Positions 1 to 36,205 of a stretch of 36,205 nucleotides of DNA are shown piece after piece. The notes beneath the pieces were generated by a model. It saw nothing but the letters and a program-made list of their open reading frames with translations, ran no database searches and had not been told where the DNA came from. A program made the position numbers and the translations under genes. How positions within the stretch are numbered: position 1 is the first letter of the stretch; the number at the start of each line of letters is the position of its first letter. Source of the stretch: a virus; IMG/VR virus record IMGVR_UViG_3300021256_000065. One strand, 5' to 3'.

Positions 1-3000
1 CAAGATGAAAATGATATAAAAGAAAATATTGCACCATCTGAACTAAATTATGATGAATTAATAAATAATTCATATGAAATTTATAATAAAATTGAAAATT
101 ATAGTATTGCACATAAACAAACTATTCCAAAAGTACCAGTTAAAAATTATAAAAAAGTACCTGCTTCAGAATATTGGCATCAACACTATCCTACATTAGC
201 TTCAATGTTTGAATCAGAAGATATATATGAAAAATATTGGGTACATCAGTGTGTTGATAAATTAAATGAAATGTTCGATCATAATAATTATAACCATGAA
301 CAAGTAGACCCTTATTATGAAAGACTTGAAGAAGAAGCAGATATTAAAAAAACTATTAGTGAAAAACTTGAAACTAATATGTTTCGTTATCCCATTACTC
401 TTCAACATTATGTTGATCTCTTTTGGGAGTGCGGTAGCACAGTTGGCGCAGGCCGTGGTTCATCTTGTTCAGGCTTAAATCATTATTTATTAGGTGTAAC
501 TCAGTTGGATCCCATTAAATGGAATCTTCCATTCTGGCGTTATCTTAATAAAGAGCGTATTGAGCTTGGCGATATTGATCTTGATCTTTGTCCGTCAAAA
601 CGTCCATTAATTCTTCAAAAGATAAAAGAAGAAAGAGGACAGTATTTTTATGATAATATTGATGATTTAAGTAGAAAAAATCTTGGTTGTACATTAATTG
701 CAACCTTTGGAACTGAAGGAACAAAGTCGGCAGTATTGACAGCATGTCGTGGTTATCGCTCAGAAGATTTTCCAGATGGGATTGATGTTGATACAGGTCA
801 GTATTTATCTTCATTAATACCTAGTGAAAGAGGATTTCTTTGGCCGCTTAAAGATGTTGTTTATGGAAACAAAGATAAAGATAGAAAACCAATTACCCCA
901 TTTATCACAGAAATAAATCAGTATCCTGGCCTTTTGGATATTGCAATGGCAATCGAAGGATTAATTAATAAAAGAAGTAGTCATGCTTCTGGTGTTATTC
1001 TTTTTGATGAAGATCCATATGAATTTGGATGTTTTATGAAAACTCCAAAAGGTGAAATTATTACTCAATGGGATCTTCATAAATGTGAAGCATGTGGCAT
1101 GACAAAATATGACTTCTTAGTAACAGAAGTGCAAGATAAAATTGTTGAAACTATTAGACTTCTTCAAAAATATAATAAAATTGATAGTAATTTAACATTA
1201 AGGGAAGTATACAATAAATATCTTCATCCAGAAGTTCTTCCTTTGGATGATGAAACTATATGGAAAGCATTACAGGAAAATAGTGTTTTAAATATTTTCC
1301 AGTTTGATTCAGATGTTGGCTCTCAGGCTGCAAAAAAAATTAAACCAACGAATATCATGGAAATGGCGGATGCCAATGGTTTGATGCGTCTTATGACCGC
1401 AGAAAAAGGTGCAGAAACACCGATGGAAAAATATATTCGTTATAAAAATAATTTATCATTATGGTATCAAGAAATGAATCGAGCTGGTTTGACAAAAGAA
1501 GAACAAACTGCGGTTGAACCATATTTTAAACAATCTTATGGAGTACCTCCATCTCAGGAGCAGTTAATGCGAATGTTGATGGATGATAAAATCTGTGGTT
1601 TCTCTCTTAAAGAAGCAAACGCCGCACGTAAGATTGTTGGTAAAAAACAAATGGCAAAAATTCCAGAATTACATCAACAAATTTTGGATAAGGCAACAAG
1701 TCCTGCTCTTGGTAAATATATTTGGGAATGTGGTGTTGGGCCTCAGATGGGGTATTCATTTTCAATTATTCATGCTCTTGCATATTCATTTATCGGAGCA
1801 CAAACAATTTATATTGCAACTCATTGGAATCCAATTTATTGGAATACGGCTTGTCTCATTGTCAATAGCGCATCTCTTGAAAATGAAGAAGATGATGATG
1901 ACGACGGAAACACAAAAGATAAATCAACTGATTATTCAAAGTTAGCAAAAGCTATCGGAGATATAACATCAAGAGGAATTAAGGTATCTTTAATTGATAT
2001 TAATAAATCTGGTTTTAGTTTTGAACCAGACGAGCCAAATAATGAAATTTTGTTTGGATTAAAAGGTGTTAATAAAATTGGTGGGCCAGTAATTGATCAA
2101 ATTATTAGCGGCCGCCCATATACAGGAATTATTGATTTTATGAATAGATGTCCATTAAATAAAACTCAAATGATATCTTTGATTAAGTCAGGAGCCTTTG
2201 ATAAGATTGATAATAAATGGGCATCAGAAATTTGTAAAGAAAATCCAAGATATGCAATTATGGCATATTATATATCATTAGTTTGTGATCCAAAAAAGCG
2301 ATTAACTTTACAGAATTTTAATGGATTATTAAAAAGTGGTTTAGTACCAGAAGAATTAAATAAACAAAAACAAGTATTTGTATTTAATAAATTCCTTAAA
2401 GATAATAAAAAAGTTGGTAAATATTATGTATTTGACGAAGGTTCATTAAATTTTTATTCACAATATTACGATTTAAATGAACTCGATGTTATTAATGGAA
2501 TTACTTGTATTCTCCAAAGTAAATGGGATAAAATCTATCAAAAAGAAATGGATGAAGCAAGAAATTGGTTAAAAGAGAATCAAGATGAAGTATTAAATCA
2601 ATATAATAATTTATTATTTAATGAAACATGGAATAAATATGCAATTGGAAATATTTCTGCATGGGAAATGGAAAGTTTGTGTTTTTATTATCATGAACAT
2701 GAATTAGCTGATATTGATAAACATAAATATGGTATTGTTAATTTTTCAACTTTATTATATGAACCTGAAGTAGATTATTTCTTTAAAAGAGCGGGTAGAA
2801 ATATTCCAATCTTTAAATTATATAAAATTGCAGGAACTATTATTAGTAAAAATAATACTAAAGCATCCGTTGCAATTTTAACAACAGATGGAGTTGTTAA
2901 TGTAAAATTTACCAAGGAATATTATGCGATGTATAATCGTCAGATTTCTGAAGTGCAAACGGATGGTAGTAAAAAAGTTCTTGAAAAAGGATGGTTCTCT

Positions 3001-3156
3001 CGTGGAACTAAAATTATGGTAACTGGTTATAGAAGAGAAGATACTTTTGTAGCAAAAACTTATAAAGCAACTTCTACACATCAGTTATACCGAATTATAA
3101 ATGTTGAAGGTAGAAATATTACATTAGAGCATGAAAGGGTAAATCTAAATGGATAA
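1..3156 (+). CDS. dnaE: DNA polymerase III alpha subunit (DnaE-type replicative polymerase), 5'-partial. The reading frame is open from base 1.
   Basis: Frame 1 is open from position 1 to the TAA at 3154-3156. The motif 'GSTVGAGRGSSCSGLNHYLLGVTQLDPIKWNLPFWRYLNKERIELGDIDLDLC' matches the E. coli DnaE palm region '[24 protein letters not shown]...FLNPERVSMPDFDVDFC'. There is no in-frame TAG. Confidence 0.85.
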   Translation, partial: QDENDIKENIAPSELNYDELINNSYEIYNKIENYSIAHKQTIPKVPVKNYKKVPASEYWHQHYPTLASMFESEDIYEKYWVHQCVDKLNEMFDHNNYNHEQVDPYYERLEEEADIKKTISEKLETNMFRYPITLQHYVDLFWECGSTVGAGRGSSCSGLNHYLLGVTQLDPIKWNLPFWRYLNKERIELGDIDLDLCPSKRPLILQKIKEERGQYFYDNIDDLSRKNLGCTLIATFGTEGTKSAVLTACRGYRSEDFPDGIDVDTGQYLSSLIPSERGFLWPLKDVVYGNKDKDRKPITPFITEINQYPGLLDIAMAIEGLINKRSSHASGVILFDEDPYEFGCFMKTPKGEIITQWDLHKCEACGMTKYDFLVTEVQDKIVETIRLLQKYNKIDSNLTLREVYNKYLHPEVLPLDDETIWKALQENSVLNIFQFDSDVGSQAAKKIKPTNIMEMADANGLMRLMTAEKGAETPMEKYIRYKNNLSLWYQEMNRAGLTKEEQTAVEPYFKQSYGVPPSQEQLMRMLMDDKICGFSLKEANAARKIVGKKQMAKIPELHQQILDKATSPALGKYIWECGVGPQMGYSFSIIHALAYSFIGAQTIYIATHWNPIYWNTACLIVNSASLENEEDDDDDGNTKDKSTDYSKLAKAIGDITSRGIKVSLIDINKSGFSFEPDEPNNEILFGLKGVNKIGGPVIDQIISGRPYTGIIDFMNRCPLNKTQMISLIKSGAFDKIDNKWASEICKENPRYAIMAYYISLVCDPKKRLTLQNFNGLLKSGLVPEELNKQKQVFVFNKFLKDNKKVGKYYVFDEGSLNFYSQYYDLNELDVINGITCILQSKWDKIYQKEMDEARNWLKENQDEVLNQYNNLLFNETWNKYAIGNISAWEMESLCFYYHEHELADIDKHKYGIVNFSTLLYEPEVDYFFKRAGRNIPIFKLYKIAGTIISKNNTKASVAILTTDGVVNVKFTKEYYAMYNRQISEVQTDGSKKVLEKGWFSRGTKIMVTGYRREDTFVAKTYKATSTHQLYRIINVEGRNITLEHERVNLNG

Positions 3157-3724
3157 AATTAAACTTCTTGCTTTGTTCGGTGAATCCAGCGCTGGAAAAG
3201 ATTCAATCCAGCGTTGGCTTGGACAAAGACTAAAAAATGCACATAATATAGTATCATATACAACACGCCCACCGCGAGATTATGAAATAGAAGGTCGTGA
3301 ATATCATTTTATATCTGATATTAAATTTAAAACCTTAATTGAAAATAATAAAATGCTTGAATATACAAAATTTAATAATTGGTATTATGGTACTTATATT
3401 AATGAATTAGATAAAAATAAAATTAATATAGGAGTTTTTAATCCTGAGGGAGTTCGTAATATTATTCTTTCTTATCATCAATATATTGATATACTTCCAG
3501 TATGGATTAAGACTCCAGAAAAGACTCGTTTATTAAGATCACTCAAAAGAGAAAAAAATCCAGACTGTACTGAAATTTGTCGTCGTTTTTTAGCTGATCA
3601 AAAAGACTTTTCAAATATTGATTTTGATTATGAAATTTTTTTAAATGATGATAGCAATAATGAAGATTATTATGGATTTTTAAATATACCAAAAATTTCT
3701 GCTTTTATAAAAGGACAAAATTAA
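3149..3724 (+). CDS. P-loop nucleoside-monophosphate kinase, guanylate-kinase-like
   Basis: Has a P-loop 'GESSAGKDS' and a Gmk-like motif 'YTTRPPRDYEIEGREYHF'. It overlaps the dnaE stop and ends on TAA. Confidence 0.6.
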   Translation: MDKIKLLALFGESSAGKDSIQRWLGQRLKNAHNIVSYTTRPPRDYEIEGREYHFISDIKFKTLIENNKMLEYTKFNNWYYGTYINELDKNKINIGVFNPEGVRNIILSYHQYIDILPVWIKTPEKTRLLRSLKREKNPDCTEICRRFLADQKDFSNIDFDYEIFLNDDSNNEDYYGFLNIPKISAFIKGQN

Positions 3725-3797
3725 TTAATTTATATAAGCAAATTTTAAATAATATAGTAACCCTAAAAATATTTTATCTAATTAGGAGAGGATGTAT

Positions 3798-6086
3798 ATG
3801 ATTTATGTAATCAAAAGAGATGGCAGAAAAATGCCATTCAACACAGAAAAAATAAAAAATGCAATTTTAAAAGCCTTTAAAGCAGTAGATGGTTAGATTT
3901 CAGATTATGCAGAAACTAAAGCAGAAAATATTGCCAACTATATTGAAGGCTATTGTGAAGAAGAACTTGAACCATTATCTATTGAAGAAATTCAAGATTT
4001 AGTAGAAAATGGTTTGATGTCAACAAAACGAAAAGACGTTGCTAAAGCCTACATCAAATATCGTGAAAATCGCACAAGAGAAAGAAATTGGAATAATAAC
4101 ATGATGCGGGCAGCGCAAGAAAAACTCACCGGATCCCGTATCGATAATCAAAACGCTAATGTCGATGAACATTCATTTGGGGGTCGCCGCGGCGAATTTG
4201 ATTCTGTTATTTCTAAACAATATGCTTTAGATAACTGTATGTCAAAGATGTCACGAGAAAACCATTTAAACAATGAAATTTATATTCATGATTTGGACGC
4301 ATATGCGGTTGGTATGCACAACTGTCTTAGTATGCCATTGGATGATTTACTTGCAAATGGTTTCAACACTCGTCAAACGGATGTAAGACCCGCAAATTCA
4401 ATTAATACAGCTTTTCAATTAGTTGCTGTTTTATTTCAGCTTCAAAGTTTACAACAATTTGGCGGAGTTTCAGCAACTCATCTCGACTGGACAATGGTTC
4501 CATATGTAAGAAAATCATTTTTCAAACATCTTAAGGATGGTTGTCAATACATATTAAAAATAAATTTTGATAAATATGAAACAGTTTTTGATGGAACTGA
4601 CCCAATAGATTTTGAAGGATATAAAACATTTCATGAAGCATATGATTATGCAATGGACATGACAAAAAAAGAATTAGAGCAAGCAGTTGAAGGAATGTAT
4701 CATAATCTTAATACTTTACAAAGTAGAAGCGGAAATCAGCTTCCTTTTACATCAATTAATTATGGAACTTGTACACTTCCTGAAGGGCGAATGGTTATTA
4801 AAGCTTTACTCAAGGGTAGTATTAAAGGAGTTGGTAAATTTCATAAAACGCCTATTTTTCCATGTGGTATATTCCAAGTAATGAAAGGTGTAAATAAAGA
4901 ACCTGGAACTCCTAACTACGATTTATATAGATTAGCTCTTGAATCAACAGCAAAAAGATTATATCCTAATTATGCTAATGTTGACTGGAGCGGAAATGCG
5001 GGTTATGACAAAAATGATCCAGCTACATATTTCAGTACGATGGGATGCCGCACTGCCAATGGTTTCGATATAAATGCAGACCCTGGAATAAATCCGCAAC
5101 GAAAAGATGGACGCGGCAATATTTGTCCTGTAACTATTATTCTTCCTACTCTTGCTATGGAAGCTAAACAAATGCACAGAGGCATGATAGAAGATTATGA
5201 AAATAGTAGTATTGAAAAAGGAATTGTTTATAAAGAAATCACTCTTGTTGATAATTTTATACGTCTTTTAGATAAAAAAATTCATGAAGCAAAAGATATG
5301 CTCCTTGAAAGATTTGAATATATTTGTTCACAAGACCCATCTTCTGCAAAATTTATGTGGGAAAATCATACCATGTTAGGTTATAAATCAGAAGAAGGAA
5401 TTCGTTCTGCCCTTAAACATGGCACAATAGTAATTGGTCAATTAGGTCTTGCAGAATGCTTACAAATTCTTATTGGTAAAGATCATACAACAGAAGAAGG
5501 TATGGAATTAGCTAAACGCATAGAACAATTATTTAAAGATAGATGCGCCGAATTTAAGCAGCAATATAAACTTAATTTTGGTGTTTATTACACTCCTGCC
5601 GAAAATCTTTGTTATACAGCGATGAAAAAATTCCAAGATAAATATGGAAAAATTCCAAATGTAAGTGATAAAGAATTTTTCACTAATAGTATGCATGTTC
5701 CAGTTTGGAAAGAAATTGATCCGTTTACAAAGATTGATATTGAAAGTCAGCTAACTGGATATTCTTCCGCGGGATGTATTACTTATGTAGAATTAGACAG
5801 CGGAATTTTACATAATATTGATGCATTAGAACAAATTGTAAATTATGCTATGGATAAAGATATTCCATATTTTGCATTAAATATTCCAAATGATTTATGT
5901 TTAAATTGCGGTTACACTGGAGAAATCAATGACGAATGTCCTATGTGTAAAAGCAAAAATATCCAAAGACTTCGTAGAGTAACTGGTTATTTAACAGGAG
6001 ATTATAAGACCGCATTTAATCTTGGGAAACAGCAAGAGACAGAAATGAGATTTAAACATTCAACATTATTAAGAGGATATAAATAA
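3798..6086 (+). CDS. nrdD: Anaerobic ribonucleoside-triphosphate reductase NrdD (class III RNR) with an N-terminal ATP-cone and one in-frame TAG at 3894-3896
   Basis: An RBS 'AGGAGAGG' sits upstream of the ATG at 3798. The ATP-cone 'VIKRDGRKMPFNTEKIKNAILKA' aligns with the N-terminus of E. coli NrdD. There is a C-terminal zinc ribbon 'CLNCGYTGEINDECPMCKS' and a glycyl-radical motif 'RVTGYL'. The frame is continuous through the TAG. The six-frame ORF track only begins at 4014. Confidence 0.9.
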
Positions 6087-6088
6087 AA

Positions 6089-6649
6089 ATGATAACAAAT
6101 ATTAAAAAATCTATTTTAGCAGGTATTCTTATTGGATTAGGTGTTTTAATTAATTCTCAATCAGATTATCCGCCTTTAGGAGCATTATTATTTAGTTTTG
6201 GGCTATTAACTATAATTCAAATGCAACTAAATTTATATACTGGTAAAATTGGTTATTTCACTCAAATGCACGAATGGAAATTTTTAATTACCGTACTATT
6301 ATTTAATTGCATTGGAATTGCGGCGACCGTAGGTTTATATGCACTCGGTAACCAGAACTATTCAAGTATTATATCTGCGGCTGCCGCGACAAAATTCGCA
6401 AAACCCGCATTAACGTTATTTATTAATGCTTGCTTTTGTGGGGCACTAATTCATTTTGCTGTAAAAAATAAAATAACTATATTAACAATTTTTGCAGTTA
6501 TGATTTTCATCCTTATCGGAGCAGAACACTGTATAGCTGATTTCCCATACCTTTTATTCAATTTATCTCCTATTAATATTTTAAAATTTATTGCAATTAT
6601 TTTTGGTAATTCAATAGGCGCAATATTAATTGAAAGGTTAAATAAATAA
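6089..6649 (+). CDS. Polytopic membrane protein of unknown function, encoded between nrdD and nrdG
   Basis: 186 aa with 5-6 hydrophobic segments. The ATG lies 2 nt after the nrdD TAA. Confidence 0.5.
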   Translation: MITNIKKSILAGILIGLGVLINSQSDYPPLGALLFSFGLLTIIQMQLNLYTGKIGYFTQMHEWKFLITVLLFNCIGIAATVGLYALGNQNYSSIISAAAATKFAKPALTLFINACFCGALIHFAVKNKITILTIFAVMIFILIGAEHCIADFPYLLFNLSPINILKFIAIIFGNSIGAILIERLNK

Positions 6650-6651
6650 AA

Positions 6652-7137
6652 ATGGATAGATATGCAGGTTTAATAACTAATGATTTTGCAAATGGAGTTG
6701 GCACTTGCGTCTCATTTTGGACGCAAGGCTGCCCGCACCGCTGTCCTGGTTGTCAAAACCCATAGACATGGGATTTTAAAGGTGGAAAAGAAATTCCCAC
6801 AGATATACGAGGACAAATTATTAAAGCTATTTGTGCAAATGATATTATAAGAAATTTTTCAGTCTTGGGCGGAGAGCCTTTATGTGAAGAAAATTTAGAT
6901 GAAGTTGAAAAAATTATTACAGCAGTAAGAACTGCTTATCCGCACATAAAAATTTTTGTATGGACTGGTTATACTTTAGAAGAGTTGTTAAAAAAATAGG
7001 ATGAAAAAATTAATAGTATTTTATCTCAAATTGATATTTTAATAGATGGTCGTTTTATTCAAGAGGAAAGAGATATTACTCTTGAATTAAGAGGAAGTAA
7101 AAATCAACGAGTCTTATATCGAGGAATTGATTTTTAA
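6652..7137 (+). CDS. nrdG: Anaerobic RNR activating protein NrdG (radical-SAM) with two in-frame TAG codons (6763-6765 and 6997-6999)
   Basis: Translation gives 'GTCVSFWTQGCPHRCPGCQNP*TWDFKGG...FVWTGYTLEELLKK*DEKINSILSQIDILIDGRF...RGSKNQRVLY'. This is collinear with E. coli and T4 NrdG ('GCVHECPGCYNKSTW...WVWTGYKLDEL...VLVDGKF...WRGSSNQ'). The six-frame ORF track does not report it because of the TAGs. Confidence 0.85.
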
Positions 7138-7178
7138 TAAAATTTTTTATATAATATATATAACAAAGGAGATTTCTA

Positions 7179-7577
7179 ATGAATAAAAATGATACACATG
7201 ATGTTTCATTAGGAACATTATATGATTTTAATAAGCAACTAATTTTGAAACAGGGTGAAATTAGCAAAACCAAACTTAAAACAATTAAACCTAAATTAGA
7301 AGAGTGGTTTAATTGGCAAATTGATGGATATGCTATGTTGCTTTGCCGCGAAAGATATGATTTTACAGTATTTCATCTGTATGAAAAACAAAATCCCAAT
7401 CCACCAAGAGTTGCAGTAACAGAACTAATTGATCTGCTTAAAAATAGAGGAAAAATTCTTTCTATCGAAAAAGACTCCAATACATTAAATAATGCTTGGG
7501 AAATCTGGCTTGAAATTGACGGAGAAGCCTTCGCTTATTACTTATTTAATTGTGATGATTGGGTTATTCAATGCTAA
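7179..7577 (+). CDS. hypothetical protein
   Basis: RBS 'AAAGGAGA'. 132-aa ORF ending on TAA. Confidence 0.55.
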   Translation: MNKNDTHDVSLGTLYDFNKQLILKQGEISKTKLKTIKPKLEEWFNWQIDGYAMLLCRERYDFTVFHLYEKQNPNPPRVAVTELIDLLKNRGKILSIEKDSNTLNNAWEIWLEIDGEAFAYYLFNCDDWVIQC

Positions 7578-7594
7578 AAAGGAGGATATAAGAT

Positions 7595-7855
7595 ATGAAA
7601 AAAATTATTGGAATTATCCATCCTTTTGATATGTATCAAACTTTTTATGTTTACGAAGATGGTAATAAACTTGAAACCATTCAAACTAGAGTAAAAGACA
7701 TTCCAGATACAATATTTGAGTTATCTCGTGCATATAATACTTATCAAGTTGATTTATCTGGTGCAGAACATTTTACTGAAGGTATTATAAAACAAATTCA
7801 AGAAAAAGAAAATACTAAATACAATGAACATAAATTAACTATTAAATGTATTTAA
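7595..7855 (+). CDS. hypothetical protein
   Basis: RBS 'AAAGGAGGA'. 86-aa ORF. Confidence 0.55.
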   Translation: MKKIIGIIHPFDMYQTFYVYEDGNKLETIQTRVKDIPDTIFELSRAYNTYQVDLSGAEHFTEGIIKQIQEKENTKYNEHKLTIKCI

Positions 7856-7872
7856 AATAAAGGAGATTAACA

Positions 7873-8118
7873 ATGGCAAAATATCTAATTAGTACAATAG
7901 AAACTTATAGAGTAGATACAGAAGCTGAAGCAACAAAAGCAATCGAAGAAGCAAAAAATGATAGTGCTTATACTTTAGGTAAATATATTAGTGAACATAA
8001 AGAGCGAAAATCAAAAGGCGAAATTGTTGATGAATATTGGAAACTTTCTTTGACCAAAATATTTAATGATATTAAAGAGCCTGAATCTATTATAACAATT
8101 AATTATGAGGTAGAATAA
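7873..8118 (+). CDS. hypothetical protein
   Basis: RBS 'AAAGGAGA'. 81-aa ORF. Confidence 0.55.
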   Translation: MAKYLISTIETYRVDTEAEATKAIEEAKNDSAYTLGKYISEHKERKSKGEIVDEYWKLSLTKIFNDIKEPESIITINYEVE

Positions 8119-8119
8119 T

Positions 8120-8569
8120 ATGGAATTGACTGCTGATATTAATGTAAAAAAACTTAATGATTTAGCTAAACTTCCTACAAGAGGAAGTGAATACGCGGCA
8201 GGATATGATTTATATGCAGCGACATATTATACTACTTATATTGAGCCTCATTCTACTGTAAAAATTGGAACTGGTCTCTCTTTTGAATTACCTAAAAACA
8301 CATTTGCAGCAATCTTCCCGAGATCTGGTATTGCTACAAAGCGCGGCCTCCGCCCCGCAAACTGTGTGGGGGTATGTGATAGCGACTATCGAGGAGAATA
8401 TATTGTAGCTTTACATAATGACACAGATGAAGTTCAAAGTATTGAGCCTCAAGAACGAATTGCACAGATGATTCTTCTTCCTTTTATTGAAATGAATTTT
8501 AATGAAGTAGAAGATTTATCTAATACTGATCGAGGTGATTCTGGATTTGGAGATTCAGGTAAATTTTAA
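8120..8569 (+). CDS. dut: dUTP pyrophosphatase (dUTPase)
   Basis: Carries dUTPase motifs 'AGYDLYA', 'PRSGIATKRGL', 'GVCDSDYRGE' and 'RGDSGFGDSG'. Confidence 0.85.
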   Translation: MELTADINVKKLNDLAKLPTRGSEYAAGYDLYAATYYTTYIEPHSTVKIGTGLSFELPKNTFAAIFPRSGIATKRGLRPANCVGVCDSDYRGEYIVALHNDTDEVQSIEPQERIAQMILLPFIEMNFNEVEDLSNTDRGDSGFGDSGKF

Positions 8570-8694
8570 TGAAAATACTATTAGCAATTAGCTTCTCAAT
8601 TTTATTTATAATATTAGGATTAATAGACAGAAAAACAATGTCTGAAGAAGAATTAAAAAAAAGAATATGGTTATTCAACCATGGATTCTATTAA
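8569..8694 (+). CDS. Small hydrophobic peptide (41 aa, one transmembrane helix). Its ATG overlaps the dut stop as TAATG.
   Basis: Sequence 'MKILLAISFSILFIILGLIDRKTMSEEELKKRIWLFNHGFY'. It is the last ORF before the convergent terminator and is too short to appear in the ORF track. Confidence 0.3.
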   Translation: MKILLAISFSILFIILGLIDRKTMSEEELKKRIWLFNHGFY

Positions 8695-8703
8695 ATAAAA
8701 AAA

Positions 8704-8739
8704 TAGGGCAGATGATTTAATCATCTGCCCTTTATTTTT
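8704..8739. terminator. Bidirectional rho-independent terminator between the convergent + and - operons
   Basis: An 11-bp stem 'GGGCAGATGAT / ATCATCTGCCC' with a 3-nt loop, flanked by A-runs and T-runs on both sides. Confidence 0.65.
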
Positions 8740-9296
8740 TACTCAGTTTTAACTGGTAAATTTGTTTTGATATCTCTTCCACCATTTGCATATCTAGCAA
8801 AATCAACCACTGCTTTAAATTGTTTTGGATCAAAACTATCAACAATTTTTGCAGCAGCTTCCGCATTAGCGGGTAAATCATTAATTATTTGATTAATGAT
8901 TGCACCAACACTGGTATTATTTACAAAACTTGTTTCCTTAATGTTATTAAGTTGTTCAAAAAGTTCATTATATTCATCTTCATTGATAACTTTAAAGAAC
9001 TCTTCATAAAAACCATTACTCTTTAAAGTATCATATAATTTAAATTCATCTTCTCTTTGTTTTTCAGTGAAAGAAATGTTTGTATACATATAAACTAAAT
9101 TTAATTCAAAATATAAATTTAATTTAAACTCATTATACATTCCATTCTACAAAGATTTTTGTAATGTAATCATTAATAAATCATATTTATCTTGCGCTGG
9201 CAAATACTGAAGAACTTCTACCTTTTGTCCACAAAAATCAAAAGTTTTTACTTCTGTATTTACCTTTAACTTCATATTAGCATAAGATACTTTCAT
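8739..9296 (-). CDS. hypothetical protein, last gene of the late operon, with one in-frame TAG at 9147-9149
   Basis: The ATG at 9296 follows 'AAGGAGAtattgat'. The frame is continuous through the TAG into track ORF 8739..9140 and ends on TGA. Confidence 0.6.
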
Positions 9297-9357
9297 ATCA
9301 ATATCTCCTTTTAACTCTTTTTATTCAATCATATTATATGTTAATTTTTTTTATTTG

Positions 9358-10749
9358 TCAAGAAAAATTAACATTATATCCAACTGTAATTTTTTTCTGA
9401 TGCAATTCATTTAAAATATTATAAATTCTATCTTGGACTCTTTTCTATTTATGATTTTTTAAATAAATATTTGAAATTTGATTTAATCCACTAATCTAAT
9501 GAAAATTATTTTCTAATATTTCTTGGATATTTTTAACATAAACATCTCCAGTAGCCCTATTTATAAAAATAAAAACATTCGCATTTTTTGTTCCTTGTTT
9601 TAAGGGGTTACCAGAAGAAAAAGCTTCAAATGCAACCTCCTTTTTTACAATTTCATCTAAATTAGCTCTCCCCGGTCTTGCACCAGTTGCATGCCCAGTA
9701 TGAGAAACATGCATATTTAACCAATGATTTCCAAAGTCTACATATGATTCATAATTATTTAAAAATACTAATGTAGAAAATAAATCTACATCTTGTAATT
9801 TTGTTTTTGCTCTTTCGCTAGCCTGAACCGCATAACTTTTTACAGAAGCAAAAATATCCTCATCTTGTATACTAATCTAAGCATCAACTTTATTTTGTGT
9901 TGACCCTAAAGTATATTTTGTGCCATCTTTTGTACTTGTATTTAAAAAATGCTTATTTCTTTTTTCTCCAATTATTAAATTTTTATCAAAAGTAATTTCA
10001 GTTCTTTCCATACCTTTTACAGTATCTTCTAAGAATTTTGCAACCTACTCTTCTGCAAGATTTGCAGCTGAATCATCACAAATTGCAACTAACATTTCTC
10101 CAAATCTACCGCCAATTGCATTAGCAGTATTTTCATAGCGTCTTTCGCCTATTGCCTTTTCAATTCCACCAATGGTAGAATCTTCTAAAGAGTCTTTAGA
10201 TAAATGAGTATACTATTCGTATAATTTTATTAAAGTTTGCAAATTATCCTCTGATTGAGGCTGTTCTTCTTGATTAATTTTATTAATTAAAGACTAAATT
10301 TCATTATATAAATTTTTTGCTTTTTCGCGTCTTGCTTCTAATTCTTCTGCAGATAAAGAAAAAGCCCAATTTTGAGTAGTAGAAAGCGGAACTTTCTTTT
10401 TATTTTCAGTAGTCCATCCATTACCCTGAGAAATATTAATTACTCTATGAGTTCCAGTAACACCAGATGCTCTTTCCTATAATAAAAGATAAATTTCGTT
10501 AATTAATTTTTGTTGATGAATTTTCCATTCACTTTTTTCTTTTTCAATATTATTTGAAGTATTAATTTTTAATCTTTCTCGTAATTTATTTAAAGCGCCT
10601 TCATCAACTTTAGGTGAATTAATTCTTATTCTATTATTAATAACATCCATCGAATAATTTGGAATATTACTATCAGGATCTCTTCTAGTTATTCCATATT
10701 TTTTATAATTTTTATAATATAAATGAATGTATTCTCCTAGTGCGCTCAT
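9358..10749 (-). CDS. hypothetical 463-aa protein with a His/Gly-rich motif 'GNHWLNMHVSHTGHATGARPGR' and 7 in-frame TAG codons
   Basis: Manual translation joins track ORFs 10477..10749 and 9496..9714 with the unlisted segments between them. RBS 'AAGGAGtaat'. In-frame TAGs occur at 10477, 10294, 10213, 10045, 9877, 9496 and 9436. The real stop is a TGA at 9358-9360. Confidence 0.6.
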
Positions 10750-10821
10750 TATTACTCCTTAAATTAAAAAATAGGGAGGATTATATAATTAACCCTCCCT
10801 ATTCTATTTTTATTTAATTAA

Positions 10822-11826
10822 TTATCCCTGTACTACATCATCTGTTTCAGTTCCTTCTCCAGTATGAGTTCCATTGACGGAATCATCAATAGATTCATCA
10901 ATATTGAAACCAGTTGGATGCGGGAATAATGGCTTAACTTCATTCTTAGCCTCGGTTGCATCATCAACTACCTGAATAGCACAAAGAACTTTATTAGTCT
11001 TATTAAAATATGTATATCCAGGGAATGCGTCCATAGTAAAGGTGAAGGTACTAGGATCACCAGTAGCTGCCATTGAGAAAGTAAAGTTAGACTGAATTTT
11101 AACATTCGGGAATGTTAAATTAGCAGGTAAATCTTTACCATCGGACTGACGTCTAAACAATGTATCTGCTTCTACATAGTAATAACCACCGAAAGTACCT
11201 GCATCAATCTGAAGCTCAGATACAGTACTAGATGCCTTAATTACATAATAATCAACCATCACTGGCCCGCTACTTGCAATAGCGGTCGCTTCTGCAACAC
11301 CAGTAATCTGTAATTTCTTACCACCAGTAGCCACAGACCAGCCTTTTAAGATTTCACCAGTAAGATCACCATACTCATCTAACTTAATAATATAAATAGG
11401 AGCTGTAGGACAAATTGTTTCACTTTGCTCTAAAGCATCCGTTAAATCAATTTCTAATGTATTATTAGTAGCTGTAATGGTAGCAGTTGCTGCAGCGATT
11501 GCATTAGTAGTCTGATGGAAATGAACAGATTCACTAGATAATCCTTTAATAACACCAGCACCAGAAAGCATAGCGAAACTAACAGGAGAAAGTAAGGCGT
11601 CTTCAACAGTAAATGTAAGAGTTTTCTAACCTTCCCAAGCAATTAAACGAGTATTACCACGACCACCTGTTGCATATACCGTGGTAGCCGCACCTTCCAT
11701 CGAAGATGTTTTTGCAGTATCAAGATAGAATACGGGCTGACCTTTTTCAAAGGTCTTATCACCAATTTTTTGCTGATTCTTTGCCTTAAATACTACATTA
11801 GCAATTTCACGCACACCAAATTTCAT
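10822..11826 (-). CDS. putative major tail / tube-like structural protein with one in-frame TAG at 11626-11628
   Basis: Joins track ORFs 11626..11826 and 10822..11571 in the same frame. RBS 'AAGGAGGAAATCCAA'. The composition is Thr/Ala/Gly-rich and beta-rich, and the stop is TAA. The functional assignment is a guess from gene position and composition. Confidence 0.45.
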
Positions 11827-11868
11827 TTGGATTTCCTCCTTATATTTTTATACAAAATCTTATTATTT

Positions 11869-12618
11869 TTATTGTTTTGAATCATCTTCATAGATGTCTT
11901 TTAACCAGTCCTCAGGATCCTACATACCAGTTGCCCCAGCAACTTTAAATCGTTCCCAAGTATCATAATGCAATTTTAATTCAAACCGATTAAATTCATC
12001 CATCAATTGATAAACAGTATAATTCATTAAATCATTTATATTTTTTTGCTATCCAACAGCAAGAATAGATATATATCGACTTAAAATAGAGATTTTTGTT
12101 TTTGGCGCCAGCTTCGCCCTTTTTTCTTGACCTCTTTTAAGTTTATTTGCAATTTTTTGTGATAAACTTCCACTTGGATTATACTATTTATTCTTTTCAT
12201 TCCTTAGGCAAAATATATCAATTAAAATCTATTTAAAATGATCAAAATTTTTTTCATCAATTCTAGATACATCATTAGTCTATGGATTTCGTAATTGTAT
12301 TGTCTAAGGTTCCAACCTAATTTCATAGGTTGGAAACAACAAAGCGAGAATAGATAAAACATTTAATCTAGCCTATTGAGATTCTAAATTTTTTTCTCGT
12401 ATCATTGTCATTATTATATTAAAATTTGACAAGTTCGATAAATCAATTTTGTCCTAAGTGGAAAAGACATCTTTATTAAAATTTAGTAATTCGCATCCAG
12501 GCCAAAACCGTGACTATGTAATATAAGCAATTTCTTTTAATCGCGGCTGATGAATTGTAATTCTAGCTTCTGGAAATGGAATATCATTTCCCGATAATAA
12601 AAGTAATTCATCAATCAT
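11869..12618 (-). CDS. hypothetical 249-aa protein with 10 in-frame TAG codons that contains a 10-bp perfect hairpin
   Basis: The ATG at 12616-12618 overlaps the TGA of the upstream ORF (an ATGA junction). The frame has no TAA or TGA until the TAA at 11869-11871. The six-frame ORF track shows only fragments here. Confidence 0.4.
12310..12335. other. 10-bp perfect hairpin (TTCCAACCTA-atttca-TAGGTTGGAA) inside the coding sequence
   Basis: Read directly. It lies in gene 11869..12618. Confidence 0.5.
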
Positions 12619-12959
12619 TTTTTATTAATCCATCCATCATAATTAGGCATTTTATCATGCTAACTTGGTAATACATCATCCGTCCCATGAACAGCAGAAT
12701 AAGTTAACGTATAACCAGAAAGAGTTTCATCAAGTACGAGCTAATTACAACCTGTAAATTGGAAAGTTCCAAGCCCAGATAACCGCGCATTATTAAGAAT
12801 CCCATCAATATATCCACAAATTTTTAATGGCCTAACTCTAAAATTACCAAGATCCCAACAATCAGTGTGACATAATACATCAATATAAACATTGCAATCT
12901 CTAAATTGTGGATTTGTTATAGTTGGTTTAAAATTATCAAAAGAAAAAATTAAATAACT
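12615..12959 (-). CDS. ORF encoding '...CHTDCWDLGNFRVRPLKICGYIDGILNNARLSG...WINKK' that has no canonical start codon
   Basis: The open frame is -1 relative to the upstream gene and ends in an ATGA overlap with the downstream gene start, which suggests translational coupling. It contains 2 TAG codons and no ATG, GTG or TTG before residue 100. Confidence 0.3.
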
Positions 12960-13238
12960 TTTAACTTCCTAATGCTAAGACATCATAATTTTTGGTTCAA
13001 ATTTTATATATCCTAGCTATCTTAATTTAGCCAAACTCATATCTTTAATCGCATTTTGATAAATAACACTGTTTGTATCTAAACAATCTTTTGTATTAAT
13101 AACTAGTAATTTTTTTAATTCATTACTATAAGGTTGACTTTCTATAAACAATTTTCGTAAAATTGTTTCTAAATCTTTTTCACATGATAAAAAAGATGAA
13201 GTAAAATCAACTGGTCTTAAAATTAAATCTCTTTTCAT
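12950..13238 (-). CDS. hypothetical protein with 3 in-frame TAG codons
   Basis: Track ORF 13017..13238 ends on a TAG. The frame continues for another 21 codons to a TAA at 12950-12952. Confidence 0.4.
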
Positions 13239-13263
13239 ATGTTTTATCTACTCCTTTTATCTC

Positions 13264-14247
13264 TTAAAGGGCAGTAATTGTTACATCTAATGTAATATCT
13301 TCTTGGCCCTCAACTCTATATATTAAAGTAAATACTCCCAATTCACCAATAGAAACATTCAATGGAATAATTTTTAAAGAGCTATTTAGTGAATCTTCTT
13401 TATCTTTCCATCTTATATACCAATGACCATTTTCAGCATTATGAATTTCATAATATGCCTTGCTGTATTGCTGAACTGCAGTTGGTCCATCAATATATGC
13501 GGCGGTCTAGTCAATAGGATTTTCTTGTCCAGACTCATCGTGCTCAGCAGCGACCGCATCCGCAATAGAATTTTCAAAAAATTCATCTAAGAATACTTGA
13601 ATAATACCATCTCCATAATAGGGATCTACACCAACTACTTGCCAAGTTTTTTCTGTATTATATCTTGGATCTAAAACTTTTATAGTTTTAAATCTTTCAA
13701 AATAATTATTTGTAGTTTCATCTGCAGCAATATACATTACTAATGAATAATTCAATGTATTCCATTCAATACCCGCTTTTTGAGTCCATTCAATAGAAGT
13801 CTCAACAGGTCCTCGAATATAAACCCAATATAAATTATCCCCAACTTTAACCTATTGATCACATCTTCTAATCTCAGATCTAAAATAAGCATCTTCTTCA
13901 AGATACTCTAAATACACAAGCCAATGTGTATCAGTTTCTTTCCATGTAAAAACATCTCCAGGTTTAATATCAATATCAATCTCCCCCTAAGACGTTTTTC
14001 CCATTCTTGGAGTATTTAAACAAATGTCTTTATATGGGATGGAAAGAATTTTATTATCATAAGCTGGTTTATTTTTATCTGGATTAATTAAACACCTAAA
14101 TTCTTTTCCATCTGATAATATCGCTGTGGCAGCTTGATAAGAATATAATAAAGCTTTTTTTAGACTTTTTAATTTATCATTAATAAATCTTTGCTCTTGA
14201 TTGCCACCTTGATATTTTAACCTTTTATTTAATAATTCTAAGGACAT
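13264..14247 (-). CDS. hypothetical structural protein, 327 aa, with 3 in-frame TAG codons
   Basis: Joins track ORFs 13987..14247 and 13507..13755 with the segments between them. TAGs occur at 13987, 13852 and 13507. RBS 'GGAGAttaataaa'. The stop is TAA at 13264. Confidence 0.55.
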
Positions 14248-14274
14248 TTTATTAATCTCCTTTAAAGAATTTTA

Positions 14275-14610
14275 TTATATTCTATCTCCATTTGATAATA
14301 TACTTTTTTGCAACTCATTCATTAATCCTAAACATTCAAAAATCGTTCTACGATAACAAAGAAAATCATCATCATCTATTAATGAATAAAGTCCTTCTAA
14401 TTTATTTAATAAGGGAAAGAAGATTTCTGAATAGCCGCAATTCATTAATCTTTGCATTCCCGCTAATTCTTCTAATATTGTTTGTAATGGTTTTTTCCAA
14501 TCAGCGCCCTATTCTCTACTAGGTAAAAGTTTATAAATTTGATTAATAAGATTTTGTAATCTATCATGAATTGTTAAATTATCCATAACAATATTATATT
14601 TTAATATCAT
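14275..14610 (-). CDS. hypothetical protein with one in-frame TAG at 14509-14511
   Basis: Extends track ORF 14275..14457 upstream through the TAG to the ATG at 14608-14610. Ends on TAA. Confidence 0.45.
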
Positions 14611-14615
14611 AATAA

Positions 14616-15209
14616 TTATCCCCCTGCCTTTTCATTGATAATTCTTTTATCAATTAAATCATCAACCGTGTAATTAACAGGAGTTCTAAGCAATCCAAGA
14701 GTAGATTTCATAATACCATTTTTATTAGGAGCCCTTCTTTTATATAAACGCTGAAGATGAAATCCTTCTCTTTCATAATCTTTCTTTAATTGAAGAAGCT
14801 TTTGCATATGATTAGCTTGAGAAGTAAATTTGAAATCAGGCCCGCTATATTTCATTCGTGTATTTTCTACACTAGCAAGCTGTTGACTTAACCATTCTAC
14901 AATCATATAAACAGCAAGAATATTTATTTCTTCATGAGTTAATGAATTATTAAAATATCCTTCATTATAAATAATTGCAGGCACTTCCTCATTATCACTT
15001 TCTATTCCTTGATAAGTTGATTCTTCTGTAACTTCAAGTAATTCATAATCCCATAAATTAATACGAGGAAATTCAAATTTTTCAATAGCAGAAAGTAAAA
15101 GCTGTTCTAACATTTTAAATGTATCTAATTCTGTTAATTCTAAATACATATCATCTGTAATTTTTGAAAGAAAGGAGTCATATACAAGTGAAAAAGCAGT
15201 TGTATTCAT
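14616..15209 (-). CDS. hypothetical head-proximal protein, possibly a connector or head-completion protein
   Basis: 197-aa ORF with RBS 'GGAGGtatatga', no TAG and a TAA stop. The function is a guess from gene position. Confidence 0.5.
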   Translation of the reverse strand: MNTTAFSLVYDSFLSKITDDMYLELTELDTFKMLEQLLLSAIEKFEFPRINLWDYELLEVTEESTYQGIESDNEEVPAIIYNEGYFNNSLTHEEINILAVYMIVEWLSQQLASVENTRMKYSGPDFKFTSQANHMQKLLQLKKDYEREGFHLQRLYKRRAPNKNGIMKSTLGLLRTPVNYTVDDLIDKRIINEKAGG

Positions 15210-15230
15210 TCATATACCTCCTATTAAAAA

Positions 15231-15818
15231 TTATTCTTTAGCAACTGGCTTATACCTACGTCCAGATGGCGCGGCGGCTGTATTATCAGATTTTATCGGA
15301 TTAGTTCTCCTCTTAGTAGTAGTTTGAGCATTCTCATTACTATCATTTTCTGTTTCACTATCATACTTTGTATTTTGAATTTCAATAGCTCTAGTAACAT
15401 CAAATCCTAATTTATCTTTAATAGCTTGACGCTTATTCATATCATTAAGCGGCATTTTAATTGATAAATCTTTAATCATATCTTTAATTACATCGGGAGC
15501 AAAATCTAAACAATCTAAAAATTGATCTAATGTACCAACTGTTAATAATTTTTTTACATCATCCTCTGAATAATGATATTCAGGCTCAGAATTTTGATTA
15601 AATAACGCAGCAACCACATTTTCATCAACAATTTCAAGATATTCTTTTAAAATTACATCTCCACCAGGGATGAAAGATAATTTTTCTAATTCATCAAATG
15701 AAATATCTTTACTTTCATGAGGATAAAAATTTCTATGAACTCCCAATTCAGGAACGTCATAACCAACAACGCCATTAAATTTATTAACGACTTTTACCAT
15801 TTCATTTTTGTCAATCAT
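15231..15818 (-). CDS. hypothetical structural protein
   Basis: 195-aa ORF with RBS 'AAGGAGttttaat', no TAG and a TAA stop. Confidence 0.5.
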   Translation of the reverse strand: MIDKNEMVKVVNKFNGVVGYDVPELGVHRNFYPHESKDISFDELEKLSFIPGGDVILKEYLEIVDENVVAALFNQNSEPEYHYSEDDVKKLLTVGTLDQFLDCLDFAPDVIKDMIKDLSIKMPLNDMNKRQAIKDKLGFDVTRAIEIQNTKYDSETENDSNENAQTTTKRRTNPIKSDNTAAAPSGRRYKPVAKE

Positions 15819-15897
15819 ATTAAAACTCCTTTTATCTCTTTATAAAAAAATAGGGGAGAAGAATTAAAATAATTATTCTCCCCTATTAAATAATATA

Positions 15898-16962
15898 TTA
15901 TTTTGTTCCAATATAGTTCTTAAGTGCGGTGTTGCGATAAATGCAGATTCCAGGATTAACCATATAAGTAGCCACACCAAGCTTCTGATAAGTCTGAATC
16001 TCAGTAGACCAGTCACGATTATCAAAGGACTTCACTTGAGCAGCGCCCTCAAATGCAACCTTCACAGGCTTTTCAGCACCAGTAGGAATAATATAAGCAA
16101 GAGAAGGGTCAATAACCTTATCTGCATATGTTGCAGTTTTACCGATATTATCTTCAAAAGACTGAGGAAGAATAATTACACGATGGCCCTTATAAACTGC
16201 AAAGTATCCATTATTCCAAATTTCCTCTTTCATCCCATCCGACCAAGTATCAGCACTTGCAGGAAGCATTTTAGCAGCAAATTCAAATGTGCAATAAATT
16301 GTGCTCTTTCCGCCGTAGCTGTCAGCAATCTGAAGTAACTTATCCATTTCAGCTTCGCTAAAGGATCCCTGTACAGACTTCTGAAGAGTAGGAACATTAT
16401 TAACTAAAGCTTCAAGAGCCTTAGCAATTTCTTTATAAACTGCTTCATCCATTCCTTCAAGCACAAGACTATAATAATCATTCATAGTCATGCGGCCATC
16501 AAGCAGTTCTTCCCACTCAATACGAGCAGCGCCGCCATAAGCAGCAGTAGGAACTTCGAGTGAATATCCGTCTAACTTGAAGACTTCGTATCTACCAGCT
16601 AAACCGACTCTAGTAACGAACTGTTTAGCACGTTTCTTGGAAGCTTCACTAATTCTTACCTTATAAACAGGCTTTACTCCCTGAGCAAAGGTACGAACAT
16701 CAGCAAACTGACCGTATGCTTGAAGCACCTTCTGAGGAAGAACCTCGGTAAGACCGACTTCCATTAATGTATAAATAAGATTTTTATTTTCTCTAAAATC
16801 TTGAGGAGTAGAACCAAGTTCATTTAACTCCTTAATAAATGTTTTATTCAGAGCTTCCGCTGAAAGCTTCTCTCCGCCGAAAGAATAAGCGACAGAAGGA
16901 TTTAATGAAGCCTTAGCATTGGCTCTAGCTAATTCAATAAGCTGATCTCTTGTTAATGCCAT
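15898..16962 (-). CDS. major capsid protein (putative)
   Basis: The real ATG is at 16960-16962, after 'ATAAGGAGGAAAAAGACA'. The track ORF started at an upstream GTG. The 354-aa protein sits after the scaffold gene and has no TAG. Confidence 0.55.
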   Translation of the reverse strand: MALTRDQLIELARANAKASLNPSVAYSFGGEKLSAEALNKTFIKELNELGSTPQDFRENKNLIYTLMEVGLTEVLPQKVLQAYGQFADVRTFAQGVKPVYKVRISEASKKRAKQFVTRVGLAGRYEVFKLDGYSLEVPTAAYGGAARIEWEELLDGRMTMNDYYSLVLEGMDEAVYKEIAKALEALVNNVPTLQKSVQGSFSEAEMDKLLQIADSYGGKSTIYCTFEFAAKMLPASADTWSDGMKEEIWNNGYFAVYKGHRVIILPQSFEDNIGKTATYADKVIDPSLAYIIPTGAEKPVKVAFEGAAQVKSFDNRDWSTEIQTYQKLGVATYMVNPGICIYRNTALKNYIGTK

Positions 16963-16979
16963 TGTCTTTTTCCTCCTTA

Positions 16980-17558
16980 TCACTGAACTCTCTGAATCTT
17001 AACGCCCTGTTGACCATCAGGCATTGTATAAATTTTTACAACCTTCCAAGCCATTCCAGTCACCCCAGAAAGACTAGAAGCTGCACTACCACCAGACTTA
17101 ATTACCTCTAAGAATCCTGTGGTCCCAGGTGTTAAATAATTACCCTCAGCAATTGCAACGCCAGTAGTTTCTACAGTATCAGAAGTATTAGCTTCAAAAG
17201 TATTAGTTGTAAAAATATCACCAATATTTGTCTTAATTAAACGCGGATACATCTTACCATCTGTAAAATCATCCACTTTATATACAAAATCTTTATGACT
17301 TTGTTTCCTTTCATCATAAAGTTTCTCTTCATTATAAACAAGCATAAATTCGCCATCACCAGTAAAATTTACTTCACCAGCCGCATAATCATATTTAGCA
17401 AATTGACCCTGTTCAAGTTGGGTAATTGCATTGCTTGGTTGACCACTTGCAGCCGTATTCCCTTTTGCAGGTAACTGAGCGTAAATCTGACCAGTGACAA
17501 TACCAGAAAGGTGATTAGGCTCAACTTGTCCATAACCTTTTCTCTTAATTGTTGCCAT
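16980..17558 (-). CDS. hypothetical head protein between the scaffold and capsid genes, possibly a decoration protein
   Basis: 'ATTAGGAGGatgctgaaaATG' points to the second ATG, at 17558, as the real start. No TAG. Confidence 0.45.
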   Translation of the reverse strand: MATIKRKGYGQVEPNHLSGIVTGQIYAQLPAKGNTAASGQPSNAITQLEQGQFAKYDYAAGEVNFTGDGEFMLVYNEEKLYDERKQSHKDFVYKVDDFTDGKMYPRLIKTNIGDIFTTNTFEANTSDTVETTGVAIAEGNYLTPGTTGFLEVIKSGGSAASSLSGVTGMAWKVVKIYTMPDGQQGVKIQRVQ

Positions 17559-17586
17559 TTTCAGCATCCTCCTAATAATTAAAAAA

Positions 17587-18918
17587 TTAATTAAGTCTTT
17601 CTTGTTCTTTAACAGCTTTCACCCAATCTGGCAGGCTGTTGTTCTCATCACCTAAATTATAGGTTATAATATCTTCTTCGTTTTTCTTTTCATCAGTCTT
17701 TTTTTCTAAAGAAAAACTAATTTTTTTATCAAAGCAAATTACAGAAAGTTTTGCTTTAATTTCATCTAAAGTATACTTCTCTTTATTACTAATAACATCT
17801 GCTTTATCTTCATCGGAAAGCATATAAAATTCAGCAATAAGAGCATCCTTCTTCTGATTATCAATTTCTTTCTTGAAATTTACAAGTTCTTGATATTGAC
17901 TCTGAAGCGTACTATAACTTTCTTTTAAAGTATTAAGCTCTTCTTCGAGTAACTCATACTTTTTAGCACTATTCTTATCATCATCATCCTTGTCATCATC
18001 AGGATCATCATCAGGATCATTTTCACCCTCATCATCCGCGGGCTTATCATCCTTTTCATTATCCTTTTTAACGTAATCAGTAGGAGCAGAAGTATCCTCT
18101 ATGTTATTATTAACCTCTGGAGTTGTTTCAGCATTCACTTCTTCCGCCTGAGTAAACTCAGTAACAGGTTCAATATTTTCATCTTCAACAACCACAGTGT
18201 CTTTAAGATTCTCCATCTGTTGTCCTCCTCCGTTCAAGGCATTCTTTAAATCTTGCATCATACTATAAAGTGTGTGCTTAAAATTATCATCTAATGTAAA
18301 TCTTGCACTTACATTTGGAGCCGTTACAGAAGCGCCTTCGAAGCAAGGCTCAACATCGTCTCCTAATATGCAAATTTTTTGAATAATTGCATCATTTATA
18401 ATAAAGAAATCCATTCCATTGTCATAACTAGTTTCCCAATGTCCCTTAACAGATTTCTTTTGAAGTTCCATTGATTGCGGACGCCCCTCTTCCACAGGTA
18501 AGCTGGATTCTGGGAATTGATCGGTCCAAAGGTATCCAGTAGTCATAAGATATTTATGAACAATAGTGTTACCCATGCCATCATTATCTTCAAAATTTTG
18601 GAACCAAACTTTTGCGTCTGGTGCTACAAATCCATAAGGAACAGTTTGACATTCGAATTTAATTCCTTCATCATCAATAATAACTTTTTCTCCATGATCT
18701 GTAAAATCTTCTTTACTTTCTCTATAATAACCAACAATAGGAGCGCCGCGAAGAGTTTTACCAATTTCAGCTGCAACTTCTTCTGTAATGAAAGTATGGT
18801 TTCTATTAGCTCCTACATAAAGAACCTTAATCTCACATTTTGACATTAAGGGATTAATATCAAGAGGTTGAAGATTTAAAAATTCAGGAGAGTCTATAGT
18901 CGCAACTGATTGATGCAT
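17587..18918 (-). CDS. scaffolding / prohead assembly protein with an acidic linker and a C-terminal coiled coil
   Basis: 443 aa with an acidic tract 'DDEGENDPDDDPDDDKDDDDK' followed by heptad-rich 'LEEELNTLKESYSTLQSQYQELVNFKKEI'. RBS 'AAGGAGAattttatt'. No TAG. Confidence 0.5.
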   Translation of the reverse strand: MHQSVATIDSPEFLNLQPLDINPLMSKCEIKVLYVGANRNHTFITEEVAAEIGKTLRGAPIVGYYRESKEDFTDHGEKVIIDDEGIKFECQTVPYGFVAPDAKVWFQNFEDNDGMGNTIVHKYLMTTGYLWTDQFPESSLPVEEGRPQSMELQKKSVKGHWETSYDNGMDFFIINDAIIQKICILGDDVEPCFEGASVTAPNVSARFTLDDNFKHTLYSMMQDLKNALNGGGQQMENLKDTVVVEDENIEPVTEFTQAEEVNAETTPEVNNNIEDTSAPTDYVKKDNEKDDKPADDEGENDPDDDPDDDKDDDDKNSAKKYELLEEELNTLKESYSTLQSQYQELVNFKKEIDNQKKDALIAEFYMLSDEDKADVISNKEKYTLDEIKAKLSVICFDKKISFSLEKKTDEKKNEEDIITYNLGDENNSLPDWVKAVKEQERLN

Positions 18919-18999
18919 AATAAAATTCTCCTTTCATTCCCTCATATTTATATTAAAAATTTAGGCATTTTCTTTAACGGCTTTTGTCCAAAAAATTTT

Positions 19000-20580
19000 T
19001 TAGCTCATTGATTCTTTATTTTGTAAAGTTTTTGTTGATTTTTCATCATCAGCTTTTTCCGGCCTGCCCGCGCCATCTCCACTTTCTGAACCACCCTACT
19101 TGCGATTAAGAACTTCCGCATTCATAGTGCTAGACATTAATGGAGGAATAAATACATTAACCAAATCAAGAATATCATTTTCAAAATAAGCAGTAGCCAA
19201 TACTGCACTTTGTGCTTGACCCAATGCTATTTGCGGCAACATTTTAGAATAACCTAATTGAGTATGTTCCTTATATTGTTTAGCTAAATCTTTATAATTA
19301 TAGATTGTAGTAGGAAGAATTTGTGCTCTATAAGTAACCTTTTTTGGACTTCGATTATAAGGTATTAATAGAGTATTTAAAAATGTTTCAAACTGTTGAA
19401 TCAAATTCCACATTGAAGCTTCATCATTTAAGATAGATTTTTCAAGAGCAATGTTACCATCTGTGTTAAATTGCATTTGTGAAACACCTGCTTCATTATA
19501 AACAGTTCGTTCCACTTTTTCCAAATCATCTGTAGTAGTTGATGTCTTATTATCAGCCATGTCTGCGACTTCAACATCCGCAAAAGTAGTTAAAACATCA
19601 ATTCCAATAGCCTTAGATAGCATTTGAACCGCATTGTTATGAAGTTGTTGCGCTTCATCTACATCAAATACTAAATCACCATTTTTATCAATAGGCATTT
19701 TCTGAATGATAATTTTTAACAATTGTTGTTGCATTTTGCGGCGGTCGAGGTCCTGTGCCGCATCCAAATCAATAATTGCAGGAATCACCGCAATAAAAGG
19801 AGGAAAATCCTCCCCATTTAAATTGAATTTAATAACAGAACCAATTTCAAGTAAATACCACCCAGATTCATCTCCAGGAAAATCAGGCTTTAATTTTCCT
19901 TGTCTATACAGTTTATATCCTTTTTCAAATTCTGGTGGAAATACTTTTAACATTCTTGCAAGTTGTTCTGCATTAGCAAACATATCATTAAAATATTTCA
20001 TATTAAATTCAACCGCAGGATGACCATTTACCATAAAACGCGATCTACAATATTTTGGTGGCAATTCTTGTACAATAACAGTTCCATTTTGTGCAATTAA
20101 ATAACCATAATAACAGCCATTTTTCATTACTTTTAATGCAACTTCTCCAAAAAATTTCTTCGCTTCAAAATTATCCAAATATGCTAAAACTTTATTAAAG
20201 CCCTCAAGAAGTTTTTCAGGTTTTATTGCTTCAGTATAGTAGGGTGTAACAAGCCAATCATATCTATACATATATGCCATATAACGACACAATCTTTGAT
20301 AAATACCGCTAATCTTATAAAAATAATTAGAAATATCTCTCATTTTATCAAGGTCGTTATAATAAATTGCTCTTAAAACCTGTTCTTTATCTGCTAATTG
20401 TGGATTTACTTTACGAAGGTCACCTAATTTAAGAATCGCATCAGATATTGACTTTACTCCAACTTTAATTTTTGCAAAGTCAATAGGCACATAACCAGTA
20501 GCCTAATTAGGAATTTGGTAATCTTCAGTTCCAATCATGTTAAAGCCTTTTTTCTTTATCTAAGCCATTCGATTAATCAA
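19000..20580 (-). CDS. portal protein (putative) with 1-3 in-frame TAG codons
   Basis: Track ORF 19096..20490 ends on a TAG and continues for 31 codons to a TAA at 19000. The frame is also open upstream of the GTG at 20490. The likely start is a TTG at 20578-20580, 9 nt after 'AAGGAGAGG'. The gene lies directly downstream of terL. Confidence 0.5.
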
Positions 20581-20600
20581 CTTTAGATACCTCTCCTTCT

Positions 20601-20957
20601 TTAATATCCAGCCGCCTCTAATATATAGTCATAATTTATTCTTGCTTCATCCCAATAGGGAATGATTACTAAATTGATTCCATGATCTCGACAATATTCT
20701 CTTTTTTTCATATCATTATATTGTTGTTTTCTTAAACCATTATATCCACCAAATTTTTCTTTAGCTTCATAATGTTGAATGCCTTGAAATTCAATAAGAA
20801 AATCAATATTATGCTAATCATCAAAAACCGCAAAATCAAATCTTAGCGGGCGGCCTGTATTACTTACTAAATCTGGAAAAGAGTATTCTTCTGCGAACTC
20901 TAATCCAGACTCTTGTAGAATTTCTTCTATTTTAATTTCTCCTCTAGATGCTCGCAT
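20601..20957 (-). CDS. small PD-(D/E)xK-type endonuclease (DUF559/Vsr-like fold) with one in-frame TAG
   Basis: Protein 'MRASRGEIKIEEILQESGLEFAEEYSF...GRPLRFDFAVFDD*HNIDFLIEFQGIQHYEAKEKF...' shows the pattern 'D...(I/L)EFxG..H' typical of DUF559 and Vsr nucleases. RBS 'GGAGAaaaaat'. TAA stop. Confidence 0.4.
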
Positions 20958-21018
20958 ATTTTTTCTCCTTCACTATATTATATAAAAATTTTATCTATAA
21001 AATTAATAAACTTTGACC

Positions 21019-22755
21019 TTAAGCTGGAGTAAAAAATAAAAAGTCAGAAATATTACGTTTTTTCTTCTTTTTATTTAATTCCTATTCATAACGAATATAA
21101 TATAATCCATATATAAAAGCAGAAAATTTATCTTTCTTAATACTTCTATTGCTCTGTTTCAGAATGATATTAACTCCCTAATTTTCTTCTACAAGATTTA
21201 ACATTTGTTCTTTCAAAATTGAAGTTAATATAAAAGGCCGTAAATAATCATTTCTTTCATCAATATTCATATTTTGACCTTGTTTAGTTGACATTAATTT
21301 AGTTTTTGCCAACCCTTCATCAATTAAAAATCTAATCTTCCCACTAAACATCTGAGTTTGTGCATAACTATATGCCTATGTATTTATAGGTGCATTGGCT
21401 TTAATTAAGAATAAAATATCTCGTTCTGTCTCAGGAGTAACAAATTTTTTATATTCTGGATATTCATCTGTATTATAAACACCAAAAGGAGGTAAATATT
21501 CACCATCATCTGTATCTTGCGCTTTAACTAAATAATCAATAAGCCCAACTCCTAGACCATTAGCGTCGACTGCAATTCTACGCGGCCTATATTTATAATA
21601 CAAATGTTTTATATGAATACATTGAGTTTCAAAGTGTTCTGCATCATAAGTATAAATATTTACAAGAGTCTTATGAGCTGCCCCTTGAACTTGCGGAGTG
21701 ACCTTAAAAACACAAATCTCTGTAGTACATCCAACACGTCCAACGTCTATACCAAATACATAATAAGCATTTTTTGAAGACCGTCCGCTATATTCATACT
21801 ATGGTTGTAATAATACTCTATATTTATCAAATTTTTCAGAAGAAAAGAATGCGTTTTCTACATCACCAGACCAGATACTACGATATTCTCTATTGAATGA
21901 CTCATCATTAAAAGTACCTTGTAATCTTAATTGCTATACAAAATCTTCATCCAATAGACCAGAAATCACAGGTGTTTCATAAGTTCCGCCCATAATCATA
22001 TATTCTTCTGGATCAATGATAGAATTAATTAAAATTTCAATTAATTTGTGATAAGCAAAACTATTTTTCCATCCCGCTGTGGTTATATAAATTTGTGATT
22101 TATTAACATTCTCCTCTTTGTGGCGGCTACCATCTGAAAGTCTTCTATCAACGTTTGTAGTAGGAATAATAACTTCATTTAGAATATCACCATCAATTAA
22201 TACGCACTCTTCCATTAATCCACCAGTACGACGTTGACCTCTAGATGACTGCCTCGCCGCTAAGATATCAATAGTAGAGCCATTCTTAAATACATATTTA
22301 ACGTTATCTTTTGATTTAGTAGATACACCGCGATCCCAGTTAATTTCATTATTTAACCCAGGTATGAGTTTACATATTTCCTAAATTTTAGCAATAGTAA
22401 TAGAAGCAGCTTGCTCCTTTCCGCCTGTAGTCACAAATAAATGCGAATTAGGATATAAGATGCATCTAATCATTAATGCCATCATTGATAAAAAAGATTT
22501 AGAATATGCGCGCGGGAATGTCGCATACACATACCGATGCCGCATCACAATTCTAAGAAAAATTCTTTGATAAAATAAAAAATTAAATGTGCTATCTTTT
22601 CCTTTTATAAAATCCACAAAAATATCAGGATATTCCCTAAAATAAGCAATTAAATCTCTTAATCCATCTATGTCTTTCAATAGCCGCTATTCTGATAAAC
22701 CTTGTTTTTTATACTATCTGTCGGAGGATAACTGAAGTAATTCTTTTAAATTCAT
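21019..22755 (-). CDS. terL: terminase large subunit TerL with at least 7 in-frame TAG codons
   Basis: The ATG at 22755 follows 'AGGAGGcttaaacacga' and overlaps the upstream TGA (ATGA). The frame joins track ORFs 22381..22680, 21934..22215 and 21376..21603. Features include a Walker-A-like 'ATFPRAYSKS' and nuclease motifs 'FGIDVGRVG' and 'IAVDANGLGVG'. The stop is TAA at 21019. Confidence 0.75.
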
Positions 22756-24089
22756 TCGTGTTTAAGCCTCCTATTTATGTATTCTTCTTCAATTAAATCA
22801 TCATTTAAGTCATCATCATGATCTTTCATGTGATTTAAGGATTTTTTATAATTAGTAAAATCATCATCATCTAATTCCACATTATCTAATCCTTTAGCTT
22901 TTGCATCTTTTTTATCTTTTTTCATTTCATTTGAAATGCGTTTATCTTGCAAATATTTTTCAATTTCTTGCGCTAATGATTTATCTTCATAAATTAAGTT
23001 TTTATTATATGCTTTTAAATCTAAAATAATTTGATCAACAATATCTTGCGGCTAATTGCAATGATAACGTGGAATTTCTCCGCTATGAGCCTCAACAAAA
23101 TCAACAATAGCAGAAGCAGAATCAATTGTATCAGCATCTTTATCTTTATTCTGCGCCTATGTAAATTTTGCGGACTTCATCATAGAATCATAGACACGCG
23201 ATAATTTCTGGTAAGAATCGATGTCGCCGCAATCAATAGCCTCATTCATTTTGAGGGATGTCTTGCAAATCATTTTTAATGTATCAATACGTGCCGCCCC
23301 TTGAATATCAAATGAATTCATAAATTCATTATATAATTGTTCAAGAGCAACCCACTGACTGGGTTTATAAAGTCGGCCCCATTTAACCGCAAGATACATT
23401 TTATCATCATCATCTAAATTCGCACCAGGATCAACTATTTCGCTTTCCGCCATAAAATTTTGTTCTCTAAATGGATTTTTTGCTTGATTAAGCGCCTAGG
23501 CGTATGACTATGGTTGACCGTAAACCTGGAATATTTGGCCTAAATGTTCTCCTGTAATAGCATCCCCCCACCGCGGTAATTCCTTATTTTGAGTTTCTGT
23601 GCTAACAAGAGTCTGATACTAGGCGGGGGATATTTTTCCTTCGCTCAATTTAACTTTTAACGAGGCCTAATACCGCGCCTTCTCTTCTGCTTCGGCCTTT
23701 TCTTTTTTAGCCTTTTCCGCGTCCATTTCTTCTTGAATTTTTTTGGTATCCGCGTATCCATATTTGCTCCATTGTTTGAGCTTCATTTTAGCAAGATATT
23801 TACCAATAACAGACATTCCATTCATTTTATAAGGATCTTTCGCAAAAGCCTTATCTCTTAATACGTTCCATTCAGTAGGAATATAAGGAACATCCATTTT
23901 TTCAAGAATCCATTCAAAAGTGCTAGGATCAAAATTATCTATATGTGCGGTTAAGCATGGCTTGCAAATTTCACATTTACTACCATCTTTATATGTATAA
24001 AAATTTATTTGTGCAATTTTTTTGCCACACCGCTCGCATTGACATTTACCATTTGCGTCTTCTTGCTGTCCTTTTAATTTTTGCGCCAT
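22752..24089 (-). CDS. terminase small subunit-like protein with an N-terminal zinc ribbon and 6 in-frame TAG codons. It could be two coupled genes in one frame.
   Basis: Frame-continuous through track ORFs 23667..24089, 23157..23453 and 22752..22952. N-terminus 'CQCERCGKK...CEICKPC'. RBS 'AAAGGAGActtt'. The C-terminal TGA overlaps the terL ATG. Confidence 0.35.
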
Positions 24090-24138
24090 AAAAGTCTCCT
24101 TTCTTCATTTTTTATTTTTAAAAAAATTCTTTAATGAA

Positions 24139-25242
24139 TTAAAGACTTTTGTCCTTTTTCTTATTTCTACAACATTTACAAATACTATACCAACCATCCT
24201 TTGAAGTTCTATTTCTTGTAAAAAAATAAGGATGAGCAAGTTTTACCTAATGACAGCGCGAACATTTTTTCCATTTTCCTTTTTCTTCTATTGTATAATG
24301 CCAAATTATCCAATCTTCTTTTGCTTTTTCAGAAATAATTTTTGGGATTTTTTTCCGCCACACTGAAGATAAATATTCAATAGAATAAGTGATATTATAT
24401 TTATTTTTTATCTTTTCCGCAATTTCTTTATTTTGAAGTCCATCTATTTTATAAATCATAATATCATATAAAATAGGATAATCATCTTTCAATGCTCTTT
24501 CTATAAGATTATCTAGATCCTCCATTAAGTACCACCAATCATCGTCAAAATGGCCCCAAACGTCTTCTTTTAATTTAGAATAATTACACAATAGACAACA
24601 AACATGCTATGGATTAAATAGTGATACTAAACAGTTACTTTCTGGGTCAAAATTTTCATTTATTTTTATTTTTTCATTTAAATTTATTTGATTAGCGCTT
24701 TTGGTTATCCGCATCATAGTAATGGGCGGTTTGTAGATACTTTTTAATACATATTGATCTTGTCTAGCTTCAATTAATTGTTTTGTAAGTAAGAATTTTT
24801 GTTTTCCCTTAGCCGCCTTTTGCCGCGCCTCTATTTTTTTAATTTCTTCTCTTAATTCTTTTAATCCTGGTATAGTTATTATATCTTCTTCTGTGATTTG
24901 TATTTTTGGAACTAATAAAATGTTTTTATCGCCGCCAGTCATAAAGTTATAAATGCCATCCTCGCCATTCTATAACTTGGAAACTAGACCTTCATAGGAG
25001 ATTTCTCTTTTGTTGATAGTTACCATCCTATTGTCTGTTAAGACTTTCCGCTCTTTTTTATTATCATAAGTTTCTGTTAAGTATTTTGTAAGCTATTCTA
25101 AATAATAAGGAGTAAGTTTTTCTGAGGGAATATTATTAACAATTTCATGTACTATTTTATTACGCTATTGAGGGTCAATAATAGTATAATCCAAGGTGGG
25201 ATAAGGTCTTTTAGACTACATATTTTCTAACTCTTTTTCCAT
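24139..25242 (-). CDS. first gene of the late operon: putative transcription regulator with a sigma-70 region-4-like HTH and a C-terminal zinc ribbon. Contains 6 in-frame TAG codons.
   Basis: The ATG at 25240-25242 follows 'AAAGGAGtatttc'. The frame runs through track ORFs 24607..24942 and 24247..24591 to the TAA at 24139. 'YKIDGLQNKEIAEKIKNKYNITYSIEYLSSVWRKKIPKI' resembles sigma region 4.2. The C-terminus reads 'CSRCH...CKCC'. Confidence 0.35.
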
Positions 25243-25274
25243 GAAATACTCCTTTCCGCTAATTCATTAATTAC

Positions 25275-25303
25275 ATTATACCAAAAAAATTTTCAAAAGT
25301 CAA
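25275..25303 (-). promoter_or_regulatory. Consensus sigma-A promoter driving the minus-strand morphogenesis operon
   Basis: Minus strand reads TTGACT-17bp-TGgTATAAT, about 30 nt upstream of the RBS and ATG at 25242. Confidence 0.55.
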
Positions 25304-25325
25304 ACGCGGCAATTGGATATTTTTA

Positions 25326-25354
25326 TTGATTTTTATTAAAAAATATTTTATAAT
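25326..25354 (+). promoter_or_regulatory. Divergent early promoter for the + strand operon 25382-27425
   Basis: TTGATT-17bp-TATAAT, followed by 'AAAGAAAGGTAT' and an ATG. Confidence 0.5.
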
Positions 25355-25381
25355 ATAATTATAAATAATAAAGAAAGGTAT

Positions 25382-25576
25382 ATGAATATGAAAGCAATAG
25401 CAAATTATAATATGGGCTTTGATAAGGGGACCTTTGTAAAAGGGAAAGCTTATAATTATAGGAGGGCTGATGAAGAAAATTCACAAAGATTTTTTATAAC
25501 AACAGAAGAGAATGCAGAACAAGAATTATGGGACACAGAATTTGATATATTATTTACTATAGAAGGAGAAGAGTAA
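25382..25576 (+). CDS. hypothetical early protein
   Basis: First ORF after the early promoter. Stops on TAA. Confidence 0.5.
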   Translation: MNMKAIANYNMGFDKGTFVKGKAYNYRRADEENSQRFFITTEENAEQELWDTEFDILFTIEGEE

Positions 25577-25578
25577 TT

Positions 25579-25944
25579 ATGGAAAATAATAATTGTCGTG
25601 TAACTACTGAATTTAAGGTAAATGCGGAGAAGCGAACTGTATTGTGTATTATAACTGCGATTAATGATGTACCAATTCGATTGGCAAAATATGGATTAGC
25701 AGATGAAGATTATGATAATATTGATTTTGATATTCGTATTTATAAGGGGATTGCGCGGTGCGCGCCTGAAGATACTTGGGATGAGTCTTATGGAAGGAAA
25801 TTGGCAGAGTATAGAGCATCTTGTGAACGCCGCACCGATGTTAATAATGAATTGAAAGCTTATATTAATGATATTTCTAGACGGATTGATAATCTTTATG
25901 ATTATGGCCTTATGAAAGATCCCCATATGCTGGAGGAGAAGTGA
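25579..25944 (+). CDS. hypothetical early protein
   Basis: 121-aa ORF closely packed with its neighbours. Confidence 0.5.
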   Translation: MENNNCRVTTEFKVNAEKRTVLCIITAINDVPIRLAKYGLADEDYDNIDFDIRIYKGIARCAPEDTWDESYGRKLAEYRASCERRTDVNNELKAYINDISRRIDNLYDYGLMKDPHMLEEK

Positions 25945-25971
25945 TGGTCGCCGCCATCACCTCTAATCACT

Positions 25972-26175
25972 ATGAAGAAAACATATTGTGATAGATGCGG
26001 AAAAGAAATTTATTATGATCCGCAGCAACAAGCTATTTTACCGACGTATAATATAAGTTATGCAACATATGGTATTTGTTATCAACCAAATCATTTTGAT
26101 TTATGTGGTAATTGTCAAAATGAATTTAATAATTGGATGGAAAAATGGTTAAAGGAAAAAAGAAATGAAAATTGA
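25972..26175 (+). CDS. small zinc-ribbon protein
   Basis: Motifs 'CDRCGKE...CGNC'. Its ATG region overlaps the next gene. Confidence 0.45.
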   Translation: MKKTYCDRCGKEIYYDPQQQAILPTYNISYATYGICYQPNHFDLCGNCQNEFNNWMEKWLKEKRNEN

Positions 26176-26497
26176 TGTAAAATATAATATAGGAGATAGT
26201 ATTCAATATATTGAAAAAATATCTCATTCAGTTTGGGGTCGTTGTCCATGCTGCGAGGGTGAAAAATATATTATTGGTGCAGATGGAGAACAATATGAAT
26301 GTCCTAAGTGTGATGGGAATGGTAAAGTGTACAAGAGAGATTTAAATGTTGAAGATGAAAAAACAGGAACAATAAAAAGTATTCATATTCATTATGATAG
26401 TGATATGGACTCTTATCATGGAAAACCAGATATTTATTACACCATTCCAAAAAATTTTCATCATATTCAACAAGACGATATTATTGGAAAAATATAA
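26165..26497 (+). CDS. small zinc-ribbon protein
   Basis: Motifs 'CPCCEGEKY...CPKCDGNGK'. Confidence 0.45.
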   Translation: MKIDVKYNIGDSIQYIEKISHSVWGRCPCCEGEKYIIGADGEQYECPKCDGNGKVYKRDLNVEDEKTGTIKSIHIHYDSDMDSYHGKPDIYYTIPKNFHHIQQDDIIGKI

Positions 26498-26811
26498 TGG
26501 CTGAATTTATTTTTACAAAAGAAAAAGTTGTTATGCCAGGAGAGAAGATAGGAATGATATTACAGAAACATACAATAGATGAAGTCCCACCCGCAGATAA
26601 AGAGCTATTAATGGTTATTGATATTGGGGCGGCAAATGAATATAATCTTTGGACGGTGGGAACTTGGGATGATGAACGTGGTTGGTGTTGTTCTTTTGAT
26701 GAAGTTGGATATACTGTTGTTGAATGGTATGAATTGCCGCCGCAAAAGAGAATAGTAGAAGATTATTCTTATCATCAGATGAGAATGGAAGAATTTTGGA
26801 ATGATAAATGA
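26497..26811 (+). CDS. hypothetical early protein
   Basis: The ATG overlaps the previous TAA as TAATG. Confidence 0.45.
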   Translation: MAEFIFTKEKVVMPGEKIGMILQKHTIDEVPPADKELLMVIDIGAANEYNLWTVGTWDDERGWCCSFDEVGYTVVEWYELPPQKRIVEDYSYHQMRMEEFWNDK

Positions 26812-27041
26812 AAAATGAGAAAATGTGGGAAAATATAAGTTTGCAAGAAATAATTAGGATGGCTTTTCCGCGGGGATGGGATAAAATAAGGTATTGGAAG
26901 CGAAAACCGCAGGCTTATACTTTAGAGAAGGCTCTTGAAACTTTGCAAACTATGTTGGCTACACAAGATATTAATTTAATGATAGATTGGGCATATAATG
27001 AATTTATTCCACCTTACGCGGTGCATAGTATAAAAAGATGA
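26808..27041 (+). CDS. hypothetical early protein
   Basis: ATGA overlap with the upstream gene. Confidence 0.45.
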   Translation: MKNEKMWENISLQEIIRMAFPRGWDKIRYWKRKPQAYTLEKALETLQTMLATQDINLMIDWAYNEFIPPYAVHSIKR

Positions 27042-27229
27042 GATTTATAGCAGAAGATAATCCAAATTTATATATTGATGTAGAAAATTACAGTGAATTA
27101 GAAAAAAAAATAAAAGAATTTGGAAATCCTAATTATAATTATGAAGTTATTTTTGAATTTCATGATCCTCGAATTGCGGGAAGAATAAAAGCAAATAAAA
27201 AAGGGGATAAGTATGGAAAGAATAATTAA
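27038..27229 (+). CDS. hypothetical early protein
   Basis: ATGA overlap with the upstream gene. Confidence 0.4.
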   Translation: MRFIAEDNPNLYIDVENYSELEKKIKEFGNPNYNYEVIFEFHDPRIAGRIKANKKGDKYGKNN

Positions 27230-27425
27230 AGGACGTTTTAAAAATAATGGAGAATATAAAGAAGAAGATAAATATACTCCTATTTTAAATAATGGTGCAG
27301 TTGTAGGTTTTATTGAATCAGTAGAAAAAGAAAATATAAATATTATATTGTGGGGAAAATGTATTTCTAAAGAATATTTATACGGTGAATCAGAGAATAT
27401 TCTTTGTTCAATTTCTTTTTGTTAA
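27213..27425 (+). CDS. hypothetical early protein
   Basis: RBS 'AAAGGGGATAAGT'. Stops on TAA. Confidence 0.4.
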   Translation: MERIIKGRFKNNGEYKEEDKYTPILNNGAVVGFIESVEKENINIILWGKCISKEYLYGESENILCSISFC

Positions 27426-27664
27426 GAGGGGAAGTCATTTCCTCGATTTAGAGAGGGAATCGCTTTTTCGATTCAAAAATACTTTTGGAGAGAGAAATGT
27501 GGTGGAGAAGATCAATTGTGAATTTTTTAACATTTTCATCCCAAAAAACACCCCCCGGTATAAACAAGGTATGGTCGCTAGCTTCGTTAAATAATTAACA
27601 GACCTGGCAAAAATACAGGCCCTAAATAAACATGAAAAGATATTAAAATATTTTAGAGTATTCT

Positions 27665-27727
27665 AAAAACACACTTTTAAAAAACATGTGAAAATAAATC
27701 ATTGCATGTTTTTAAGTGTGTTTTTTT
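27665..27727. repeat. Large imperfect palindrome: about 22-bp arms with a 16-nt loop and a T-run. It could be a terminator or a structural element.
   Basis: 'AAAAACACACTTTTAAAAAACATG' is followed 16 nt later by its near-reverse-complement 'CATGTTTTTAAGTGTGTTTTTTT'. Confidence 0.5.
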
Positions 27728-27855
27728 ATTGAAAATGAAAATGTGTTATTTTAAAAAAATGATTATTAATAAAAAGATTTTACTAATTGAGCGTTTCAAT
27801 AAATTAAAAAATGTATTAAAATAATGAATAGATAAAATATTAACAATGTTCATGT

Positions 27856-27930
27856 TTCTAATGTAGCGACTTTGTTAAAAAATTAACAAAGTTTGTAATG
27901 TAGCAACTTTGTTAAAAAATTAACGAAGTT
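27856..27930. repeat. Two 33-bp direct repeats (iteron-like), each containing the 22-bp palindrome CTTTGTTAAAAAATTAACAAAG. A third partial copy lies at 28166-28198.
   Basis: 'AATGTAGCGACTTTGTTAAAAAATTAACAAAGT' and 'AATGTAGCAACTTTGTTAAAAAATTAACGAAGT' start 38 bp apart. A region with AT content above 85% lies just upstream, at 27730-27855. Confidence 0.55.
27870..27891. promoter_or_regulatory. Palindromic operator-like site CTTTGTTAA-AAAA-TTAACAAAG, the strongest copy of this motif family
   Basis: Perfect 9-bp inverted arms around an AAAA centre. Confidence 0.5.
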
Positions 27931-28269
27931 AGAAGCTAACGACTTCTGTTGGCCACAACAAACTTTGACCAATTTTTATTTTTTGGCTTTAATAAAATGA
28001 GTTTACTAATTAGCAAAAGAACAGGATCAGATAGTAAACAGACTGTACTAATTAGACAATGTAGCGAATACTTCAATACACTAAAGTGTTAGAGAACTAA
28101 AGCAACAGCAGACGAAAGGCACACAAAGCGACTAAGTAATAACTGTTTACTATATTAATAAGAACTAATGTAGAAAGATTGTTAAAAAATTAACGAAGTA
28201 ATGATACTTACAGACTTAAAAACACTAAAAAGTAAATTCATTTTACAATATATTTTTTTCAAAAAAGTG

Positions 28270-28298
28270 TTGACTTTTTCCCGGACTTTTGATATAAT
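28270..28298 (+). promoter_or_regulatory. sigma-A consensus promoter (TTGACT-17-TGaTATAAT) for cassette ORF 28347
   Basis: Read directly. It is followed by the conserved leader 'CAAATCATCAAAGAGAGG'. Confidence 0.55.
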
Positions 28299-28346
28299 CA
28301 AATCATCAAAGAGAGGTACACAAAACAAGAAAGAGAGGATAAGGAA

Positions 28347-28610
28347 ATGAAAAAAGAGACTTGCGGAGTTGCTATAGAAAACAATCTGAAAGTAAATGCT
28401 TTCCATTACGTACCAGAAACAAAGGAAGAAGAAATCAAAGAAACCGAACAAACTATCGCATTCCTTAAGAATCAGTTGGCTGACTATGAAAAAGAACTCC
28501 AGGAAACGGTCAAGGCTCAAAGAAGAAGCGAAATCAGCTTCCACATCGACATGATTCAGAGGAGAATAAAATTTGAAGAAAAAAATCTTTTTTTCCAAAA
28601 AAACGCTTGA
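28347..28610 (+). CDS. hypothetical early cassette protein with coiled-coil character
   Basis: 87-aa ORF with RBS 'GAGAGGATAAGGAA'. The TGA stop overlaps the -35 of the next promoter. Confidence 0.5.
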   Translation: MKKETCGVAIENNLKVNAFHYVPETKEEEIKETEQTIAFLKNQLADYEKELQETVKAQRRSEISFHIDMIQRRIKFEEKNLFFQKNA

Positions 28611-28635
28611 CAAAAATCCGGTTCTCTATTATAAT
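28607..28635 (+). promoter_or_regulatory. sigma-A promoter TTGACA-17-TATAAT for the HAD hydrolase cassette
   Basis: Read directly. Confidence 0.5.
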
Positions 28636-28665
28636 AAAGATAACAAAAGAGAGGAGAACAAAGAA

Positions 28666-29106
28666 ATGACAAGAACAATCTTCTTCGATATGGATGGAAC
28701 AATCGCAGACCTTTACAAAGTAGACGGATGGTTGACCGACCTTATCAACAAAGATGTAAGACCTTACAGAGAAGCCAAAGTGATGCACAACATGCAAGTG
28801 CTTGCAAGACTTCTCAACAGACTTCAAAGGGAAGGAAACAAAATAGCAATCATCAGTTGGCTAGCAAAAAACAGCACAGAAGAATATGACGCAAGAGTAG
28901 CACAGACTAAAAAAGAATGGTTGAAAAAACATCTCACAAGCGTTAATTTCGATGAAATCCACATTGTAAAATATGGAACAAAAAAAGAAACATTCATTCA
29001 CACAGAAAACGACATTCTCTTCGACGATGAAGAGCAGAACAGAAACAACTGGACAGGAAAAGCTTACAACGTAAACAATATAATCGAAACACTGAAGAGC
29101 CTTTGA
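28666..29106 (+). CDS. HAD-superfamily hydrolase, 5'(3')-deoxyribonucleotidase-like
   Basis: The N-terminal 'FFDMDGTIAD' matches HAD motif I (DxDGT). RBS 'GAGAGGAGAACAAAG'. The ORF track start at 28573 reads through the promoter and is not used. A terminator follows at 29095-29121. Confidence 0.5.
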   Translation: MTRTIFFDMDGTIADLYKVDGWLTDLINKDVRPYREAKVMHNMQVLARLLNRLQREGNKIAIISWLAKNSTEEYDARVAQTKKEWLKKHLTSVNFDEIHIVKYGTKKETFIHTENDILFDDEEQNRNNWTGKAYNVNNIIETLKSL

Positions 29107-29308
29107 AAAGGCTCTTTTTTAATGCAGAATGTTAGTTATGACTAATTCTCGCGGCGAGCGAGATTGTTAAAAAAATAACAAACGCAGGCGGGCGCTTGAA
29201 GCCGAAAAATTTTATCACAGGTGGGTCGCACTTGTCAAGATGAAAAATTGCACAAAATAACAAATTAAATTTTTTCCCATTTTGTGCAATATTTTTTTCC
29301 AAAATGTG

Positions 29309-29337
29309 TTGACAAAAACCGGGTTATCGCTTATAAT
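29309..29337 (+). promoter_or_regulatory. sigma-A promoter TTGACA-17-TATAAT
   Basis: Read directly. 'CCGGG' occurs in the spacer. Confidence 0.5.
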
Positions 29338-29383
29338 TACATCAGAAACAAACAAGAGAGCTAAACAAAAGGAGGATAAAAAA

Positions 29384-29593
29384 ATGACAGGATACAAAGT
29401 TACAATGGAAATGAATGGAAGAAGAACCGACAGCTTTTCGGGATACATTAAAACAATGGAAGAAGCCAAAGATTATTGCGAATGGCTTGGTAAAGAAAAT
29501 GAACCGAAAATCATCACCTGCAACAAGAAAAGAATTACAAGATGGTTTAACTGGTATGAAACTAAAAAGGCATGGGAAAATCTTGAGGATTAA
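29384..29593 (+). CDS. hypothetical early cassette protein (69 aa)
   Basis: RBS 'AAAAGGAGGATAAAAAA'. Stops on TAA, followed by the hairpin 'GAGGATTAAAAATCCTC'. Confidence 0.5.
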   Translation: MTGYKVTMEMNGRRTDSFSGYIKTMEEAKDYCEWLGKENEPKIITCNKKRITRWFNWYETKKAWENLED

Positions 29594-29623
29594 AAATCCT
29601 CAAGATTTTTTTATTGCATCTGC

Positions 29624-29680
29624 ATTGTTAAAAAATTAACAAACGTCTGTTTGCATCTAGATTGTTAATTTTTTAACAAT
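29624..29680. promoter_or_regulatory. Two adjacent copies of the palindromic motif: ATTGTTAAAAAATTAACAAAC and TTGTTAATTTTTTAACAA
   Basis: Sites at 29624-29644 and 29663-29680, upstream of the promoter at 29768. Confidence 0.45.
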
Positions 29681-29767
29681 TTTCGCTGGACCGCGCACTG
29701 CCACATTGCACAAAGGGTCTTTTGTTTTTGAGATTTTTTTTGTGTATTTTTTTCTTCATGTAATAGG

Positions 29768-29796
29768 TTGACTTTTCCGGTTAAATAGCTTATAAT
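29768..29796 (+). promoter_or_regulatory. sigma-A promoter TTGACT-17-TATAAT with the conserved leader
   Basis: Read directly. Confidence 0.5.
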
Positions 29797-29842
29797 CAAA
29801 TCATCAAAGAGAGATAGACATCAAAAGAAAGGAAAAAACATC

Positions 29843-30028
29843 ATGACATTATTATTCGCAATCTCAACCGCAATCTTCATTATCAGCTCTTTTATCATTT
29901 TCATCTTCTCTTGGAAAATTACTGAAAAAACTCAAGACATCTTAAGAATTGTTGCTCTTGTTAGCGCAATAATGATAATCGTATCACTATTTATTTTTCC
30001 ATTTATTCAAGTATTTTTTTTAAAATAA
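29843..30028 (+). CDS. small membrane protein with two transmembrane helices
   Basis: Sequence 'MTLLFAISTAIFIISSFIIFIFSWKI...IVALVSAIMIIVSLFIFPFIQVFF'. Confidence 0.5.
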   Translation: MTLLFAISTAIFIISSFIIFIFSWKITEKTQDILRIVALVSAIMIIVSLFIFPFIQVFFLK

Positions 30029-30031
30029 TGA

Positions 30032-30060
30032 TTGACAATCTAGTCAATCTCTGTTATAAT
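30032..30060 (+). promoter_or_regulatory. sigma-A promoter TTGACA-17-TGtTATAAT
   Basis: Read directly. Confidence 0.5.
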
Positions 30061-30090
30061 CAAATTATCAAAAGAAAGGAGATATAAACA

Positions 30091-30222
30091 ATGAAAACTA
30101 CAAGAGGTTGGTACATCTTCAAGGACGGCACGCAGGCATGGTTCAATGGTCTCTCCGCAAGAGAGAAGAGGAACGAAGTCATAAAGCACGGCGAGATTGT
30201 CAAATTCATCCCCACACCTTGA
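30091..30222 (+). CDS. small basic protein (43 aa)
   Basis: RBS 'AAAGGAGATAT'. The TGA stop is followed by the terminator 'GAGGCTCtacatGAGCCTCTTTTTT' at 30221-30246. Codon usage is richer in GC than the neighbouring cassettes. Confidence 0.45.
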   Translation: MKTTRGWYIFKDGTQAWFNGLSAREKRNEVIKHGEIVKFIPTP

Positions 30223-30336
30223 GGCTCTACATGAGCCTCTTTTTTATGTGCAGAATATTGATACTTACATTAAACGTATTCAAAAGTTAAAAGTTGGTGA
30301 TTTTGATTGTTAAAAAAATAGCTTTCAAAAAAAGTG

Positions 30337-30365
30337 TTGACATTATTCCGGACATCTGATATAAT
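30337..30365 (+). promoter_or_regulatory. sigma-A promoter TTGACA-17-TGaTATAAT
   Basis: Read directly. Confidence 0.5.
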
Positions 30366-30395
30366 TAAATCATCAAAAGAAAGGAGATATAAAAA

Positions 30396-30647
30396 ATGTT
30401 ATACAGAATTGACAGAGAATTTGATGAATACATTGGTGCAGGAGAATACGAAACAAAAAAATATTATCAGTATGTATGTGGTTTACATAATGTTGGTAAA
30501 GCTTGCCTTGATACAGATGAGAACGATAGAATTGTTCGAATTGTAAAATTGAATTTTTCTATTAAAGGTTTGATTGTATGCTTGAAAAAAACTTGTTCTT
30601 CTCAGTATAATCAAACAAGTACAGAAAAATTTTCAAAAAAGTGTTGA
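30396..30647 (+). CDS. hypothetical early cassette protein
   Basis: RBS 'AAAGGAGATAT'. The stop overlaps the next -35. Confidence 0.45.
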   Translation: MLYRIDREFDEYIGAGEYETKKYYQYVCGLHNVGKACLDTDENDRIVRIVKLNFSIKGLIVCLKKTCSSQYNQTSTEKFSKKC

Positions 30648-30672
30648 CAAACCAGATGAAATATGATAATAT
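30644..30672 (+). promoter_or_regulatory. sigma-A promoter TTGACA-17-TGaTAATAT
   Basis: Read directly. Confidence 0.45.
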
Positions 30673-30701
30673 TAAATCATCAAAAGAAAGGAGAAACAAA
30701 A

Positions 30702-30878
30702 ATGAACGAAAGAGAAAAGCTTTTAGATAGGATGATTAGAATCTACGGTTTTGAACATGAACTGGTCATCGAGTTCGCGGGGATGATTGAAAACCCCAGC
30801 TATAAGACCGAAATCCTTGAAACCTTGGTGAGATGCCACGAGGCGTGCCCACAGATTACAGACAAAGAGGACCTATAG
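30702..30878 (+). CDS. hypothetical early cassette protein (58 aa). It ends on a TAG that lies in the loop of a terminator hairpin.
   Basis: RBS 'AAAGGAGAAAC'. The TAG at 30876-30878 sits within 'GAGGACCTATAGGCCCTCTTTTTC'. Read-through would add 59 residues across two GC-rich hairpins. Confidence 0.45.
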   Translation: MNEREKLLDRMIRIYGFEHELVIEFAGMIENPSYKTEILETLVRCHEACPQITDKEDL

Positions 30879-30925
30879 GCCCTCTTTTTCTATGTGCGGC
30901 GCGCTTTCTGCCGGCGCGCGCCGAA
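30867..30925 (+). terminator. Twin terminator: a hairpin plus T-run, followed by the GC-rich hairpin CGGCGCGC...GCGCGCCG
   Basis: Read directly. The same twin structure recurs at 31895-31953. Confidence 0.55.
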
Positions 30926-31117
30926 AAATCCATTCTATCATACCTGTCACCTTTTGTCAAGGGAAAAATTGCACAAATTTTCATCGAAATTTTATCCCAA
31001 AATTCGTCACTTTTTCAAAAGTGAAAAATCAGTCTTTTCTTGTTAAAATTTTGACAATCGCCTAAAAATGAAAAATCGGTGATTTTGATTGTTAAAAAAA
31101 TAACTTTCAAAAACATG

Positions 31118-31146
31118 TTGACAACCGGGCAGATTGGGTTTATAAT
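31118..31146 (+). promoter_or_regulatory. sigma-A promoter TTGACA-17-TATAAT (paralogous to the promoter at 32223)
   Basis: The -35 is 'TTGACAACCGGG'. The leader 'AAGGTTACAAACAAGGAAGGGAGA' is shared with the cassette at 32223. Confidence 0.5.
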
Positions 31147-31177
31147 AAGGTTACAAACAAGGAAGGGAGATCCACCA

Positions 31178-31645
31178 ATGAAGAAAATCAGCACTCTTAC
31201 CAATATCGAATACATGTTCGACCCGAACCGCTCCGGCGCTAAGTATACACTAGACGGCACACACTATATGAACAACGGAGAGTTTGCCGAAGTCGCTACA
31301 AAGGTGGCTCTTGGATATGAACCCCATAAGGATGCTAACACCGCATATAGCGAAGGGAGTGACATCCCTGAACTCCGAGCAAGCGTTAAATCCAGTAAAG
31401 CAACCTTAGTCAATATGAAACTTGCGGATGGATTTGAAGAGTCAATTGAAGTTTACTTCAAAAATACTCATAGCACTTGCTTCATCTACACCGTCCTTTT
31501 GGATGACATGACAACTCTCTATATAATGGACGCCGCTGAATTTAGAGAGTTCATCCACAGATTTGCTACCCTCAATGAGAGAGGCTTCATCCGCTTCAAA
31601 GCTACCAGCGGAAAGACGATCCAGTGGCTAGAGGAGAGGGTATAA
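31178..31645 (+). CDS. hypothetical early cassette protein (155 aa) with GC-rich codon usage
   Basis: The real ATG is at 31178, after 'AAGGAAGGGAGA'. The track ORF start at 31079 runs through the promoter and is not used. Confidence 0.5.
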   Translation: MKKISTLTNIEYMFDPNRSGAKYTLDGTHYMNNGEFAEVATKVALGYEPHKDANTAYSEGSDIPELRASVKSSKATLVNMKLADGFEESIEVYFKNTHSTCFIYTVLLDDMTTLYIMDAAEFREFIHRFATLNERGFIRFKATSGKTIQWLEERV

Positions 31646-31681
31646 ACCCTCTCCCCAACAAAATTTTTTCAAAATTAACAC

Positions 31682-31710
31682 TTGACAAATATTAAATCAT
31701 CTGTTATAAT
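31682..31710 (+). promoter_or_regulatory. sigma-A promoter TTGACA-17-TGtTATAAT
   Basis: Read directly. Confidence 0.5.
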
Positions 31711-31740
31711 TAAATCATCAAAGAACAGGAGAACAAAACA

Positions 31741-31896
31741 ATGACAAAAGAACAAATTAAAAACATGATGGAAGCAACAGGACAAAAACTTATTTATGAG
31801 GATGACTACAATCTTGAATATGAAAATCCTATGTATGGAGAAACTATTAATTTTGAATTTAACTCAGAAGGGTTATTCTATAAAATTTATAGCTGA
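31741..31896 (+). CDS. small early cassette protein (51 aa)
   Basis: RBS 'AACAGGAGAAC'. TGA stop, then the twin terminator. Confidence 0.45.
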   Translation: MTKEQIKNMMEATGQKLIYEDDYNLEYENPMYGETINFEFNSEGLFYKIYS

Positions 31897-31953
31897 GGGC
31901 GGAAGCCCTCTTTTTTATGCGCGGCGCGCTGGTGGCCGCACCAGCGCGTTTTT
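31895..31953 (+). terminator. Twin terminator: GAGGGCggaaGCCCTC plus T-run, then CGCGCTGGTGgccgCACCAGCGCG plus T-run
   Basis: Read directly. Confidence 0.6.
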
Positions 31954-32043
31954 CCATTGTACCATACCCATCGGGTTTTGTCAATTGACATTTTGCACAA
32001 ATTTTAATGCTAAAAATATCCTAAAATTCGTCATTTTTTCAAA

Positions 32044-32215
32044 AGTTAAAAATTGGTAGATTTCTTGTTAAAAATTTAACAATCGACTAAAAGTGAAAAA
32101 TCGGCAAAGTTCTTGTTAAACTTTTAACAATCTACCTACCACCCCTTGTTAAATTCTTAACAAGGGAAAAGTTAAAAATCGGCGGTTTTGACTTTGTTAA
32201 AAAAATAACTTTTAA
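32044..32215. repeat. Tandem array of four palindromic TTGTTAA-N4/5-TTAACAA sites, each preceded by a 'AAAGT(G/T)AAAAATYGG' half-unit. It lies directly upstream of the promoter at 32223.
   Basis: Palindromes at 32065-32082, 32113-32130 and 32144-32165 (CCTTGTTAAATTCTTAACAAGG), plus the half-site 32196-32211. A two-copy version of the same array sits at 31020-31100. Confidence 0.55.
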
Positions 32216-32222
32216 AAAGGGG

Positions 32223-32251
32223 TTGACAACCGGAGTAATAGGGCTTATAAT
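32223..32251 (+). promoter_or_regulatory. sigma-A promoter TTGACA-17-TATAAT
   Basis: 'TTGACAACCGGAG' plus the shared leader. Confidence 0.5.
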
Positions 32252-32282
32252 AAGGGTACAAACAAGGAAGGGGGACAACCTA

Positions 32283-32744
32283 ATGACTACCAACACCGCA
32301 CTCCACATCAATCTGATTGACCGCTACAATGCCGTTGCTTACACCCATGAGTATGTATGGGGCTTCACCTACAAAAAGAATGTCTATATGGCAATCACCG
32401 ACGCAACTGTGATGCCGTTCGTTACCTGCCTTGACAAGGCAAGCCGTGGTGCTGGATATGCACTCCGCTTCTGCCCCAACACTCAGCAGAAAATCGCTCT
32501 GCTTCCATATGCGACCCTCCTTTGCTCTGAAGCCTACTTCAATGAGGTAGTCGCCGATAGCAAGTATAATAAGGGCGAAATCTTTGAAAAAATGGTTACC
32601 GAACATTTCGGGCAGACTTGGGAAAAGGATAATGTCCCCTTCACAGAAGACGGCGATATCACAGTCAACGGTACTGCATATCAAATCAAGTTCCAGAAAG
32701 CCACCTTCTGCAACGAAAAGAGCATAGCCAACCTTGAAAAATAA
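32283..32744 (+). CDS. hypothetical early cassette protein (153 aa) with GC-rich codon usage
   Basis: ATG follows 'AAGGAAGGGGGA'. The track start at 32223 is spurious. Confidence 0.5.
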   Translation: MTTNTALHINLIDRYNAVAYTHEYVWGFTYKKNVYMAITDATVMPFVTCLDKASRGAGYALRFCPNTQQKIALLPYATLLCSEAYFNEVVADSKYNKGEIFEKMVTEHFGQTWEKDNVPFTEDGDITVNGTAYQIKFQKATFCNEKSIANLEK

Positions 32745-32785
32745 GGTTGGCTATATAGCCCGGGCGCTTGAAAAAAAATTTCATA

Positions 32786-32814
32786 TTGACATTTTAAAAA
32801 AACTATTGTATAAT
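32786..32814 (+). promoter_or_regulatory. sigma-A promoter TTGACA-17-TGTATAAT
   Basis: Read directly. Confidence 0.5.
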
Positions 32815-32841
32815 GTATATAGAAAGTGAGGGAAGAACAAA

Positions 32842-33102
32842 ATGAAAACTTTTATATTCGCTTTTTTCTTGACTATCGCAGGAATCATCGGAACATGGGA
32901 ATCTGAATATTCTAGACCCGTAATCTGCACCTACTATGACCCCTGCACTAATATTTCTACTTTCACAGACAATAGCGGGAATGATTGGGAATGGGAAAAT
33001 GAAAATGATGAAGTTTTTGAAATCGGAAAGTCCTATACCATCATCATGGATGATAATCATTCTTCTTCTATCTATGATGACATCATTAAAAAAATAAAAT
33101 AA
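32842..33102 (+). CDS. small protein with an N-terminal hydrophobic segment, either secreted or membrane-anchored
   Basis: 'MKTFIFAFFLTIAGIIG' followed by an acidic soluble part. RBS 'AGTGAGGGAAGAAC'. Confidence 0.45.
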   Translation: MKTFIFAFFLTIAGIIGTWESEYSRPVICTYYDPCTNISTFTDNSGNDWEWENENDEVFEIGKSYTIIMDDNHSSSIYDDIIKKIK

Positions 33103-33118
33103 AAAAATAAAAAACCTA

Positions 33119-33147
33119 TTGACAAACTAGAAAAGAAAGTTTATAAT
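33119..33147 (+). promoter_or_regulatory. sigma-A promoter TTGACA-17-TATAAT
   Basis: Read directly. Confidence 0.5.
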
Positions 33148-33178
33148 AGACTTATCAAAAGAAAGGAAGAAAAAAATT

Positions 33179-33409
33179 ATGACGAACGTATCCTATGATA
33201 TTTACCGCAACAATCAGAAAGTAAAAAATGTAACTACCTACGCTGAGGCGGTTGCTTCTGTTAAAGAGCTGGGCGGGCGCGGGACTTTCAAGACTGTTTA
33301 CACTAGCTTCAACCCCGAAGACACCGCAGAAAAGCGTGAATACGCCCATTCTCACGCTCAGAAAGTACATGAAGCGCTGAAGCGTAAAGCAGGGGTTAAG
33401 AAACATTAA
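33179..33409 (+). CDS. small basic protein (76 aa)
   Basis: RBS 'AAAGGAAGAAAAAAATT'. GC-rich codons. Confidence 0.45.
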   Translation: MTNVSYDIYRNNQKVKNVTTYAEAVASVKELGGRGTFKTVYTSFNPEDTAEKREYAHSHAQKVHEALKRKAGVKKH

Positions 33410-33457
33410 CCCCTGCACCCCCACAAATAAGAATACAATAGAAAGGAAGTAAAAAAA

Positions 33458-33679
33458 ATGAAAGTATCTATTAACTATTCAATTCCTGTTTCAGCGGTTA
33501 TTGTTTTTGATGAAATTTTCCGTTGTTCTGAACTGACTGACGGCTCTTATCCCCTGCAGAGATACATTGATAAAGCTGAAGAACTTATGCATATGTACGG
33601 TTTTGAATGGGCAGATATCATTGATGATGATGACGGTACTGTGATTGCTCAAATTGAAAGAGAGGACGATGATGAATGA
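33458..33679 (+). CDS. small, strongly acidic protein
   Basis: C-terminus 'ADIIDDDDGTVIAQIEREDDDE'. RBS 'AAAGGAAGTAAAAAAA'. It is co-transcribed with 33179. Confidence 0.45.
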   Translation: MKVSINYSIPVSAVIVFDEIFRCSELTDGSYPLQRYIDKAEELMHMYGFEWADIIDDDDGTVIAQIEREDDDE

Positions 33680-33765
33680 TACTAATGGTATTGTTGATGA
33701 TGACAGCGGCCTTCCTTATAGTTTTACTGAATGATGATGGCCCAAATAGACCGAGGTTTACATGA
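33676..33765 (+). CDS. 29-aa hydrophobic micro-ORF coupled by an ATGA overlap to the acidic protein gene
   Basis: 'MILMVLLMMTAAFLIVLLNDDGPNRPRFT'. Its stop lies in the loop of the terminator at 33749-33780. Confidence 0.25.
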   Translation: MILMVLLMMTAAFLIVLLNDDGPNRPRFT

Positions 33766-33820
33766 CCTCGGTCATTTTTCGCCCGGGTCGCATGTTAAAA
33801 AAATAACTAACAAAGACCGC

Positions 33821-33849
33821 TTGACATTCTTTTATTGTTTTGATATAAT
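33821..33849 (+). promoter_or_regulatory. sigma-A promoter TTGACA-17-TGaTATAAT
   Basis: Read directly. Confidence 0.5.
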
Positions 33850-33875
33850 CATTATCAGAAAGGAGATGTAACACA

Positions 33876-34367
33876 ATGAAATTTTTGAATGAAGATTTAC
33901 TTGTTTCCTTAGTAGATGATTTTCTTGAGCCTTTTGGCCTTGACTCAGATTTTTCAAGTGATTTTTCATACGACCCTGAAGATGAAAGAGTTTATTTTTC
34001 AATCGCTTTTTCTGAAAGGTCTGATAGACTTTTTAAAGAGTATGTTGAAAAAACTTTTCATTTCAATGTTCCACACATTTTTATGATTAGTTTGTTGCAT
34101 GAGGTTGGACATTTTTTCACCCTACATACATTTTCTAAAATGAGATTAGAAGCTGTCCACTCAGCAAAAAATCTCATTGAAGAAGCGTTAAAAATGGATG
34201 ACGATGATGAAATCTATTCTTTGTATTTTGATTTAAGCATCGAAAAGGTTGCAACGGCTTGGGCGGTTGACTATTACAGAAAAAACATGAAACGCTGTGA
34301 AGATTTTTATTCAAAGTTTGTAAATGCCCTTAGAACGGAATATAAAAGGCTGGGAGTGACTGAGTAA
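33876..34367 (+). CDS. putative zinc metallopeptidase (HExxH motif)
   Basis: 'ISLLHEVGHFFTLHTF' contains HEVGH. 163 aa. RBS 'AAAGGAGATGT'. Confidence 0.4.
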   Translation: MKFLNEDLLVSLVDDFLEPFGLDSDFSSDFSYDPEDERVYFSIAFSERSDRLFKEYVEKTFHFNVPHIFMISLLHEVGHFFTLHTFSKMRLEAVHSAKNLIEEALKMDDDDEIYSLYFDLSIEKVATAWAVDYYRKNMKRCEDFYSKFVNALRTEYKRLGVTE

Positions 34368-34424
34368 GTCACCCCTAACCGCCCGGGCAGCGAGATTGTT
34401 AAAAAAATAACTTTTAAAATGGTA

Positions 34425-34453
34425 TTGACATTTGTTCCTTTGTGTGGTATAGT
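34425..34453 (+). promoter_or_regulatory. sigma-A promoter TTGACA-17-TGgTATAGT
   Basis: Read directly. Confidence 0.45.
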
Positions 34454-34479
34454 ATAACCATGAAAGAGAGGTAAACAAA

Positions 34480-34821
34480 ATGGCTCGTAAAATTTTCTTC
34501 GCAAGAGATTGGGACAAAGTTGGTAGAAATTATTATGAAATTTATACCACTGTTTGTATGGGATATACTTTTACTGTTGGAAAAGGAATTGAAAGAGACC
34601 CGAACTTTTCTATCTTTTATGTAACTAATGATGGACAGCATGACCATTACGAAATCCTTAATGTTTACATTACTGCAGGCGATACCATCGAAGATACACA
34701 GAAAGGCGTTCTTACTACTCTCAAAAGAGAAATGAAAAGAGTTATTCAAAGAGGGTTGACAACTCGTGTAAAAAGTGGTATGCTTACTATAGAACAGATA
34801 GAAAGGTGGGTAACAAAATGA
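34480..34821 (+). CDS. hypothetical early cassette protein
   Basis: RBS 'AGAGAGGTAAAC'. Confidence 0.5.
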   Translation: MARKIFFARDWDKVGRNYYEIYTTVCMGYTFTVGKGIERDPNFSIFYVTNDGQHDHYEILNVYITAGDTIEDTQKGVLTTLKREMKRVIQRGLTTRVKSGMLTIEQIERWVTK

Positions 34822-34956
34822 CAAATTTAAAAGATTTTATGTTATTTCAAATAGGCTCCTATCAAGTTATGGGATTATTCAGTAAAAAAGCTGATACGAA
34901 ACTCAAACGTATTTTACATTATTTGCCTGTATTGATTATTAAGAAAGGATAACAAA

Positions 34957-35196
34957 ATGTATAAACTCTATTCAAGAATAAGTGACCATGAAACAATCCT
35001 TGAACTGTGGGGCGCATCAACCAAACATCCTGATAGCGTGTTTTTCTTTTCAGAATTTGAACCAAGCCCATGGTTTGACAGGATTGACCAAATTGTTCCT
35101 TGGCTTCTGGAATGCGCAAGCAAAATGAACTGGCCTATCCATTCTTACGAACTGGCAAAATGGGCGTGCATGATTTACGAGTCATGGCGCGGTTAG
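34957..35196 (+). CDS. hypothetical early cassette protein
   Basis: RBS 'AAGAAAGGATAAC'. Confidence 0.45.
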   Translation: MYKLYSRISDHETILELWGASTKHPDSVFFFSEFEPSPWFDRIDQIVPWLLECASKMNWPIHSYELAKWACMIYESWRG

Positions 35197-35218
35197 AATT
35201 AATGAAAGGAGATACATC

Positions 35219-35350
35219 ATGCAGGAACTTTTCGATCTTTTCTATCTCTATGATTACATGGTTATGCACACTGTTGATGAAGAATATGAGGAATACATAC
35301 ACCTGCGTCGTTACGTTGCAAAGCTGATTGAGGGGTTGGGGGCTGAGTAA
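35219..35350 (+). CDS. small protein (43 aa)
   Basis: RBS 'AAAGGAGATACATC'. The 3' end carries the shared element 'GGGGGCTGAGTAAGTCCCC'. Confidence 0.4.
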   Translation: MQELFDLFYLYDYMVMHTVDEEYEEYIHLRRYVAKLIEGLGAE

Positions 35351-35434
35351 GTCCCCACTAACTTTGCCGGGCGGCCCGTCGATTTACACAAAAGGATCCA
35401 TATTTTCAATTTGATTTTTGTGCAACATTACGTC

Positions 35435-35463
35435 TTTACAAATCAAGAAACCTTTGCTATAAT
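35435..35463 (+). promoter_or_regulatory. promoter TTTACA-17-TATAAT driving a roughly 170-nt transcript that carries only an 8-codon mini-ORF
   Basis: Read directly. Downstream are the hairpin GAGGGaaacaaaaagCCCTC and an RBS plus 'MRMPRDWI'. Confidence 0.4.
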
Positions 35464-35652
35464 CTAGTTACAAGGTGAGGGAAACAAAAAGCCCTCAAAA
35501 CTCAAAAGGGTTAGACAACAAGGCGCGCTGAGTCTAGCTTTTGGATTGAAAGGAGACAAGCAAAATGAGAATGCCGAGAGATTGGATTTAATCCCTTTGG
35601 CTGAGTAGGAATGCCACTGTATGATTTGTAAAAAATAAAAATAAAAAACCTC

Positions 35653-35681
35653 TTGACAAATAGGGCGACTTGTGGTATGAT
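35653..35681 (+). promoter_or_regulatory. sigma-A promoter TTGACA-17-TGgTATGAT driving a 6-codon leader ORF (MMKIKK) and hairpins
   Basis: 'AAAGGAGATAGATAAGCCC ATGATGAAAATTAAGAAATGA', then GCGCT...AGCGC and GGTAGCGGTGG...CCACC hairpins and an A7T8 tract. Confidence 0.4.
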
Positions 35682-35855
35682 CTAATCACAGGTTAAGAAA
35701 GGAGATAGATAAGCCCATGATGAAAATTAAGAAATGAGCGCTTAGACTTGGGCATGGAGCGCTATGACATAAATTAAAAGGACTTGTCCATGGTAGCGGT
35801 GGATTGGCCACCCACCGAACTACCGAAACTTAAAAAAATTTTTTTTAAAAAAAGC

Positions 35856-35884
35856 TTGACAACTGAATAAGGAACTGATATAAT
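35856..35884 (+). promoter_or_regulatory. sigma-A promoter TTGACA-17-TGaTATAAT with the conserved leader
   Basis: Read directly. Confidence 0.5.
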
Positions 35885-35933
35885 AAAATCATCAAAAAGA
35901 TAAACAAATCATTTAAAAAAGGAGATGTATACT

Positions 35934-36205
35934 ATGACAAAACTTACCTACGCTATGGCTATCGACTTCGCAACCGCAATCATCACCAATGGAACTGCTG
36001 ATTTCAACGGCTTCTCCGCTGATGAGTACCTTGAGAAGCTGGAGTCCCTCAAGGCTTCCCTTGCAAGACGCAACGGCAGTGAGAGAAAACCCACCAAGAC
36101 CCAGCAGGCAAATGAGGGTCTGAAAGAAGATATGTGGGCTTACGTTTCTGAGAATGGCGCAAAGCGTGCCAATGAGGTCGCTGAACACTTATCTTCTTTC
36201 AGACC
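35934..36205 (+). CDS. hypothetical early cassette protein, 3'-partial (runs off the window), with GC-rich codon usage
   Basis: ATG follows 'AAAAGGAGATGTATACT'. The frame is open to the window end. It is not in the ORF track because it has no stop. Confidence 0.5.
   Translation, partial: MTKLTYAMAIDFATAIITNGTADFNGFSADEYLEKLESLKASLARRNGSERKPTKTQQANEGLKEDMWAYVSENGAKRANEVAEHLSSFR

Follow-up and report, generated by a model that had tools for sequence, protein, structure and literature searches.

The window, by which is meant the whole stretch of DNA analysed here, comprises 36,205 nt on one strand of the IMG/VR virus record IMGVR_UViG_3300021256_000065. The source is an SPbeta-like rumen phage with a genome of roughly 135 kb. 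The left end of the window carries replication genes on the plus strand. DNA polymerase III alpha, truncated at its 5' end by the window border, and guanylate kinase (1..3724) were assigned by Pfam and contain no TAG. They are followed by the anaerobic ribonucleotide reductase NrdD (3792..6086; Pfam NRDD, 5e-148, with an ATP-cone), with one in-frame TAG at 3894, and by the NrdG activase (6652..7137; Pfam Fer4_12, 3e-40), with two at 6763 and 6997. At the opposite end about 21 small genes of early type form a divergent block on the plus strand (25382..36205); it contains no TAG, and its stops are all TAA or TGA.

The late genes lie between these blocks on the minus strand, and the first of them is a sigma-factor-like gene (24139..25242; phrog_5767 "sigma factor", 5e-44) with six TAGs and a zinc-finger region at the C-terminus of its product. 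The next encodes a 445-aa protein matching phrog_3314, to which no function is assigned (22752..24089; six TAGs). The large terminase TerL (21019..22755; phrog_2) is of the YonF/SPbeta type and has eight TAGs; it is also matched by two "unknown" PHROGs, one per half, and tblastn gave matches in cultured Firmicutes phages. An HNH homing-endonuclease-like gene (20601..20957; phrog_9084, phrog_559; one TAG) is located between the terminase and the portal (19000..20568; phrog_2739 portal, 2e-81). The portal has three TAGs, or two if the second ATG (M11) is the true start, since the first TAG would then lie 5' of it. Five central late genes of 443, 195, 354, 195 and 197 aa (14616..18918) have no TAG in 1384 codons. 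The 354-aa product is the putative major capsid protein, by position. Among relatives, TAG was present in 4 of 41 sequences of the 354-aa family and 2 of 42 of a 195-aa family, and often in the 443-aa family. The distal late genes (8739..14610) were assigned from PHROG matches and precomputed Pfam labels, the labels YomU_Tube, YomV_2nd and YomW being precomputed Pfam annotations of near-identical contigs. TAG counts here were one in the 111-aa gene, three in the 327-aa gene, five in the YomW-like gene, nine in the YomV-like gene (11869-12618), one in the YomU-like tail tube gene, seven in the 463-aa gene and one in the 185-aa gene.

Altogether 54 in-frame TAG codons were found in the window, spread over 14 conserved and otherwise intact genes in which no in-frame TAA or TGA occurred. 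A further TAG at 8111, near the dUTPase start, was left out of this total because it is upstream of the start in an independent gene call (149-aa product). The original prediction had put the number at about 50 or more, with one in NrdD, two in NrdG, at least seven in TerL, at least one in the portal and seven in the 463-aa gene; the recount agreed throughout, giving eight for TerL and three for the portal, except that its ten for the YomV-like gene became nine. The 47 curated genes of the window end with TAA (33) or TGA (14) and never with TAG, again as had been predicted. Over the whole window TAA is the commoner trinucleotide, ahead of TAG in each frame; still, the frames are interrupted by TAG alone. 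Coding density was compared, as had been suggested, using stop-to-stop open reading frames of at least 100 codons under code 11 and with TAG read as sense; coverage of the window rose from 65% to 86%. The AGGAG-type ribosome-binding sites reported upstream of the starts at 9296, 10749, 22755 and 25242 were present, and the ATGA-type start/stop overlaps were located at 12615/12618 and 22752/22755. The TAG-bearing pattern is repeated in dozens of independent relatives, and the TerL genes of 27 of these contain 1–17 TAGs and no other stops. These data support a sense reading of TAG, chiefly in the late genes of the phage, with TAA and TGA as the true stops.

TAG is biased to the late genes for packaging, portal and tail. 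Counted per 1000 codons, TAG reached 13.1 across 12 late genes, against 1.1 for the replication genes and 0 for the early block, and in the 12 TAG-bearing late genes of the window it makes up about 16% of the inferred Glu codons. Reassignment had been described as running throughout the phage. The reassignment stands, but "throughout" is too strong, given 21 early and five central late genes without any TAG and a replication block with three.

The residue inserted at TAG was examined by codon-aligning 25 gene families with relatives drawn from IMG/VR and ENA. Enterococcus phage H1 and Geobacillus virus E3 served as standard-code reference phages. The conserved-column test was confined to columns at least 90% conserved in the TAG-free sister clade, and GAG (Glu) and CAG (Gln) were run through the same test as control codons. 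The 80 conserved TAG columns from all families had E in 70, D in 6, Q in 1 and K in 1. The share of E was thus 88%, compared with 86% at the GAG control, and the CAG control gave 82% Q; about 12% of the conserved TAG columns were non-E, a noise level equal to that of the GAG control. Over all 448 TAG columns of the 25 families, the majority residue was E in 257, K in 34 and Q in 33. GAG explained the TAG column profile best among the sense codons tested, ahead of CAA by 158 nats and of CAG by 232 nats. Of 47 TAG sites in the window itself, 34 had E as the majority residue and 2 had Q.

Individual families gave a similar picture. At the 47 TerL TAG columns other recoded relatives had GAA 605 times, GAG 146 times, CAA 25 times and CAG 3 times, while the TAG-free clade had E 553 times and Q 15 times. 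All eight TAG columns of the window TerL have E as the majority in relatives, and position 558 is an invariant E in 14 relatives including H1 and E3. The 445-aa family contributed 78 TAG columns, with E the majority in 42 and Q in 6. The NrdG column (aa38) had E in 21 relatives and Q in one, the aligned residue of E. coli PflA being Asp, and the NrdD column had E in 10, Y in 6 and D in 3. The cultured standard-code relatives H1 and E3 had E at 35% and Q at 6% of TAG columns. The method separates Gln from Glu, because the TAGs of phAss-1 in the same alignments fell mostly on conserved Q columns, matching the published TAG-to-Gln assignment for that phage (PMC10607447). In these alignments the TAG profile cannot be told apart from that of a true Glu codon, and the residue at TAG is predicted to be Glu. 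The original prediction had named Gln, by precedent, and had looked to homologue alignments for Gln enrichment; on both points the columns gave Glu instead.

No tRNA gene, with a CUA anticodon or any other, was found within the window. A tRNA(CUA), for which a search had been proposed, does occur outside the window: it was found in a relative's contig whose nucleotide identity to the window is about 98%, and also in other recoded relatives. In the 98%-identical contig the gene belongs to an array of tRNA genes located about 23 kb past the 3' end of the window on the strand of the early genes, and adjoins a TAG-free sigma-70-like gene. Near-identical copies are present in the recoded contigs 3300021399_000007, 3300021256_000064 and 3300021400_001206. 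Elsewhere the gene occurs as covarying variants, and some recoded relatives, such as the L050 genome, matched neither tRNA pattern. The tRNA(CUA) folds into an ordinary cloverleaf, to which the Rfam tRNA model gives 64.7 bits. Position 73 is A, or C in one group of variants; the first acceptor pair is C1-G72 or G1.U72 instead of U1-A72, G.U occurs at 1:72 or 2:71, and the D-arm has U11-A24 and G13.A22. The 9-nt D-loop is identical to that of the family's tRNA-Glu(UUC), and the variable loop is 5 nt long, compared with 4 nt in the family tRNA-Glu genes. When the anticodon arm was masked, the nearest of about 200 phage tRNAs was tRNA-Glu(CUC), with Gln and Trp ranking low; by whole-sequence blastn the anticodon arm was closest to tRNA-Trp. 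In phAss-1, both the suppressors and the tRNA-Gln genes carry G73 with a weak pair at 1:72; these tRNA-Gln identity features were looked for in tRNA(CUA) and not found. Outside the anticodon arm, tRNA(CUA) resembles tRNA-Glu and not tRNA-Gln in its acceptor and D-arm features, and the likeness to tRNA-Glu is a moderate one.

The explanation that is very probably correct is that TAG specifies Glu, mainly in late genes, and that a Glu-accepting amber suppressor supplied by the phage gates late translation. Since the early genes avoid TAG, they would be translatable by the host, which presumably uses the standard code. The tRNA(CUA) would be made from the array on the early-gene strand, the host GluRS would presumably attach Glu to it, and it would escape amidation to Gln. 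Before it is made, late mRNAs would terminate at TAG; once the charged tRNA is present, the TAG-bearing late mRNAs, including that of the sigma-like first late gene, would be read through in full. This is the timing, and the gating role, that we infer for tRNA(CUA). Glu charging of a CUA tRNA is not self-evident, because the E. coli GluRS recognizes the anticodon strongly.

Decoding might instead be ambiguous, with charging by a non-discriminating GluRS followed by partial amidation, or with several TAG-reading tRNAs, giving a mixture of Glu with Gln or another residue; selection would then merely favour Glu-tolerant sites. One close relative has in addition a tRNA with a UUA anticodon, which could read both TAA and TAG, three different CUA tRNAs are present in phAss-1, and 10 of the 80 conserved TAG columns are non-E. 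The UUA tRNA was seen in that one contig only, however, and nothing suggests a relaxed choice of sites, because the E share at TAG equals that at GAG. The tRNA(CUA) is also without U1-A72, and this pair is the main feature recognized by the GatCAB amidotransferase. We regard a mixture as unlikely.

Still less probable is code 15, in which TAG would be read as Gln through a Gln-type amber suppressor. It has precedent in the crAss-like, Lak and phAss-1 phages, public gene callers already place Q at TAG in these genes, and Q is indeed the majority at a minority of TAG columns (33 of 448). The alignments nevertheless contradict it, the TAG sites not falling on conserved Gln columns (Q at 1 of 80, against E at 70). 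Among close relatives TAG exchanges with GAA and GAG rather than with CAA and CAG, the likelihood margin for GAG exceeds 150 nats, and the same method did recover Q for phAss-1. The clade tRNA(CUA) has neither the G73 nor the weak 1:72 pair of Gln tRNAs and phAss-1 suppressors.

Two further explanations have a negligible chance of being right. Pyrrolysine, or another lysine-like residue, is suggested by the name "tRNA-Pyl" that ARAGORN gives tRNA(CUA) and by K as the third commonest majority residue (34 of 448 columns); yet the name is a default given to any CUA tRNA, tRNA-Pyl is structurally atypical whereas this cloverleaf is ordinary (9-nt D-loop, 5-nt variable loop), K is conserved at one of the 80 strict columns, and no pyl genes were found among the annotated window genes or across the roughly 78 kb covered. 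Pseudogenes, errors in sequencing or assembly, and low-level programmed readthrough with no reassignment could account for the bare presence of stop codons and for the lack of a tRNA within the window, but are contradicted by 54 TAGs against no in-frame TAA or TGA, the recurrence of TAG at E columns of the same genes in many independent assemblies, the absence of TAG as a terminator, the essential genes affected (terminase, portal, tail tube) and a dedicated CUA tRNA conserved in the clade.

Decoding of TAG as Glu can be set beside several known systems. In the peritrich ciliate nuclear code (NCBI table 30), TAA and TAG both specify Glu, and to our knowledge this is the sole tabulated code with TAG as glutamate. 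It is eukaryotic and genome-wide and reassigns TAA too, whereas TAA is the main stop of the phage (33 of 47 genes), in which the reassignment belongs to the virus and the host is presumed to use the standard code. The SPbeta-like large Bacillota siphoviruses (YonF terminase, YomU/V/W) resemble the phage in genome size, and their terminase, portal and tube genes, with the genes next to them, are homologous and syntenic. Two of these siphoviruses, Enterococcus phage H1 and Geobacillus virus E3, use the standard code. The crAss-like, Lak and phAss-1 phages, for which table 15 is used, share enrichment of TAG in late structural and packaging genes, standard-code early genes, TAG that is never a stop, a phage CUA suppressor within a tRNA array (here in the contigs of relatives) and a presumed reliance on a host aminoacyl-tRNA synthetase. 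They differ in the residue, which is Gln there and apparently Glu in the rumen clade. Phage phAss-1 ("Phassvirus") is a distant relative, with a TerL about 44% identical and a syntenic late operon; its suppressors combine G73 with a weak pair at 1:72, and that of the rumen clade has A73, U11-A24, G13.A22 and a Glu-type D-loop.

Borges et al. observed only TAG-to-Gln and TGA-to-Trp in phages that differ from the code of their host (bioRxiv 10.1101/2021.08.26.457843). Their late-gating model is matched here by the density of TAG in late genes and its absence from early ones, by the tRNA on the early-gene strand and by a sigma-like late-operon regulator with six TAGs. The amino acid differs, as does the putative capsid block, which holds the most abundant virion genes and is TAG-free in the window.

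A wider proposal is offered tentatively and may well not hold. It is that a natural UAG-to-Glu code is carried by a virus on a presumed standard-code host, with GatCAB setting the route and both routes occurring in two related lineages. In Bacillota hosts lacking GlnRS, a CUA tRNA accepted by the non-discriminating GluRS would receive Glu first. Whether Glu is kept or turned to Gln would depend only on acceptance by GatCAB, through the U1-A72 pair and the size of the D-loop. Of the two lineages, phAss-1 would have Gln-type suppressors (TAG as Gln) and the rumen clade Glu-type suppressors (TAG as Glu). If this proposal holds, it would overturn the generalisation that phages co-opt only GlnRS and TrpRS for stop-codon recoding, and would provide a natural scaffold for Glu amber suppression.

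TAG-to-Glu would be a genetic-code variant for which no earlier report in phages was found in the literature. Callers based on prodigal-gv and table 15 render every recoded TAG as Gln, and public proteins of the clade already carry Q where the evidence points to E. Because these pipelines put in Gln, the late-gene TAG sites of the window, invariant Glu positions included, would be mistranslated from an acidic residue to an amide, affecting structure prediction, proteomics databases and phylogeny. A natural amber suppressor that inserts Glu would be useful in genetic-code engineering. The reassignment would conflict with the published observation of only TAG-to-Gln and TGA-to-Trp (bioRxiv 10.1101/2021.08.26.457843). 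Related large phages of Bacillota, all of one group, would then have captured the same stop codon for two amino acids.

The window (36,205 bases, GC 32%) derives from a large SPbeta-like siphovirus of rumen metagenomes. A replication and nucleotide-metabolism block at 1–8569 on the plus strand encodes PolIII alpha, guanylate kinase, NrdD, an FNT-family membrane protein, NrdG, three small ORFs and dUTPase. The tightly packed late operon lies on the minus strand, from 25242 down to 8739. It starts with genes for a sigma-like protein, a 445-aa protein, a YonF-type large terminase, an HNH endonuclease and the portal, continues with five genes including a putative capsid gene, and ends with genes for a 111-aa protein, a 327-aa protein, YomW-, YomV- and YomU-like tail proteins, a 463-aa protein and a 185-aa protein; ten late proteins screened against Pfam gave no match. 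About 21 small genes of an early-type block occupy the plus strand from 25382 onward.

Contigs at least 99% identical to the window were located in ENA assemblies ERZ28612969 and ERZ12302851 and in Logan run SRR873600, the sheep-rumen ENA contigs matching over 11 kb. IMG/VR record IMGVR_UViG_3300021399_000007 (133,873 bp) was 97.6–98.9% identical across most of the window. Megablast against GenBank phages returned nothing beyond one 12-kb fragment at 74% identity, and exact-protein matches of the window guanylate kinase led to contigs ending within PolIII, which gave no extension of the window. The primase gene was found at both ends of IMGVR_UViG_3300021256_000064 (144,402 bp; related loci L214 and L240), indicating a direct terminal overlap of about 2 kb and hence a genome of about 142 kb that is circular or circularly permuted. 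Relatives were also found on rumen MAG contigs of GTDB genomes, with inconsistent bin labels (Erysipelotrichaceae, Endomicrobiaceae, Clostridium); these are probably mis-binned phage contigs and were rejected as a source of host assignment.

Stop-to-stop ORFs of at least 100 codons covered 65% of the window, and 86% when TAG was read as sense, in which case 8.7–25.3 kb became a single contiguous gene array. The curated gene set held 54 in-frame TAG codons across 14 genes; a TAG near the dUTPase start was left uncounted, as an independent gene call starts the gene downstream of it. The per-gene counts of the original prediction were correct, except that gene 11869–12618 has nine TAGs and not ten. 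No TAA or TGA was found in frame, and all 47 curated genes terminated with TAA (33) or TGA (14). TAA trinucleotides exceed TAG in every frame of the window, so interruption by TAG only is not a matter of chance. The terminase gene contained 1–17 TAGs and no other stop in 27 IMG/VR relatives, and zero TAGs in 18 further, more distant relatives (61–76% identity). When all aligned genes were taken together, TAG was absent from 34 related loci with more than 2000 aligned codons, while recoded loci reached about 20 TAGs per 1000 codons. Pseudogenes and assembly errors are excluded as the source of the in-frame TAGs.

The codon was unevenly distributed. In 12 late genes it was used at 13.1 per 1000 codons, or about 16% of the inferred Glu codons; it was rare in the replication genes (1.1 per 1000 codons), and it did not occur in 21 early genes or in the five central late genes, one of which is the putative capsid gene. 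The leading gene of the late operon, the sigma-like one, contained six. That TAG is avoided in the most abundant virion genes would be consistent with less efficient decoding caused by competition from release factor 1.

Thousands of full-length terminase homologues were present in the public protein database, with E or Q at the window TAG positions and many further E/Q alternations. Since the gene caller had seemingly written Q for TAG, the analysis was done from DNA. (Homologue entries P0001–P0120 have Q wherever the DNA has TAG, the gene caller having used code 15.) At the 47 TAG-bearing columns of the terminase, other members of the recoded clade (relatives with in-frame TAG) had GAA 605, GAG 146, GAT 125, CAA 25 and CAG 3 times, and the TAG-free sister clade had E 553, D 140 and Q 15 times. 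The column test was widened to alignments of 25 window gene families, with relatives drawn from 168 loci. These contained 448 TAG-bearing columns, at which the majority residue among sequences without TAG was E in 257 cases, D in 49, K in 34 and Q in 33. With every sense codon taken as a candidate model, the TAG profile was best fitted by GAG, by 158 nats over CAA and 232 nats over CAG. The cleanest version of the test used only columns at least 90% conserved in the TAG-free sister clade; here 80 TAG columns had E at 70, D at 6 and Q at 1. As controls under the same filter, GAG columns were 86% E, CAG columns 82% Q, AAG columns 88% K, TAC columns 87% Y and TGG columns 78% W.

By these alignments TAG behaves as a glutamate codon. 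The original prediction had assumed Gln by precedent and had proposed a tabulation of residues at the TAG columns; the tabulation did yield a consistent residue, which was Glu, with Q at a single strict column. E was the majority residue at 34 of the 47 evaluable sites of the window itself, against two for Q, and at all eight TAG sites of the window terminase. Terminase position 558 was invariant E in 14 relatives, including the cultured standard-code Enterococcus phage H1 and Geobacillus virus E3. These two phages had 35% E and 6% Q at TAG columns, which resembles the GAG control (E 30%) and not the CAG control (Q 14%, E 13%). The column of NrdG aa 38 had E in 21 relatives and Q in one, the aligned residue in E. 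coli PflA being Asp. A solved homologue of the terminase was found neither with a single sequence nor with a 14-sequence profile, and no claim is therefore made tying a TAG column to a known catalytic Glu.

Glutamine is the correct reading elsewhere. In phage phAss-1 (OQ749652), a distant relative whose late operon is syntenic, TAG was assigned to Gln by its authors (PMC10607447), and in the same alignments its TAGs fell mostly on conserved Gln columns (e.g., Q 24/24, Q 74, Q 62 and Q 54). The method thus recovers Gln where it is correct, and Glu in the rumen clade. Tryptophan was rejected, W being the majority residue at no TAG column and the acceptor end of the suppressor tRNA not being Trp-like.

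The window terminase (21019–22755) was also matched by PHROGs 15503 (aa 19–233) and 24618 (aa 350–575), both of "unknown function", which look like families made from code-11 fragments of recoded terminases. In related loci L027, L029, L047, L061, L068, L075 and L076 the terminase match extended over about 2.5 kb and not 1.7 kb, pointing to an intron, intein or homing endonuclease inserted in the gene; in the window, by contrast, an HNH gene stands on its own at 20601–20957, between terminase and portal.

The search for a tRNA with a CUA anticodon, also proposed in the original prediction, succeeded in a 98%-identical relative and not in the window, where nothing credible was detected by ARAGORN, including at lowered thresholds, or by Rfam at permissive E-values. 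The 98%-identical contig was scanned in 10-kb steps, with PolIII, primase and two early genes as starting points; a CUA tRNA was absent from the first four and present in the fifth. The tRNA array is on the early-gene strand, about 23 kb past the 3' end of the window, in the order Ile(UAU), a TAG-free sigma-70-like gene, Asn, Lys, Asp, tRNA(CUA) and Met. The CUA tRNA, CGCCCGAUAGUGGAGUGGUUUAACACAGCGGUCUCUAAAACCGCGGAUCCUGGGUUCGAAUCCCAGUCGGGUGA (CCA not included), folds as an ordinary cloverleaf and scored 64.7 bits on the Rfam tRNA model (threshold 29). In two pattern scans of IMG/VR, this tRNA recurred with 0–2 differences in other recoded genomes having 11 and 17 terminase TAGs, together with variants carrying compensatory changes in the acceptor and anticodon stems. 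The anticodon was CUA in 10 of 10 IMG/VR tRNAs having this D-arm; neither pattern had a match in some of the recoded relatives. The clade has a conserved, dedicated CUA tRNA, known for the window from the 98%-identical relative.

The CUA tRNA has A73 (C73 in one variant group), no U1-A72, a G.U pair at 1:72 or 2:71, and a D-arm with U11-A24, a G13.A22 mismatch and the 9-nt D-loop AGYGGYUUA. The tRNA-Glu(UUC) genes of the family have this same D-loop, and likewise A73, a G.U close to the acceptor end and a purine13.A22 mismatch. When the anticodon arm was masked, a tRNA-Glu(CUC) came out nearest among about 200 phage tRNAs, and Gln and Trp tRNAs ranked low. Whole-tRNA blastn against GenBank phages gave mostly tRNA-Trp as the closest annotated match, owing to the Trp-like anticodon arm CGGUCUC[C/U]AAAACCG. 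The three suppressors of phAss-1 have G73 and a weak 1:72 pair, like its own tRNA-Gln genes, whereas those of the rumen clade do not. One phAss-1 CUA tRNA (L081 12442–12532; OQ749652 62445–62532) is about 90 nt with a long variable arm, and has its anticodon arm and T-arm in common with the rumen suppressor; phAss-1 accordingly has three structurally different amber suppressors.

Other unusual tRNAs were noted. At 2898–2972 (+) of locus L284, part of IMGVR_UViG_3300021399_000007 and about 1.3 kb downstream of the CUA tRNA, is a tRNA with anticodon UUA, seen in this contig only, to which the Rfam tRNA model gives 51.3 bits. It has G73, a Glu-like D-arm (GUCA...AGAC) and an anticodon stem made up of A and U alone. 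It would read ochre TAA and possibly TAG too, yet TAA is still the main stop codon. Three near-identical recoded relatives (L025, at 3636–4237 on the minus strand, L026 and L050) have an unusual cluster of RNAs some 5 kb upstream of terminase. Its members are a tRNA-Leu(CAA); a 98-nt tRNA whose anticodon loop has 8 nt (four-base "anticodon" GAAG or AAAG) and whose variable region is long and unpaired; a type-II-like tRNA; a tRNA-like element with just 3 nt in its anticodon loop (51 bits); and a stretch of about 250 nt that is GC-rich and self-complementary to the eye. This cluster was rejected as the suppressor source, having no CUA member and no counterpart in the window.

Many Bacillota lack GlnRS; in these, a non-discriminating GluRS, tolerant of variation at anticodon position 36, places Glu on tRNA-Gln. 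This Glu is then amidated by GatCAB, for which U1-A72 and the D-loop are the recognition features. A CUA tRNA that has no U1-A72 and whose D-loop is of Glu size would stay Glu, and a Gln-type CUA tRNA such as those of phAss-1 would become Gln; discrimination by GatCAB is our hypothesis for the two outcomes in related phages. Early genes would be translated under the host standard code, with the tRNA array transcribed along with or after them. Host GluRS would charge the CUA tRNA with Glu, and the TAG-bearing late mRNAs would then become translatable, beginning with the sigma-like gene that heads the late operon. The scheme is that of the gating model of Borges et al. for code-15 phages, with a different amino acid in the rumen clade.

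Several further features of the window were recorded. The FNT (formate/nitrite transporter) family membrane protein (186 aa; 6089–6649, plus strand; Pfam 2.6e-13), encoded between NrdD and NrdG, is unusual cargo within an anaerobic RNR module. Class III RNR is known to use formate as a reductant. The 463-aa late gene (9358–10749, minus strand; 7 TAGs) matched no PHROGs or Pfam family and had close homologues in only two of the 168 related loci searched; the 98%-identical contig fails to align with the window over this gene, which marks it as a hypervariable or mosaic slot of the tail module. In the early region, 27425–28347 (about 0.9 kb) has no ORF of at least 50 codons except one of 53 codons with an in-frame TAG, and had no match in Rfam. 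Between the convergent operons, the 170-nt gap (8569–8739) gave weak palindromic Rfam matches on both strands and is probably a bidirectional terminator.

It is already established that phages recode stop codons, with a bias to late genes, and that they encode suppressor tRNAs. Borges et al. observed only TAG-to-Gln and TGA-to-Trp in phages differing in code from their host, and argued that the synthetases available for repurposing are GlnRS and TrpRS. Annotation tools and the NCBI taxonomy ("Caudoviricetes code 15 clade") likewise take TAG recoding as Gln. A search of the full-text literature found no report of TAG/UAG-to-Glu in phages or bacteria. The sole code with TAG as Glu known to us is the nuclear code of peritrich ciliates, in which TAA is reassigned too. 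Relative to known phage recoding, the new element is the amino acid, which the alignments indicate to be Glu. If TAG is Glu in this clade, public protein sets would contain systematic E-to-Q mis-translations.

Follow-up and report, generated by a model that had tools for sequence, protein, structure and literature searches.

In the phage represented by the window, the whole stretch of about 36 kb (36,205 nucleotides) that was analysed, alignments with related phages indicate that TAG encodes glutamate. At a probability of roughly three in four, the overall reading is that TAG would be decoded as Glu by a phage-encoded tRNA(CUA), with TAG-free early genes, late genes that depend on the suppressor and TAG-poor genes for high-copy products. 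The Glu assignment is unexpected and is the genuinely unusual point of the system, missed by the original prediction. The window is part of a siphophage genome of ~134 kb with SPbeta/EF1-like replication genes; the phage, from the gut of a ruminant or other herbivore, is a member of the wider phAss-1 family. The analysis covered all but ~40 kb of the genome and included a near-identical genome (L235), which is 98.7% identical to the window.

The predicted partition of TAG by gene class is confirmed when ORFs are bounded by TAA and TGA only. The early plus-strand block contains no internal TAG (28 ORFs supported by ribosome-binding sites, 2362 codons, 214 Glu codons), the replication block (1–8569) has 3 in-frame TAGs in 2801 codons and the late minus-strand operon (8739–25242) has 51 in 5290 codons. 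Counting TAG against GAA plus GAG, early and late genes differ with p = 1e-9 (Fisher), or p = 2e-7 when the two terminal early TAGs count as in-frame, and replication and late genes with p = 2e-6 (Fisher). The trinucleotide itself is present in the early genes, as their 28 ORFs contain 58 out-of-frame TAGs. Most genes stop at TAA (36 of 54), and the use of TAG as sense is confined to part of the genome; in the near-identical genome, to the right of the window, a few TAG-bearing genes lie beside the tRNA array. The partition is graded, not absolute.

The replication module has the TAG counts that had been given for it. The DnaE/YorL-type DNA polymerase (1–3156, plus strand, 5'-truncated at the window edge), which has ~40% amino-acid identity to its counterparts in Enterococcus EF1-type and SPbeta phages, has no TAG in 1051 codons, and only 1 of its 309 Glu columns is ever TAG among 74 orthologs. 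The anaerobic ribonucleotide reductase gene nrdD (3792–6086, plus strand; PDB 8p23, E = 1e-115) carries one TAG (3894–3896), in a column with 17 E, 7 TAG and 1 Q (36 orthologs). The gene for the radical-SAM activase, nrdG (6652–7137, plus strand), carries two (6763–6765 and 6997–6999), the first of which falls within the motif C-Q-N-P-[TAG]-T-W-D; this column of the NP-x-TW motif has 24 E, 4 TAG and 1 Q in 29 orthologs, and E. coli PflA has D at the position. A TAG at 8111–8113, also in the replication block, precedes the likely start of the dUTPase. A bidirectional terminator (8705–8731) separates the convergent replication and late modules.

The late morphogenesis operon contains 17 genes, all on the minus strand and all ending in TAA or TGA. 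A sigma-70-type promoter (25275–25303, minus strand; TTGACT-17-TATAAT with TG) precedes the putative regulator-like gene (24139–25242), which has 6 TAGs, beginning at codon 9 (25216–25218); somewhere in the clade, TAG occurs in 42 of its 83 Glu columns. The gene matches the PHROG 5767 ‘sigma factor’ family (E = 5e-44); Pfam and NCBIfam searches gave no match. A PHROG 3314 gene with an N-terminal zinc ribbon (22752–24089; 6 TAGs, TAG columns 75/120) overlaps the start of TerL and is possibly the small terminase. The large terminase (21019–22755) has 8 TAGs and TAG columns at 48/78, and the portal protein (19000–20568; PHROG 2739, E = 2e-81) has 3 TAGs. The two most TAG-dense genes lie together at 11869–13238 (11869–12618 with 9 TAGs and 12615–13238 with 5), and here TAG makes up 36–42% of the Glu codons.

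Five late genes had been described as abundant structural genes that lack TAG. All five are TAG-free in the window (0/123 versus 51/324 for the remaining late genes, TAG vs GAA+GAG; p = 4e-8, Fisher), but across ~30 related genomes avoidance is seen only for the capsid-like gene and 16980–17567; the scaffold-like gene, 15231–15818 and 14616–15209 are TAG-free in this lineage only. The putative major capsid protein (15898–16962, minus strand; PHROG 4088; ribosome-binding site TAAGGAGG) has the highest GC of the late operon (39.6%) and TAG columns at 2/53 (33 orthologs); a terminator hairpin with a U-tract lies directly 3' of it (15849–15887, minus strand; −19.6 kcal/mol, z = −3.2). The AlphaFold model of this protein is poor (mean pLDDT 55) and gave no significant fold match. 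The adjacent head-module gene (16980–17567, minus strand; PHROG 35301) is similarly TAG-poor in the clade (2/45 columns, 35 orthologs). The scaffold-like acidic protein (17587–18918, minus strand; PHROG 3313) is TAG-bearing in relatives (37/197 columns). The capsid, scaffold and regulator labels are putative and come from PHROG matches and synteny; Pfam, NCBIfam and PDB profile searches gave them no firm support.

The gene at 10822–11826 (minus strand), a PHROG 2729 virion structural protein and likely the major tail protein, also stays TAG-poor across the ~30 genomes (1 TAG in the window, TAG columns 4/54), and is followed directly by a terminator hairpin (10768–10805, minus strand; −21.7 kcal/mol, z = −3.75). 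Taken as a set, the capsid-like gene, 16980–17567 and 10822–11826 have TAG in 8/152 Glu columns of the clade compared with 431/1025 elsewhere in the late operon (p = 3e-22), and are TAG-poorer than the rest of the operon in 28 of 30 genomes (Wilcoxon p = 4e-6).

The identity of the inserted residue was read from relatives after masking TAG as X in the window. Opposite its TAGs the relatives have GAA 452 times, TAG 265, GAG 118, CAA 59 and CAG 19. At 37 of 46 sites most residues are Glu, which also accounts for 141 of 174 in columns that are at least 80% conserved, and the profile has a log-likelihood of −1225 if TAG is E and −2252 if it is Q. Restricting the comparison to 18 standard-code relatives gives E for 196/392 residues (50%) and Q for 29 (7%), an E share that resembles the background opposite Glu codons of the window (52% E) and not that opposite its Gln codons (44% Q). 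At several sites these relatives have E without exception, namely in TerL (codons 319, 460 and 558), 12615–13238, 14275–14610 and 10822–11826, where all 11 that were compared have E at the only TAG site. The minor residues (~9% Q and 7% K) mean that there may be a minor ambiguity in TAG decoding.

The phage-encoded suppressor that had been postulated exists. A search for tRNA(CUA) within the window was negative; the gene is found in a tRNA array ~21 kb to the right of it in the 98.7%-identical genome (L235 15419–15492; Rfam tRNA model, 64.7 bits), and has the same orientation as the early genes. With the anticodon masked, isotype HMMs score it best as Glu (41.7 bits) and then as Asp (32.2 bits); these models are 83% accurate overall, and in leave-one-out testing 3 of 293 non-Glu tRNAs were wrongly called Glu. 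For some family members Asp or Ile scores first and Glu second, and plain sequence similarity does not discriminate. In relatives the suppressor adjoins tRNA-Glu genes, with which it has in common a 3-bp D stem and a long D loop, the D loop of tRNA-Gln being short; some suppressors of relatives (L240) also have the 4-nt variable loop of tRNA-Glu. By these sequence features the suppressor has a tRNA-Glu-like body. The same array contains an odd tRNA(UUA), which could also read TAG.

An ordinary genetic code 15, with TAG as Gln and the partition as the usual late-gene recoding, is improbable. It draws on the ~9% of Q residues and on the closest described phage, phAss-1, for which TAG = Gln was reported and the same test agrees (7 Q vs 2 E); the open literature searched gives only Gln for TAG in phages, with no report of Glu found. 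However, E exceeds Q by ~7:1 under the unbiased masking, the commonest partner codon is GAA, two mutational steps away from TAG, E stands in the conserved NrdG motif and the suppressor is never scored best as tRNA-Gln. The method itself returns Q for sister lineages, as the TAGs of L030, L035, L037, L317, L319 and phAss-1 lie opposite Q. More improbable still is a TAG = Glu code at the level of the host that the phage merely follows. Code-matched phages exist for code-25 bacteria, and the MAG bin labels of the relatives are scattered, but the phage carries the suppressor itself, the early genes lack internal TAG while two of them end in it, and close relatives with the standard code or TAG = Gln are hard to reconcile with such a host. 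A reading without recoding, in which each TAG is a genuine stop and the late genes are pseudogenes, split genes or errors of assembly, can practically be dismissed. The standard code does break the late operon into many short ORFs, but these frames are interrupted by TAG only, never by TAA or TGA, and reading through TAG gives a full-length terminase, portal and other proteins with end-to-end PHROG matches. Dozens of independent assemblies have the same pattern at different positions, and a tRNA(CUA) is present; these findings already contradict this explanation.

The early block (25382–35350, plus strand) consists of the 28 small ORFs, of which 14 end in TAA, 12 in TGA and 2 in TAG. Eleven perfect TTGACA-17-TATAAT promoters lie on the same strand (28607–35884). 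These host-type promoters and the lack of internal TAG support the prediction that the early genes can be decoded under the host code. The ORF at 30702–30878 (plus strand) ends in a TAG (30876–30878) within a terminator-like hairpin that folds as claimed (−30 kcal/mol, z = −3.6) and is followed by a GC-rich hairpin; read-through would add 55 codons rather than the 59 originally given, and the 98.7%-identical relative lacks the gene. Nor is this the only early TAG. A second ORF with a good ribosome-binding site (34957–35202, plus strand) ends TAG-AAT-TAA (35194–35202); the closest relatives have TGG in place of this TAG (35194–35196), which therefore arose recently, two codons before the end.

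In many respects the phage resembles the TAG-to-Gln gut phages, which include crAss-like, Lak, Garnet, Topaz and other phages (Yutin 2021, PMC7886860; Borges 2021 preprint, 10.1101/2021.08.26.457843; Peters 2022, PMC9523058). Like them it concentrates in-frame TAG in late structural genes, keeps the standard code in early and most replication genes, encodes a suppressor tRNA(CUA) and has a low-GC genome in which TAA stops are preferred. A temporal code switch has been proposed for these phages (PMC7886860; 10.1101/2021.08.26.457843; PMC9523058), and the suppressor model of the original prediction was already published for other recoded phages. The window phage differs in that its TAG aligns with Glu; among phages whose code is unlike that of the host, Borges et al. 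report that they saw only TAG-to-Gln and TGA-to-Trp (Borges 2021, 10.1101/2021.08.26.457843). It differs also in its capsid-like gene, which is almost free of TAG clade-wide, whereas the crAss-like capsid gene carries recoded stops and is used as a marker. TAG is Glu in the peritrich ciliate nuclear code (NCBI table 30) as well, but that code is eukaryotic, reassigns TAA too and applies genome-wide, while in the window phage TAG only is reassigned, and in part of the genome.

Within its own broad family the phage can be compared with phAss-1 (proposed genus Phassvirus, TAG = Gln; Babkin 2023, PMC10607447). Both have a genome of ~135 kb, a similar late operon, capsid-like proteins that are 52% identical and large tRNA arrays that include tRNA(CUA); both carry TAG in the genes for terminase, portal and tail, and in both cases the host is probably a member of the Bacillota. 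There is no nucleotide-level similarity, however, and two of the phAss-1 suppressors lie beside nrdD, whereas the window has nothing between gmk and nrdD and the suppressor lies in the array beyond the early block. Suppressor no. 2 of phAss-1 has U1 and a short D loop, both typical of tRNA-Gln. SPbeta-like and Enterococcus EF1-like phages (genomes of 127–142 kb) have, besides the related YorL/DnaE-type polymerase, a ~35% identical capsid-like protein; unlike the window phage they use the standard code.

We infer the following sequence of events, including the charging by a host enzyme, the timing, the accumulation of the suppressor and its gating role. The early genes would be transcribed from host sigma-70 consensus promoters and, having no internal TAG, read correctly under the host code. 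The suppressor tRNA would be made, probably charged with Glu by the host GluRS, and would allow TAG-containing messages to be completed: those of the regulator-like gene (host-type promoter, TAG at codon 9), terminase, portal and most tail-proximal genes. The genes of the highest-copy products (capsid-like, 16980–17567 and tail-like 10822–11826) would keep TAG out, likely because a single suppressor that has to compete with RF1 decodes TAG slowly and with leakage.

A passive model of tolerance plus efficiency, in which TAG, as a nearly synonymous codon for Glu, drifts into genes translated once the suppressor is present and is purged according to expression level and essentiality with no selected gating, accounts for the graded pattern equally well; we regard it as a serious possibility, though on balance doubtful. 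TAG density in Glu columns rises from 4% in the capsid-like gene through 19% (scaffold-like) and 44% (portal) to 62% in the terminase. TAG sites turn over fast, only ~20–40% of those in the window being common to relatives at 80–87% identity, and TAG columns are shifted only mildly towards the 5' half of genes (KS p = 6e-4). The TAG-poor genes have the highest GC and the strongest ribosome-binding sites (TAG density correlates weakly with gene GC, rho = −0.49, p = 0.056), and two of the three, the capsid-like gene and 10822–11826, have terminators of their own. This model still requires recoding and a suppressor, and departs from the preferred reading only on selected gating. Against it, the regulator-like gene is gate-like, with its host-type promoter, early TAG and a TAG density among the higher ones in all lineages, and in other clades, according to published work, families of lysis and structural genes are biased towards the recoded codon. 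Either way, as judged from the alignments, the phAss-1-type phage family contains members that use the standard code, members that read TAG as Gln and members that read it as Glu.

The 36.2-kb window has a GC content of about 32% and is divided into three blocks by changes in GC skew. The replication and nucleotide-metabolism block (1-8569, + strand) encodes a DnaE/YorL-type polymerase, guanylate kinase, nrdD, nrdG and a dUTPase, the polymerase being about 40% identical to Enterococcus EF1-type and SPbeta phage enzymes. Convergent to it lies a morphogenesis operon (8739-25242, - strand) of 17 long genes once TAG is read as sense, and a divergent block of small genes runs from 25382 to the window end on the + strand. 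The early label of this last block is backed by 11 perfect TTGACA-17-TATAAT promoters on the + strand. A perfect promoter of the same form is also found inside the late operon (9333-9361, - strand), just upstream of its last gene (8739-9296). The window and the 133,873-bp contig IMGVR_UViG_3300021399_000007 are strain variants, 98.7% identical over 20 kb; window position x corresponds to approximately x + 31,434 on the contig.

The two genomes differ by local replacement. The segment 30398-31911 is replaced in the near-identical genome between flanks of 93-98% identity, so that the early block is mosaic, and GC-rich palindromic hairpins (GCGGCGCGC...GCGCGCCG) at 30895-30925 and 31923-31950 (+ strand), within this AT-rich block, lie in or adjoin the differing segments. 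A 463-aa gene of the late operon (9358-10749, - strand) with 7 TAGs has an ortholog in no relative and no PHROG or Pfam match; the near-identical genome carries unrelated DNA at this position, and the gene looks like a lineage-specific cassette. At the dnaE loci of several relatives (L055, L101, L066, L096 and L104, the first two 94-98% identical) the stretch of DNA covered by the polymerase match is longer by about 1 kb than it is in the window, pointing to insertion of an intron, intein or homing element. An Rfam scan of the window and its flanks returned no RNA families. The relatives derive from rumen, deer and rabbit gut assemblies; their MAG bins are mostly Bacilli/Bacillota and inconsistent, and these labels were rejected as a guide to the host, since whole-phage contigs end up in bins of unrelated taxa.

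Conserved genes are interrupted in frame by TAG only, and read-through restores full-length orthologs; when TAG is treated as sense, the PHROG matches of the virion structural proteins, terminase and portal run from end to end. The original prediction held that TAG is partitioned by gene class, and its block counts are borne out: 3 in-frame TAGs in the 2801 codons of the replication block (none in dnaE, one in nrdD, two in nrdG), 51 in the 5290 codons of the late operon, and none in the 2362 codons of 28 early ORFs with a supporting ribosome-binding site (25382-35350, + strand). TAG is thus concentrated in late and structural genes while the early genes keep to the standard code. Mere rarity of the trinucleotide does not account for this, since 58 TAGs stand out of frame in the early ORFs. 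TAG was initially normalised to Gln codons, a measure that was dropped and recomputed against GAA plus GAG once TAG had been found to align with Glu; measured in this way the partition is highly significant (p from 1e-9 to 4e-8).

Some details of the prediction required correction. The TAG at 30876-30878 was said to be the only one in the early genes, but a second early gene (34957-35196) ends TAG-AAT-TAA. Its TAG, two codons before the natural end, is TGG in the nearest relatives and so a recent change, which shows that TAG arises in early genes and survives only where termination is harmless. The terminator hairpin described at 30876-30878 is real; read-through there would add 55 codons and not 59, and the gene that ends at this TAG is missing from the near-identical relative. 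The ORF at 31796-32059, which also ends in TAG, was rejected as a gene since it has no ribosome-binding site and runs through two terminators. Beyond the window the rule is modular and not absolute, a few TAG-bearing genes lying near the tRNA array. Automatic ORF picking on the 94-kb stitched contig gave an early-block count of 13 TAGs, which is an upper bound rather than a finding because spurious early-block ORFs were admitted. An HNH homing-endonuclease gene between terminase and portal (20601-20957, - strand) carries one TAG, and a GIY-YIG-type gene inside a relative's otherwise TAG-poor replication module (L124 2151-3068) carries eight; mobile endonuclease genes therefore seem to be TAG-rich wherever they are located.

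The residue assigned to TAG was examined by scoring the residues opposite it after TAG had been masked as X in the query as well as the database. Opposite window TAGs the relatives have the codons GAA (452), TAG (265), GAG (118), CAA (59), GAT (52), AAA (46) and CAG (19). GAA is two mutational steps from TAG, so its excess reflects equivalence and not mutational neighbourhood. Of 46 window TAG sites in the family alignments, 37 have E as the majority residue and 3 have Q, and among TAG-holding columns that are at least 80% conserved E is the residue in 141 of 174. The log-likelihood of the TAG-opposite profile is -1225 under an E substitution profile versus -2252 under a Q profile. A standard-code outgroup was formed from 18 relatives on MAG contigs with no in-frame TAG in 9-17 late orthologs; opposite the window TAGs these carry E at 196 of 392 positions (50%), D at 32, K at 31 and Q at 29 (7%), a profile that matches the background of window E (52% E) and not that of window Q (44% Q). 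Invariant E is observed in the standard-code relatives at TerL codons 319, 460 and 558 (gene 21019-22755, - strand) and at sites in 12615-13238, 14275-14610 and 10822-11826. In NrdG the TAG occupies position x of the radical-SAM activase motif C-Q-N-P-x-T-W-D, a column that holds 24 E, 4 TAG and 1 Q in 29 orthologs and is D in E. coli PflA. Taken from sequence comparison, these data indicate that TAG is probably read as Glu in the window phage.

The method separates E from Q, as shown by a control: the TAGs of five relatives (L030, L035, L037, L317 and L319) and of the gut phage phAss-1 fall opposite Q (e.g. 35 Q versus 7 E), whereas opposite the window's TAGs the first three carry E over Q by 19 to 2. 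By the same test the family holds standard-code, TAG = Gln and TAG = Glu lineages, some of them only 25-40% apart in protein. One Gln-type sister is IMGVR_UViG_3300035499_000522. Because TAG would be Glu with TAA as the main stop, the window phage is not filed under genetic code 15, in which TAG is Gln. TAG is also Glu in peritrich ciliates (table 30), where TAA is likewise reassigned; the window differs in that TAA terminates 36 of its 54 genes. Nor does it belong to the genus Phassvirus: megablast of 25 kb gave no match to phAss-1, so there is no genus-level nucleotide similarity, and phAss-1 proteins are about 38-52% identical to those of the window (52% for the capsid-like protein). We put at roughly 60% the probability that a large clade of herbivore-gut phages reads TAG as Glu, a code undescribed in any virus or prokaryote, and that it arose in one family beside lineages with the standard code or TAG = Gln, whose capsid-like proteins have retained 50-77% identity.

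No tRNA is found in the window, nor in 0-84 kb of the near-identical contig (0-73 kb being the leftward part through dnaE, primase, ligase and kinase). At about 85.9-92 kb of that contig, on the early-gene strand and about 21 kb past the right end of the window, lies an array of at least 13 tRNAs. It includes a tRNA(CUA) (15419-15492 of its tRNA-array locus, L235; 64.7 bits on the Rfam tRNA model), so the predicted phage-encoded suppressor is present in a 98.7%-identical genome. A tRNA(CUA) occurs in almost every relative's array, usually beside tRNA-Glu and tRNA-Met genes. No adjoining ribozyme reached the Rfam gathering threshold, and inspection of ORFs in the roughly 94 kb examined revealed no RF2 or dedicated aminoacyl-tRNA synthetase gene. 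Nearest-neighbour identity was dropped as a test of suppressor isotype, all values being an uninformative 65-73%. Isotype HMMs were instead built from 313 phage-array tRNAs with the anticodon masked (leave-one-out accuracy 83%; false Glu calls for 3 of 293 non-Glu tRNAs). The L235 suppressor scores best as Glu (41.7 bits), followed by Asp (32.2), and for almost all clade suppressors Glu ranks among the top two isotypes, whereas Gln ranks first for none. As in phage tRNA-Glu, the D stem of the suppressors has 3 bp and their D loop is long (AAGYGGTYTAA), and the 4-nt variable loop of tRNA-Glu also occurs in suppressors of some relatives (L240, L259). At positions 1-72 the Glu-type suppressors carry a G-C or C-G pair. 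By contrast, phage tRNA-Gln and phAss-1 suppressor no. 2 begin with A1 or U1, and their D loop is shorter. The body of the suppressor thus appears Glu-like, which lends support to the assignment but does not settle it. In hosts that lack GlnRS, such as Bacillota with the indirect Gln-tRNA pathway, a suppressor charged by GluRS would carry Glu unless it is amidated by GatCAB. The choice between Gln and Glu could then depend on a few tRNA features, such as the 1-72 pair and the D loop. The suppressor may find use as a Glu-inserting amber suppressor.

Other unusual tRNA genes were observed in these arrays. The near-identical genome has a tRNA(UUA) resembling an ochre suppressor (L235 16785-16857; 51 bits on the Rfam tRNA model), with 33% GC and a weak acceptor stem; no other tRNA of the 385 in the loci retrieved has this anticodon. 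A functional product would decode TAG as well as TAA, the main stop. ARAGORN reports tRNAs with a four-base anticodon (atca) adjoining tRNA-Glu in several relatives (L241 13780-13854, L244 16119-16193, L248 15242-15316), which could be quadruplet decoders or miscalls. Another relative's array contains a tmRNA gene (L257 17046-17326; Rfam 102 bits) with tag peptide ADNYTYQMAA. One of the three tRNA(CUA) genes of phAss-1 (L123 3443-3533) measures 91 nt and has a long variable arm and Ser as best isotype, so TAG decoding in that phage may not be purely Gln.

Five late genes in the window lack TAG, all on the - strand: the capsid-like (15898-16962) and scaffold-like (17587-18918) genes, 16980-17567, 15231-15818 and 14616-15209. 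The prediction that abundant virion genes avoid TAG, and the concern that this was a small-sample effect, were addressed with late operons from about 40 IMG/VR relatives. Alignment columns with TAG in at least one genome were counted among those holding Glu or TAG, a count chosen because it limits the pseudo-replication caused by shared ancestry. Avoidance extends across the clade for the capsid-like gene (2/53 columns) and 16980-17567 (2/45), and also for the tail-like gene 10822-11826 (4/54, - strand). It does not for the scaffold-like gene (37/197), 15231-15818 (12/74) or 14616-15209 (24/46). Densities are high in terminase (48/78), 22752-24089 (75/120), the regulator-like gene 24139-25242 (42/83) and 11869-12618 (41/70). 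The three TAG-poor genes pooled give 8/152 versus 431/1025 for the rest (p = 3e-22). They have the highest GC of the operon and consensus ribosome-binding sites, and a strong terminator hairpin lies directly 3' of the capsid-like gene and likewise of 10822-11826; such features typically distinguish the virion genes of highest expression. The identities of the three are provisional. PHROG labels 10822-11826 a virion structural protein, and the capsid-like gene has no match in Pfam, NCBIfam or a PDB profile search. Its AlphaFold model is poor (mean pLDDT 55), built from a shallow alignment of 80-95% identical sequences, and Foldseek finds no match to it below E = 0.1, although HK97-fold capsids or encapsulins make up about half of the top 20 non-significant matches.

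The distribution of TAG probably reflects a temporal gate. The early block, and probably the tRNA array, would be transcribed by the host RNA polymerase, the tRNA(CUA) would be charged with Glu by host GluRS, and TAG-bearing messages would be completed only after suppressor charging. Proteins needed in hundreds of copies would be encoded without a codon that only one tRNA, competing with RF1, can read. The clearest candidate for such a gate is the regulator-like gene (24139-25242, - strand), which matches PHROG 5767 'sigma factor' (E = 5e-44) and has no Pfam or NCBIfam match; it combines a near-consensus extended -10 promoter of host type (25275-25303) with a first TAG at codon 9 and five more. 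A distinct 315-aa TAG-free gene with sigma-70 region 2-like motifs by eye lies inside the tRNA-array block (L235 12581-13528). Alternatively, TAG may simply drift in where it is tolerated and be purged in proportion to expression, with no selected gate. The graded TAG densities and the rapid replacement of TAG sites are accounted for about equally well by this passive explanation and by gating, and the passive explanation is a real possibility, though well short of an even chance.

Late-gene TAG recoding, phage suppressors and a temporal code switch have been published for crAss-like, Lak and other clades (PMC7886860; 10.1101/2021.08.26.457843; PMC9523058), and phAss-1 is a published TAG-recoded gut phage (PMC10607447); this part of the original prediction is therefore already known. 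The open literature searched assigns TAG to Gln and TGA to Trp in phages, plus TGA to Gly in phages of code-25 hosts, and only the first two were described by Borges et al. in phages with a code unlike that of the host (10.1101/2021.08.26.457843). The reason proposed for this restriction is that GlnRS and TrpRS are naturally prone to charge suppressors. No report of TAG (UAG) as glutamate in phages was found in the open literature searched. Default re-annotation under code 15 would introduce an incorrect residue at roughly 11% of the Glu positions of late proteins, with consequences for proteomic searches and for structure prediction. The cost of decoding by a suppressor has a measurable signature in the conserved avoidance of TAG by the capsid-like and tail-like genes. 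A TAG = Glu clade, if true, breaks the GlnRS/TrpRS-only rule for recoded phages, and one family with standard-code, Gln and Glu members at short distance would form a natural series for the change of a codon's meaning.

Follow-up and report, generated by a model that had tools for sequence, protein, structure and literature searches.

Phages that read the physiology of their hosts through the hosts' own regulators are, to our knowledge, known from only a few cases, the LexA boxes of temperate phages being one of them. The bacterial repressor Rex, which senses NADH/NAD+, usually occupies a site over or just downstream of the core promoter, where bound Rex blocks RNA polymerase. Repeats of other kinds characterize the lambda replication origin, which combines iterons with an AT-rich unwinding element, and the iteron and centromere repeat arrays P1 incA and F sopC.

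The genome of phage phi29 carries binding sites for the host regulator Spo0A, and suppression of the lytic cycle depends on these sites (PMC2731898). In phage SPbeta, an operator is repeated in approximately 9-10 early intergenic regions, where the phage's own repressor binds (PMC10516654). The Rex box consensus of Clostridiaceae is TTGTTAANNNNTTAACAA (PMC9600882, PMC5367854), and that of Staphylococcus aureus and streptococci is TTGTGAA-N4-TTCACAA (PMC2883068, PMC6018154); a class-V aminotransferase is among the validated Rex targets in C. bescii (PMC6391272).

Genomic Context of the Locus

The window, as the whole analysed stretch of 36,205 nucleotides from the IMG/VR virus record IMGVR_UViG_3300021256_000065 is called here, belongs to a low-GC gut phage with a genome of ~134 kb. 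In its capsid protein, this phage shares 52% identity with phage phAss-1 and 35% with Enterococcus phages of 134-142 kb. phAss-1 is filed under the "code 15" clade, in which TAG stands for glutamine; with TAG read as a sense codon, long minus-strand ORFs in the interval 8.7-25.1 kb of the window rise from 5.9 to 14.2 kb. Clostridia are the predicted hosts of the phAss-1 group (PMC10607447). The genes of the window are arranged in four blocks:

205-8569, plus strand: replication and nucleotide genes
to ~25.0 kb, minus strand: late block
25382-27425, plus strand: block of small genes, the upstream operon
from 28347, plus strand: early cassettes, ~17, single-gene, each with its own TTGACA-17-TATAAT promoter and Shine-Dalgarno sequence

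The ~17 consensus sigma-A early promoters are all on the plus strand, in an array that reaches position 35884. Late proteins of the clade to which this phage belongs match the Pfam families YonD_N and YonG_N, the names of which point to SPbeta proteins; a conserved late-operon protein has 4037 relatives, none of them with a name.

Extent and Layout of the Non-Coding Hub

Between the upstream operon and the early cassettes lies an intergenic control region of several parts, here called the hub, which heads the early-gene array. An earlier note on this DNA had described a non-coding stretch of 660 bp at 27600-28260; no gene was found there, but the non-coding region is larger, comprising 921 bp (27426-28346) from the stop codon of a 70-aa gene (27213-27425) to the start of the gene at 28347-28610, as delimited by ORF lists and by promoter- and RBS-anchored gene calls. 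The features of the hub, and the related sites downstream of it, are the following:

27426-28346, no strand: entire non-coding hub, from the end of the upstream plus-strand block to the first early cassette gene
27437-27470, plus strand: short terminator-like hairpin, placed at 27437-27460, with T-run, from a terminator scan (8 pairs, then CGCTTTTTCG), just past the stop of 27213-27425
27454-27560, plus strand: single-copy DNA element of ~105 nt, conserved in the clade, unique in the window, with the core AAAAAnTTTTGGAGAG ... AAAAATTTTTTTCCCRAAA-N3-ACCCCCC
27516-27533, no strand: hybrid Rex-like box TTGTGAATTTTTTAACAT, one mismatch to TTGTKAA-N4-TTMACAA, confined to the window-type allele
27665-27728, plus strand: intrinsic terminator, a 24-pair hairpin followed by U7, identified by folding and as inverted repeat I7/I11; closes the operon 25382-27425
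27730-27855, no strand: AT-rich spacer, 84.9% AT by composition, exchanged in allele B of close relatives
27854-27927, plus strand: two head-to-tail 37-bp repeats with one palindrome each, at 27872-27889 (perfect, TTGTTAAAAAATTAACAA) and 27909-27926 (one mismatch)
27965-27993, plus strand: weak sigma-A-like candidate promoter TTGACC-17-TTTAAT, kept among close relatives
28161-28197, plus strand: third, diverged 37-bp copy with a box at 28179-28196 (one mismatch); the box ends 73 nt 5' of the first early promoter's -35 hexamer
28270-28298, plus strand: first strong early promoter, TTGACT-17-TATAAT with TG, heading the array of ~17 promoters
29164-32163, no strand: seven more boxes between cassettes, starting at 29164, 29625, 29662, 31040, 32065, 32113 and 32146

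No small protein is indicated in the hub, since the ORFs inside the gap are not conserved among relatives; relative L014 has a TAA within the reading frame that covers 27498, and in the 31-aa ORF at 27997-28092 all four substitutions that separate the window from relative L002 alter the amino acid. Scans for tRNAs and Rfam families yielded no tRNA and no family at gathering score, the hub matches staying at chance level with E of 2-5; a small RNA in the conserved right half (27998-28265) was unsupported (z = -1.0), and a DNA search of the hub against annotated phages returned no match. The genes flanking the hub gave nothing informative on function in Pfam and PHROGs, and no recognizable DNA-binding domain. 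The description of this region as a master regulatory region, which the earlier note had put forward next to a replication origin, was borne out in substance: the conserved non-coding hub heads the array of consensus sigma-A promoters, and operator-type palindromes cluster in it and appear again between the downstream cassettes.

A large palindrome with a T-run had also been reported, and is confirmed at 27665-27728, where 24 pairs, interrupted by one 3-nt bulge and closed by a 10-nt loop, precede U7. The hairpin has a Delta G of -21.6 kcal/mol (z = -4.5), and 0 of 200 shuffles folded as well; stable, directly followed by its U-run and located 240 nt past the last gene of the upstream plus-strand block, it has the properties of an intrinsic terminator. 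Since an A-run precedes the hairpin, termination may be possible in both directions. The neighboring AT tract at 27730-27855 had been credited with more than 85% AT; the AT-rich tract is real, but at 84.9% it falls just below that value. It belongs to the top 0.2% of 126-nt segments in this DNA, which peak at 87.3% AT in the segment starting at 27721.

Repeats and Palindromes in the Window

The two direct repeats and the third copy, each with an embedded palindrome, were found as previously described, except that the units are 37 bp rather than 33 bp long and stand head to tail. The tandem units (27854-27890 and 27891-27927) are 92% identical, and the third copy (28161-28197) is 76% identical. 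The motif AATGTAGC, said to recur four times, has three exact copies (at 27860, 27897 and 28058), but the fourth reads AATGTAGA; its count alone is not above chance, since three copies were reached in 13 of 100 shuffles.

The enrichment of the palindrome is of a different order. With up to two mismatches, TTGTTAA-N4-TTAACAA has 14 matches in the window versus 1.24 expected, and 13 of these fall between 27516 and 32163; with up to one mismatch, the degenerate form TTGTKAA-N4-TTMACAA has 11 sites versus 0.135 expected from local-composition shuffles, all of them intergenic and within 27.5-32.2 kb. Scored against the Clostridiaceae Rex consensus, the window contains six perfect and four one-mismatch sites, three of the ten being in the hub. 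The hub has three good and one or two weak copies of the palindrome, 38-400 nt upstream of the first consensus promoter; the seven inter-cassette boxes are all intergenic, 59-140 nt upstream of the next -35 hexamer, and the boxes of the window end 38-140 nt upstream of the next -35 hexamer. Variation among the sites in the window is limited to the 4-nt spacer and the flanks, with constant half-sites, which is the signature of a dimeric DNA-binding protein. Motifs of other host factors (cre, LexA, CodY, Fur, PerR, Spo0A, ArgR, DnaA) showed no enrichment in the window.

The Hub in Close Relatives and in the Wider Clade

A gap of 921-925 bp that is equivalent to the hub is common to six independent assemblies, among which the segment at ~27501-27908 exists as two alleles. 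The window-type allele carries the hairpin, the AT tract and two tandem boxes; allele B (L004, L081 and L082) has unrelated sequence of the same length, with an AT-rich hairpin of its own and a single box. Identity between the alleles amounts to 98.7% in the left flank and 95.9% in the hub's right half; boxes, and the hub from 27909 onward, are kept across both. The hairpin, the AT tract and the tandem repeats have been swapped between near-identical genomes, and the features that suggest an origin are therefore exchangeable.

When 2.9 million viral contigs were scanned for pairs of perfect boxes separated by 8-38 nt, 48 stretches emerged, many of them with arrays of 7-24 boxes. Examples are L013, with ten boxes repeating every 24 bp exactly; L009, with twelve spaced by 20-25 bp; L010, with thirteen; and L017, with 24 arranged in pairs. 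At least 20 of the 48 have late genes in common with the window, and in these loci the order is late block, variable small genes, box array and early promoters. At the hub's syntenic place, clade phages carry arrays of 4-24 boxes. The box motif is invariant across phages with proteins that are 30-60% identical. In an unbiased sample of 80 clade loci, drawn by the conserved late-operon protein with boxes disregarded, TTGTTAA arrays occurred in only ~6 loci, and some loci were without any array; other clade members carry, at the hub position, arrays of TTAGTTA-N4-TAACTAA, GTTAGT-N4-ACTAAC or CCGAAC-N4-GTTCGG.

The 105-nt element at the left edge of the hub is present in at least 20 box-bearing loci (nhmmer profile), always 5' of the palindrome array and in one orientation; it also occurs in ~55 of the 80 clade loci that were sampled regardless of boxes. 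RNAalifold predicts no pairs in this element, which, lacking a consensus RNA fold, is therefore a DNA site, separate from the operator cluster.

Enterococcus phage H1, the host of which is E. faecium, shares the genome layout of the window, with a non-coding hub of ~1 kb between its late block and a consensus promoter array. H1 contains six TTGTGAA-N4-TTCACAA sites versus 0.57 expected, all in two intergenic hubs; the TTGTGAA subtype is the one reported for Bacilli, the class of H1's host. TTGTGAA arrays were also found at the syntenic place in the metagenomic clade members L170 and L173, and L017 has both subtypes. In addition, the H1 hubs contain three perfect copies of TGTAAGCGCTTACA, versus none expected, a sequence that is the ideal CcpA cre site. 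Among Enterococcus phages the hubs are 95-97% identical, too similar for footprinting. A Mammaliicoccus SPbeta-like phage had no boxes in the 50 kb scanned. The complete genome of phAss-1 has one box, no array and no 105-nt element; with array and element both absent, phAss-1 was rejected as a model for the genome ends and for a matching hub.

Probable Identity of the Binding Protein

The palindrome of the window, TTGTTAA-N4-TTAACAA, equals the Clostridiaceae Rex consensus, and subtype and host can be compared: H1 carries the Bacilli subtype, and the window carries the Clostridial subtype in a group predicted on Clostridia. In 596 Gb of bacterial genomes, tandem boxes occurred in only 21 stretches, several of which are phage contigs binned into MAGs. 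The chromosomal tandem boxes precede genes for NuoE/HydC-like 2Fe-2S subunits, a class-V aminotransferase and an acyl-CoA dehydrogenase; as these neighbors are NADH-linked, the palindrome behaves as a Rex operator should. A search for Rex homologues was negative for the window, for the complete phAss-1 genome and for the 76 loci covered, and a phage-encoded Rex was dismissed. Rex matches in the 'phages' collection are mostly unannotated or unverified records that resemble host DNA. Nothing relevant on Rex boxes in phage genomes, or on phage decoy sites, was found in the literature searched. Identity to the Rex operator sequence, invariance of the motif and, in H1, the subtype that matches the host class make host Rex the likeliest binder; judged from these sequence comparisons, the chances that the hub is an operator hub for host Rex are put at about even. 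Counting against this reading are the placement of the boxes away from core promoters, the rarity of the array in the unbiased sample of clade loci, the other palindromes found at its position, the single box of phAss-1 and the lack of boxes in the scanned part of the Mammaliicoccus phage; in addition, the search for a regulator in this phage covered 36 kb of ~134 kb.

Alternative Explanations

The main rival to the host-Rex reading is a phage-encoded repressor. The palindromes would then be operators for a phage-encoded master regulator of the SPBRE/MrpR type, which would switch the early cassettes off for lysogeny or in an early-to-middle shut-off, and the match to Rex would be coincidence or mimicry. 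Such a binder is plausible in light of the SPBRE precedent (the window likewise repeats its operator in early intergenic regions), of the families named for SPbeta proteins among the clade's late proteins, and of the array motifs that vary between clade members, as co-evolving protein-site pairs would. Yet no candidate binder adjoins the hub, and none was recognized in the 36-kb window or near the arrays of relatives; the family of the gene at 32283-32744, which often adjoins arrays, occurs with and without boxes and was rejected as the box binder. The box motif, moreover, stays invariant across phages with widely diverged proteins, and its two variants are exactly the two known Rex subtypes, matching the host class in the single case where the host is known. 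Against this background, a phage-encoded repressor is considered unlikely.

A replication origin, in which the palindromes would act as initiator-binding iterons and the AT tract as an unwinding element, as in the lambda origin, is quite improbable: none of five sequence tests gave a supporting result. Cumulative GC skew, a check that had been proposed for the complete genome, has along the 36-kb window its maximum at ~8.8 kb and its minimum at ~25.0 kb, where the strand switches are, and no inflection at 27.4-28.3 kb; no DnaA-box-like site with up to one mismatch occurs within 27426-28346; and the nearest ~8 kb contain neither an initiator nor a replication gene, Pol III alpha and nucleotide-metabolism genes being 19-27 kb away. 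Where iteron origins have their repeats at one locus by an initiator gene, the genes flanking the hub are small and without replication domains, and the supposedly iteron-like palindrome is not confined to the hub, since it has seven more intergenic copies across 4.3 kb; cassettes have boxes dispersed among them over 4-11 kb. An AT-rich tract does lie beside the repeats, but allele B, in near-identical genomes, has other sequence in place of both tract and tandem repeats and keeps one box there, and many clade members are without such an array. The low probability that is retained for an origin reflects the resemblance of tandem palindromes adjoining an 85% AT tract to lambda-type origins, together with the conserved 105-nt element alongside, with its A/T tracts and short direct repeats; relatives with 10-13 boxes at 20-25 bp spacing also resemble iteron arrays. 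Very improbable is a structural DNA site, either a partition centromere (sopC/parS-like) or an ejection or packaging site near a genome end, for which the 105-nt element would be the recognition site. The dense head-to-tail arrays of relatives such as L013, the adjacency of the single-copy conserved element to the terminase and late-operon region, and several contigs that end in or near the array speak for such a site. The window, however, has no gene resembling parA or parB; assemblers are expected to break contigs at repeats such as these arrays, and the contig ends do not fall at one nucleotide; and the PhageTerm cut of phAss-1 is ~5 kb from the first early cassette (a HAD-like gene), not beside it.

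Proposed Function and Its Implications

Returning to host Rex, the placement of the boxes constrains the mode of action. Among 109 box-promoter pairs from phage loci, none had the box centered between -45 and +20; positions were broadly spread, and there was no fixed box-to-promoter distance in these pairs, only small peaks at -64.5 and -75.5. The phage boxes are not in the usual Rex position over the core promoter, and since they never overlap it, simple occlusion is unlikely. With its Rex-identical palindromes and its terminator, the hub resembles a control region linking infection to the NADH/NAD+ state of the host, rather than a replication origin.

A dimeric regulator would use the palindromes as operators, and since they equal the Rex consensus, the NADH/NAD+-sensing Rex of the host is the most likely candidate. 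At low NADH/NAD+, this repressor would occupy the hub and the sites between cassettes, and at high NADH/NAD+ it would leave them. The best explanation involves one or both of two consequences: Rex oligomers on the hub and inter-cassette sites could gate or insulate early transcription at low NADH/NAD+, or the sites could soak up Rex, with the effect that the NADH-recycling regulon of the host would be derepressed as phage DNA multiplies.

More doubtful, and offered as a tentative generalization, is the possibility that a hub for sensing the state of the host precedes the early genes throughout a large, abundant clade of Firmicutes phages from the gut and rumen, and that different members plug into it operator arrays for different host global regulators: Rex in the window, Rex plus CcpA cre in H1, and LexA-like boxes elsewhere. 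The Rex arrays might then gate the start of infection on NADH/NAD+, or act as a multicopy sponge that removes Rex from the chromosome and rewires host fermentation. If Rex loads on the arrays, infection by a common group of gut phages would be linked to the redox and energy state of their anaerobic hosts; alternatively, host fermentation would be reprogrammed by Rex titration, and either outcome would bear on gut phage-host dynamics. Phage H1 and its relatives, which are in culture, grow on a genetically tractable host and have a hub of the same kind, make the hypothesis directly testable. As a caution, an AT tract plus repeats should not be read as an origin.

Comparison with Known Systems

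The hub shares with the lambda origin, P1 incA and F sopC tandem, partly palindromic repeats spaced by ~20-40 bp beside an AT-rich tract; unlike iteron origins and centromere arrays, it has no adjacent initiator or partition gene, its sites are scattered over kilobases, and the AT tract is not conserved among near-identical genomes. The SPBRE/MrpR system of SPbeta resembles the locus in its short operator, repeated in many early intergenic regions of a phage of ~134 kb. It differs in that SPBRE is a 15-bp motif in promoter regions, bound by a phage-encoded recombinase-fold protein, whereas the motif of the window equals a host operator and no phage binder was found in the 36-kb window.

With the Rex operators of Gram-positive bacteria, the palindromes share the 18-bp inverted repeat, the 4-nt AT-rich spacer and both half-site variants; the Clostridial (TTGTTAANNNNTTAACAA) and the Bacilli (TTGTGAAW4TTCACAA) subtypes are both found in clade phages, and in bacteria tandem copies precede NADH-linked operons. 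In contrast to bacterial Rex operators, these putative sites are phage-borne, form clusters or arrays of 3-24, and lie upstream of core promoters. The Spo0A boxes of phi29 answer to a sporulation phosphorelay signal rather than NADH/NAD+, and site numbers, phage family and genome size differ; the effects in phi29 are experimental, and the hub is read here from its sequence. phi29, a Firmicutes phage that is classed as lytic and carries sites for a global regulator of its host, as is proposed for the hub, is nevertheless the closest experimental precedent.

Alleles and a conserved element at the hub

Compared with three relatives that are otherwise near-identical (L004, L081 and L082), the window carries one of two sharply different alleles of equal length in its non-coding hub, at 27501-27908; the exchange starts within a conserved element of approximately 105 nt and ends at the second Rex-like box (TTGTTAA-N4-TTAACAA). 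Since the two equal-length alleles occur in genomes that hardly differ elsewhere, the sequence comparison suggests recombination at the hub between related phages. The conserved element is as follows:

27454-27560: non-coding, single-copy DNA element of approximately 105 nt, with the core TTTTGGAGAG ... TTTTTTTCCCRAAA-N3-ACCCCCC

It is kept in most members of the clade, despite proteins that are only 50-60% identical, and two or three direct repeats, each approximately 31 nt long, often lie upstream of it. No RNA fold was found in the element. It may serve as a pac site or mark a genome terminus, or else act as an origin or as a special promoter. The element sits just to the left of 27600-28260, the span that the earlier note had assigned to the hub.

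Early promoters and cassette array

Three kinds of feature recur in the array of single-gene cassettes:

28270-35884, + strand throughout: approximately 17 near-perfect TTGACA-17-TATAAT promoters
~29232-29256, 30954-30977 and 31978-32001: second recurrent inter-cassette motif, TTGTCAA-N7-8-(A/T)TTGCACAAA
30883-31178 and 31911-32283: duplicated leader of approximately 200-300 bp

Each promoter serves a single small ORFan gene that has a strong Shine-Dalgarno sequence, and close relatives differ in cassette content; L004, for example, lacks window positions 30399-31910. The inter-cassette motif, which may be a phage-specific promoter or a further operator, is found also in distant clade members (L096, L132, L138 and L154). 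It forms part of the duplicated leaders as well, together with a GC-rich hairpin, 48-nt units (GTGAAAAATCGG plus a Rex-like box) and a promoter; these leaders sit upstream of two paralogous genes of 153-155 aa (31178-31645 and 32283-32744).

Late genes and metabolic cargo

In-frame TAG codons interrupt the late genes on the minus strand (8739-25000), where the total length of ORFs of at least 600 nt rises from 5.9 to 14.2 kb when TAG is read as sense. This gain is consistent with TAG-to-Gln recoding of the kind known from phAss-1, although the 36-kb window holds no suppressor tRNA. Metabolic cargo includes one gene of a kind that is unusual in phages:

6089-6649: formate/nitrite-transporter-like gene (Pfam E = 2.6e-13)

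It is flanked by the anaerobic ribonucleotide reductase gene nrdD (4014-6086) and by two short ORFs (6680-6850 and 6865-6999) that, judged solely by their position beside nrdD, might be activase gene fragments. Phage phAss-1 encodes a nicotinamide phosphoribosyltransferase, a ribose-phosphate pyrophosphokinase and a nicotinamidase (98196-101298 in the Phass-1 record); these three genes are an NAD+ salvage set, and NAD(H) metabolism is therefore important to the phAss-1 phage group.

Palindrome arrays in other phages and bacteria

Different palindrome arrays occupy the same syntenic place in the clade members L088 (displayed as reverse complement from 8972), L138, L154, L101, L161 and L096/L132. 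Among the palindromes in these arrays are TTAGTTA-N4-TAACTAA, in at least 12 tandem units, GTTAGT-N4-ACTAAC, in dozens of copies, and CCGAAC-N4-GTTCGG, which resembles the Firmicutes LexA box.

Among bacterial genomes, perfect Clostridial-type Rex boxes in tandem are rare (21 stretches in 596 Gb); the chromosomal examples, in MAGs of Erysipelotrichaceae, Acutalibacteraceae and Ruminococcaceae, stand upstream of NuoE/HydC-like, SerC-like and Bcd-like genes. Enterococcus phage H1 (L164) has two hubs:

14421-15396 of L164: non-coding hub
23795-24397 of L164: non-coding hub

Together they hold six Bacilli-type Rex boxes (TTGTGAA-N4-TTCACAA), three perfect, cre-like TGTAAGCGCTTACA palindromes, many copies of AAATAACA/TGTTATTT, and a LexA-like CGAACATATGTGCG; since H1 is a cultured system, the Rex-hub hypothesis is testable there.

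Follow-up and report, generated by a model that had tools for sequence, protein, structure and literature searches.

What recognises the palindrome TTGTTAA-N4-TTAACAA that recurs through the early region of this virus? The window analysed is the whole stretch of 36,205 nucleotides. All 15 copies listed in a preliminary description exist, within a few bases of the coordinates claimed for them, and they fall into two classes which that description had merged. Class A comprises 10 true palindromes, which occur in arrays and none of which overlaps a promoter. Class B comprises five half-degenerate copies, TTGTTAAAAAAATAAC, with 3-4 mismatches each to the palindrome, which lie 11-12 nt upstream of a -35 hexamer and overlap the UP-element zone.

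The palindrome motif is real and far above chance. There are six exact copies (27872, 29625, 29662, 32065, 32113 and 32146), with 0/100 in dinucleotide shuffles, and four with one mismatch (27909, 28179, 29164 and 31040). Beyond these 10, the whole 36 kb window holds no site with 0-1 mismatch, and all of them are confined to the range 27872-32163. Across the extended locus, 13 sites with ≤2 mismatches were counted against 0.59 expected. The class A sites stand in arrays of one to three, distributed over 4.3 kb among five long spacers between genes of the early host-takeover region. They are listed here with no strand assigned.

27872..27889: TTGTTAAAAAATTAACAA, perfect; core of a 24-bp perfect palindrome (27869-27892), within the 33-nt direct repeat 27860-27892.
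27909..27926: TTGTTAAAAAATTAACGA, one mismatch; within the second 33-nt direct repeat, 27897-27929.
28179..28196: TTGTTAAAAAATTAACGA, one mismatch; -35 hexamer 28270 is 73 nt downstream.
29164..29181: TTGTTAAAAAAATAACAA, one mismatch; 127 nt upstream of + promoter 29309 and at about +30 downstream of minus-strand promoter 29238.
29625..29642: perfect; first of a pair, spacing 37 nt.
29662..29679: TTGTTAATTTTTTAACAA, perfect; second of the pair, 88 nt upstream of -35 hexamer 29768.
31040..31057: TTGTTAAAATTTTGACAA, one mismatch; 60 nt upstream of -35 hexamer 31118; retained in close strain L022 with its spacer changed.
32065..32082: perfect; unit 1 of a three-copy array, missing from close strain L022.
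32113..32130: perfect; unit 2 of the three-copy array.
32146..32163: perfect; unit 3 of the array, 59 nt upstream of -35 hexamer 32223.

The 22-mer noted earlier at 27870 is indeed a perfect palindrome, with a true extent of 24 bp. Two of the three 33-bp direct repeats said to share a consensus fit it (27860-27892 and 27897-27929); the third (28167-28199) differs at three positions.

The proposal that a dimeric DNA-binding protein recognises a dyad-symmetric site here is supported, as the half-sites are invariant and the 4-nt spacer is free. The logo of 585 unique sites reads aGA-TTGTTAAA-WW-TTTAACAA-TCt, with a spacer that is free but A/T-rich, and symmetry past the 7-nt arms is inconsistent. 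The half-sites are also retained in L022, with the spacer and copy number altered. It is barely credible that the palindromes serve instead as RNA or DNA hairpins, whether terminators, processing sites or cruciforms. Each can be folded (single copies at -3.6 to -9.6 kcal/mol), a lone copy in the relative L011 caps a terminator-like hairpin, and a G-U wobble pair on the + strand is kept in three of the four one-mismatch variants. However, the hairpins are weak, and their A/U-rich arms measure just 7 bp in most copies and are not followed by a U-tract. The arms keep one sequence, without compensatory covariation, and the real GC-rich terminators lie upstream of the palindrome sites.

The relation of the sites to transcription depends on the promoters of the region and on the class B copies beside them.

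28270..35884, + strand: train of near-consensus sigma-A-type early promoters (TTGACA-17-TATAAT), with one or two small ORFs per promoter; -35 hexamers start at 28270, 28607, 29309, 29768, 30032, 30337, 30644, 31118, 31682, 32223, 32786, 33119, 33821, 34425, 35653 and 35856.
30932..30960, - strand: conserved promoter (TTGACA-17-TG-extended -10) inside an intergenic module, reading into a GC-rich hairpin; paralogues at 29209-29238 and 31956-31984.
30307..30324, + strand: class B, TTGTTAAAAAAATAGCTT, four mismatches; 12 nt upstream of -35 hexamer 30337; family D8.
31089..31106, + strand: class B, TTGTTAAAAAAATAACTT, three mismatches; 11 nt upstream of -35 hexamer 31118, centre at about -55.5.
32194..32211, + strand: class B; 11 nt upstream of -35 hexamer 32223.
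33792..33809, + strand: class B, ATGTTAAAAAAATAACTA; 11 nt upstream of -35 hexamer 33821, preceded by CCCGGG at 33782.
34396..34413, + strand: class B; 11 nt upstream of -35 hexamer 34425, preceded by GCCCGGGC at 34381.

Every copy had been placed 10-25 bp upstream of a -35 hexamer. This holds for the five degenerate copies only (30307, 31089, 32194, 33792 and 34396; gap 11-12 nt) and not for the ten good palindromes, whose distance to the next -35 hexamer downstream is 59-380 nt. The true palindromes show no constant promoter distance, contrary to the fixed position that had been suggested, and about half of the strong early promoters are without any copy (28607, 30032, 30644, 31682, 32786, 33119, 35653 and 35856). 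Both here and in some 190 related or unrelated loci, true palindromes avoid the interval from -60 to +20 around promoters.

Class B is part of a conserved module of 35 nt upstream of promoters (family D8), which is present in relatives too. UP elements, or phased upstream A-tracts, are known at sigma-A promoters. Class B resembles them in its A-tracts near -54 and -43 and its fixed distance from consensus promoters, whereas class A sites lie far upstream and conserve G, C and T rather than an A-tract. The idea of an UP-like element is thus reasonable for class B but not for class A. The class B copies are a final, degenerate unit of the repeat to which class A belongs, and probably also act as an A-tract UP element. 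That no specific protein is involved at all, and that A-tract curved-DNA UP elements were spread by recombinational duplication of whole promoter cassettes, is very unlikely. The fixed spacing of class B within the D8 module agrees with such an origin, as does the paralogy of the intergenic modules as wholes (families D11, D17 and D20, by alignment). It is contradicted by the distance of class A from promoters and by the recurrence of the same 18-mer in unrelated contigs. Furthermore, the G, C and outer T/A positions of class A are invariant and its A/T spacer is variable, the opposite of selection by curvature alone.

Rex is the NADH/NAD+-sensing repressor of anaerobic Firmicutes. In usual Rex repression the operator overlaps the promoter, and NADH-dependent hydrogenase operons are among the reported members of the Rex regulon. 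The class A 18-mer is, letter for letter, the published Clostridiaceae Rex operator consensus, TTGTTAANNNNTTAACAA (PMC9600882, PMC4600107), a clostridial consensus which may not be that of the phage host. This consensus was confirmed in C. thermocellum by DAP-seq and EMSA (PMC8457756). The clostridial Rex operator (ROP) goes back to Ravcheev 2012 and Zhang 2014, which PMC9600882, PMC4600107 and PMC8457756 cite. The phage sites and the ROP of Clostridia share the 18-bp inverted repeat with an A/T-rich 4-nt spacer, and the former vary on the same axis as known Rex operators (TTGTTAA vs TTGTGAA). Unlike the ROP, the phage sites form arrays of up to three per spacer here and up to 11 per locus elsewhere. 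The earlier statement that no matching regulator is evident is therefore to be revised, since the sequence is the known operator of a host redox repressor. A phage gene also bears on that statement:

35934..36205, + strand: gene for a small winged-helix protein, cut at the window end so that its 5′ 90 codons of 123 are present; first of three paralogues, the other two lying downstream on the contig; candidate phage-encoded binder.

Tandem perfect pairs of the palindrome were found in 45 viral contigs of IMG/VR and, among metagenome contigs, in at least 120; together these form 59 nucleotide clusters with a GC content of 22 to 52%; two composition-matched control palindromes gave 0 and 0 matches. 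No ORF family is shared with the window phage group in 80 of 165 loci, many of those loci being short. Twenty viral contigs, about nine of them in the same phage group, carry the other Rex flavour, TTGTGAA-N4-TTCACAA; G-type boxes fit CRP-family sites too, so the G-type scan is not Rex-specific. Some arrays combine both flavours, and sites in L036 have halves of different flavours. Similar palindrome clusters are present in many other gut phages, and the window phage is itself a rumen or gut phage. The metagenome matches include bacterial contigs with the same tandem layout, in which the boxes span the predicted promoter and leader of a NuoE/NuoF-type hydrogenase operon, 17 and 62 nt before its start codon. 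They also adjoin a CCG-domain gene, which may be LutA-like. An NADH-hydrogenase-type operon of this sort is a typical Rex target, and it serves as a positive control for the tandem boxes.

The reading tentatively preferred, at somewhat less than an even chance, is that class A forms high-affinity Rex-type arrays bound by host Rex, which would either couple the expression of early genes to the redox state or titrate Rex. The predicted binder of the true palindromes is a dimeric winged-helix protein with Rex specificity, most likely the host's own Rex. At a low NADH/NAD+ ratio, Rex dimers would occupy the arrays and, together with the weaker promoter-proximal copy (centre near -55, in the UP-element zone), early transcription would be damped or insulated; at high NADH, Rex would leave. 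Arrays multiplying with phage replication could also draw Rex off host operators, by which NADH-recycling fermentation genes would be derepressed. Titration is suggested by this multiplication and by the phage sites being nearer consensus (six of ten perfect) than the predicted chromosomal Rex sites of one bacterium, which have several mismatches (PMC9600882). An anaerobic host is indicated by the NrdD and NrdG encoded by the phage. If the reading is true, these gut viruses may read or soak up a host redox regulator.

Several observations count against Rex. Phage sites stand beside promoters rather than spanning them, unlike promoter-overlapping Rex sites. Relatives at ~80% protein identity lack arrays, save for one site each in L011 and L014. 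The MAG bins holding relatives are mixed (Erysipelotrichaceae, Acutalibacteraceae and Clostridium), and three small winged-helix proteins are encoded near the arrays by the phage itself.

The main rival to host Rex, possible but rather unlikely, is a phage-encoded dimeric regulator for which the palindromes are a dispersed operator, the candidates being the winged-helix paralogues encoded distally in that early region (first at 35934). It would feed back on the early cassettes, shutting them off or timing them, and the Rex match would be coincidence, or deliberate mimicry letting the phage protein act on host Rex targets. The phage group encodes three to six such paralogues of 110-125 aa in the early region, with a C-terminal winged helix (Pfam FaeA, TrmB, MarR_2, HTH_24). 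Array-less relatives hold other repeats at the same place, CGTTAAAG and AGTTAGT-N4-ACTAACT. The latter shares the 7-N4-7 geometry and, with 38 viral contigs, is about as widespread as the Rex-like arrays; it can co-occur with them on one contig and, to our knowledge, matches no host regulator. The phages therefore probably have their own palindrome-binding proteins. Another repeat in relatives, AGTTAA-N7-TTAACT, abuts the -35 hexamer. Motifs that turn over between lineages while the layout stays the same are typical of phage repressors and their operators. The 119/113-aa winged-helix pair of the window phage occurs with T-type loci only, yet in just three loci. Against a phage regulator, and in favour of host Rex, no winged-helix subfamily tracks motif type: the largest are found alongside T-type arrays, G-type arrays or none. 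A winged-helix gene is present in only 17 of the 69 large T-type loci, a search of 1.6 Mb of fetched loci revealed no Rex homologue, and most array-bearing loci are without one within ~7 kb. A 14-base specificity that stays identical over 59 unrelated clusters, whose GC content spans 30 points, ill fits fast-diverging paralogues (30-70% identity). A second explanation would be needed for the coincidence with both known Rex flavours, and the same boxes are predicted to regulate ordinary bacterial operons.

It is quite unlikely that the repeats are centromere-like or origin-like (iterons), serving a partition or replication protein rather than transcription. The tight tandem arrays of some loci, whose period is 24-28 bp (L032, L073, L166, L087, L161, L182), would suit this, as would the frequent position of arrays in long non-coding low-complexity leaders and the copy number differing between strains. 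Relatives, too, have one dense array of repeats, which precedes a single conserved gene. In phage N15 the centromere sites are palindromic, dispersed and close to promoters. However, Pfam and PHROGs scans found no ParA, ParB or Rep-type gene beside arrays in the window, the sites are spread over five spacers, and the sequence is a known transcription-factor operator.

A precedent for a phage regulator is SPbeta, in which the master repressor MrpR, of tyrosine-recombinase fold, binds the 15-bp motif SPBRE at ten promoter regions (PMC10516654). As here, a large Firmicute phage has a short element that recurs in some ten intergenic or promoter regions; there, one protein binds it and co-ordinates early genes, and the structural genes are distantly related (Pfam YonG, YomU, YomV, YomW). 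The motif here differs in being symmetric, 18 bp long and identical to the site of a host regulator, and no gene resembling MrpR was seen.

At its early promoters the lytic Bacillus phage phi29 contains Spo0A boxes, which bind a global regulator of the host and make infection responsive to host physiology. The 0A boxes differ in that they overlap or flank the repressed promoters, form no palindromic arrays and sense sporulation rather than redox state. The stoperators of mycobacteriophage L5 are likewise many copies of one site in short intergenic regions, off promoter cores. They are asymmetric 13-mers in one orientation which bind the phage's own repressor, whereas the sites here are symmetric.

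All fifteen palindrome copies listed in the preliminary description are present in the window sequence, where they occupy eight intergenic spacers. Six matches to the strict pattern TTGTTAA-N4-TTAACAA are present in the window and none in 100 dinucleotide-preserving shuffles. Scanning the window with one mismatch tolerated adds four sites, giving ten palindromes referred to as class A. All of these lie inside 27872-32163, and no site with 0-1 mismatch is found elsewhere in the 36 kb. In the extended locus of the same phage (L001), 13 sites with at most two mismatches are found against 0.59 expected. As both strict and relaxed counts far exceed shuffles and expectation, the motif is real and strongly non-random. 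The five remaining copies, class B, differ from the palindrome by 3-4 mismatches, and a sixth lies just past the window end. The two classes are related, class B being the half-degenerate, promoter-proximal final unit. In the longer spacers the repeat unit measures ~37-50 bp and consists of AAAAGTGAAAAATCGG, ~7 nt and the palindrome.

Palindrome copies and DNA polymerase gene in the window
27870 (start): perfect 22-mer palindrome, CTTTGTTAAAAAATTAACAAAG
30307, 31089, 32194, 33792 and 34396: the five class B copies, TTGTTAAAAAAATAAC(TT)
205-3156: DNA polymerase open reading frame, ATG-started

The placement of each copy 10-25 bp upstream of a -35 hexamer, as first proposed, holds for class B, in which the gap is fixed at 11-12 nt and the centre lies near -55.5. 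It does not hold for class A, which is always upstream of the next -35 hexamer at a distance of 59-380 nt. Class B copies sit within a 35-nt conserved promoter-upstream module (repeat family D8) and have the properties of an UP element, namely A/T-richness at -40 to -60 and a fixed distance to the -35 hexamer; class A copies do not. Roughly half of the sixteen near-consensus early promoters are without a copy.

The window is phage DNA: its genes include those for a DNA polymerase, NrdD (the anaerobic ribonucleotide reductase) and a portal protein. Contigs of the same strain add an NrdG-type activase and SPbeta-like Yom/Yon structural proteins. The true start of the DNA polymerase gene probably lies 5′ of the window. 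A 92-kb metagenome contig matches the window, which is also present in other assemblies including SRR873596; this accession and AUXO01 are presumed to be sheep rumen, and ‘RUG’ to denote rumen MAGs. From 27.6 to >41 kb there is a run of small cassettes, each with a TTGACA-17-TATAAT promoter and a strong ribosome-binding site and, in most cases, a terminator, which resembles a host-takeover early region. Judged by the portal protein, the nearest described relative is phAss-1 (38.6% identity), a gut phage which recodes TAG and has a predicted host within Clostridia. Matches of the DNA polymerase and portal protein, all at or below ~40% identity, are in Enterococcus phages, SPbeta-like phages and phAss-1. 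Comparison of the region with phage records by megablast returned no close cultured relative, nor did tblastn with a 155-aa early protein and a winged-helix protein as queries, and a search of IMG/VR for the exact window repeat or an early protein gave no match.

Within class A the 7-nt arms are invariant, while the 4-nt spacers differ (AAAA, TTTT, AATT, AAAT, ACTT, ATTC) and the symmetry is not consistently continued beyond the arms. In the logo of 585 unique sites, spacer positions are 87-96% A/T and the flanks carry at most 0.4 bit, so that conservation is confined to about 18-20 bp. In the close strain L022, whose 155-aa marker protein is 96% identical, the half-sites are kept, with changes to a spacer base and to the number of units. 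On this pattern of conservation, the phage palindromes look like protein-binding sites. As RNA, a single copy forms a weak fold of -3.6 to -9.6 kcal/mol. The stems are A/U-rich and lack the U-tail of an intrinsic terminator, and there is no covariation preserving arm pairing, the arm sequence itself being fixed. A hairpin or terminator role was rejected on these features. An Rfam search of the region gave no match, and no known RNA family or tRNA was found there.

The class A 18-mer, TTGTTAANNNNTTAACAA, is identical in every letter to the Clostridiaceae operator consensus of Rex, the NADH/NAD+-sensing repressor of clostridial bacteria. This consensus has been published (PMC9600882; PMC4600107), and DAP-seq and EMSA have confirmed it for C. 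thermocellum Rex (PMC8457756). The 18-bp inverted repeat TTGTTAA-N4-TTAACAA that defines this operator is perfect in six phage sites and has one mismatch in four. The phage sites also have its A/T-rich 4-nt spacer, given as W4 for the S. aureus Rex site in PMC2883068. The chromosomal Rex sites listed in PMC9600882 show several mismatches to the consensus, unlike class A, in which 6 of 10 copies are perfect.

In the bacterial contigs L164, L170 and L172, tandem perfect boxes are located 17 and 62 nt 5′ of an operon start codon. The operon's products, a 2Fe-2S protein resembling NuoE and an FMN/Fe-S subunit resembling NuoF, are those of a HydABC-type NADH hydrogenase. The Rex regulon is reported to include NADH-dependent hydrogenase operons. 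In a further bacterial contig (L133), tandem boxes adjoin a CCG-domain gene that is putatively LutA-like; PMC9600882 lists a predicted Rex site at a lactate-utilisation gene. The motif is therefore found at bacterial genes of Rex-regulon type from the same habitats, and the pattern does detect sites resembling genuine Rex operators in anaerobes of the same collections. The bacterial boxes span the predicted promoter and leader, whereas the centres of phage sites show depletion in the -60 to +20 interval of 1111 promoter-like sites (~165 loci). Outside this interval they are spread upstream and downstream with no favoured distance. Class A departs in its placement from Rex operators, which normally overlap or abut the promoter they repress.

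Such arrays are not confined to this phage. Tandem pairs of the TTGTTAA type, taken as two perfect boxes 15-45 nt apart, were found in 45 viral contigs of IMG/VR and in at least 120 contigs from metagenomes, counts that exceed the number of independent events because the loci are partly related. The same pair scan with two composition-matched control palindromes gave zero matches. Among the matches listed, a locus holds up to 11 perfect boxes and array-bearing loci range from 22 to 52% GC; in certain loci the boxes recur tightly in tandem every 24-28 bp. The 165 listed loci fall into 59 nucleotide clusters. Two or more ORF families are shared with the window group in 70 of them and none in 80, many of these 80 being short. 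The general Rex flavour, TTGTGAA-N4-TTCACAA, occurs in 20 viral contigs, ~9 of them in the window's phage group. Both flavours are mixed within several arrays, and sites in one locus (L036) combine one half of each. TTGTGAA-type boxes are also compatible with CRP-family sites. At 10032-10097 of L208, an IMG/VR contig of 65% GC, two perfect boxes of this type stand 48 nt apart within an AT-richer spacer; a phage from another phylum may here carry sites of Rex or of CRP/GlxR type.

Syntenic loci were reached through homologues of the 155-aa early protein. No relative at ~80% identity has more than one TTGTTAA palindrome; where present, in L011 and L014, it lies in the leader before the cassette train. 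At the position of the window arrays the same relatives have CGTTAAAG or CTTTAACGCGTTAAAG arrays as well as AGTTAGT-N4-ACTAACT. In more distant loci, GTTAGT-N4-ACTAAC is dispersed, and the MAG bins of distant relatives point to conflicting hosts. Directly against the -35 hexamer, L024 and L025 have a third palindrome, AGTTAA-N7-TTAACT, with a GGCCGGCC-type box before it. As relatives have their own palindromes at equivalent places, early-intergenic palindromes are a family trait whose sequence varies by lineage. The AGTTAGT arrays of related phages (L024, L025, L011, L021, L023) share the 7-N4-7 geometry of the Rex-like sites. Pairs of this non-Rex type are present in 38 viral contigs (L211-L247), some of which also bear Rex-like arrays.

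Among known systems, the closest phage-encoded analogue is SPBRE/MrpR of SPbeta, and here too a single short element is repeated over many intergenic and promoter regions. Pfam scans of the early ORFs gave no match to an MrpR-like protein. The stoperators of L5 are asymmetric and act in one orientation relative to transcription, in contrast to the perfect palindromes of the window, and no parAB operon or initiator gene stands beside the arrays among the window's early ORFs. Host-regulator sites in phage early regions are exemplified by the Spo0A boxes of phi29 and the LexA boxes of several phages. Both this idea and the Rex operator are already known; a literature search for Rex binding sites or Rex-box arrays in phage genomes found no description.

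Putative binding of host Rex to the palindromes is suggested by identity with its operator, promoter-side arrays, conserved half-sites, occurrence in many viral contigs and the bacterial redox operon, all of which are shown at sequence level. Rex would be the simplest factor to keep a constant specificity over many unrelated contigs. Against it counts the placement of class A, which is unlike that of a classical repressor site. A regulator encoded by the phage could bind the palindromes instead, and the AGTTAGT family implies that these phages probably own palindrome-binding proteins; no phage gene family, in turn, tracks the arrays. Weighing the wide constant specificity and the lack of a tracking phage gene against placement and the AGTTAGT family, binding by host Rex is favoured tentatively, at slightly less than an even chance, and a phage-encoded regulator, the main rival, is considered somewhat less likely. 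The search for a Rex homologue in 1.6 Mb of fetched loci gave none, which is a soft negative.

Winged-helix genes of the early region
35934-36205: winged-helix gene, cut by the window end, first of the paralogues
L001 14757-15128, 18417-18776 and 19366-19707: winged-helix family genes; also in L011, L014, L017 and L020

Across 38 loci there are 77 of these candidate phage-encoded binders, 3-6 in each phage. In these proteins (110-125 aa) the N-terminus is conserved (MTKMTYA...RKPTKxQ) and the winged helix is C-terminal; no homologue was found in PDB or in cultured phages. One subfamily spans TTGTTAA-type, TTGTGAA-type and array-less loci, and a winged-helix gene is present in only 17 of 69 large TTGTTAA-type loci. 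The family was rejected as an array-tracking gene since no subfamily follows motif type. Three array-enriched families, of about 100, 100 and 50 aa, lack any recognisable DNA-binding domain and do not occur in the window. The 155-aa protein encoded 3′ of the arrays was likewise set aside as binder, having no regulator fold and only a speculative link to the repeats.

If host Rex is the binder, its dimers would occupy the arrays at a low NADH/NAD+ ratio. Joined by the weaker class B copy, which lies on the UP-element zone, the arrays would then damp or insulate early transcription until NADH releases Rex. Replicating phage DNA could in addition titrate Rex and derepress NADH-recycling pathways, a possibility raised by the 6 of 10 phage copies that are perfect where chromosomal sites are mismatched. 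That the sites do not overlap promoters is easier to reconcile with titration, insulation or looping than with simple occlusion. A stronger version, in which many rumen and gut phages amplify non-promoter Rex operators of host-matched flavour as a sponge that derepresses fermentation, is improbable on present evidence. Under such a sponge, Rex operators of perfect consensus would be located in the first-expressed region, and derepressed hydrogenase and lactate and alcohol dehydrogenases would fuel phage production.

Rex binding would tie a large group of uncultured rumen and gut phages to the NADH/NAD+ state of their anaerobic hosts, whether by redox-gated takeover or by reprogramming of fermentation through repressor soak-up. 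It would offer phages a new route to change hydrogen, lactate and alcohol output in rumen and gut, and provide a compact DNA part to titrate Rex in engineered Clostridia. Should a phage protein bind instead, a phage regulator sharing the specificity of a host global repressor would also be of interest.

Several further features of this phage group were recorded. On the minus strand (window 9358-25263), every late and structural gene contains 3-9 in-frame TAG codons, whereas the early plus-strand genes, the DNA polymerase and NrdD have almost none, which points to code-15-like TAG recoding as in phAss-1. No suppressor tRNA is present in the window, and the fetched part of the contig has only tRNA-Lys(UUU) (L001 18790-18864).

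Other intergenic elements
29209-29238, 30932-30960 and 31956-31984; L001 17881 and 18956: minus strand, promoter TTGACA-17-TGnTAnAAT in intergenic modules
32758, 33782 and 34381: copies of GC palindrome GCCCGGGC/CCCGGG (GCCCGGGC, 8 bp, eight copies; CCCGGG, one copy; over the extended locus), intergenic, distal early region
L001-extended 36382, 36796, 37294, 38059, 40971 and 41492: further copies of GCCCGGGC/CCCGGG

The minus-strand promoter, whose -10 variant differs from copy to copy, faces the upstream gene's terminator and a GC-rich hairpin, and may yield a short antisense RNA or counter read-through. The GC palindrome lies ~20-90 nt 5′ of the next promoter-like -35 hexamer and is absent from the other 32 kb; GGCCGGCC takes equivalent places in relatives. 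Long non-coding leaders precede the cassette train in the window (27600-28340), L017 (5170-6150), L048 and L086, with a strongly strand-biased sequence or runs of low complexity (CA-rich, ATT or GTTT repeats). The early region also carries paralogous NT5C/HAD-type 5′-nucleotidase genes (window 28666-29106; L001 16425-16862), which form a 186-nt repeat of 74% identity and belong to a family present in most related loci.

Follow-up and report, generated by a model that had tools for sequence, protein, structure and literature searches.

A phage array of small genes, nearly each with its own host-type promoter, and its palindrome-bearing spacers

Promoters, genes and terminators of the array

The window analysed here (the whole 36,205-nt stretch of uncultured viral DNA) contains an array of ~8 kb in which nearly each small gene has its own host-type promoter. 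The array stands in contrast to an ordinary polycistronic operon of eight small overlapping ORFs (25382–27425, plus strand), is led in by AT-rich non-coding DNA (27600–28260) in which a 37-nt unit (AATGTAGC.ACTTTGTTAAAAAATTAAC) occurs three times and which has diverged in the near-identical relative L008, and runs past the window end, continuing in L008 for at least 4.7 kb. All 17 promoters listed by a first-pass annotation were recovered at their positions on the plus strand; 11 are perfect TTGACA-17-TATAAT sites (12/12), five have one mismatch and one has two:

28270–28298, +: TTGACT-17-TATAAT with TGn, one mismatch; leader CAAATCATCAAAG
28607–28635, +: perfect; HAD gene
29309–29337, +: perfect; left edge of a cassette missing from L008
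29768–29796, +: TTGACT-17-TATAAT, one mismatch; right edge of that cassette
30032–30060, +: perfect with TGn
30337–30365, +: perfect with TGn
30644–30672, +: TTGACA-17-TAATAT (10/12) with TGn, two mismatches; –35 shares bases with the stop codon of the gene ahead
31118–31146, +: perfect
31682–31710, +: perfect with TGn
32223–32251, +: perfect; drives F4
32786–32814, +: perfect
33119–33147, +: perfect
33821–33849, +: perfect with TGn
34425–34453, +: TTGACA-17-TATAGT with TGn, one mismatch; head of a four-gene operon
35435–35463, +: TTTACA-17-TATAAT, one mismatch; no real ORF downstream (8 codons)
35653–35681, +: TTGACA-17-TATGAT, one mismatch; downstream ORF of 6 codons only
35856–35884, +: perfect with TGn; F0 winged-helix gene

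The median promoter-to-promoter distance in the array is 466 bp. By chance, 0.0024 perfect sites would be expected per strand, none appeared in 300 Markov simulations, and the remaining 28 kb of the window hold a single one (9361, minus strand). An extended –10 TG accompanies 9 of 16 window promoters, making its earlier description as usual a fair one, and the same goes for the leader said to be shared by many promoters, i.e., AAATCATCAAA(A)G (families D1/D2), which follows 7–8 of the 17. The "Class B" element TTGTTAAAAAAATAACTT (31089–31106, plus strand; also at 30307, 32194, 33792 and 34396) ends 11 nt upstream of the –35 box and is probably a UP-like tract of the promoter; the copy at the F4 promoter (32194–32211, plus strand) is kept together with that promoter in loci L044–L051.

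A strong Shine–Dalgarno sequence precedes every one of the 18 complete ORFs, as had been claimed, and the Shine–Dalgarno element of the array, AGAAAGGAG, is presumably complementary to the 16S rRNA 3′ end. For the window ORFs, the distance from the end of the –10 box to the ATG is 26–48 nt, and mostly 29–31 nt. The genes are as follows (F numbers denote protein families):

28347–28610, +: 87 aa, coiled-coil-like, F86 (elsewhere only in L008)
28666–29106, +: 146 aa, HAD/NT5C 5′-deoxyribonucleotidase, F1
29384–29593, +: 69 aa, singleton; cassette missing from L008
29843–30028, +: 61 aa, two hydrophobic segments, F87
30091–30222, +: 43 aa
30396–30647, +: 83 aa, F88 (also in L024)
30702–30878, +: 58 aa, F10 (12 loci); TAG stop
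31178–31645, +: 155 aa, F27 (5 loci)
31741–31896, +: 51 aa
32283–32744, +: 153 aa, F4 (17 loci; 1431 metagenomic clusters)
32842–33102, +: 86 aa, N-terminal hydrophobic segment, F5 (17 loci)
33179–33409, +: 76 aa, F6 (17 loci)
33458–33679, +: 73 aa, acidic, F28; without own promoter
33876–34367, +: 163 aa, HEVGH motif, F11 (12 loci)
34480–34821, +: 113 aa, F36; gene 1 of the four-gene operon
34818–34952, +: 44 aa; without own promoter
34957–35196, +: 79 aa, F12; TAG stop; without own promoter
35219–35350, +: 43 aa; without own promoter
35934–36205, +: F0 winged-helix gene, beta subtype, 5′ part (90 codons) cut by the window end; full-length copy at L008:15464–15832

The proposed HAD nucleotidase is of the NT5C 5′-deoxyribonucleotidase type and parallels dmp, which is carried by the pre-early cluster of T5 (PMC4319617); its family occurs in 31/31 related loci, a set that was itself retrieved using the F1 protein as query. 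As to the proposed HExxH peptidase, the HEVGH motif is present, but the metallopeptidase match (DUF4344) is sub-threshold (17.9 bits vs. a cutoff of 29.6). F4 is the most conserved cassette, and its confidently predicted fold matched none of the solved structures searched. The 155-aa F27 protein had no match in Pfam or PHROG.

Intrinsic terminators were located at the following positions:

29094–29121, +: after the HAD gene, 10-bp stem and T-tract
29579–29615, +: 12-bp stem and T7
30221–30249, +: intrinsic terminator
30864–30924, +: terminator, then a second GC hairpin belonging to an antisense module (see below)
31895–31960, +: double terminator (31895–31910 and 31923–31950), the second hairpin being part of an antisense module
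33749–33783, +: intrinsic terminator

The claim that each unit possesses its own Rho-independent terminator was overstated, as a canonical hairpin with U-tract was found in 6–7 units only (i.e., downstream of the genes ending at 29106, 29593, 30222, 30878, 31896 and 33679, with that at 35350 being marginal), while four units have a hairpin that lacks a U-tract and seven genes lack a terminator, as is illustrated by the promoter at 30644, whose –35 box already lies on the stop codon of the gene before it. Since only about half of the units are canonically terminated, polycistronic read-through transcripts are likely. Moreover, own promoters are missing for the four ORFs starting at 33458, 34818, 34957 and 35219, which lie in one two-gene and one four-gene operon. 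The description of the region as ~18 self-contained cassettes is partly confirmed: the promoter array is real, but these four ORFs are operon-borne, two promoter units lack an ORF and terminators are frequently missing.

Related loci and cassette turnover

The same architecture was found in 31 related IMG/VR loci, with up to 25 perfect and nine one-mismatch promoters per locus. Of the 591 promoters of these clade loci, 79% carry TGn, and the start codon follows the –10 box at a median distance of 31 nt. When L008 was compared with the window, the backbone was 98.7% identical vs. 91–96% for the array, and L008 lacked one single cassette as well as one block of four (i.e., whole-cassette indels). 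The junction of the single-cassette indel coincides with shared –35/UP sequence. Over the 31 loci, the cassettes are patchily distributed and shuffled in both their order and their content. The comparison of related phages that the first-pass annotation had proposed did reveal cassette presence, absence and shuffling, bearing out its reading of a modular and recombination-prone region in the sense of the T4 PeSL cassettes. The host-takeover module of SPO1 is a closer Firmicute analogue than those that the annotation had chosen. The array is thus a PeSL-like or SPO1-like hyperplastic, probably early region, homologous to neither.

Palindromes and antisense modules in the spacers

The palindromes, F0 winged-helix paralogs, antisense modules and TAG recoding described below had gone without mention in the earlier annotation. 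Ten intergenic palindromes in the window match the clostridial Rex-box consensus TTGTTAA-N4-TTAACAA, either perfectly or with one mismatch:

27872–27889: perfect, TTGTTAAAAAATTAACAA
27909–27926: one mismatch; 37 bp from the box at 27872
28179–28196: one mismatch; followed after 73 nt by the –35 box of the 28270 promoter
29164–29181: one mismatch; 127 nt upstream of the promoter at 29309
29625–29642: perfect
29662–29679: perfect, spacer TTTT; 37 bp from the box at 29625
31040–31057: one mismatch; 60 nt upstream of the promoter at 31118
32065–32082: perfect, spacer AAAT
32113–32130: perfect, spacer ACTT
32146–32163: perfect, spacer ATTC; 59 nt upstream of the promoter at 32223

The core GTTAA-N4-TTAAC occurred 37 times, vs. 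0–2 times for every other spacing from N0 to N10, and 30 boxes were observed vs. 0.75 expected, 29 of the 30 being intergenic. Relatives carry other, lineage-specific palindromes near –55, and almost all cassettes of L033 and L029 have a 19-bp palindrome 9–20 nt upstream of the –35 box.

These palindromes are most likely bound by a DNA-binding protein of the phage itself, for which the winged-helix F0 paralogs from the array are possible candidates. Family F0 (FaeA, PF04703; 23.2 bits vs. a cutoff of 20.7) counts 66 members in 25 loci, with 1–4 paralogs, and typically three, per phage. Recognition-helix subtypes did not map cleanly onto palindrome types; testing the beta subtype for association with the boxes gave a Fisher p of 0.036 (uncorrected for relatedness), and L029 and L032 share the same F0 recognition helix and have different palindromes. 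Host Rex may be the binder instead of a phage winged-helix protein.

The spacers also harbor conserved modules in which a convergent antisense promoter is followed by a hairpin:

29209–29238, –: TTGACA-18-TAAAAT with TGn, pointing into a minus-strand hairpin and T-run (29198–29179)
30932–30960, –: TTGACA-17-TAGAAT with TGn, then a GC hairpin
31956–31984, –: TTGACA-17-TACAAT with TGn, then a GC hairpin; module with ~35 copies over the loci

Code usage, timing and proposed mechanism

The late module (portal, packaging and structural genes; 8739–25263, minus strand) is legible only with TAG as sense, having 50 in-frame TAGs: it then yields 15 packed ORFs covering 15.5 kb, vs. seven ORFs and 6.5 kb under the standard code. 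The array, in contrast, has no in-frame TAG, and 2 of its 18 genes end at a TAG stop. TAG recoding has been reported as a mark of late genes (PMC10607447; bioRxiv 10.1101/2021.08.26.457843). An array in standard code next to a TAG-recoded structural module fits early expression, and the earlier "early" reading of the array thereby gains independent support. The cassettes are thus probably expressed early and would fire at once upon infection. Promoter type alone does not set this timing, since a sigma-A promoter close to consensus (25303, minus strand) and conserved in relatives likewise stands at the head of the recoded minus-strand module.

Together, these observations are best explained, with a probability that we put at roughly 70%, by an uncultured TAG-recoded phage of ~130–190 kb whose hyperplastic early-gene region is the array, including the host, mechanism and spacer layer proposed here. 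The phage is a distant relative of SPbeta-like phages and of Phassvirus. Its host would be a low-GC Bacillota of the rumen or gut; MAG labels on related contigs are mutually contradictory in this respect.

In the proposed mechanism, nearly each small gene would be its own transcription unit with an A/T-rich UP-like tract, a consensus sigma-A promoter, a ~30-nt leader and a Shine–Dalgarno sequence, about half of the units being closed by an intrinsic terminator. Because each unit has a host-consensus promoter and ribosome binding site, unmodified host RNA polymerase and ribosomes should express all cassettes simultaneously and strongly on DNA entry, and a phage factor would be unnecessary. The structural module on the opposite strand is untranslatable until TAG becomes sense. 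As the comparison of relatives shows, the promoter, leader and intergenic sequences that recur along the array double as recombination homology, by which cassettes are gained, lost and reordered. Finally, the spacers would form a second regulatory layer of strictly spaced palindromes and convergent antisense promoter-hairpin modules, in which a palindrome-binding phage protein may tune or shut off early transcription. While the layout is of a known kind (cf. T4 and SPO1), repeated palindromes that match the site of a bacterial redox repressor are a previously undescribed element of such a region.

Promoters, transcription units and antisense modules of the array

Each of the 17 sigma-A promoters that had been proposed for the array was recovered in place, both by a consensus scan and by a separate scan of our own.

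Promoters of the array (window coordinates, strand, match to the consensus)
28607, 29309, 30032, 30337, 31118, 31682; plus strand; perfect TTGACA-17 bp-TATAAT (first six of n = 11)
32223, 32786, 33119, 33821, 35856; plus strand; perfect TTGACA-17 bp-TATAAT (remaining five of n = 11)
28270, 29768, 34425, 35435, 35653; plus strand; one mismatch (n = 5)
30644; plus strand; two mismatches (n = 1)

All 17 promoters were situated on the plus strand with a median spacing of 466 bp, and TGn preceded the –10 box in nine of 16 window promoters. The rest of the window (28 kb) held only one perfect site (9361, minus strand). Although the array region is AT-rich (33–40% GC) and loose promoter-like matches are common everywhere, the probability that the pattern is a chance product of such sequence, or an artefact, is negligible and this origin is ruled out by statistics and conservation, as base composition predicts 0.0024 perfect sites per strand vs. 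the 11 observed, none of 300 first-order Markov simulations of the array region yielded even one, a single strand is used throughout with each promoter 26–48 nt (mostly 29–31 nt, from the end of the –10 box) ahead of an SD element and ATG, and the same architecture recurs in 31 independent contigs.

The leader said to be shared by many units, AAATCATCAAA(A)G..., indeed followed seven to eight of the 17 promoters (repeat families D1 and D2), and the strong ribosome-binding sites proposed earlier were reflected in an SD element at every complete ORF; part of the leader, AGAAAGGAG, presumably pairs with the 3′ end of the 16S rRNA in Bacillota. The description of each cassette as one promoter, leader, ORF, and terminator held for the promoters, but was overstated in granting every unit an ORF and its own rho-independent terminator. 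A canonical hairpin with a U-tract was present in only six to seven units, four units had a hairpin without a U-tract, and seven genes had no terminator. Moreover, four ORFs were located behind other ORFs (in one two-gene and one four-gene operon), and the –35 box of the promoter at 30644, as read from the sequence, overlapped the stop codon of the preceding gene.

The promoters at 35435 and 35653 were followed by only eight and six codons, respectively. These ORF-less units (35435–35850) encode MRMPRDWI (8 aa) and MMKIKK (6 aa, with a strong SD element), and their 5′ start, ACAAGGTGAGGGAA, is common to units of the related IMG/VR loci L001, L004, and L005. A structured sRNA was considered for both units and dropped, since their predicted structure did not exceed that of shuffled controls (z = –0.48 and –1.34); neither unit had a match in Rfam, which at E ≤ 1 returned two sub-threshold chance matches only for the entire 27.0–36.2 kb region. 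The ORF-less units may be decayed cassettes or may encode micropeptides.

On the minus strand, three near-consensus promoters each faced the end of an upstream gene.

Convergent antisense promoters (window coordinates, strand, remarks)
29209–29238; minus strand; convergent antisense promoter with an 18-bp spacer, outside the conserved-module scan
30932–30960; minus strand; convergent antisense promoter, member of the conserved module
31956–31984; minus strand; convergent antisense promoter, member of the conserved module

The scan for this module yielded 38 non-identical instances in the window and its relatives, including those at 30960 and 31984 of the window, while the promoter at 29238 was not captured. 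About 35 instances (L008–L032) had the same build, i.e., a AATTTTGGGATA...TTTGTGCA upstream block, TTGACA, an extended –10 box, and a start near GGAAATTTCG, continuing into a GC-rich hairpin, an A-run, and then the terminator hairpin of the upstream gene. In single-sequence folds, all 26 folded non-identical copies formed a hairpin of 7–12 bp at the same position (–12 to –30 kcal/mol), and the presence of at least six different stem sequences indicates that the structure of this hairpin is conserved rather than its sequence. RNAalifold found no consensus structure for the module because the hairpin registers shift, and no Rfam family matched it. Possible roles are the production of short antisense RNAs against mRNA 3′ ends, or the insulation of neighboring cassettes by convergent transcription.

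Cassette exchange, gene content and TAG recoding

The proposed resemblance to the modular, recombination-prone PeSL regions of T4 was borne out by indels between the window and its near-identical relative L008 (a 133,873-bp contig), and by shuffled orders across loci. While L008 and the window were 98.7% identical in the backbone (18670–27557), identity dropped to 91–96% in the array, where L008 lacked window positions 29390–29737 (one cassette) and ~30399–31910 (four cassettes). At the first of these junctions, L008 carried a chimeric promoter region resembling that at 29309 upstream of the –35 box and that at 29768 from the –35 box onwards, which makes this a 459-bp cassette bounded from promoter to promoter, with the crossover in the shared UP/–35 sequence. 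The second indel was bounded by a repeated intergenic block of ~250–380 bp (repeat families D11, D14, and D17).

Megablast of the region against 50,697 GenBank phage records gave no near-identical match. The exact promoter-leader string was found in seven IMG/VR contigs, and the HAD protein of the array, used as a query, retrieved 31 IMG/VR loci, on contigs as long as 181 kb; the 155-aa protein encoded at 31178 retrieved no relatives. The same architecture was present in all 31 loci but the most distant, with up to 25 perfect and nine one-mismatch promoters per locus (loci ≤20 kb), and among 591 promoters from 29 non-redundant loci TGn was present in 79%, with a median of 31 nt from the –10 box to the start codon. 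Clustering of 1,043 predicted plus-strand ORFs from 32 sequences (the window and the 31 loci) into protein families revealed conserved syntenic cores (e.g., F9-F1-F6-F0 and F0-F0-F3-F2, with F1 being the HAD family), but also differing orders, such as F1 ... F4-F5-F6 in the window vs. F5 ... F4-F9-F1-F6 in L010–L017. Many cassettes were patchy or singletons, and several families were paralogous within one phage (HAD, F0, F2, F3, and F4), showing that cassettes are not only moved but also duplicated.

The HAD protein (146 aa) is an NT5C-type 5′-deoxyribonucleotidase (Pfam PF06941, E = 2e-7; phrog_2643, E = 1e-12). A second, diverged HAD 5′-nucleotidase cassette was observed in the same array of L008 (17015–17311), and likewise in L014, L018, L023, L031, and L032. 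Nearly all other cassette proteins had no match in Pfam or PHROG, the HEVGH protein reaching only a sub-threshold score to a putative metallopeptidase family, and Pfam detected no HTH, Rex, or integrase domain in 28 further window ORFs. At the window end, the truncated ORF beginning at 35934 belongs to F0, a family of 66 members in 25 loci (one to four paralogs per phage, typically three) that by score probably has a winged-helix DNA-binding domain (FaeA-like PF04703, 23.2 bits vs. a cutoff of 20.7); matches to FeoC, MarR, and TrmB were weaker, and precomputed Pfam annotation of related metagenomic contigs concurs. In L008, F0 paralogs are encoded at 15464–15832, 18788–19144, and 19784–20122. 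By its motifs, F2 of the relatives has the look of a DEDD-type exonuclease, with no confirmation from Pfam. The F4 family (153 aa) comprised 1,431 clusters at 90% identity, nearly all metagenomic and none annotated, and had no match in the 50,697 phage records; F4 and F27 (155 aa) were considered as paralogs, but were not detectable as such.

Among the related samples were series labelled SHIW14...METAG and 'Rumen' or 'ruminal' MAGs. Relatives of the portal were found in MAG bins on phage-sized, stand-alone contigs (139,570 and 139,594 bp) with no visible host flanks. Assigning a host from these bins was rejected as unreliable because their labels are contradictory (Erysipelotrichaceae, Acholeplasmatales, Bacilli, Lachnospiraceae, Endomicrobiaceae, and a Bacteroidaceae genus). 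The promoter type and a GC content of ~31–35% point to a low-GC Bacillota host. The array lay at a contig end in roughly half of the large related contigs, but assemblies may likewise break at repeats.

The window is phage DNA, with genes for DNA polymerase III alpha, guanylate kinase, NrdD, and a formate/nitrite-transporter-like protein on the plus strand at 0.2–8.6 kb. The polymerase shows 39–40% identity to those of SPbeta-like Bacillus phages (39% to YorL) and of 140-kb Enterococcus phages (EF1-like), and the portal protein (a 464-aa ORF at 19096–20490, minus strand) has Phage Phass-1 as its best named relative (38.6% identity). At 4014–6649, the anaerobic ribonucleotide reductase NrdD is directly followed by the formate/nitrite-transporter-like membrane protein (186 aa), a combination of auxiliary genes that is unusual for a phage infecting an anaerobe. 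In relative L039, a structural-side gene (2604–3812) matched Pfam YonG_N, an SPbeta family, and this match together with the YorL-like polymerase points to a distant SPbeta-like ancestry of the clade; the phAss-1 group has been reported to cluster near Spbetavirus (PMC10607447).

Because Phass-1 is classified in the 'code 15 clade', the window was tested for recoding. With TAG read as sense, the minus-strand portal, packaging, and structural module (8739–25263) resolved into 15 tightly packed ORFs covering 15.5 kb, vs. seven ORFs covering 6.5 kb under the standard code, and reassignment of TGA or TAA brought no comparable gain in this module. Ten of the 15 ORFs contained a total of 50 in-frame TAG codons and none ended in TAG, whereas the plus-strand modules, which follow the standard code, were unchanged by TAG reassignment, the array having no in-frame TAG and using it as the stop codon in two of its 18 genes. 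The late module fits the pattern of genetic code 15 (TAG to Gln), with long ORFs only when TAG is sense. Recoding has been reported as characteristic of late genes (PMC10607447; bioRxiv 10.1101/2021.08.26.457843). No tRNA, and hence no suppressor tRNA(CUA), was found in the 36-kb window; one may be encoded elsewhere in the genome, and suppressor tRNAs are absent from some recoded phages (PMC10607447). The window phage resembles TAG-recoded phages such as Phassvirus phAss-1 in having in-frame TAG codons in late, structural, and packaging genes while its other modules are compatible with the standard code (PMC10607447), but differs from Phass-1 in that the latter has neither a consensus-promoter array nor palindromic boxes in the 41 kb examined.

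The contrast between a standard-code array and a TAG-recoded late module lends independent, albeit indirect, support to expression of the array before the structural genes. However, a near-consensus sigma-A promoter (25275–25303, minus strand; TTGAC[T/A]-17-TATAAT with TGn), followed by an SD element and an ATG at ~25242 and kept in relatives (L010:714, L012:4564, L014:1940, L016:1896, and L017:4926), also stands at the head of the recoded module, indicating that promoter type alone does not set timing. The module could be transcribed by the host polymerase from the start, yet be untranslatable until TAG is suppressed.

Palindromes in the spacers and their candidate binders

A putative operator layer, missed by the first-pass annotation, was found in the intergenic spacers in the form of an 18-bp palindrome, TTGTTAA-N4-TTAACAA (referred to as Rex-type box).

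Rex-type boxes (window coordinates, match)
27872, 29625, 29662, 32065, 32113, 32146; palindrome, perfect (n = 6)
27909, 28179, 29164, 31040; palindrome, one mismatch (n = 4)

Allowing up to two mismatches, the window contained 14 boxes vs. 1.24 expected. The half-sites were fixed while the 4-nt spacer varied (AAAA, TTTT, AAAT, ACTT, ATTC, etc.), as expected for a dimeric DNA-binding protein. Over 561 kb of non-redundant sequence (window and related loci), GTTAA-N4-TTAAC occurred 37 times vs. zero to two times for every other spacing from N0 to N10, with TT as the flanking dinucleotide in 64% of the half-sites. The 31 loci held 30 boxes (≤1 mismatch) vs. 0.75 in shuffles, 29 of the 30 being intergenic; they were distributed at low copy over 12 of the 31 loci, including L024 and L032, whose main palindrome differs. 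The perfect window boxes ended 59–140 nt upstream of the –35 box and overlapped no promoter, i.e., they do not lie where a repressor would block one, and no box was present near nine of the 17 window promoters.

The AT-rich (26% GC), non-coding lead-in to the array (27600–28260) contains a 37-nt unit three times, each ending in a Rex-type box, as well as three copies of TTAATAAAA.GA.TTTACTAATT, and has diverged from L008 despite flanks with 98.7% identity. This lead-in might serve as an origin, for packaging, or for the loading of a regulator. Degenerate half-boxes (class B), ending exactly 11 nt before the –35 box of five window promoters, were rejected as Rex-type sites and re-read as a UP-like tract of the promoter family, since they accompany the F4 promoter in lineages whose palindromes are different.

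An unbiased search revealed other high-copy palindromes in the relatives, i.e., AGTTAGT-N4-ACTAACT in L024 (26 copies) and L032 (eight copies; palindromes spanning 6953–17026), TTAGACGT-N3-ACGTCTAA in L029 (20 copies, 6797–15819), and TTAGGTGTT-N-AACACCTAA in L033–L035 (27–28 copies; 2954–19875 in L033), while yet other GTTAA- or CTAAAG-type repeats were located upstream of F4 in L039–L051. In L033 and L029, the palindrome was situated 9–20 nt upstream of the –35 box at almost every cassette, directly after the preceding terminator. Approximately 21 of the L024 copies were clustered within 1.5 kb upstream of the array (2650–4200), the others being scattered, and this cluster is reminiscent of a centromere, an iteron array, or a sink for a regulator. 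A further element, GCCCGGGC (CCCGGG core), GC-rich amid AT-rich DNA, was observed at 32757–32768, 33780–33790, 34378–34390, and 35363–35375 of the window, where it adjoins palindromes, and next to each palindrome in L024 and L032, so that it is common to phages with different palindromes.

Diversification of the palindromes between related phages is typical of operator/regulator co-evolution, and a phage-encoded binder appears more likely than host Rex. Under this proposal, a phage-encoded DNA-binding protein, with the F0 winged-helix paralogs as candidates, would bind the palindromes of the array. The loci L033–L035 have no F0 but carry F25, a family of the same build that matches F0 weakly in profile-profile comparison (E = 3.5e-4, probability 37%), for which the L033 sequence TTAGGTGTTNAACACCTAA was considered as a candidate target. 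The beta helix subtype of F0 (SGQK[AC]SALL), which includes the last window ORF, and GTTAA-N4-TTAAC boxes tend to occur in the same loci (8/4/2/10; Fisher p = 0.036, with no correction for relatedness). However, a search for a one-to-one pairing of F0 recognition-helix subtypes with palindrome types found none; L029 and L032 share a helix while their palindromes differ.

Binding of the palindromes by the host redox repressor Rex, resulting in NADH/NAD+ gating of parts of the early programme or in titration of Rex, appears rather unlikely, even though several observations suit it. The window boxes are identical to the published Clostridiaceae Rex-box consensus TTGTTAANNNNTTAACAA and share the strict N4 spacing and unconstrained spacer of the clostridial Rex operator, as given in PMC5367854 and PMC9600882 (both citing Ravcheev 2012); the prevalence of flanking TT agrees as well. 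Six perfect and four one-mismatch copies in the window alone compare with 27 predicted sites, many of them degenerate, in one whole clostridial genome (PMC9600882). Recurrence of the box in diverged loci, some with a different main palindrome, fits a conserved host factor, and its location outside promoters suits a decoy. However, unlike clostridial operators, the boxes are found on phage DNA, clustered, and mostly at a distance from the –35 box rather than over the promoter, a placement ill-suited to classical repression by Rex. In addition, the equivalent slot in relatives is filled by unrelated palindromes, which argues for a fast-evolving phage-encoded binder, and many relatives are without any box. 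The host may not be a Clostridium, and other Bacillota Rex proteins prefer TTGTGAA. A tblastn search of the window and related sequences gave no Rex homolog, although this is weak evidence, and a non-exhaustive literature search gave no report of Rex boxes in a phage.

That these clusters of perfect Rex operators serve as a redox sensor or decoy is a doubtful proposition. If they acted as a sensor, Rex bound to the incoming DNA at low NADH/NAD+ would hold back parts of the early programme; if they acted as a decoy, sites on replicating DNA would strip Rex from host operators and derepress the fermentative, NAD+-regenerating (NADH-recycling) pathways, fuelling phage production. In either case, the same intergenic slot would have been re-tooled in relatives for other DNA-binding proteins.

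The SPbeta affinities of the polymerase, the YonG_N neighbor, and the phAss-1 group, together with a palindrome beside the promoter at nearly every L033 and L029 cassette, would also suit a temperate SPbeta-like phage in which a palindrome-binding master repressor silences the array in the prophage and the array fires upon induction. Repeated elements (SPBRE) in SPbeta promoter regions are indeed bound by a single phage repressor, MrpR (PMC10516654), and in both systems a large Bacillota phage has a short element repeated across many of its intergenic or promoter regions; the window phage also shares SPbeta-like genes. Nevertheless, SPBRE is a 15-bp motif with a recombinase-fold binder, of which no counterpart was present among the window ORFs scanned, while the palindromes here are 18–19 bp, differ between lineages, and are far more numerous (20–28 per locus in L029 and L033–L035). 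Moreover, the tested window ORFs (36 kb of a genome of at least ~134 kb) included no integrase, recombinase-like repressor, or HTH repressor, the promoter-leader pattern had no match in 185,579 bacterial species genomes, the related MAG contigs (~139.6 kb) stand alone without visible host flanks, and over half of the window promoters have no box nearby. We consider this temperate reading improbable.

Very unlikely is the possibility that the promoters mainly serve genome entry, with host RNA polymerase drawing the DNA into the cell and the small ORFs of secondary importance. The T7 A1–A3 promoters serve such transcription-driven entry, and the strict co-directionality of the array, with a promoter every ~470 bp for 8 kb or more (12 kb or more in L008), would be in line with it. 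Yet the ORFs carry strong SD elements and are conserved between diverged phages at the level of protein families, terminators interrupt transcription, and the convergent antisense promoters would oppose pulling.

Relation to known early regions and biological meaning

The array is a real and striking early-gene cassette array, with early timing suggested by the code contrast, and belongs to a clade of TAG-recoded phages of the gut and rumen that is abundant yet undescribed. As in the T4-type PeSL regions (Arbiol 2010, PMC2839356; Comeau 2014, PMC4122927), strong host-sigma promoters, here joined by stem-loop terminators in part of the units, flank small, mostly ORFan genes, and whole cassettes are inserted, deleted, or replaced via repeated regulatory elements, here between the window and L008. 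In contrast to the Gram-negative T4-like myoviruses, however, this is a Bacillota phage of siphovirus-like and SPbeta/Phass-like appearance, and its polymerase and portal are nearest to SPbeta-like phages, Enterococcus EF1-like phages, and Phass-1, placing it outside the T4-like group. Moreover, the shared homology here includes the transcribed leader and SD element, canonical terminators are confined to roughly half of the units, and palindromic operators and convergent antisense promoters are present.

The host-takeover module of SPO1 likewise combines small early genes with many strong sigma-A promoters and RBSs in a Firmicute phage, and comprises ~24–26 small early genes, used for host shut-off and located in the terminal redundancy (PMC6873191). 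PHROG and Pfam gave no homology to SPO1 gp37–60, the HAD protein being the only one with an informative match. Unlike here, the SPO1 module has not been reported with per-cassette palindromes or in a recoded genome, and the array is longer (>12 kb, with 20–34 promoters per locus in relatives). The pre-early (first-step-transfer) region of T5, a host-shutdown gene cluster that is expressed first, likewise includes a 5′-deoxyribonucleotidase, which in T5-like phages is among the presumed pre-early host-shutdown genes (PMC4319617); here, the NT5C-type enzyme is the conserved anchor of the array. No homologs of T5 A1 or A2 were found. The array appears analogous in function to the T4 PeSL regions and the SPO1 module, while being homologous to neither. 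What goes beyond these known kinds is the regulatory grammar of its spacers, with lineage-specific palindromes (one of them matching a host redox-repressor operator) and convergent promoter-hairpin modules.

These findings extend the 'mobile regulatory cassette' principle of T4 to abundant, uncultured rumen and gut Bacillota phages, and provide a rule for locating early, host-directed genes in this clade, i.e., consensus promoters in standard code. The cassettes constitute a large reservoir of small, function-unassigned proteins, new folds among them, which lend themselves to screening for host-takeover and anti-defence activity, and the palindromes and antisense modules suggest an undescribed control layer over early transcription. 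Finally, the juxtaposition of a standard-code array and a late module with TAG recoding provides a clear case from nature for the view that late translation is timed by recoding.
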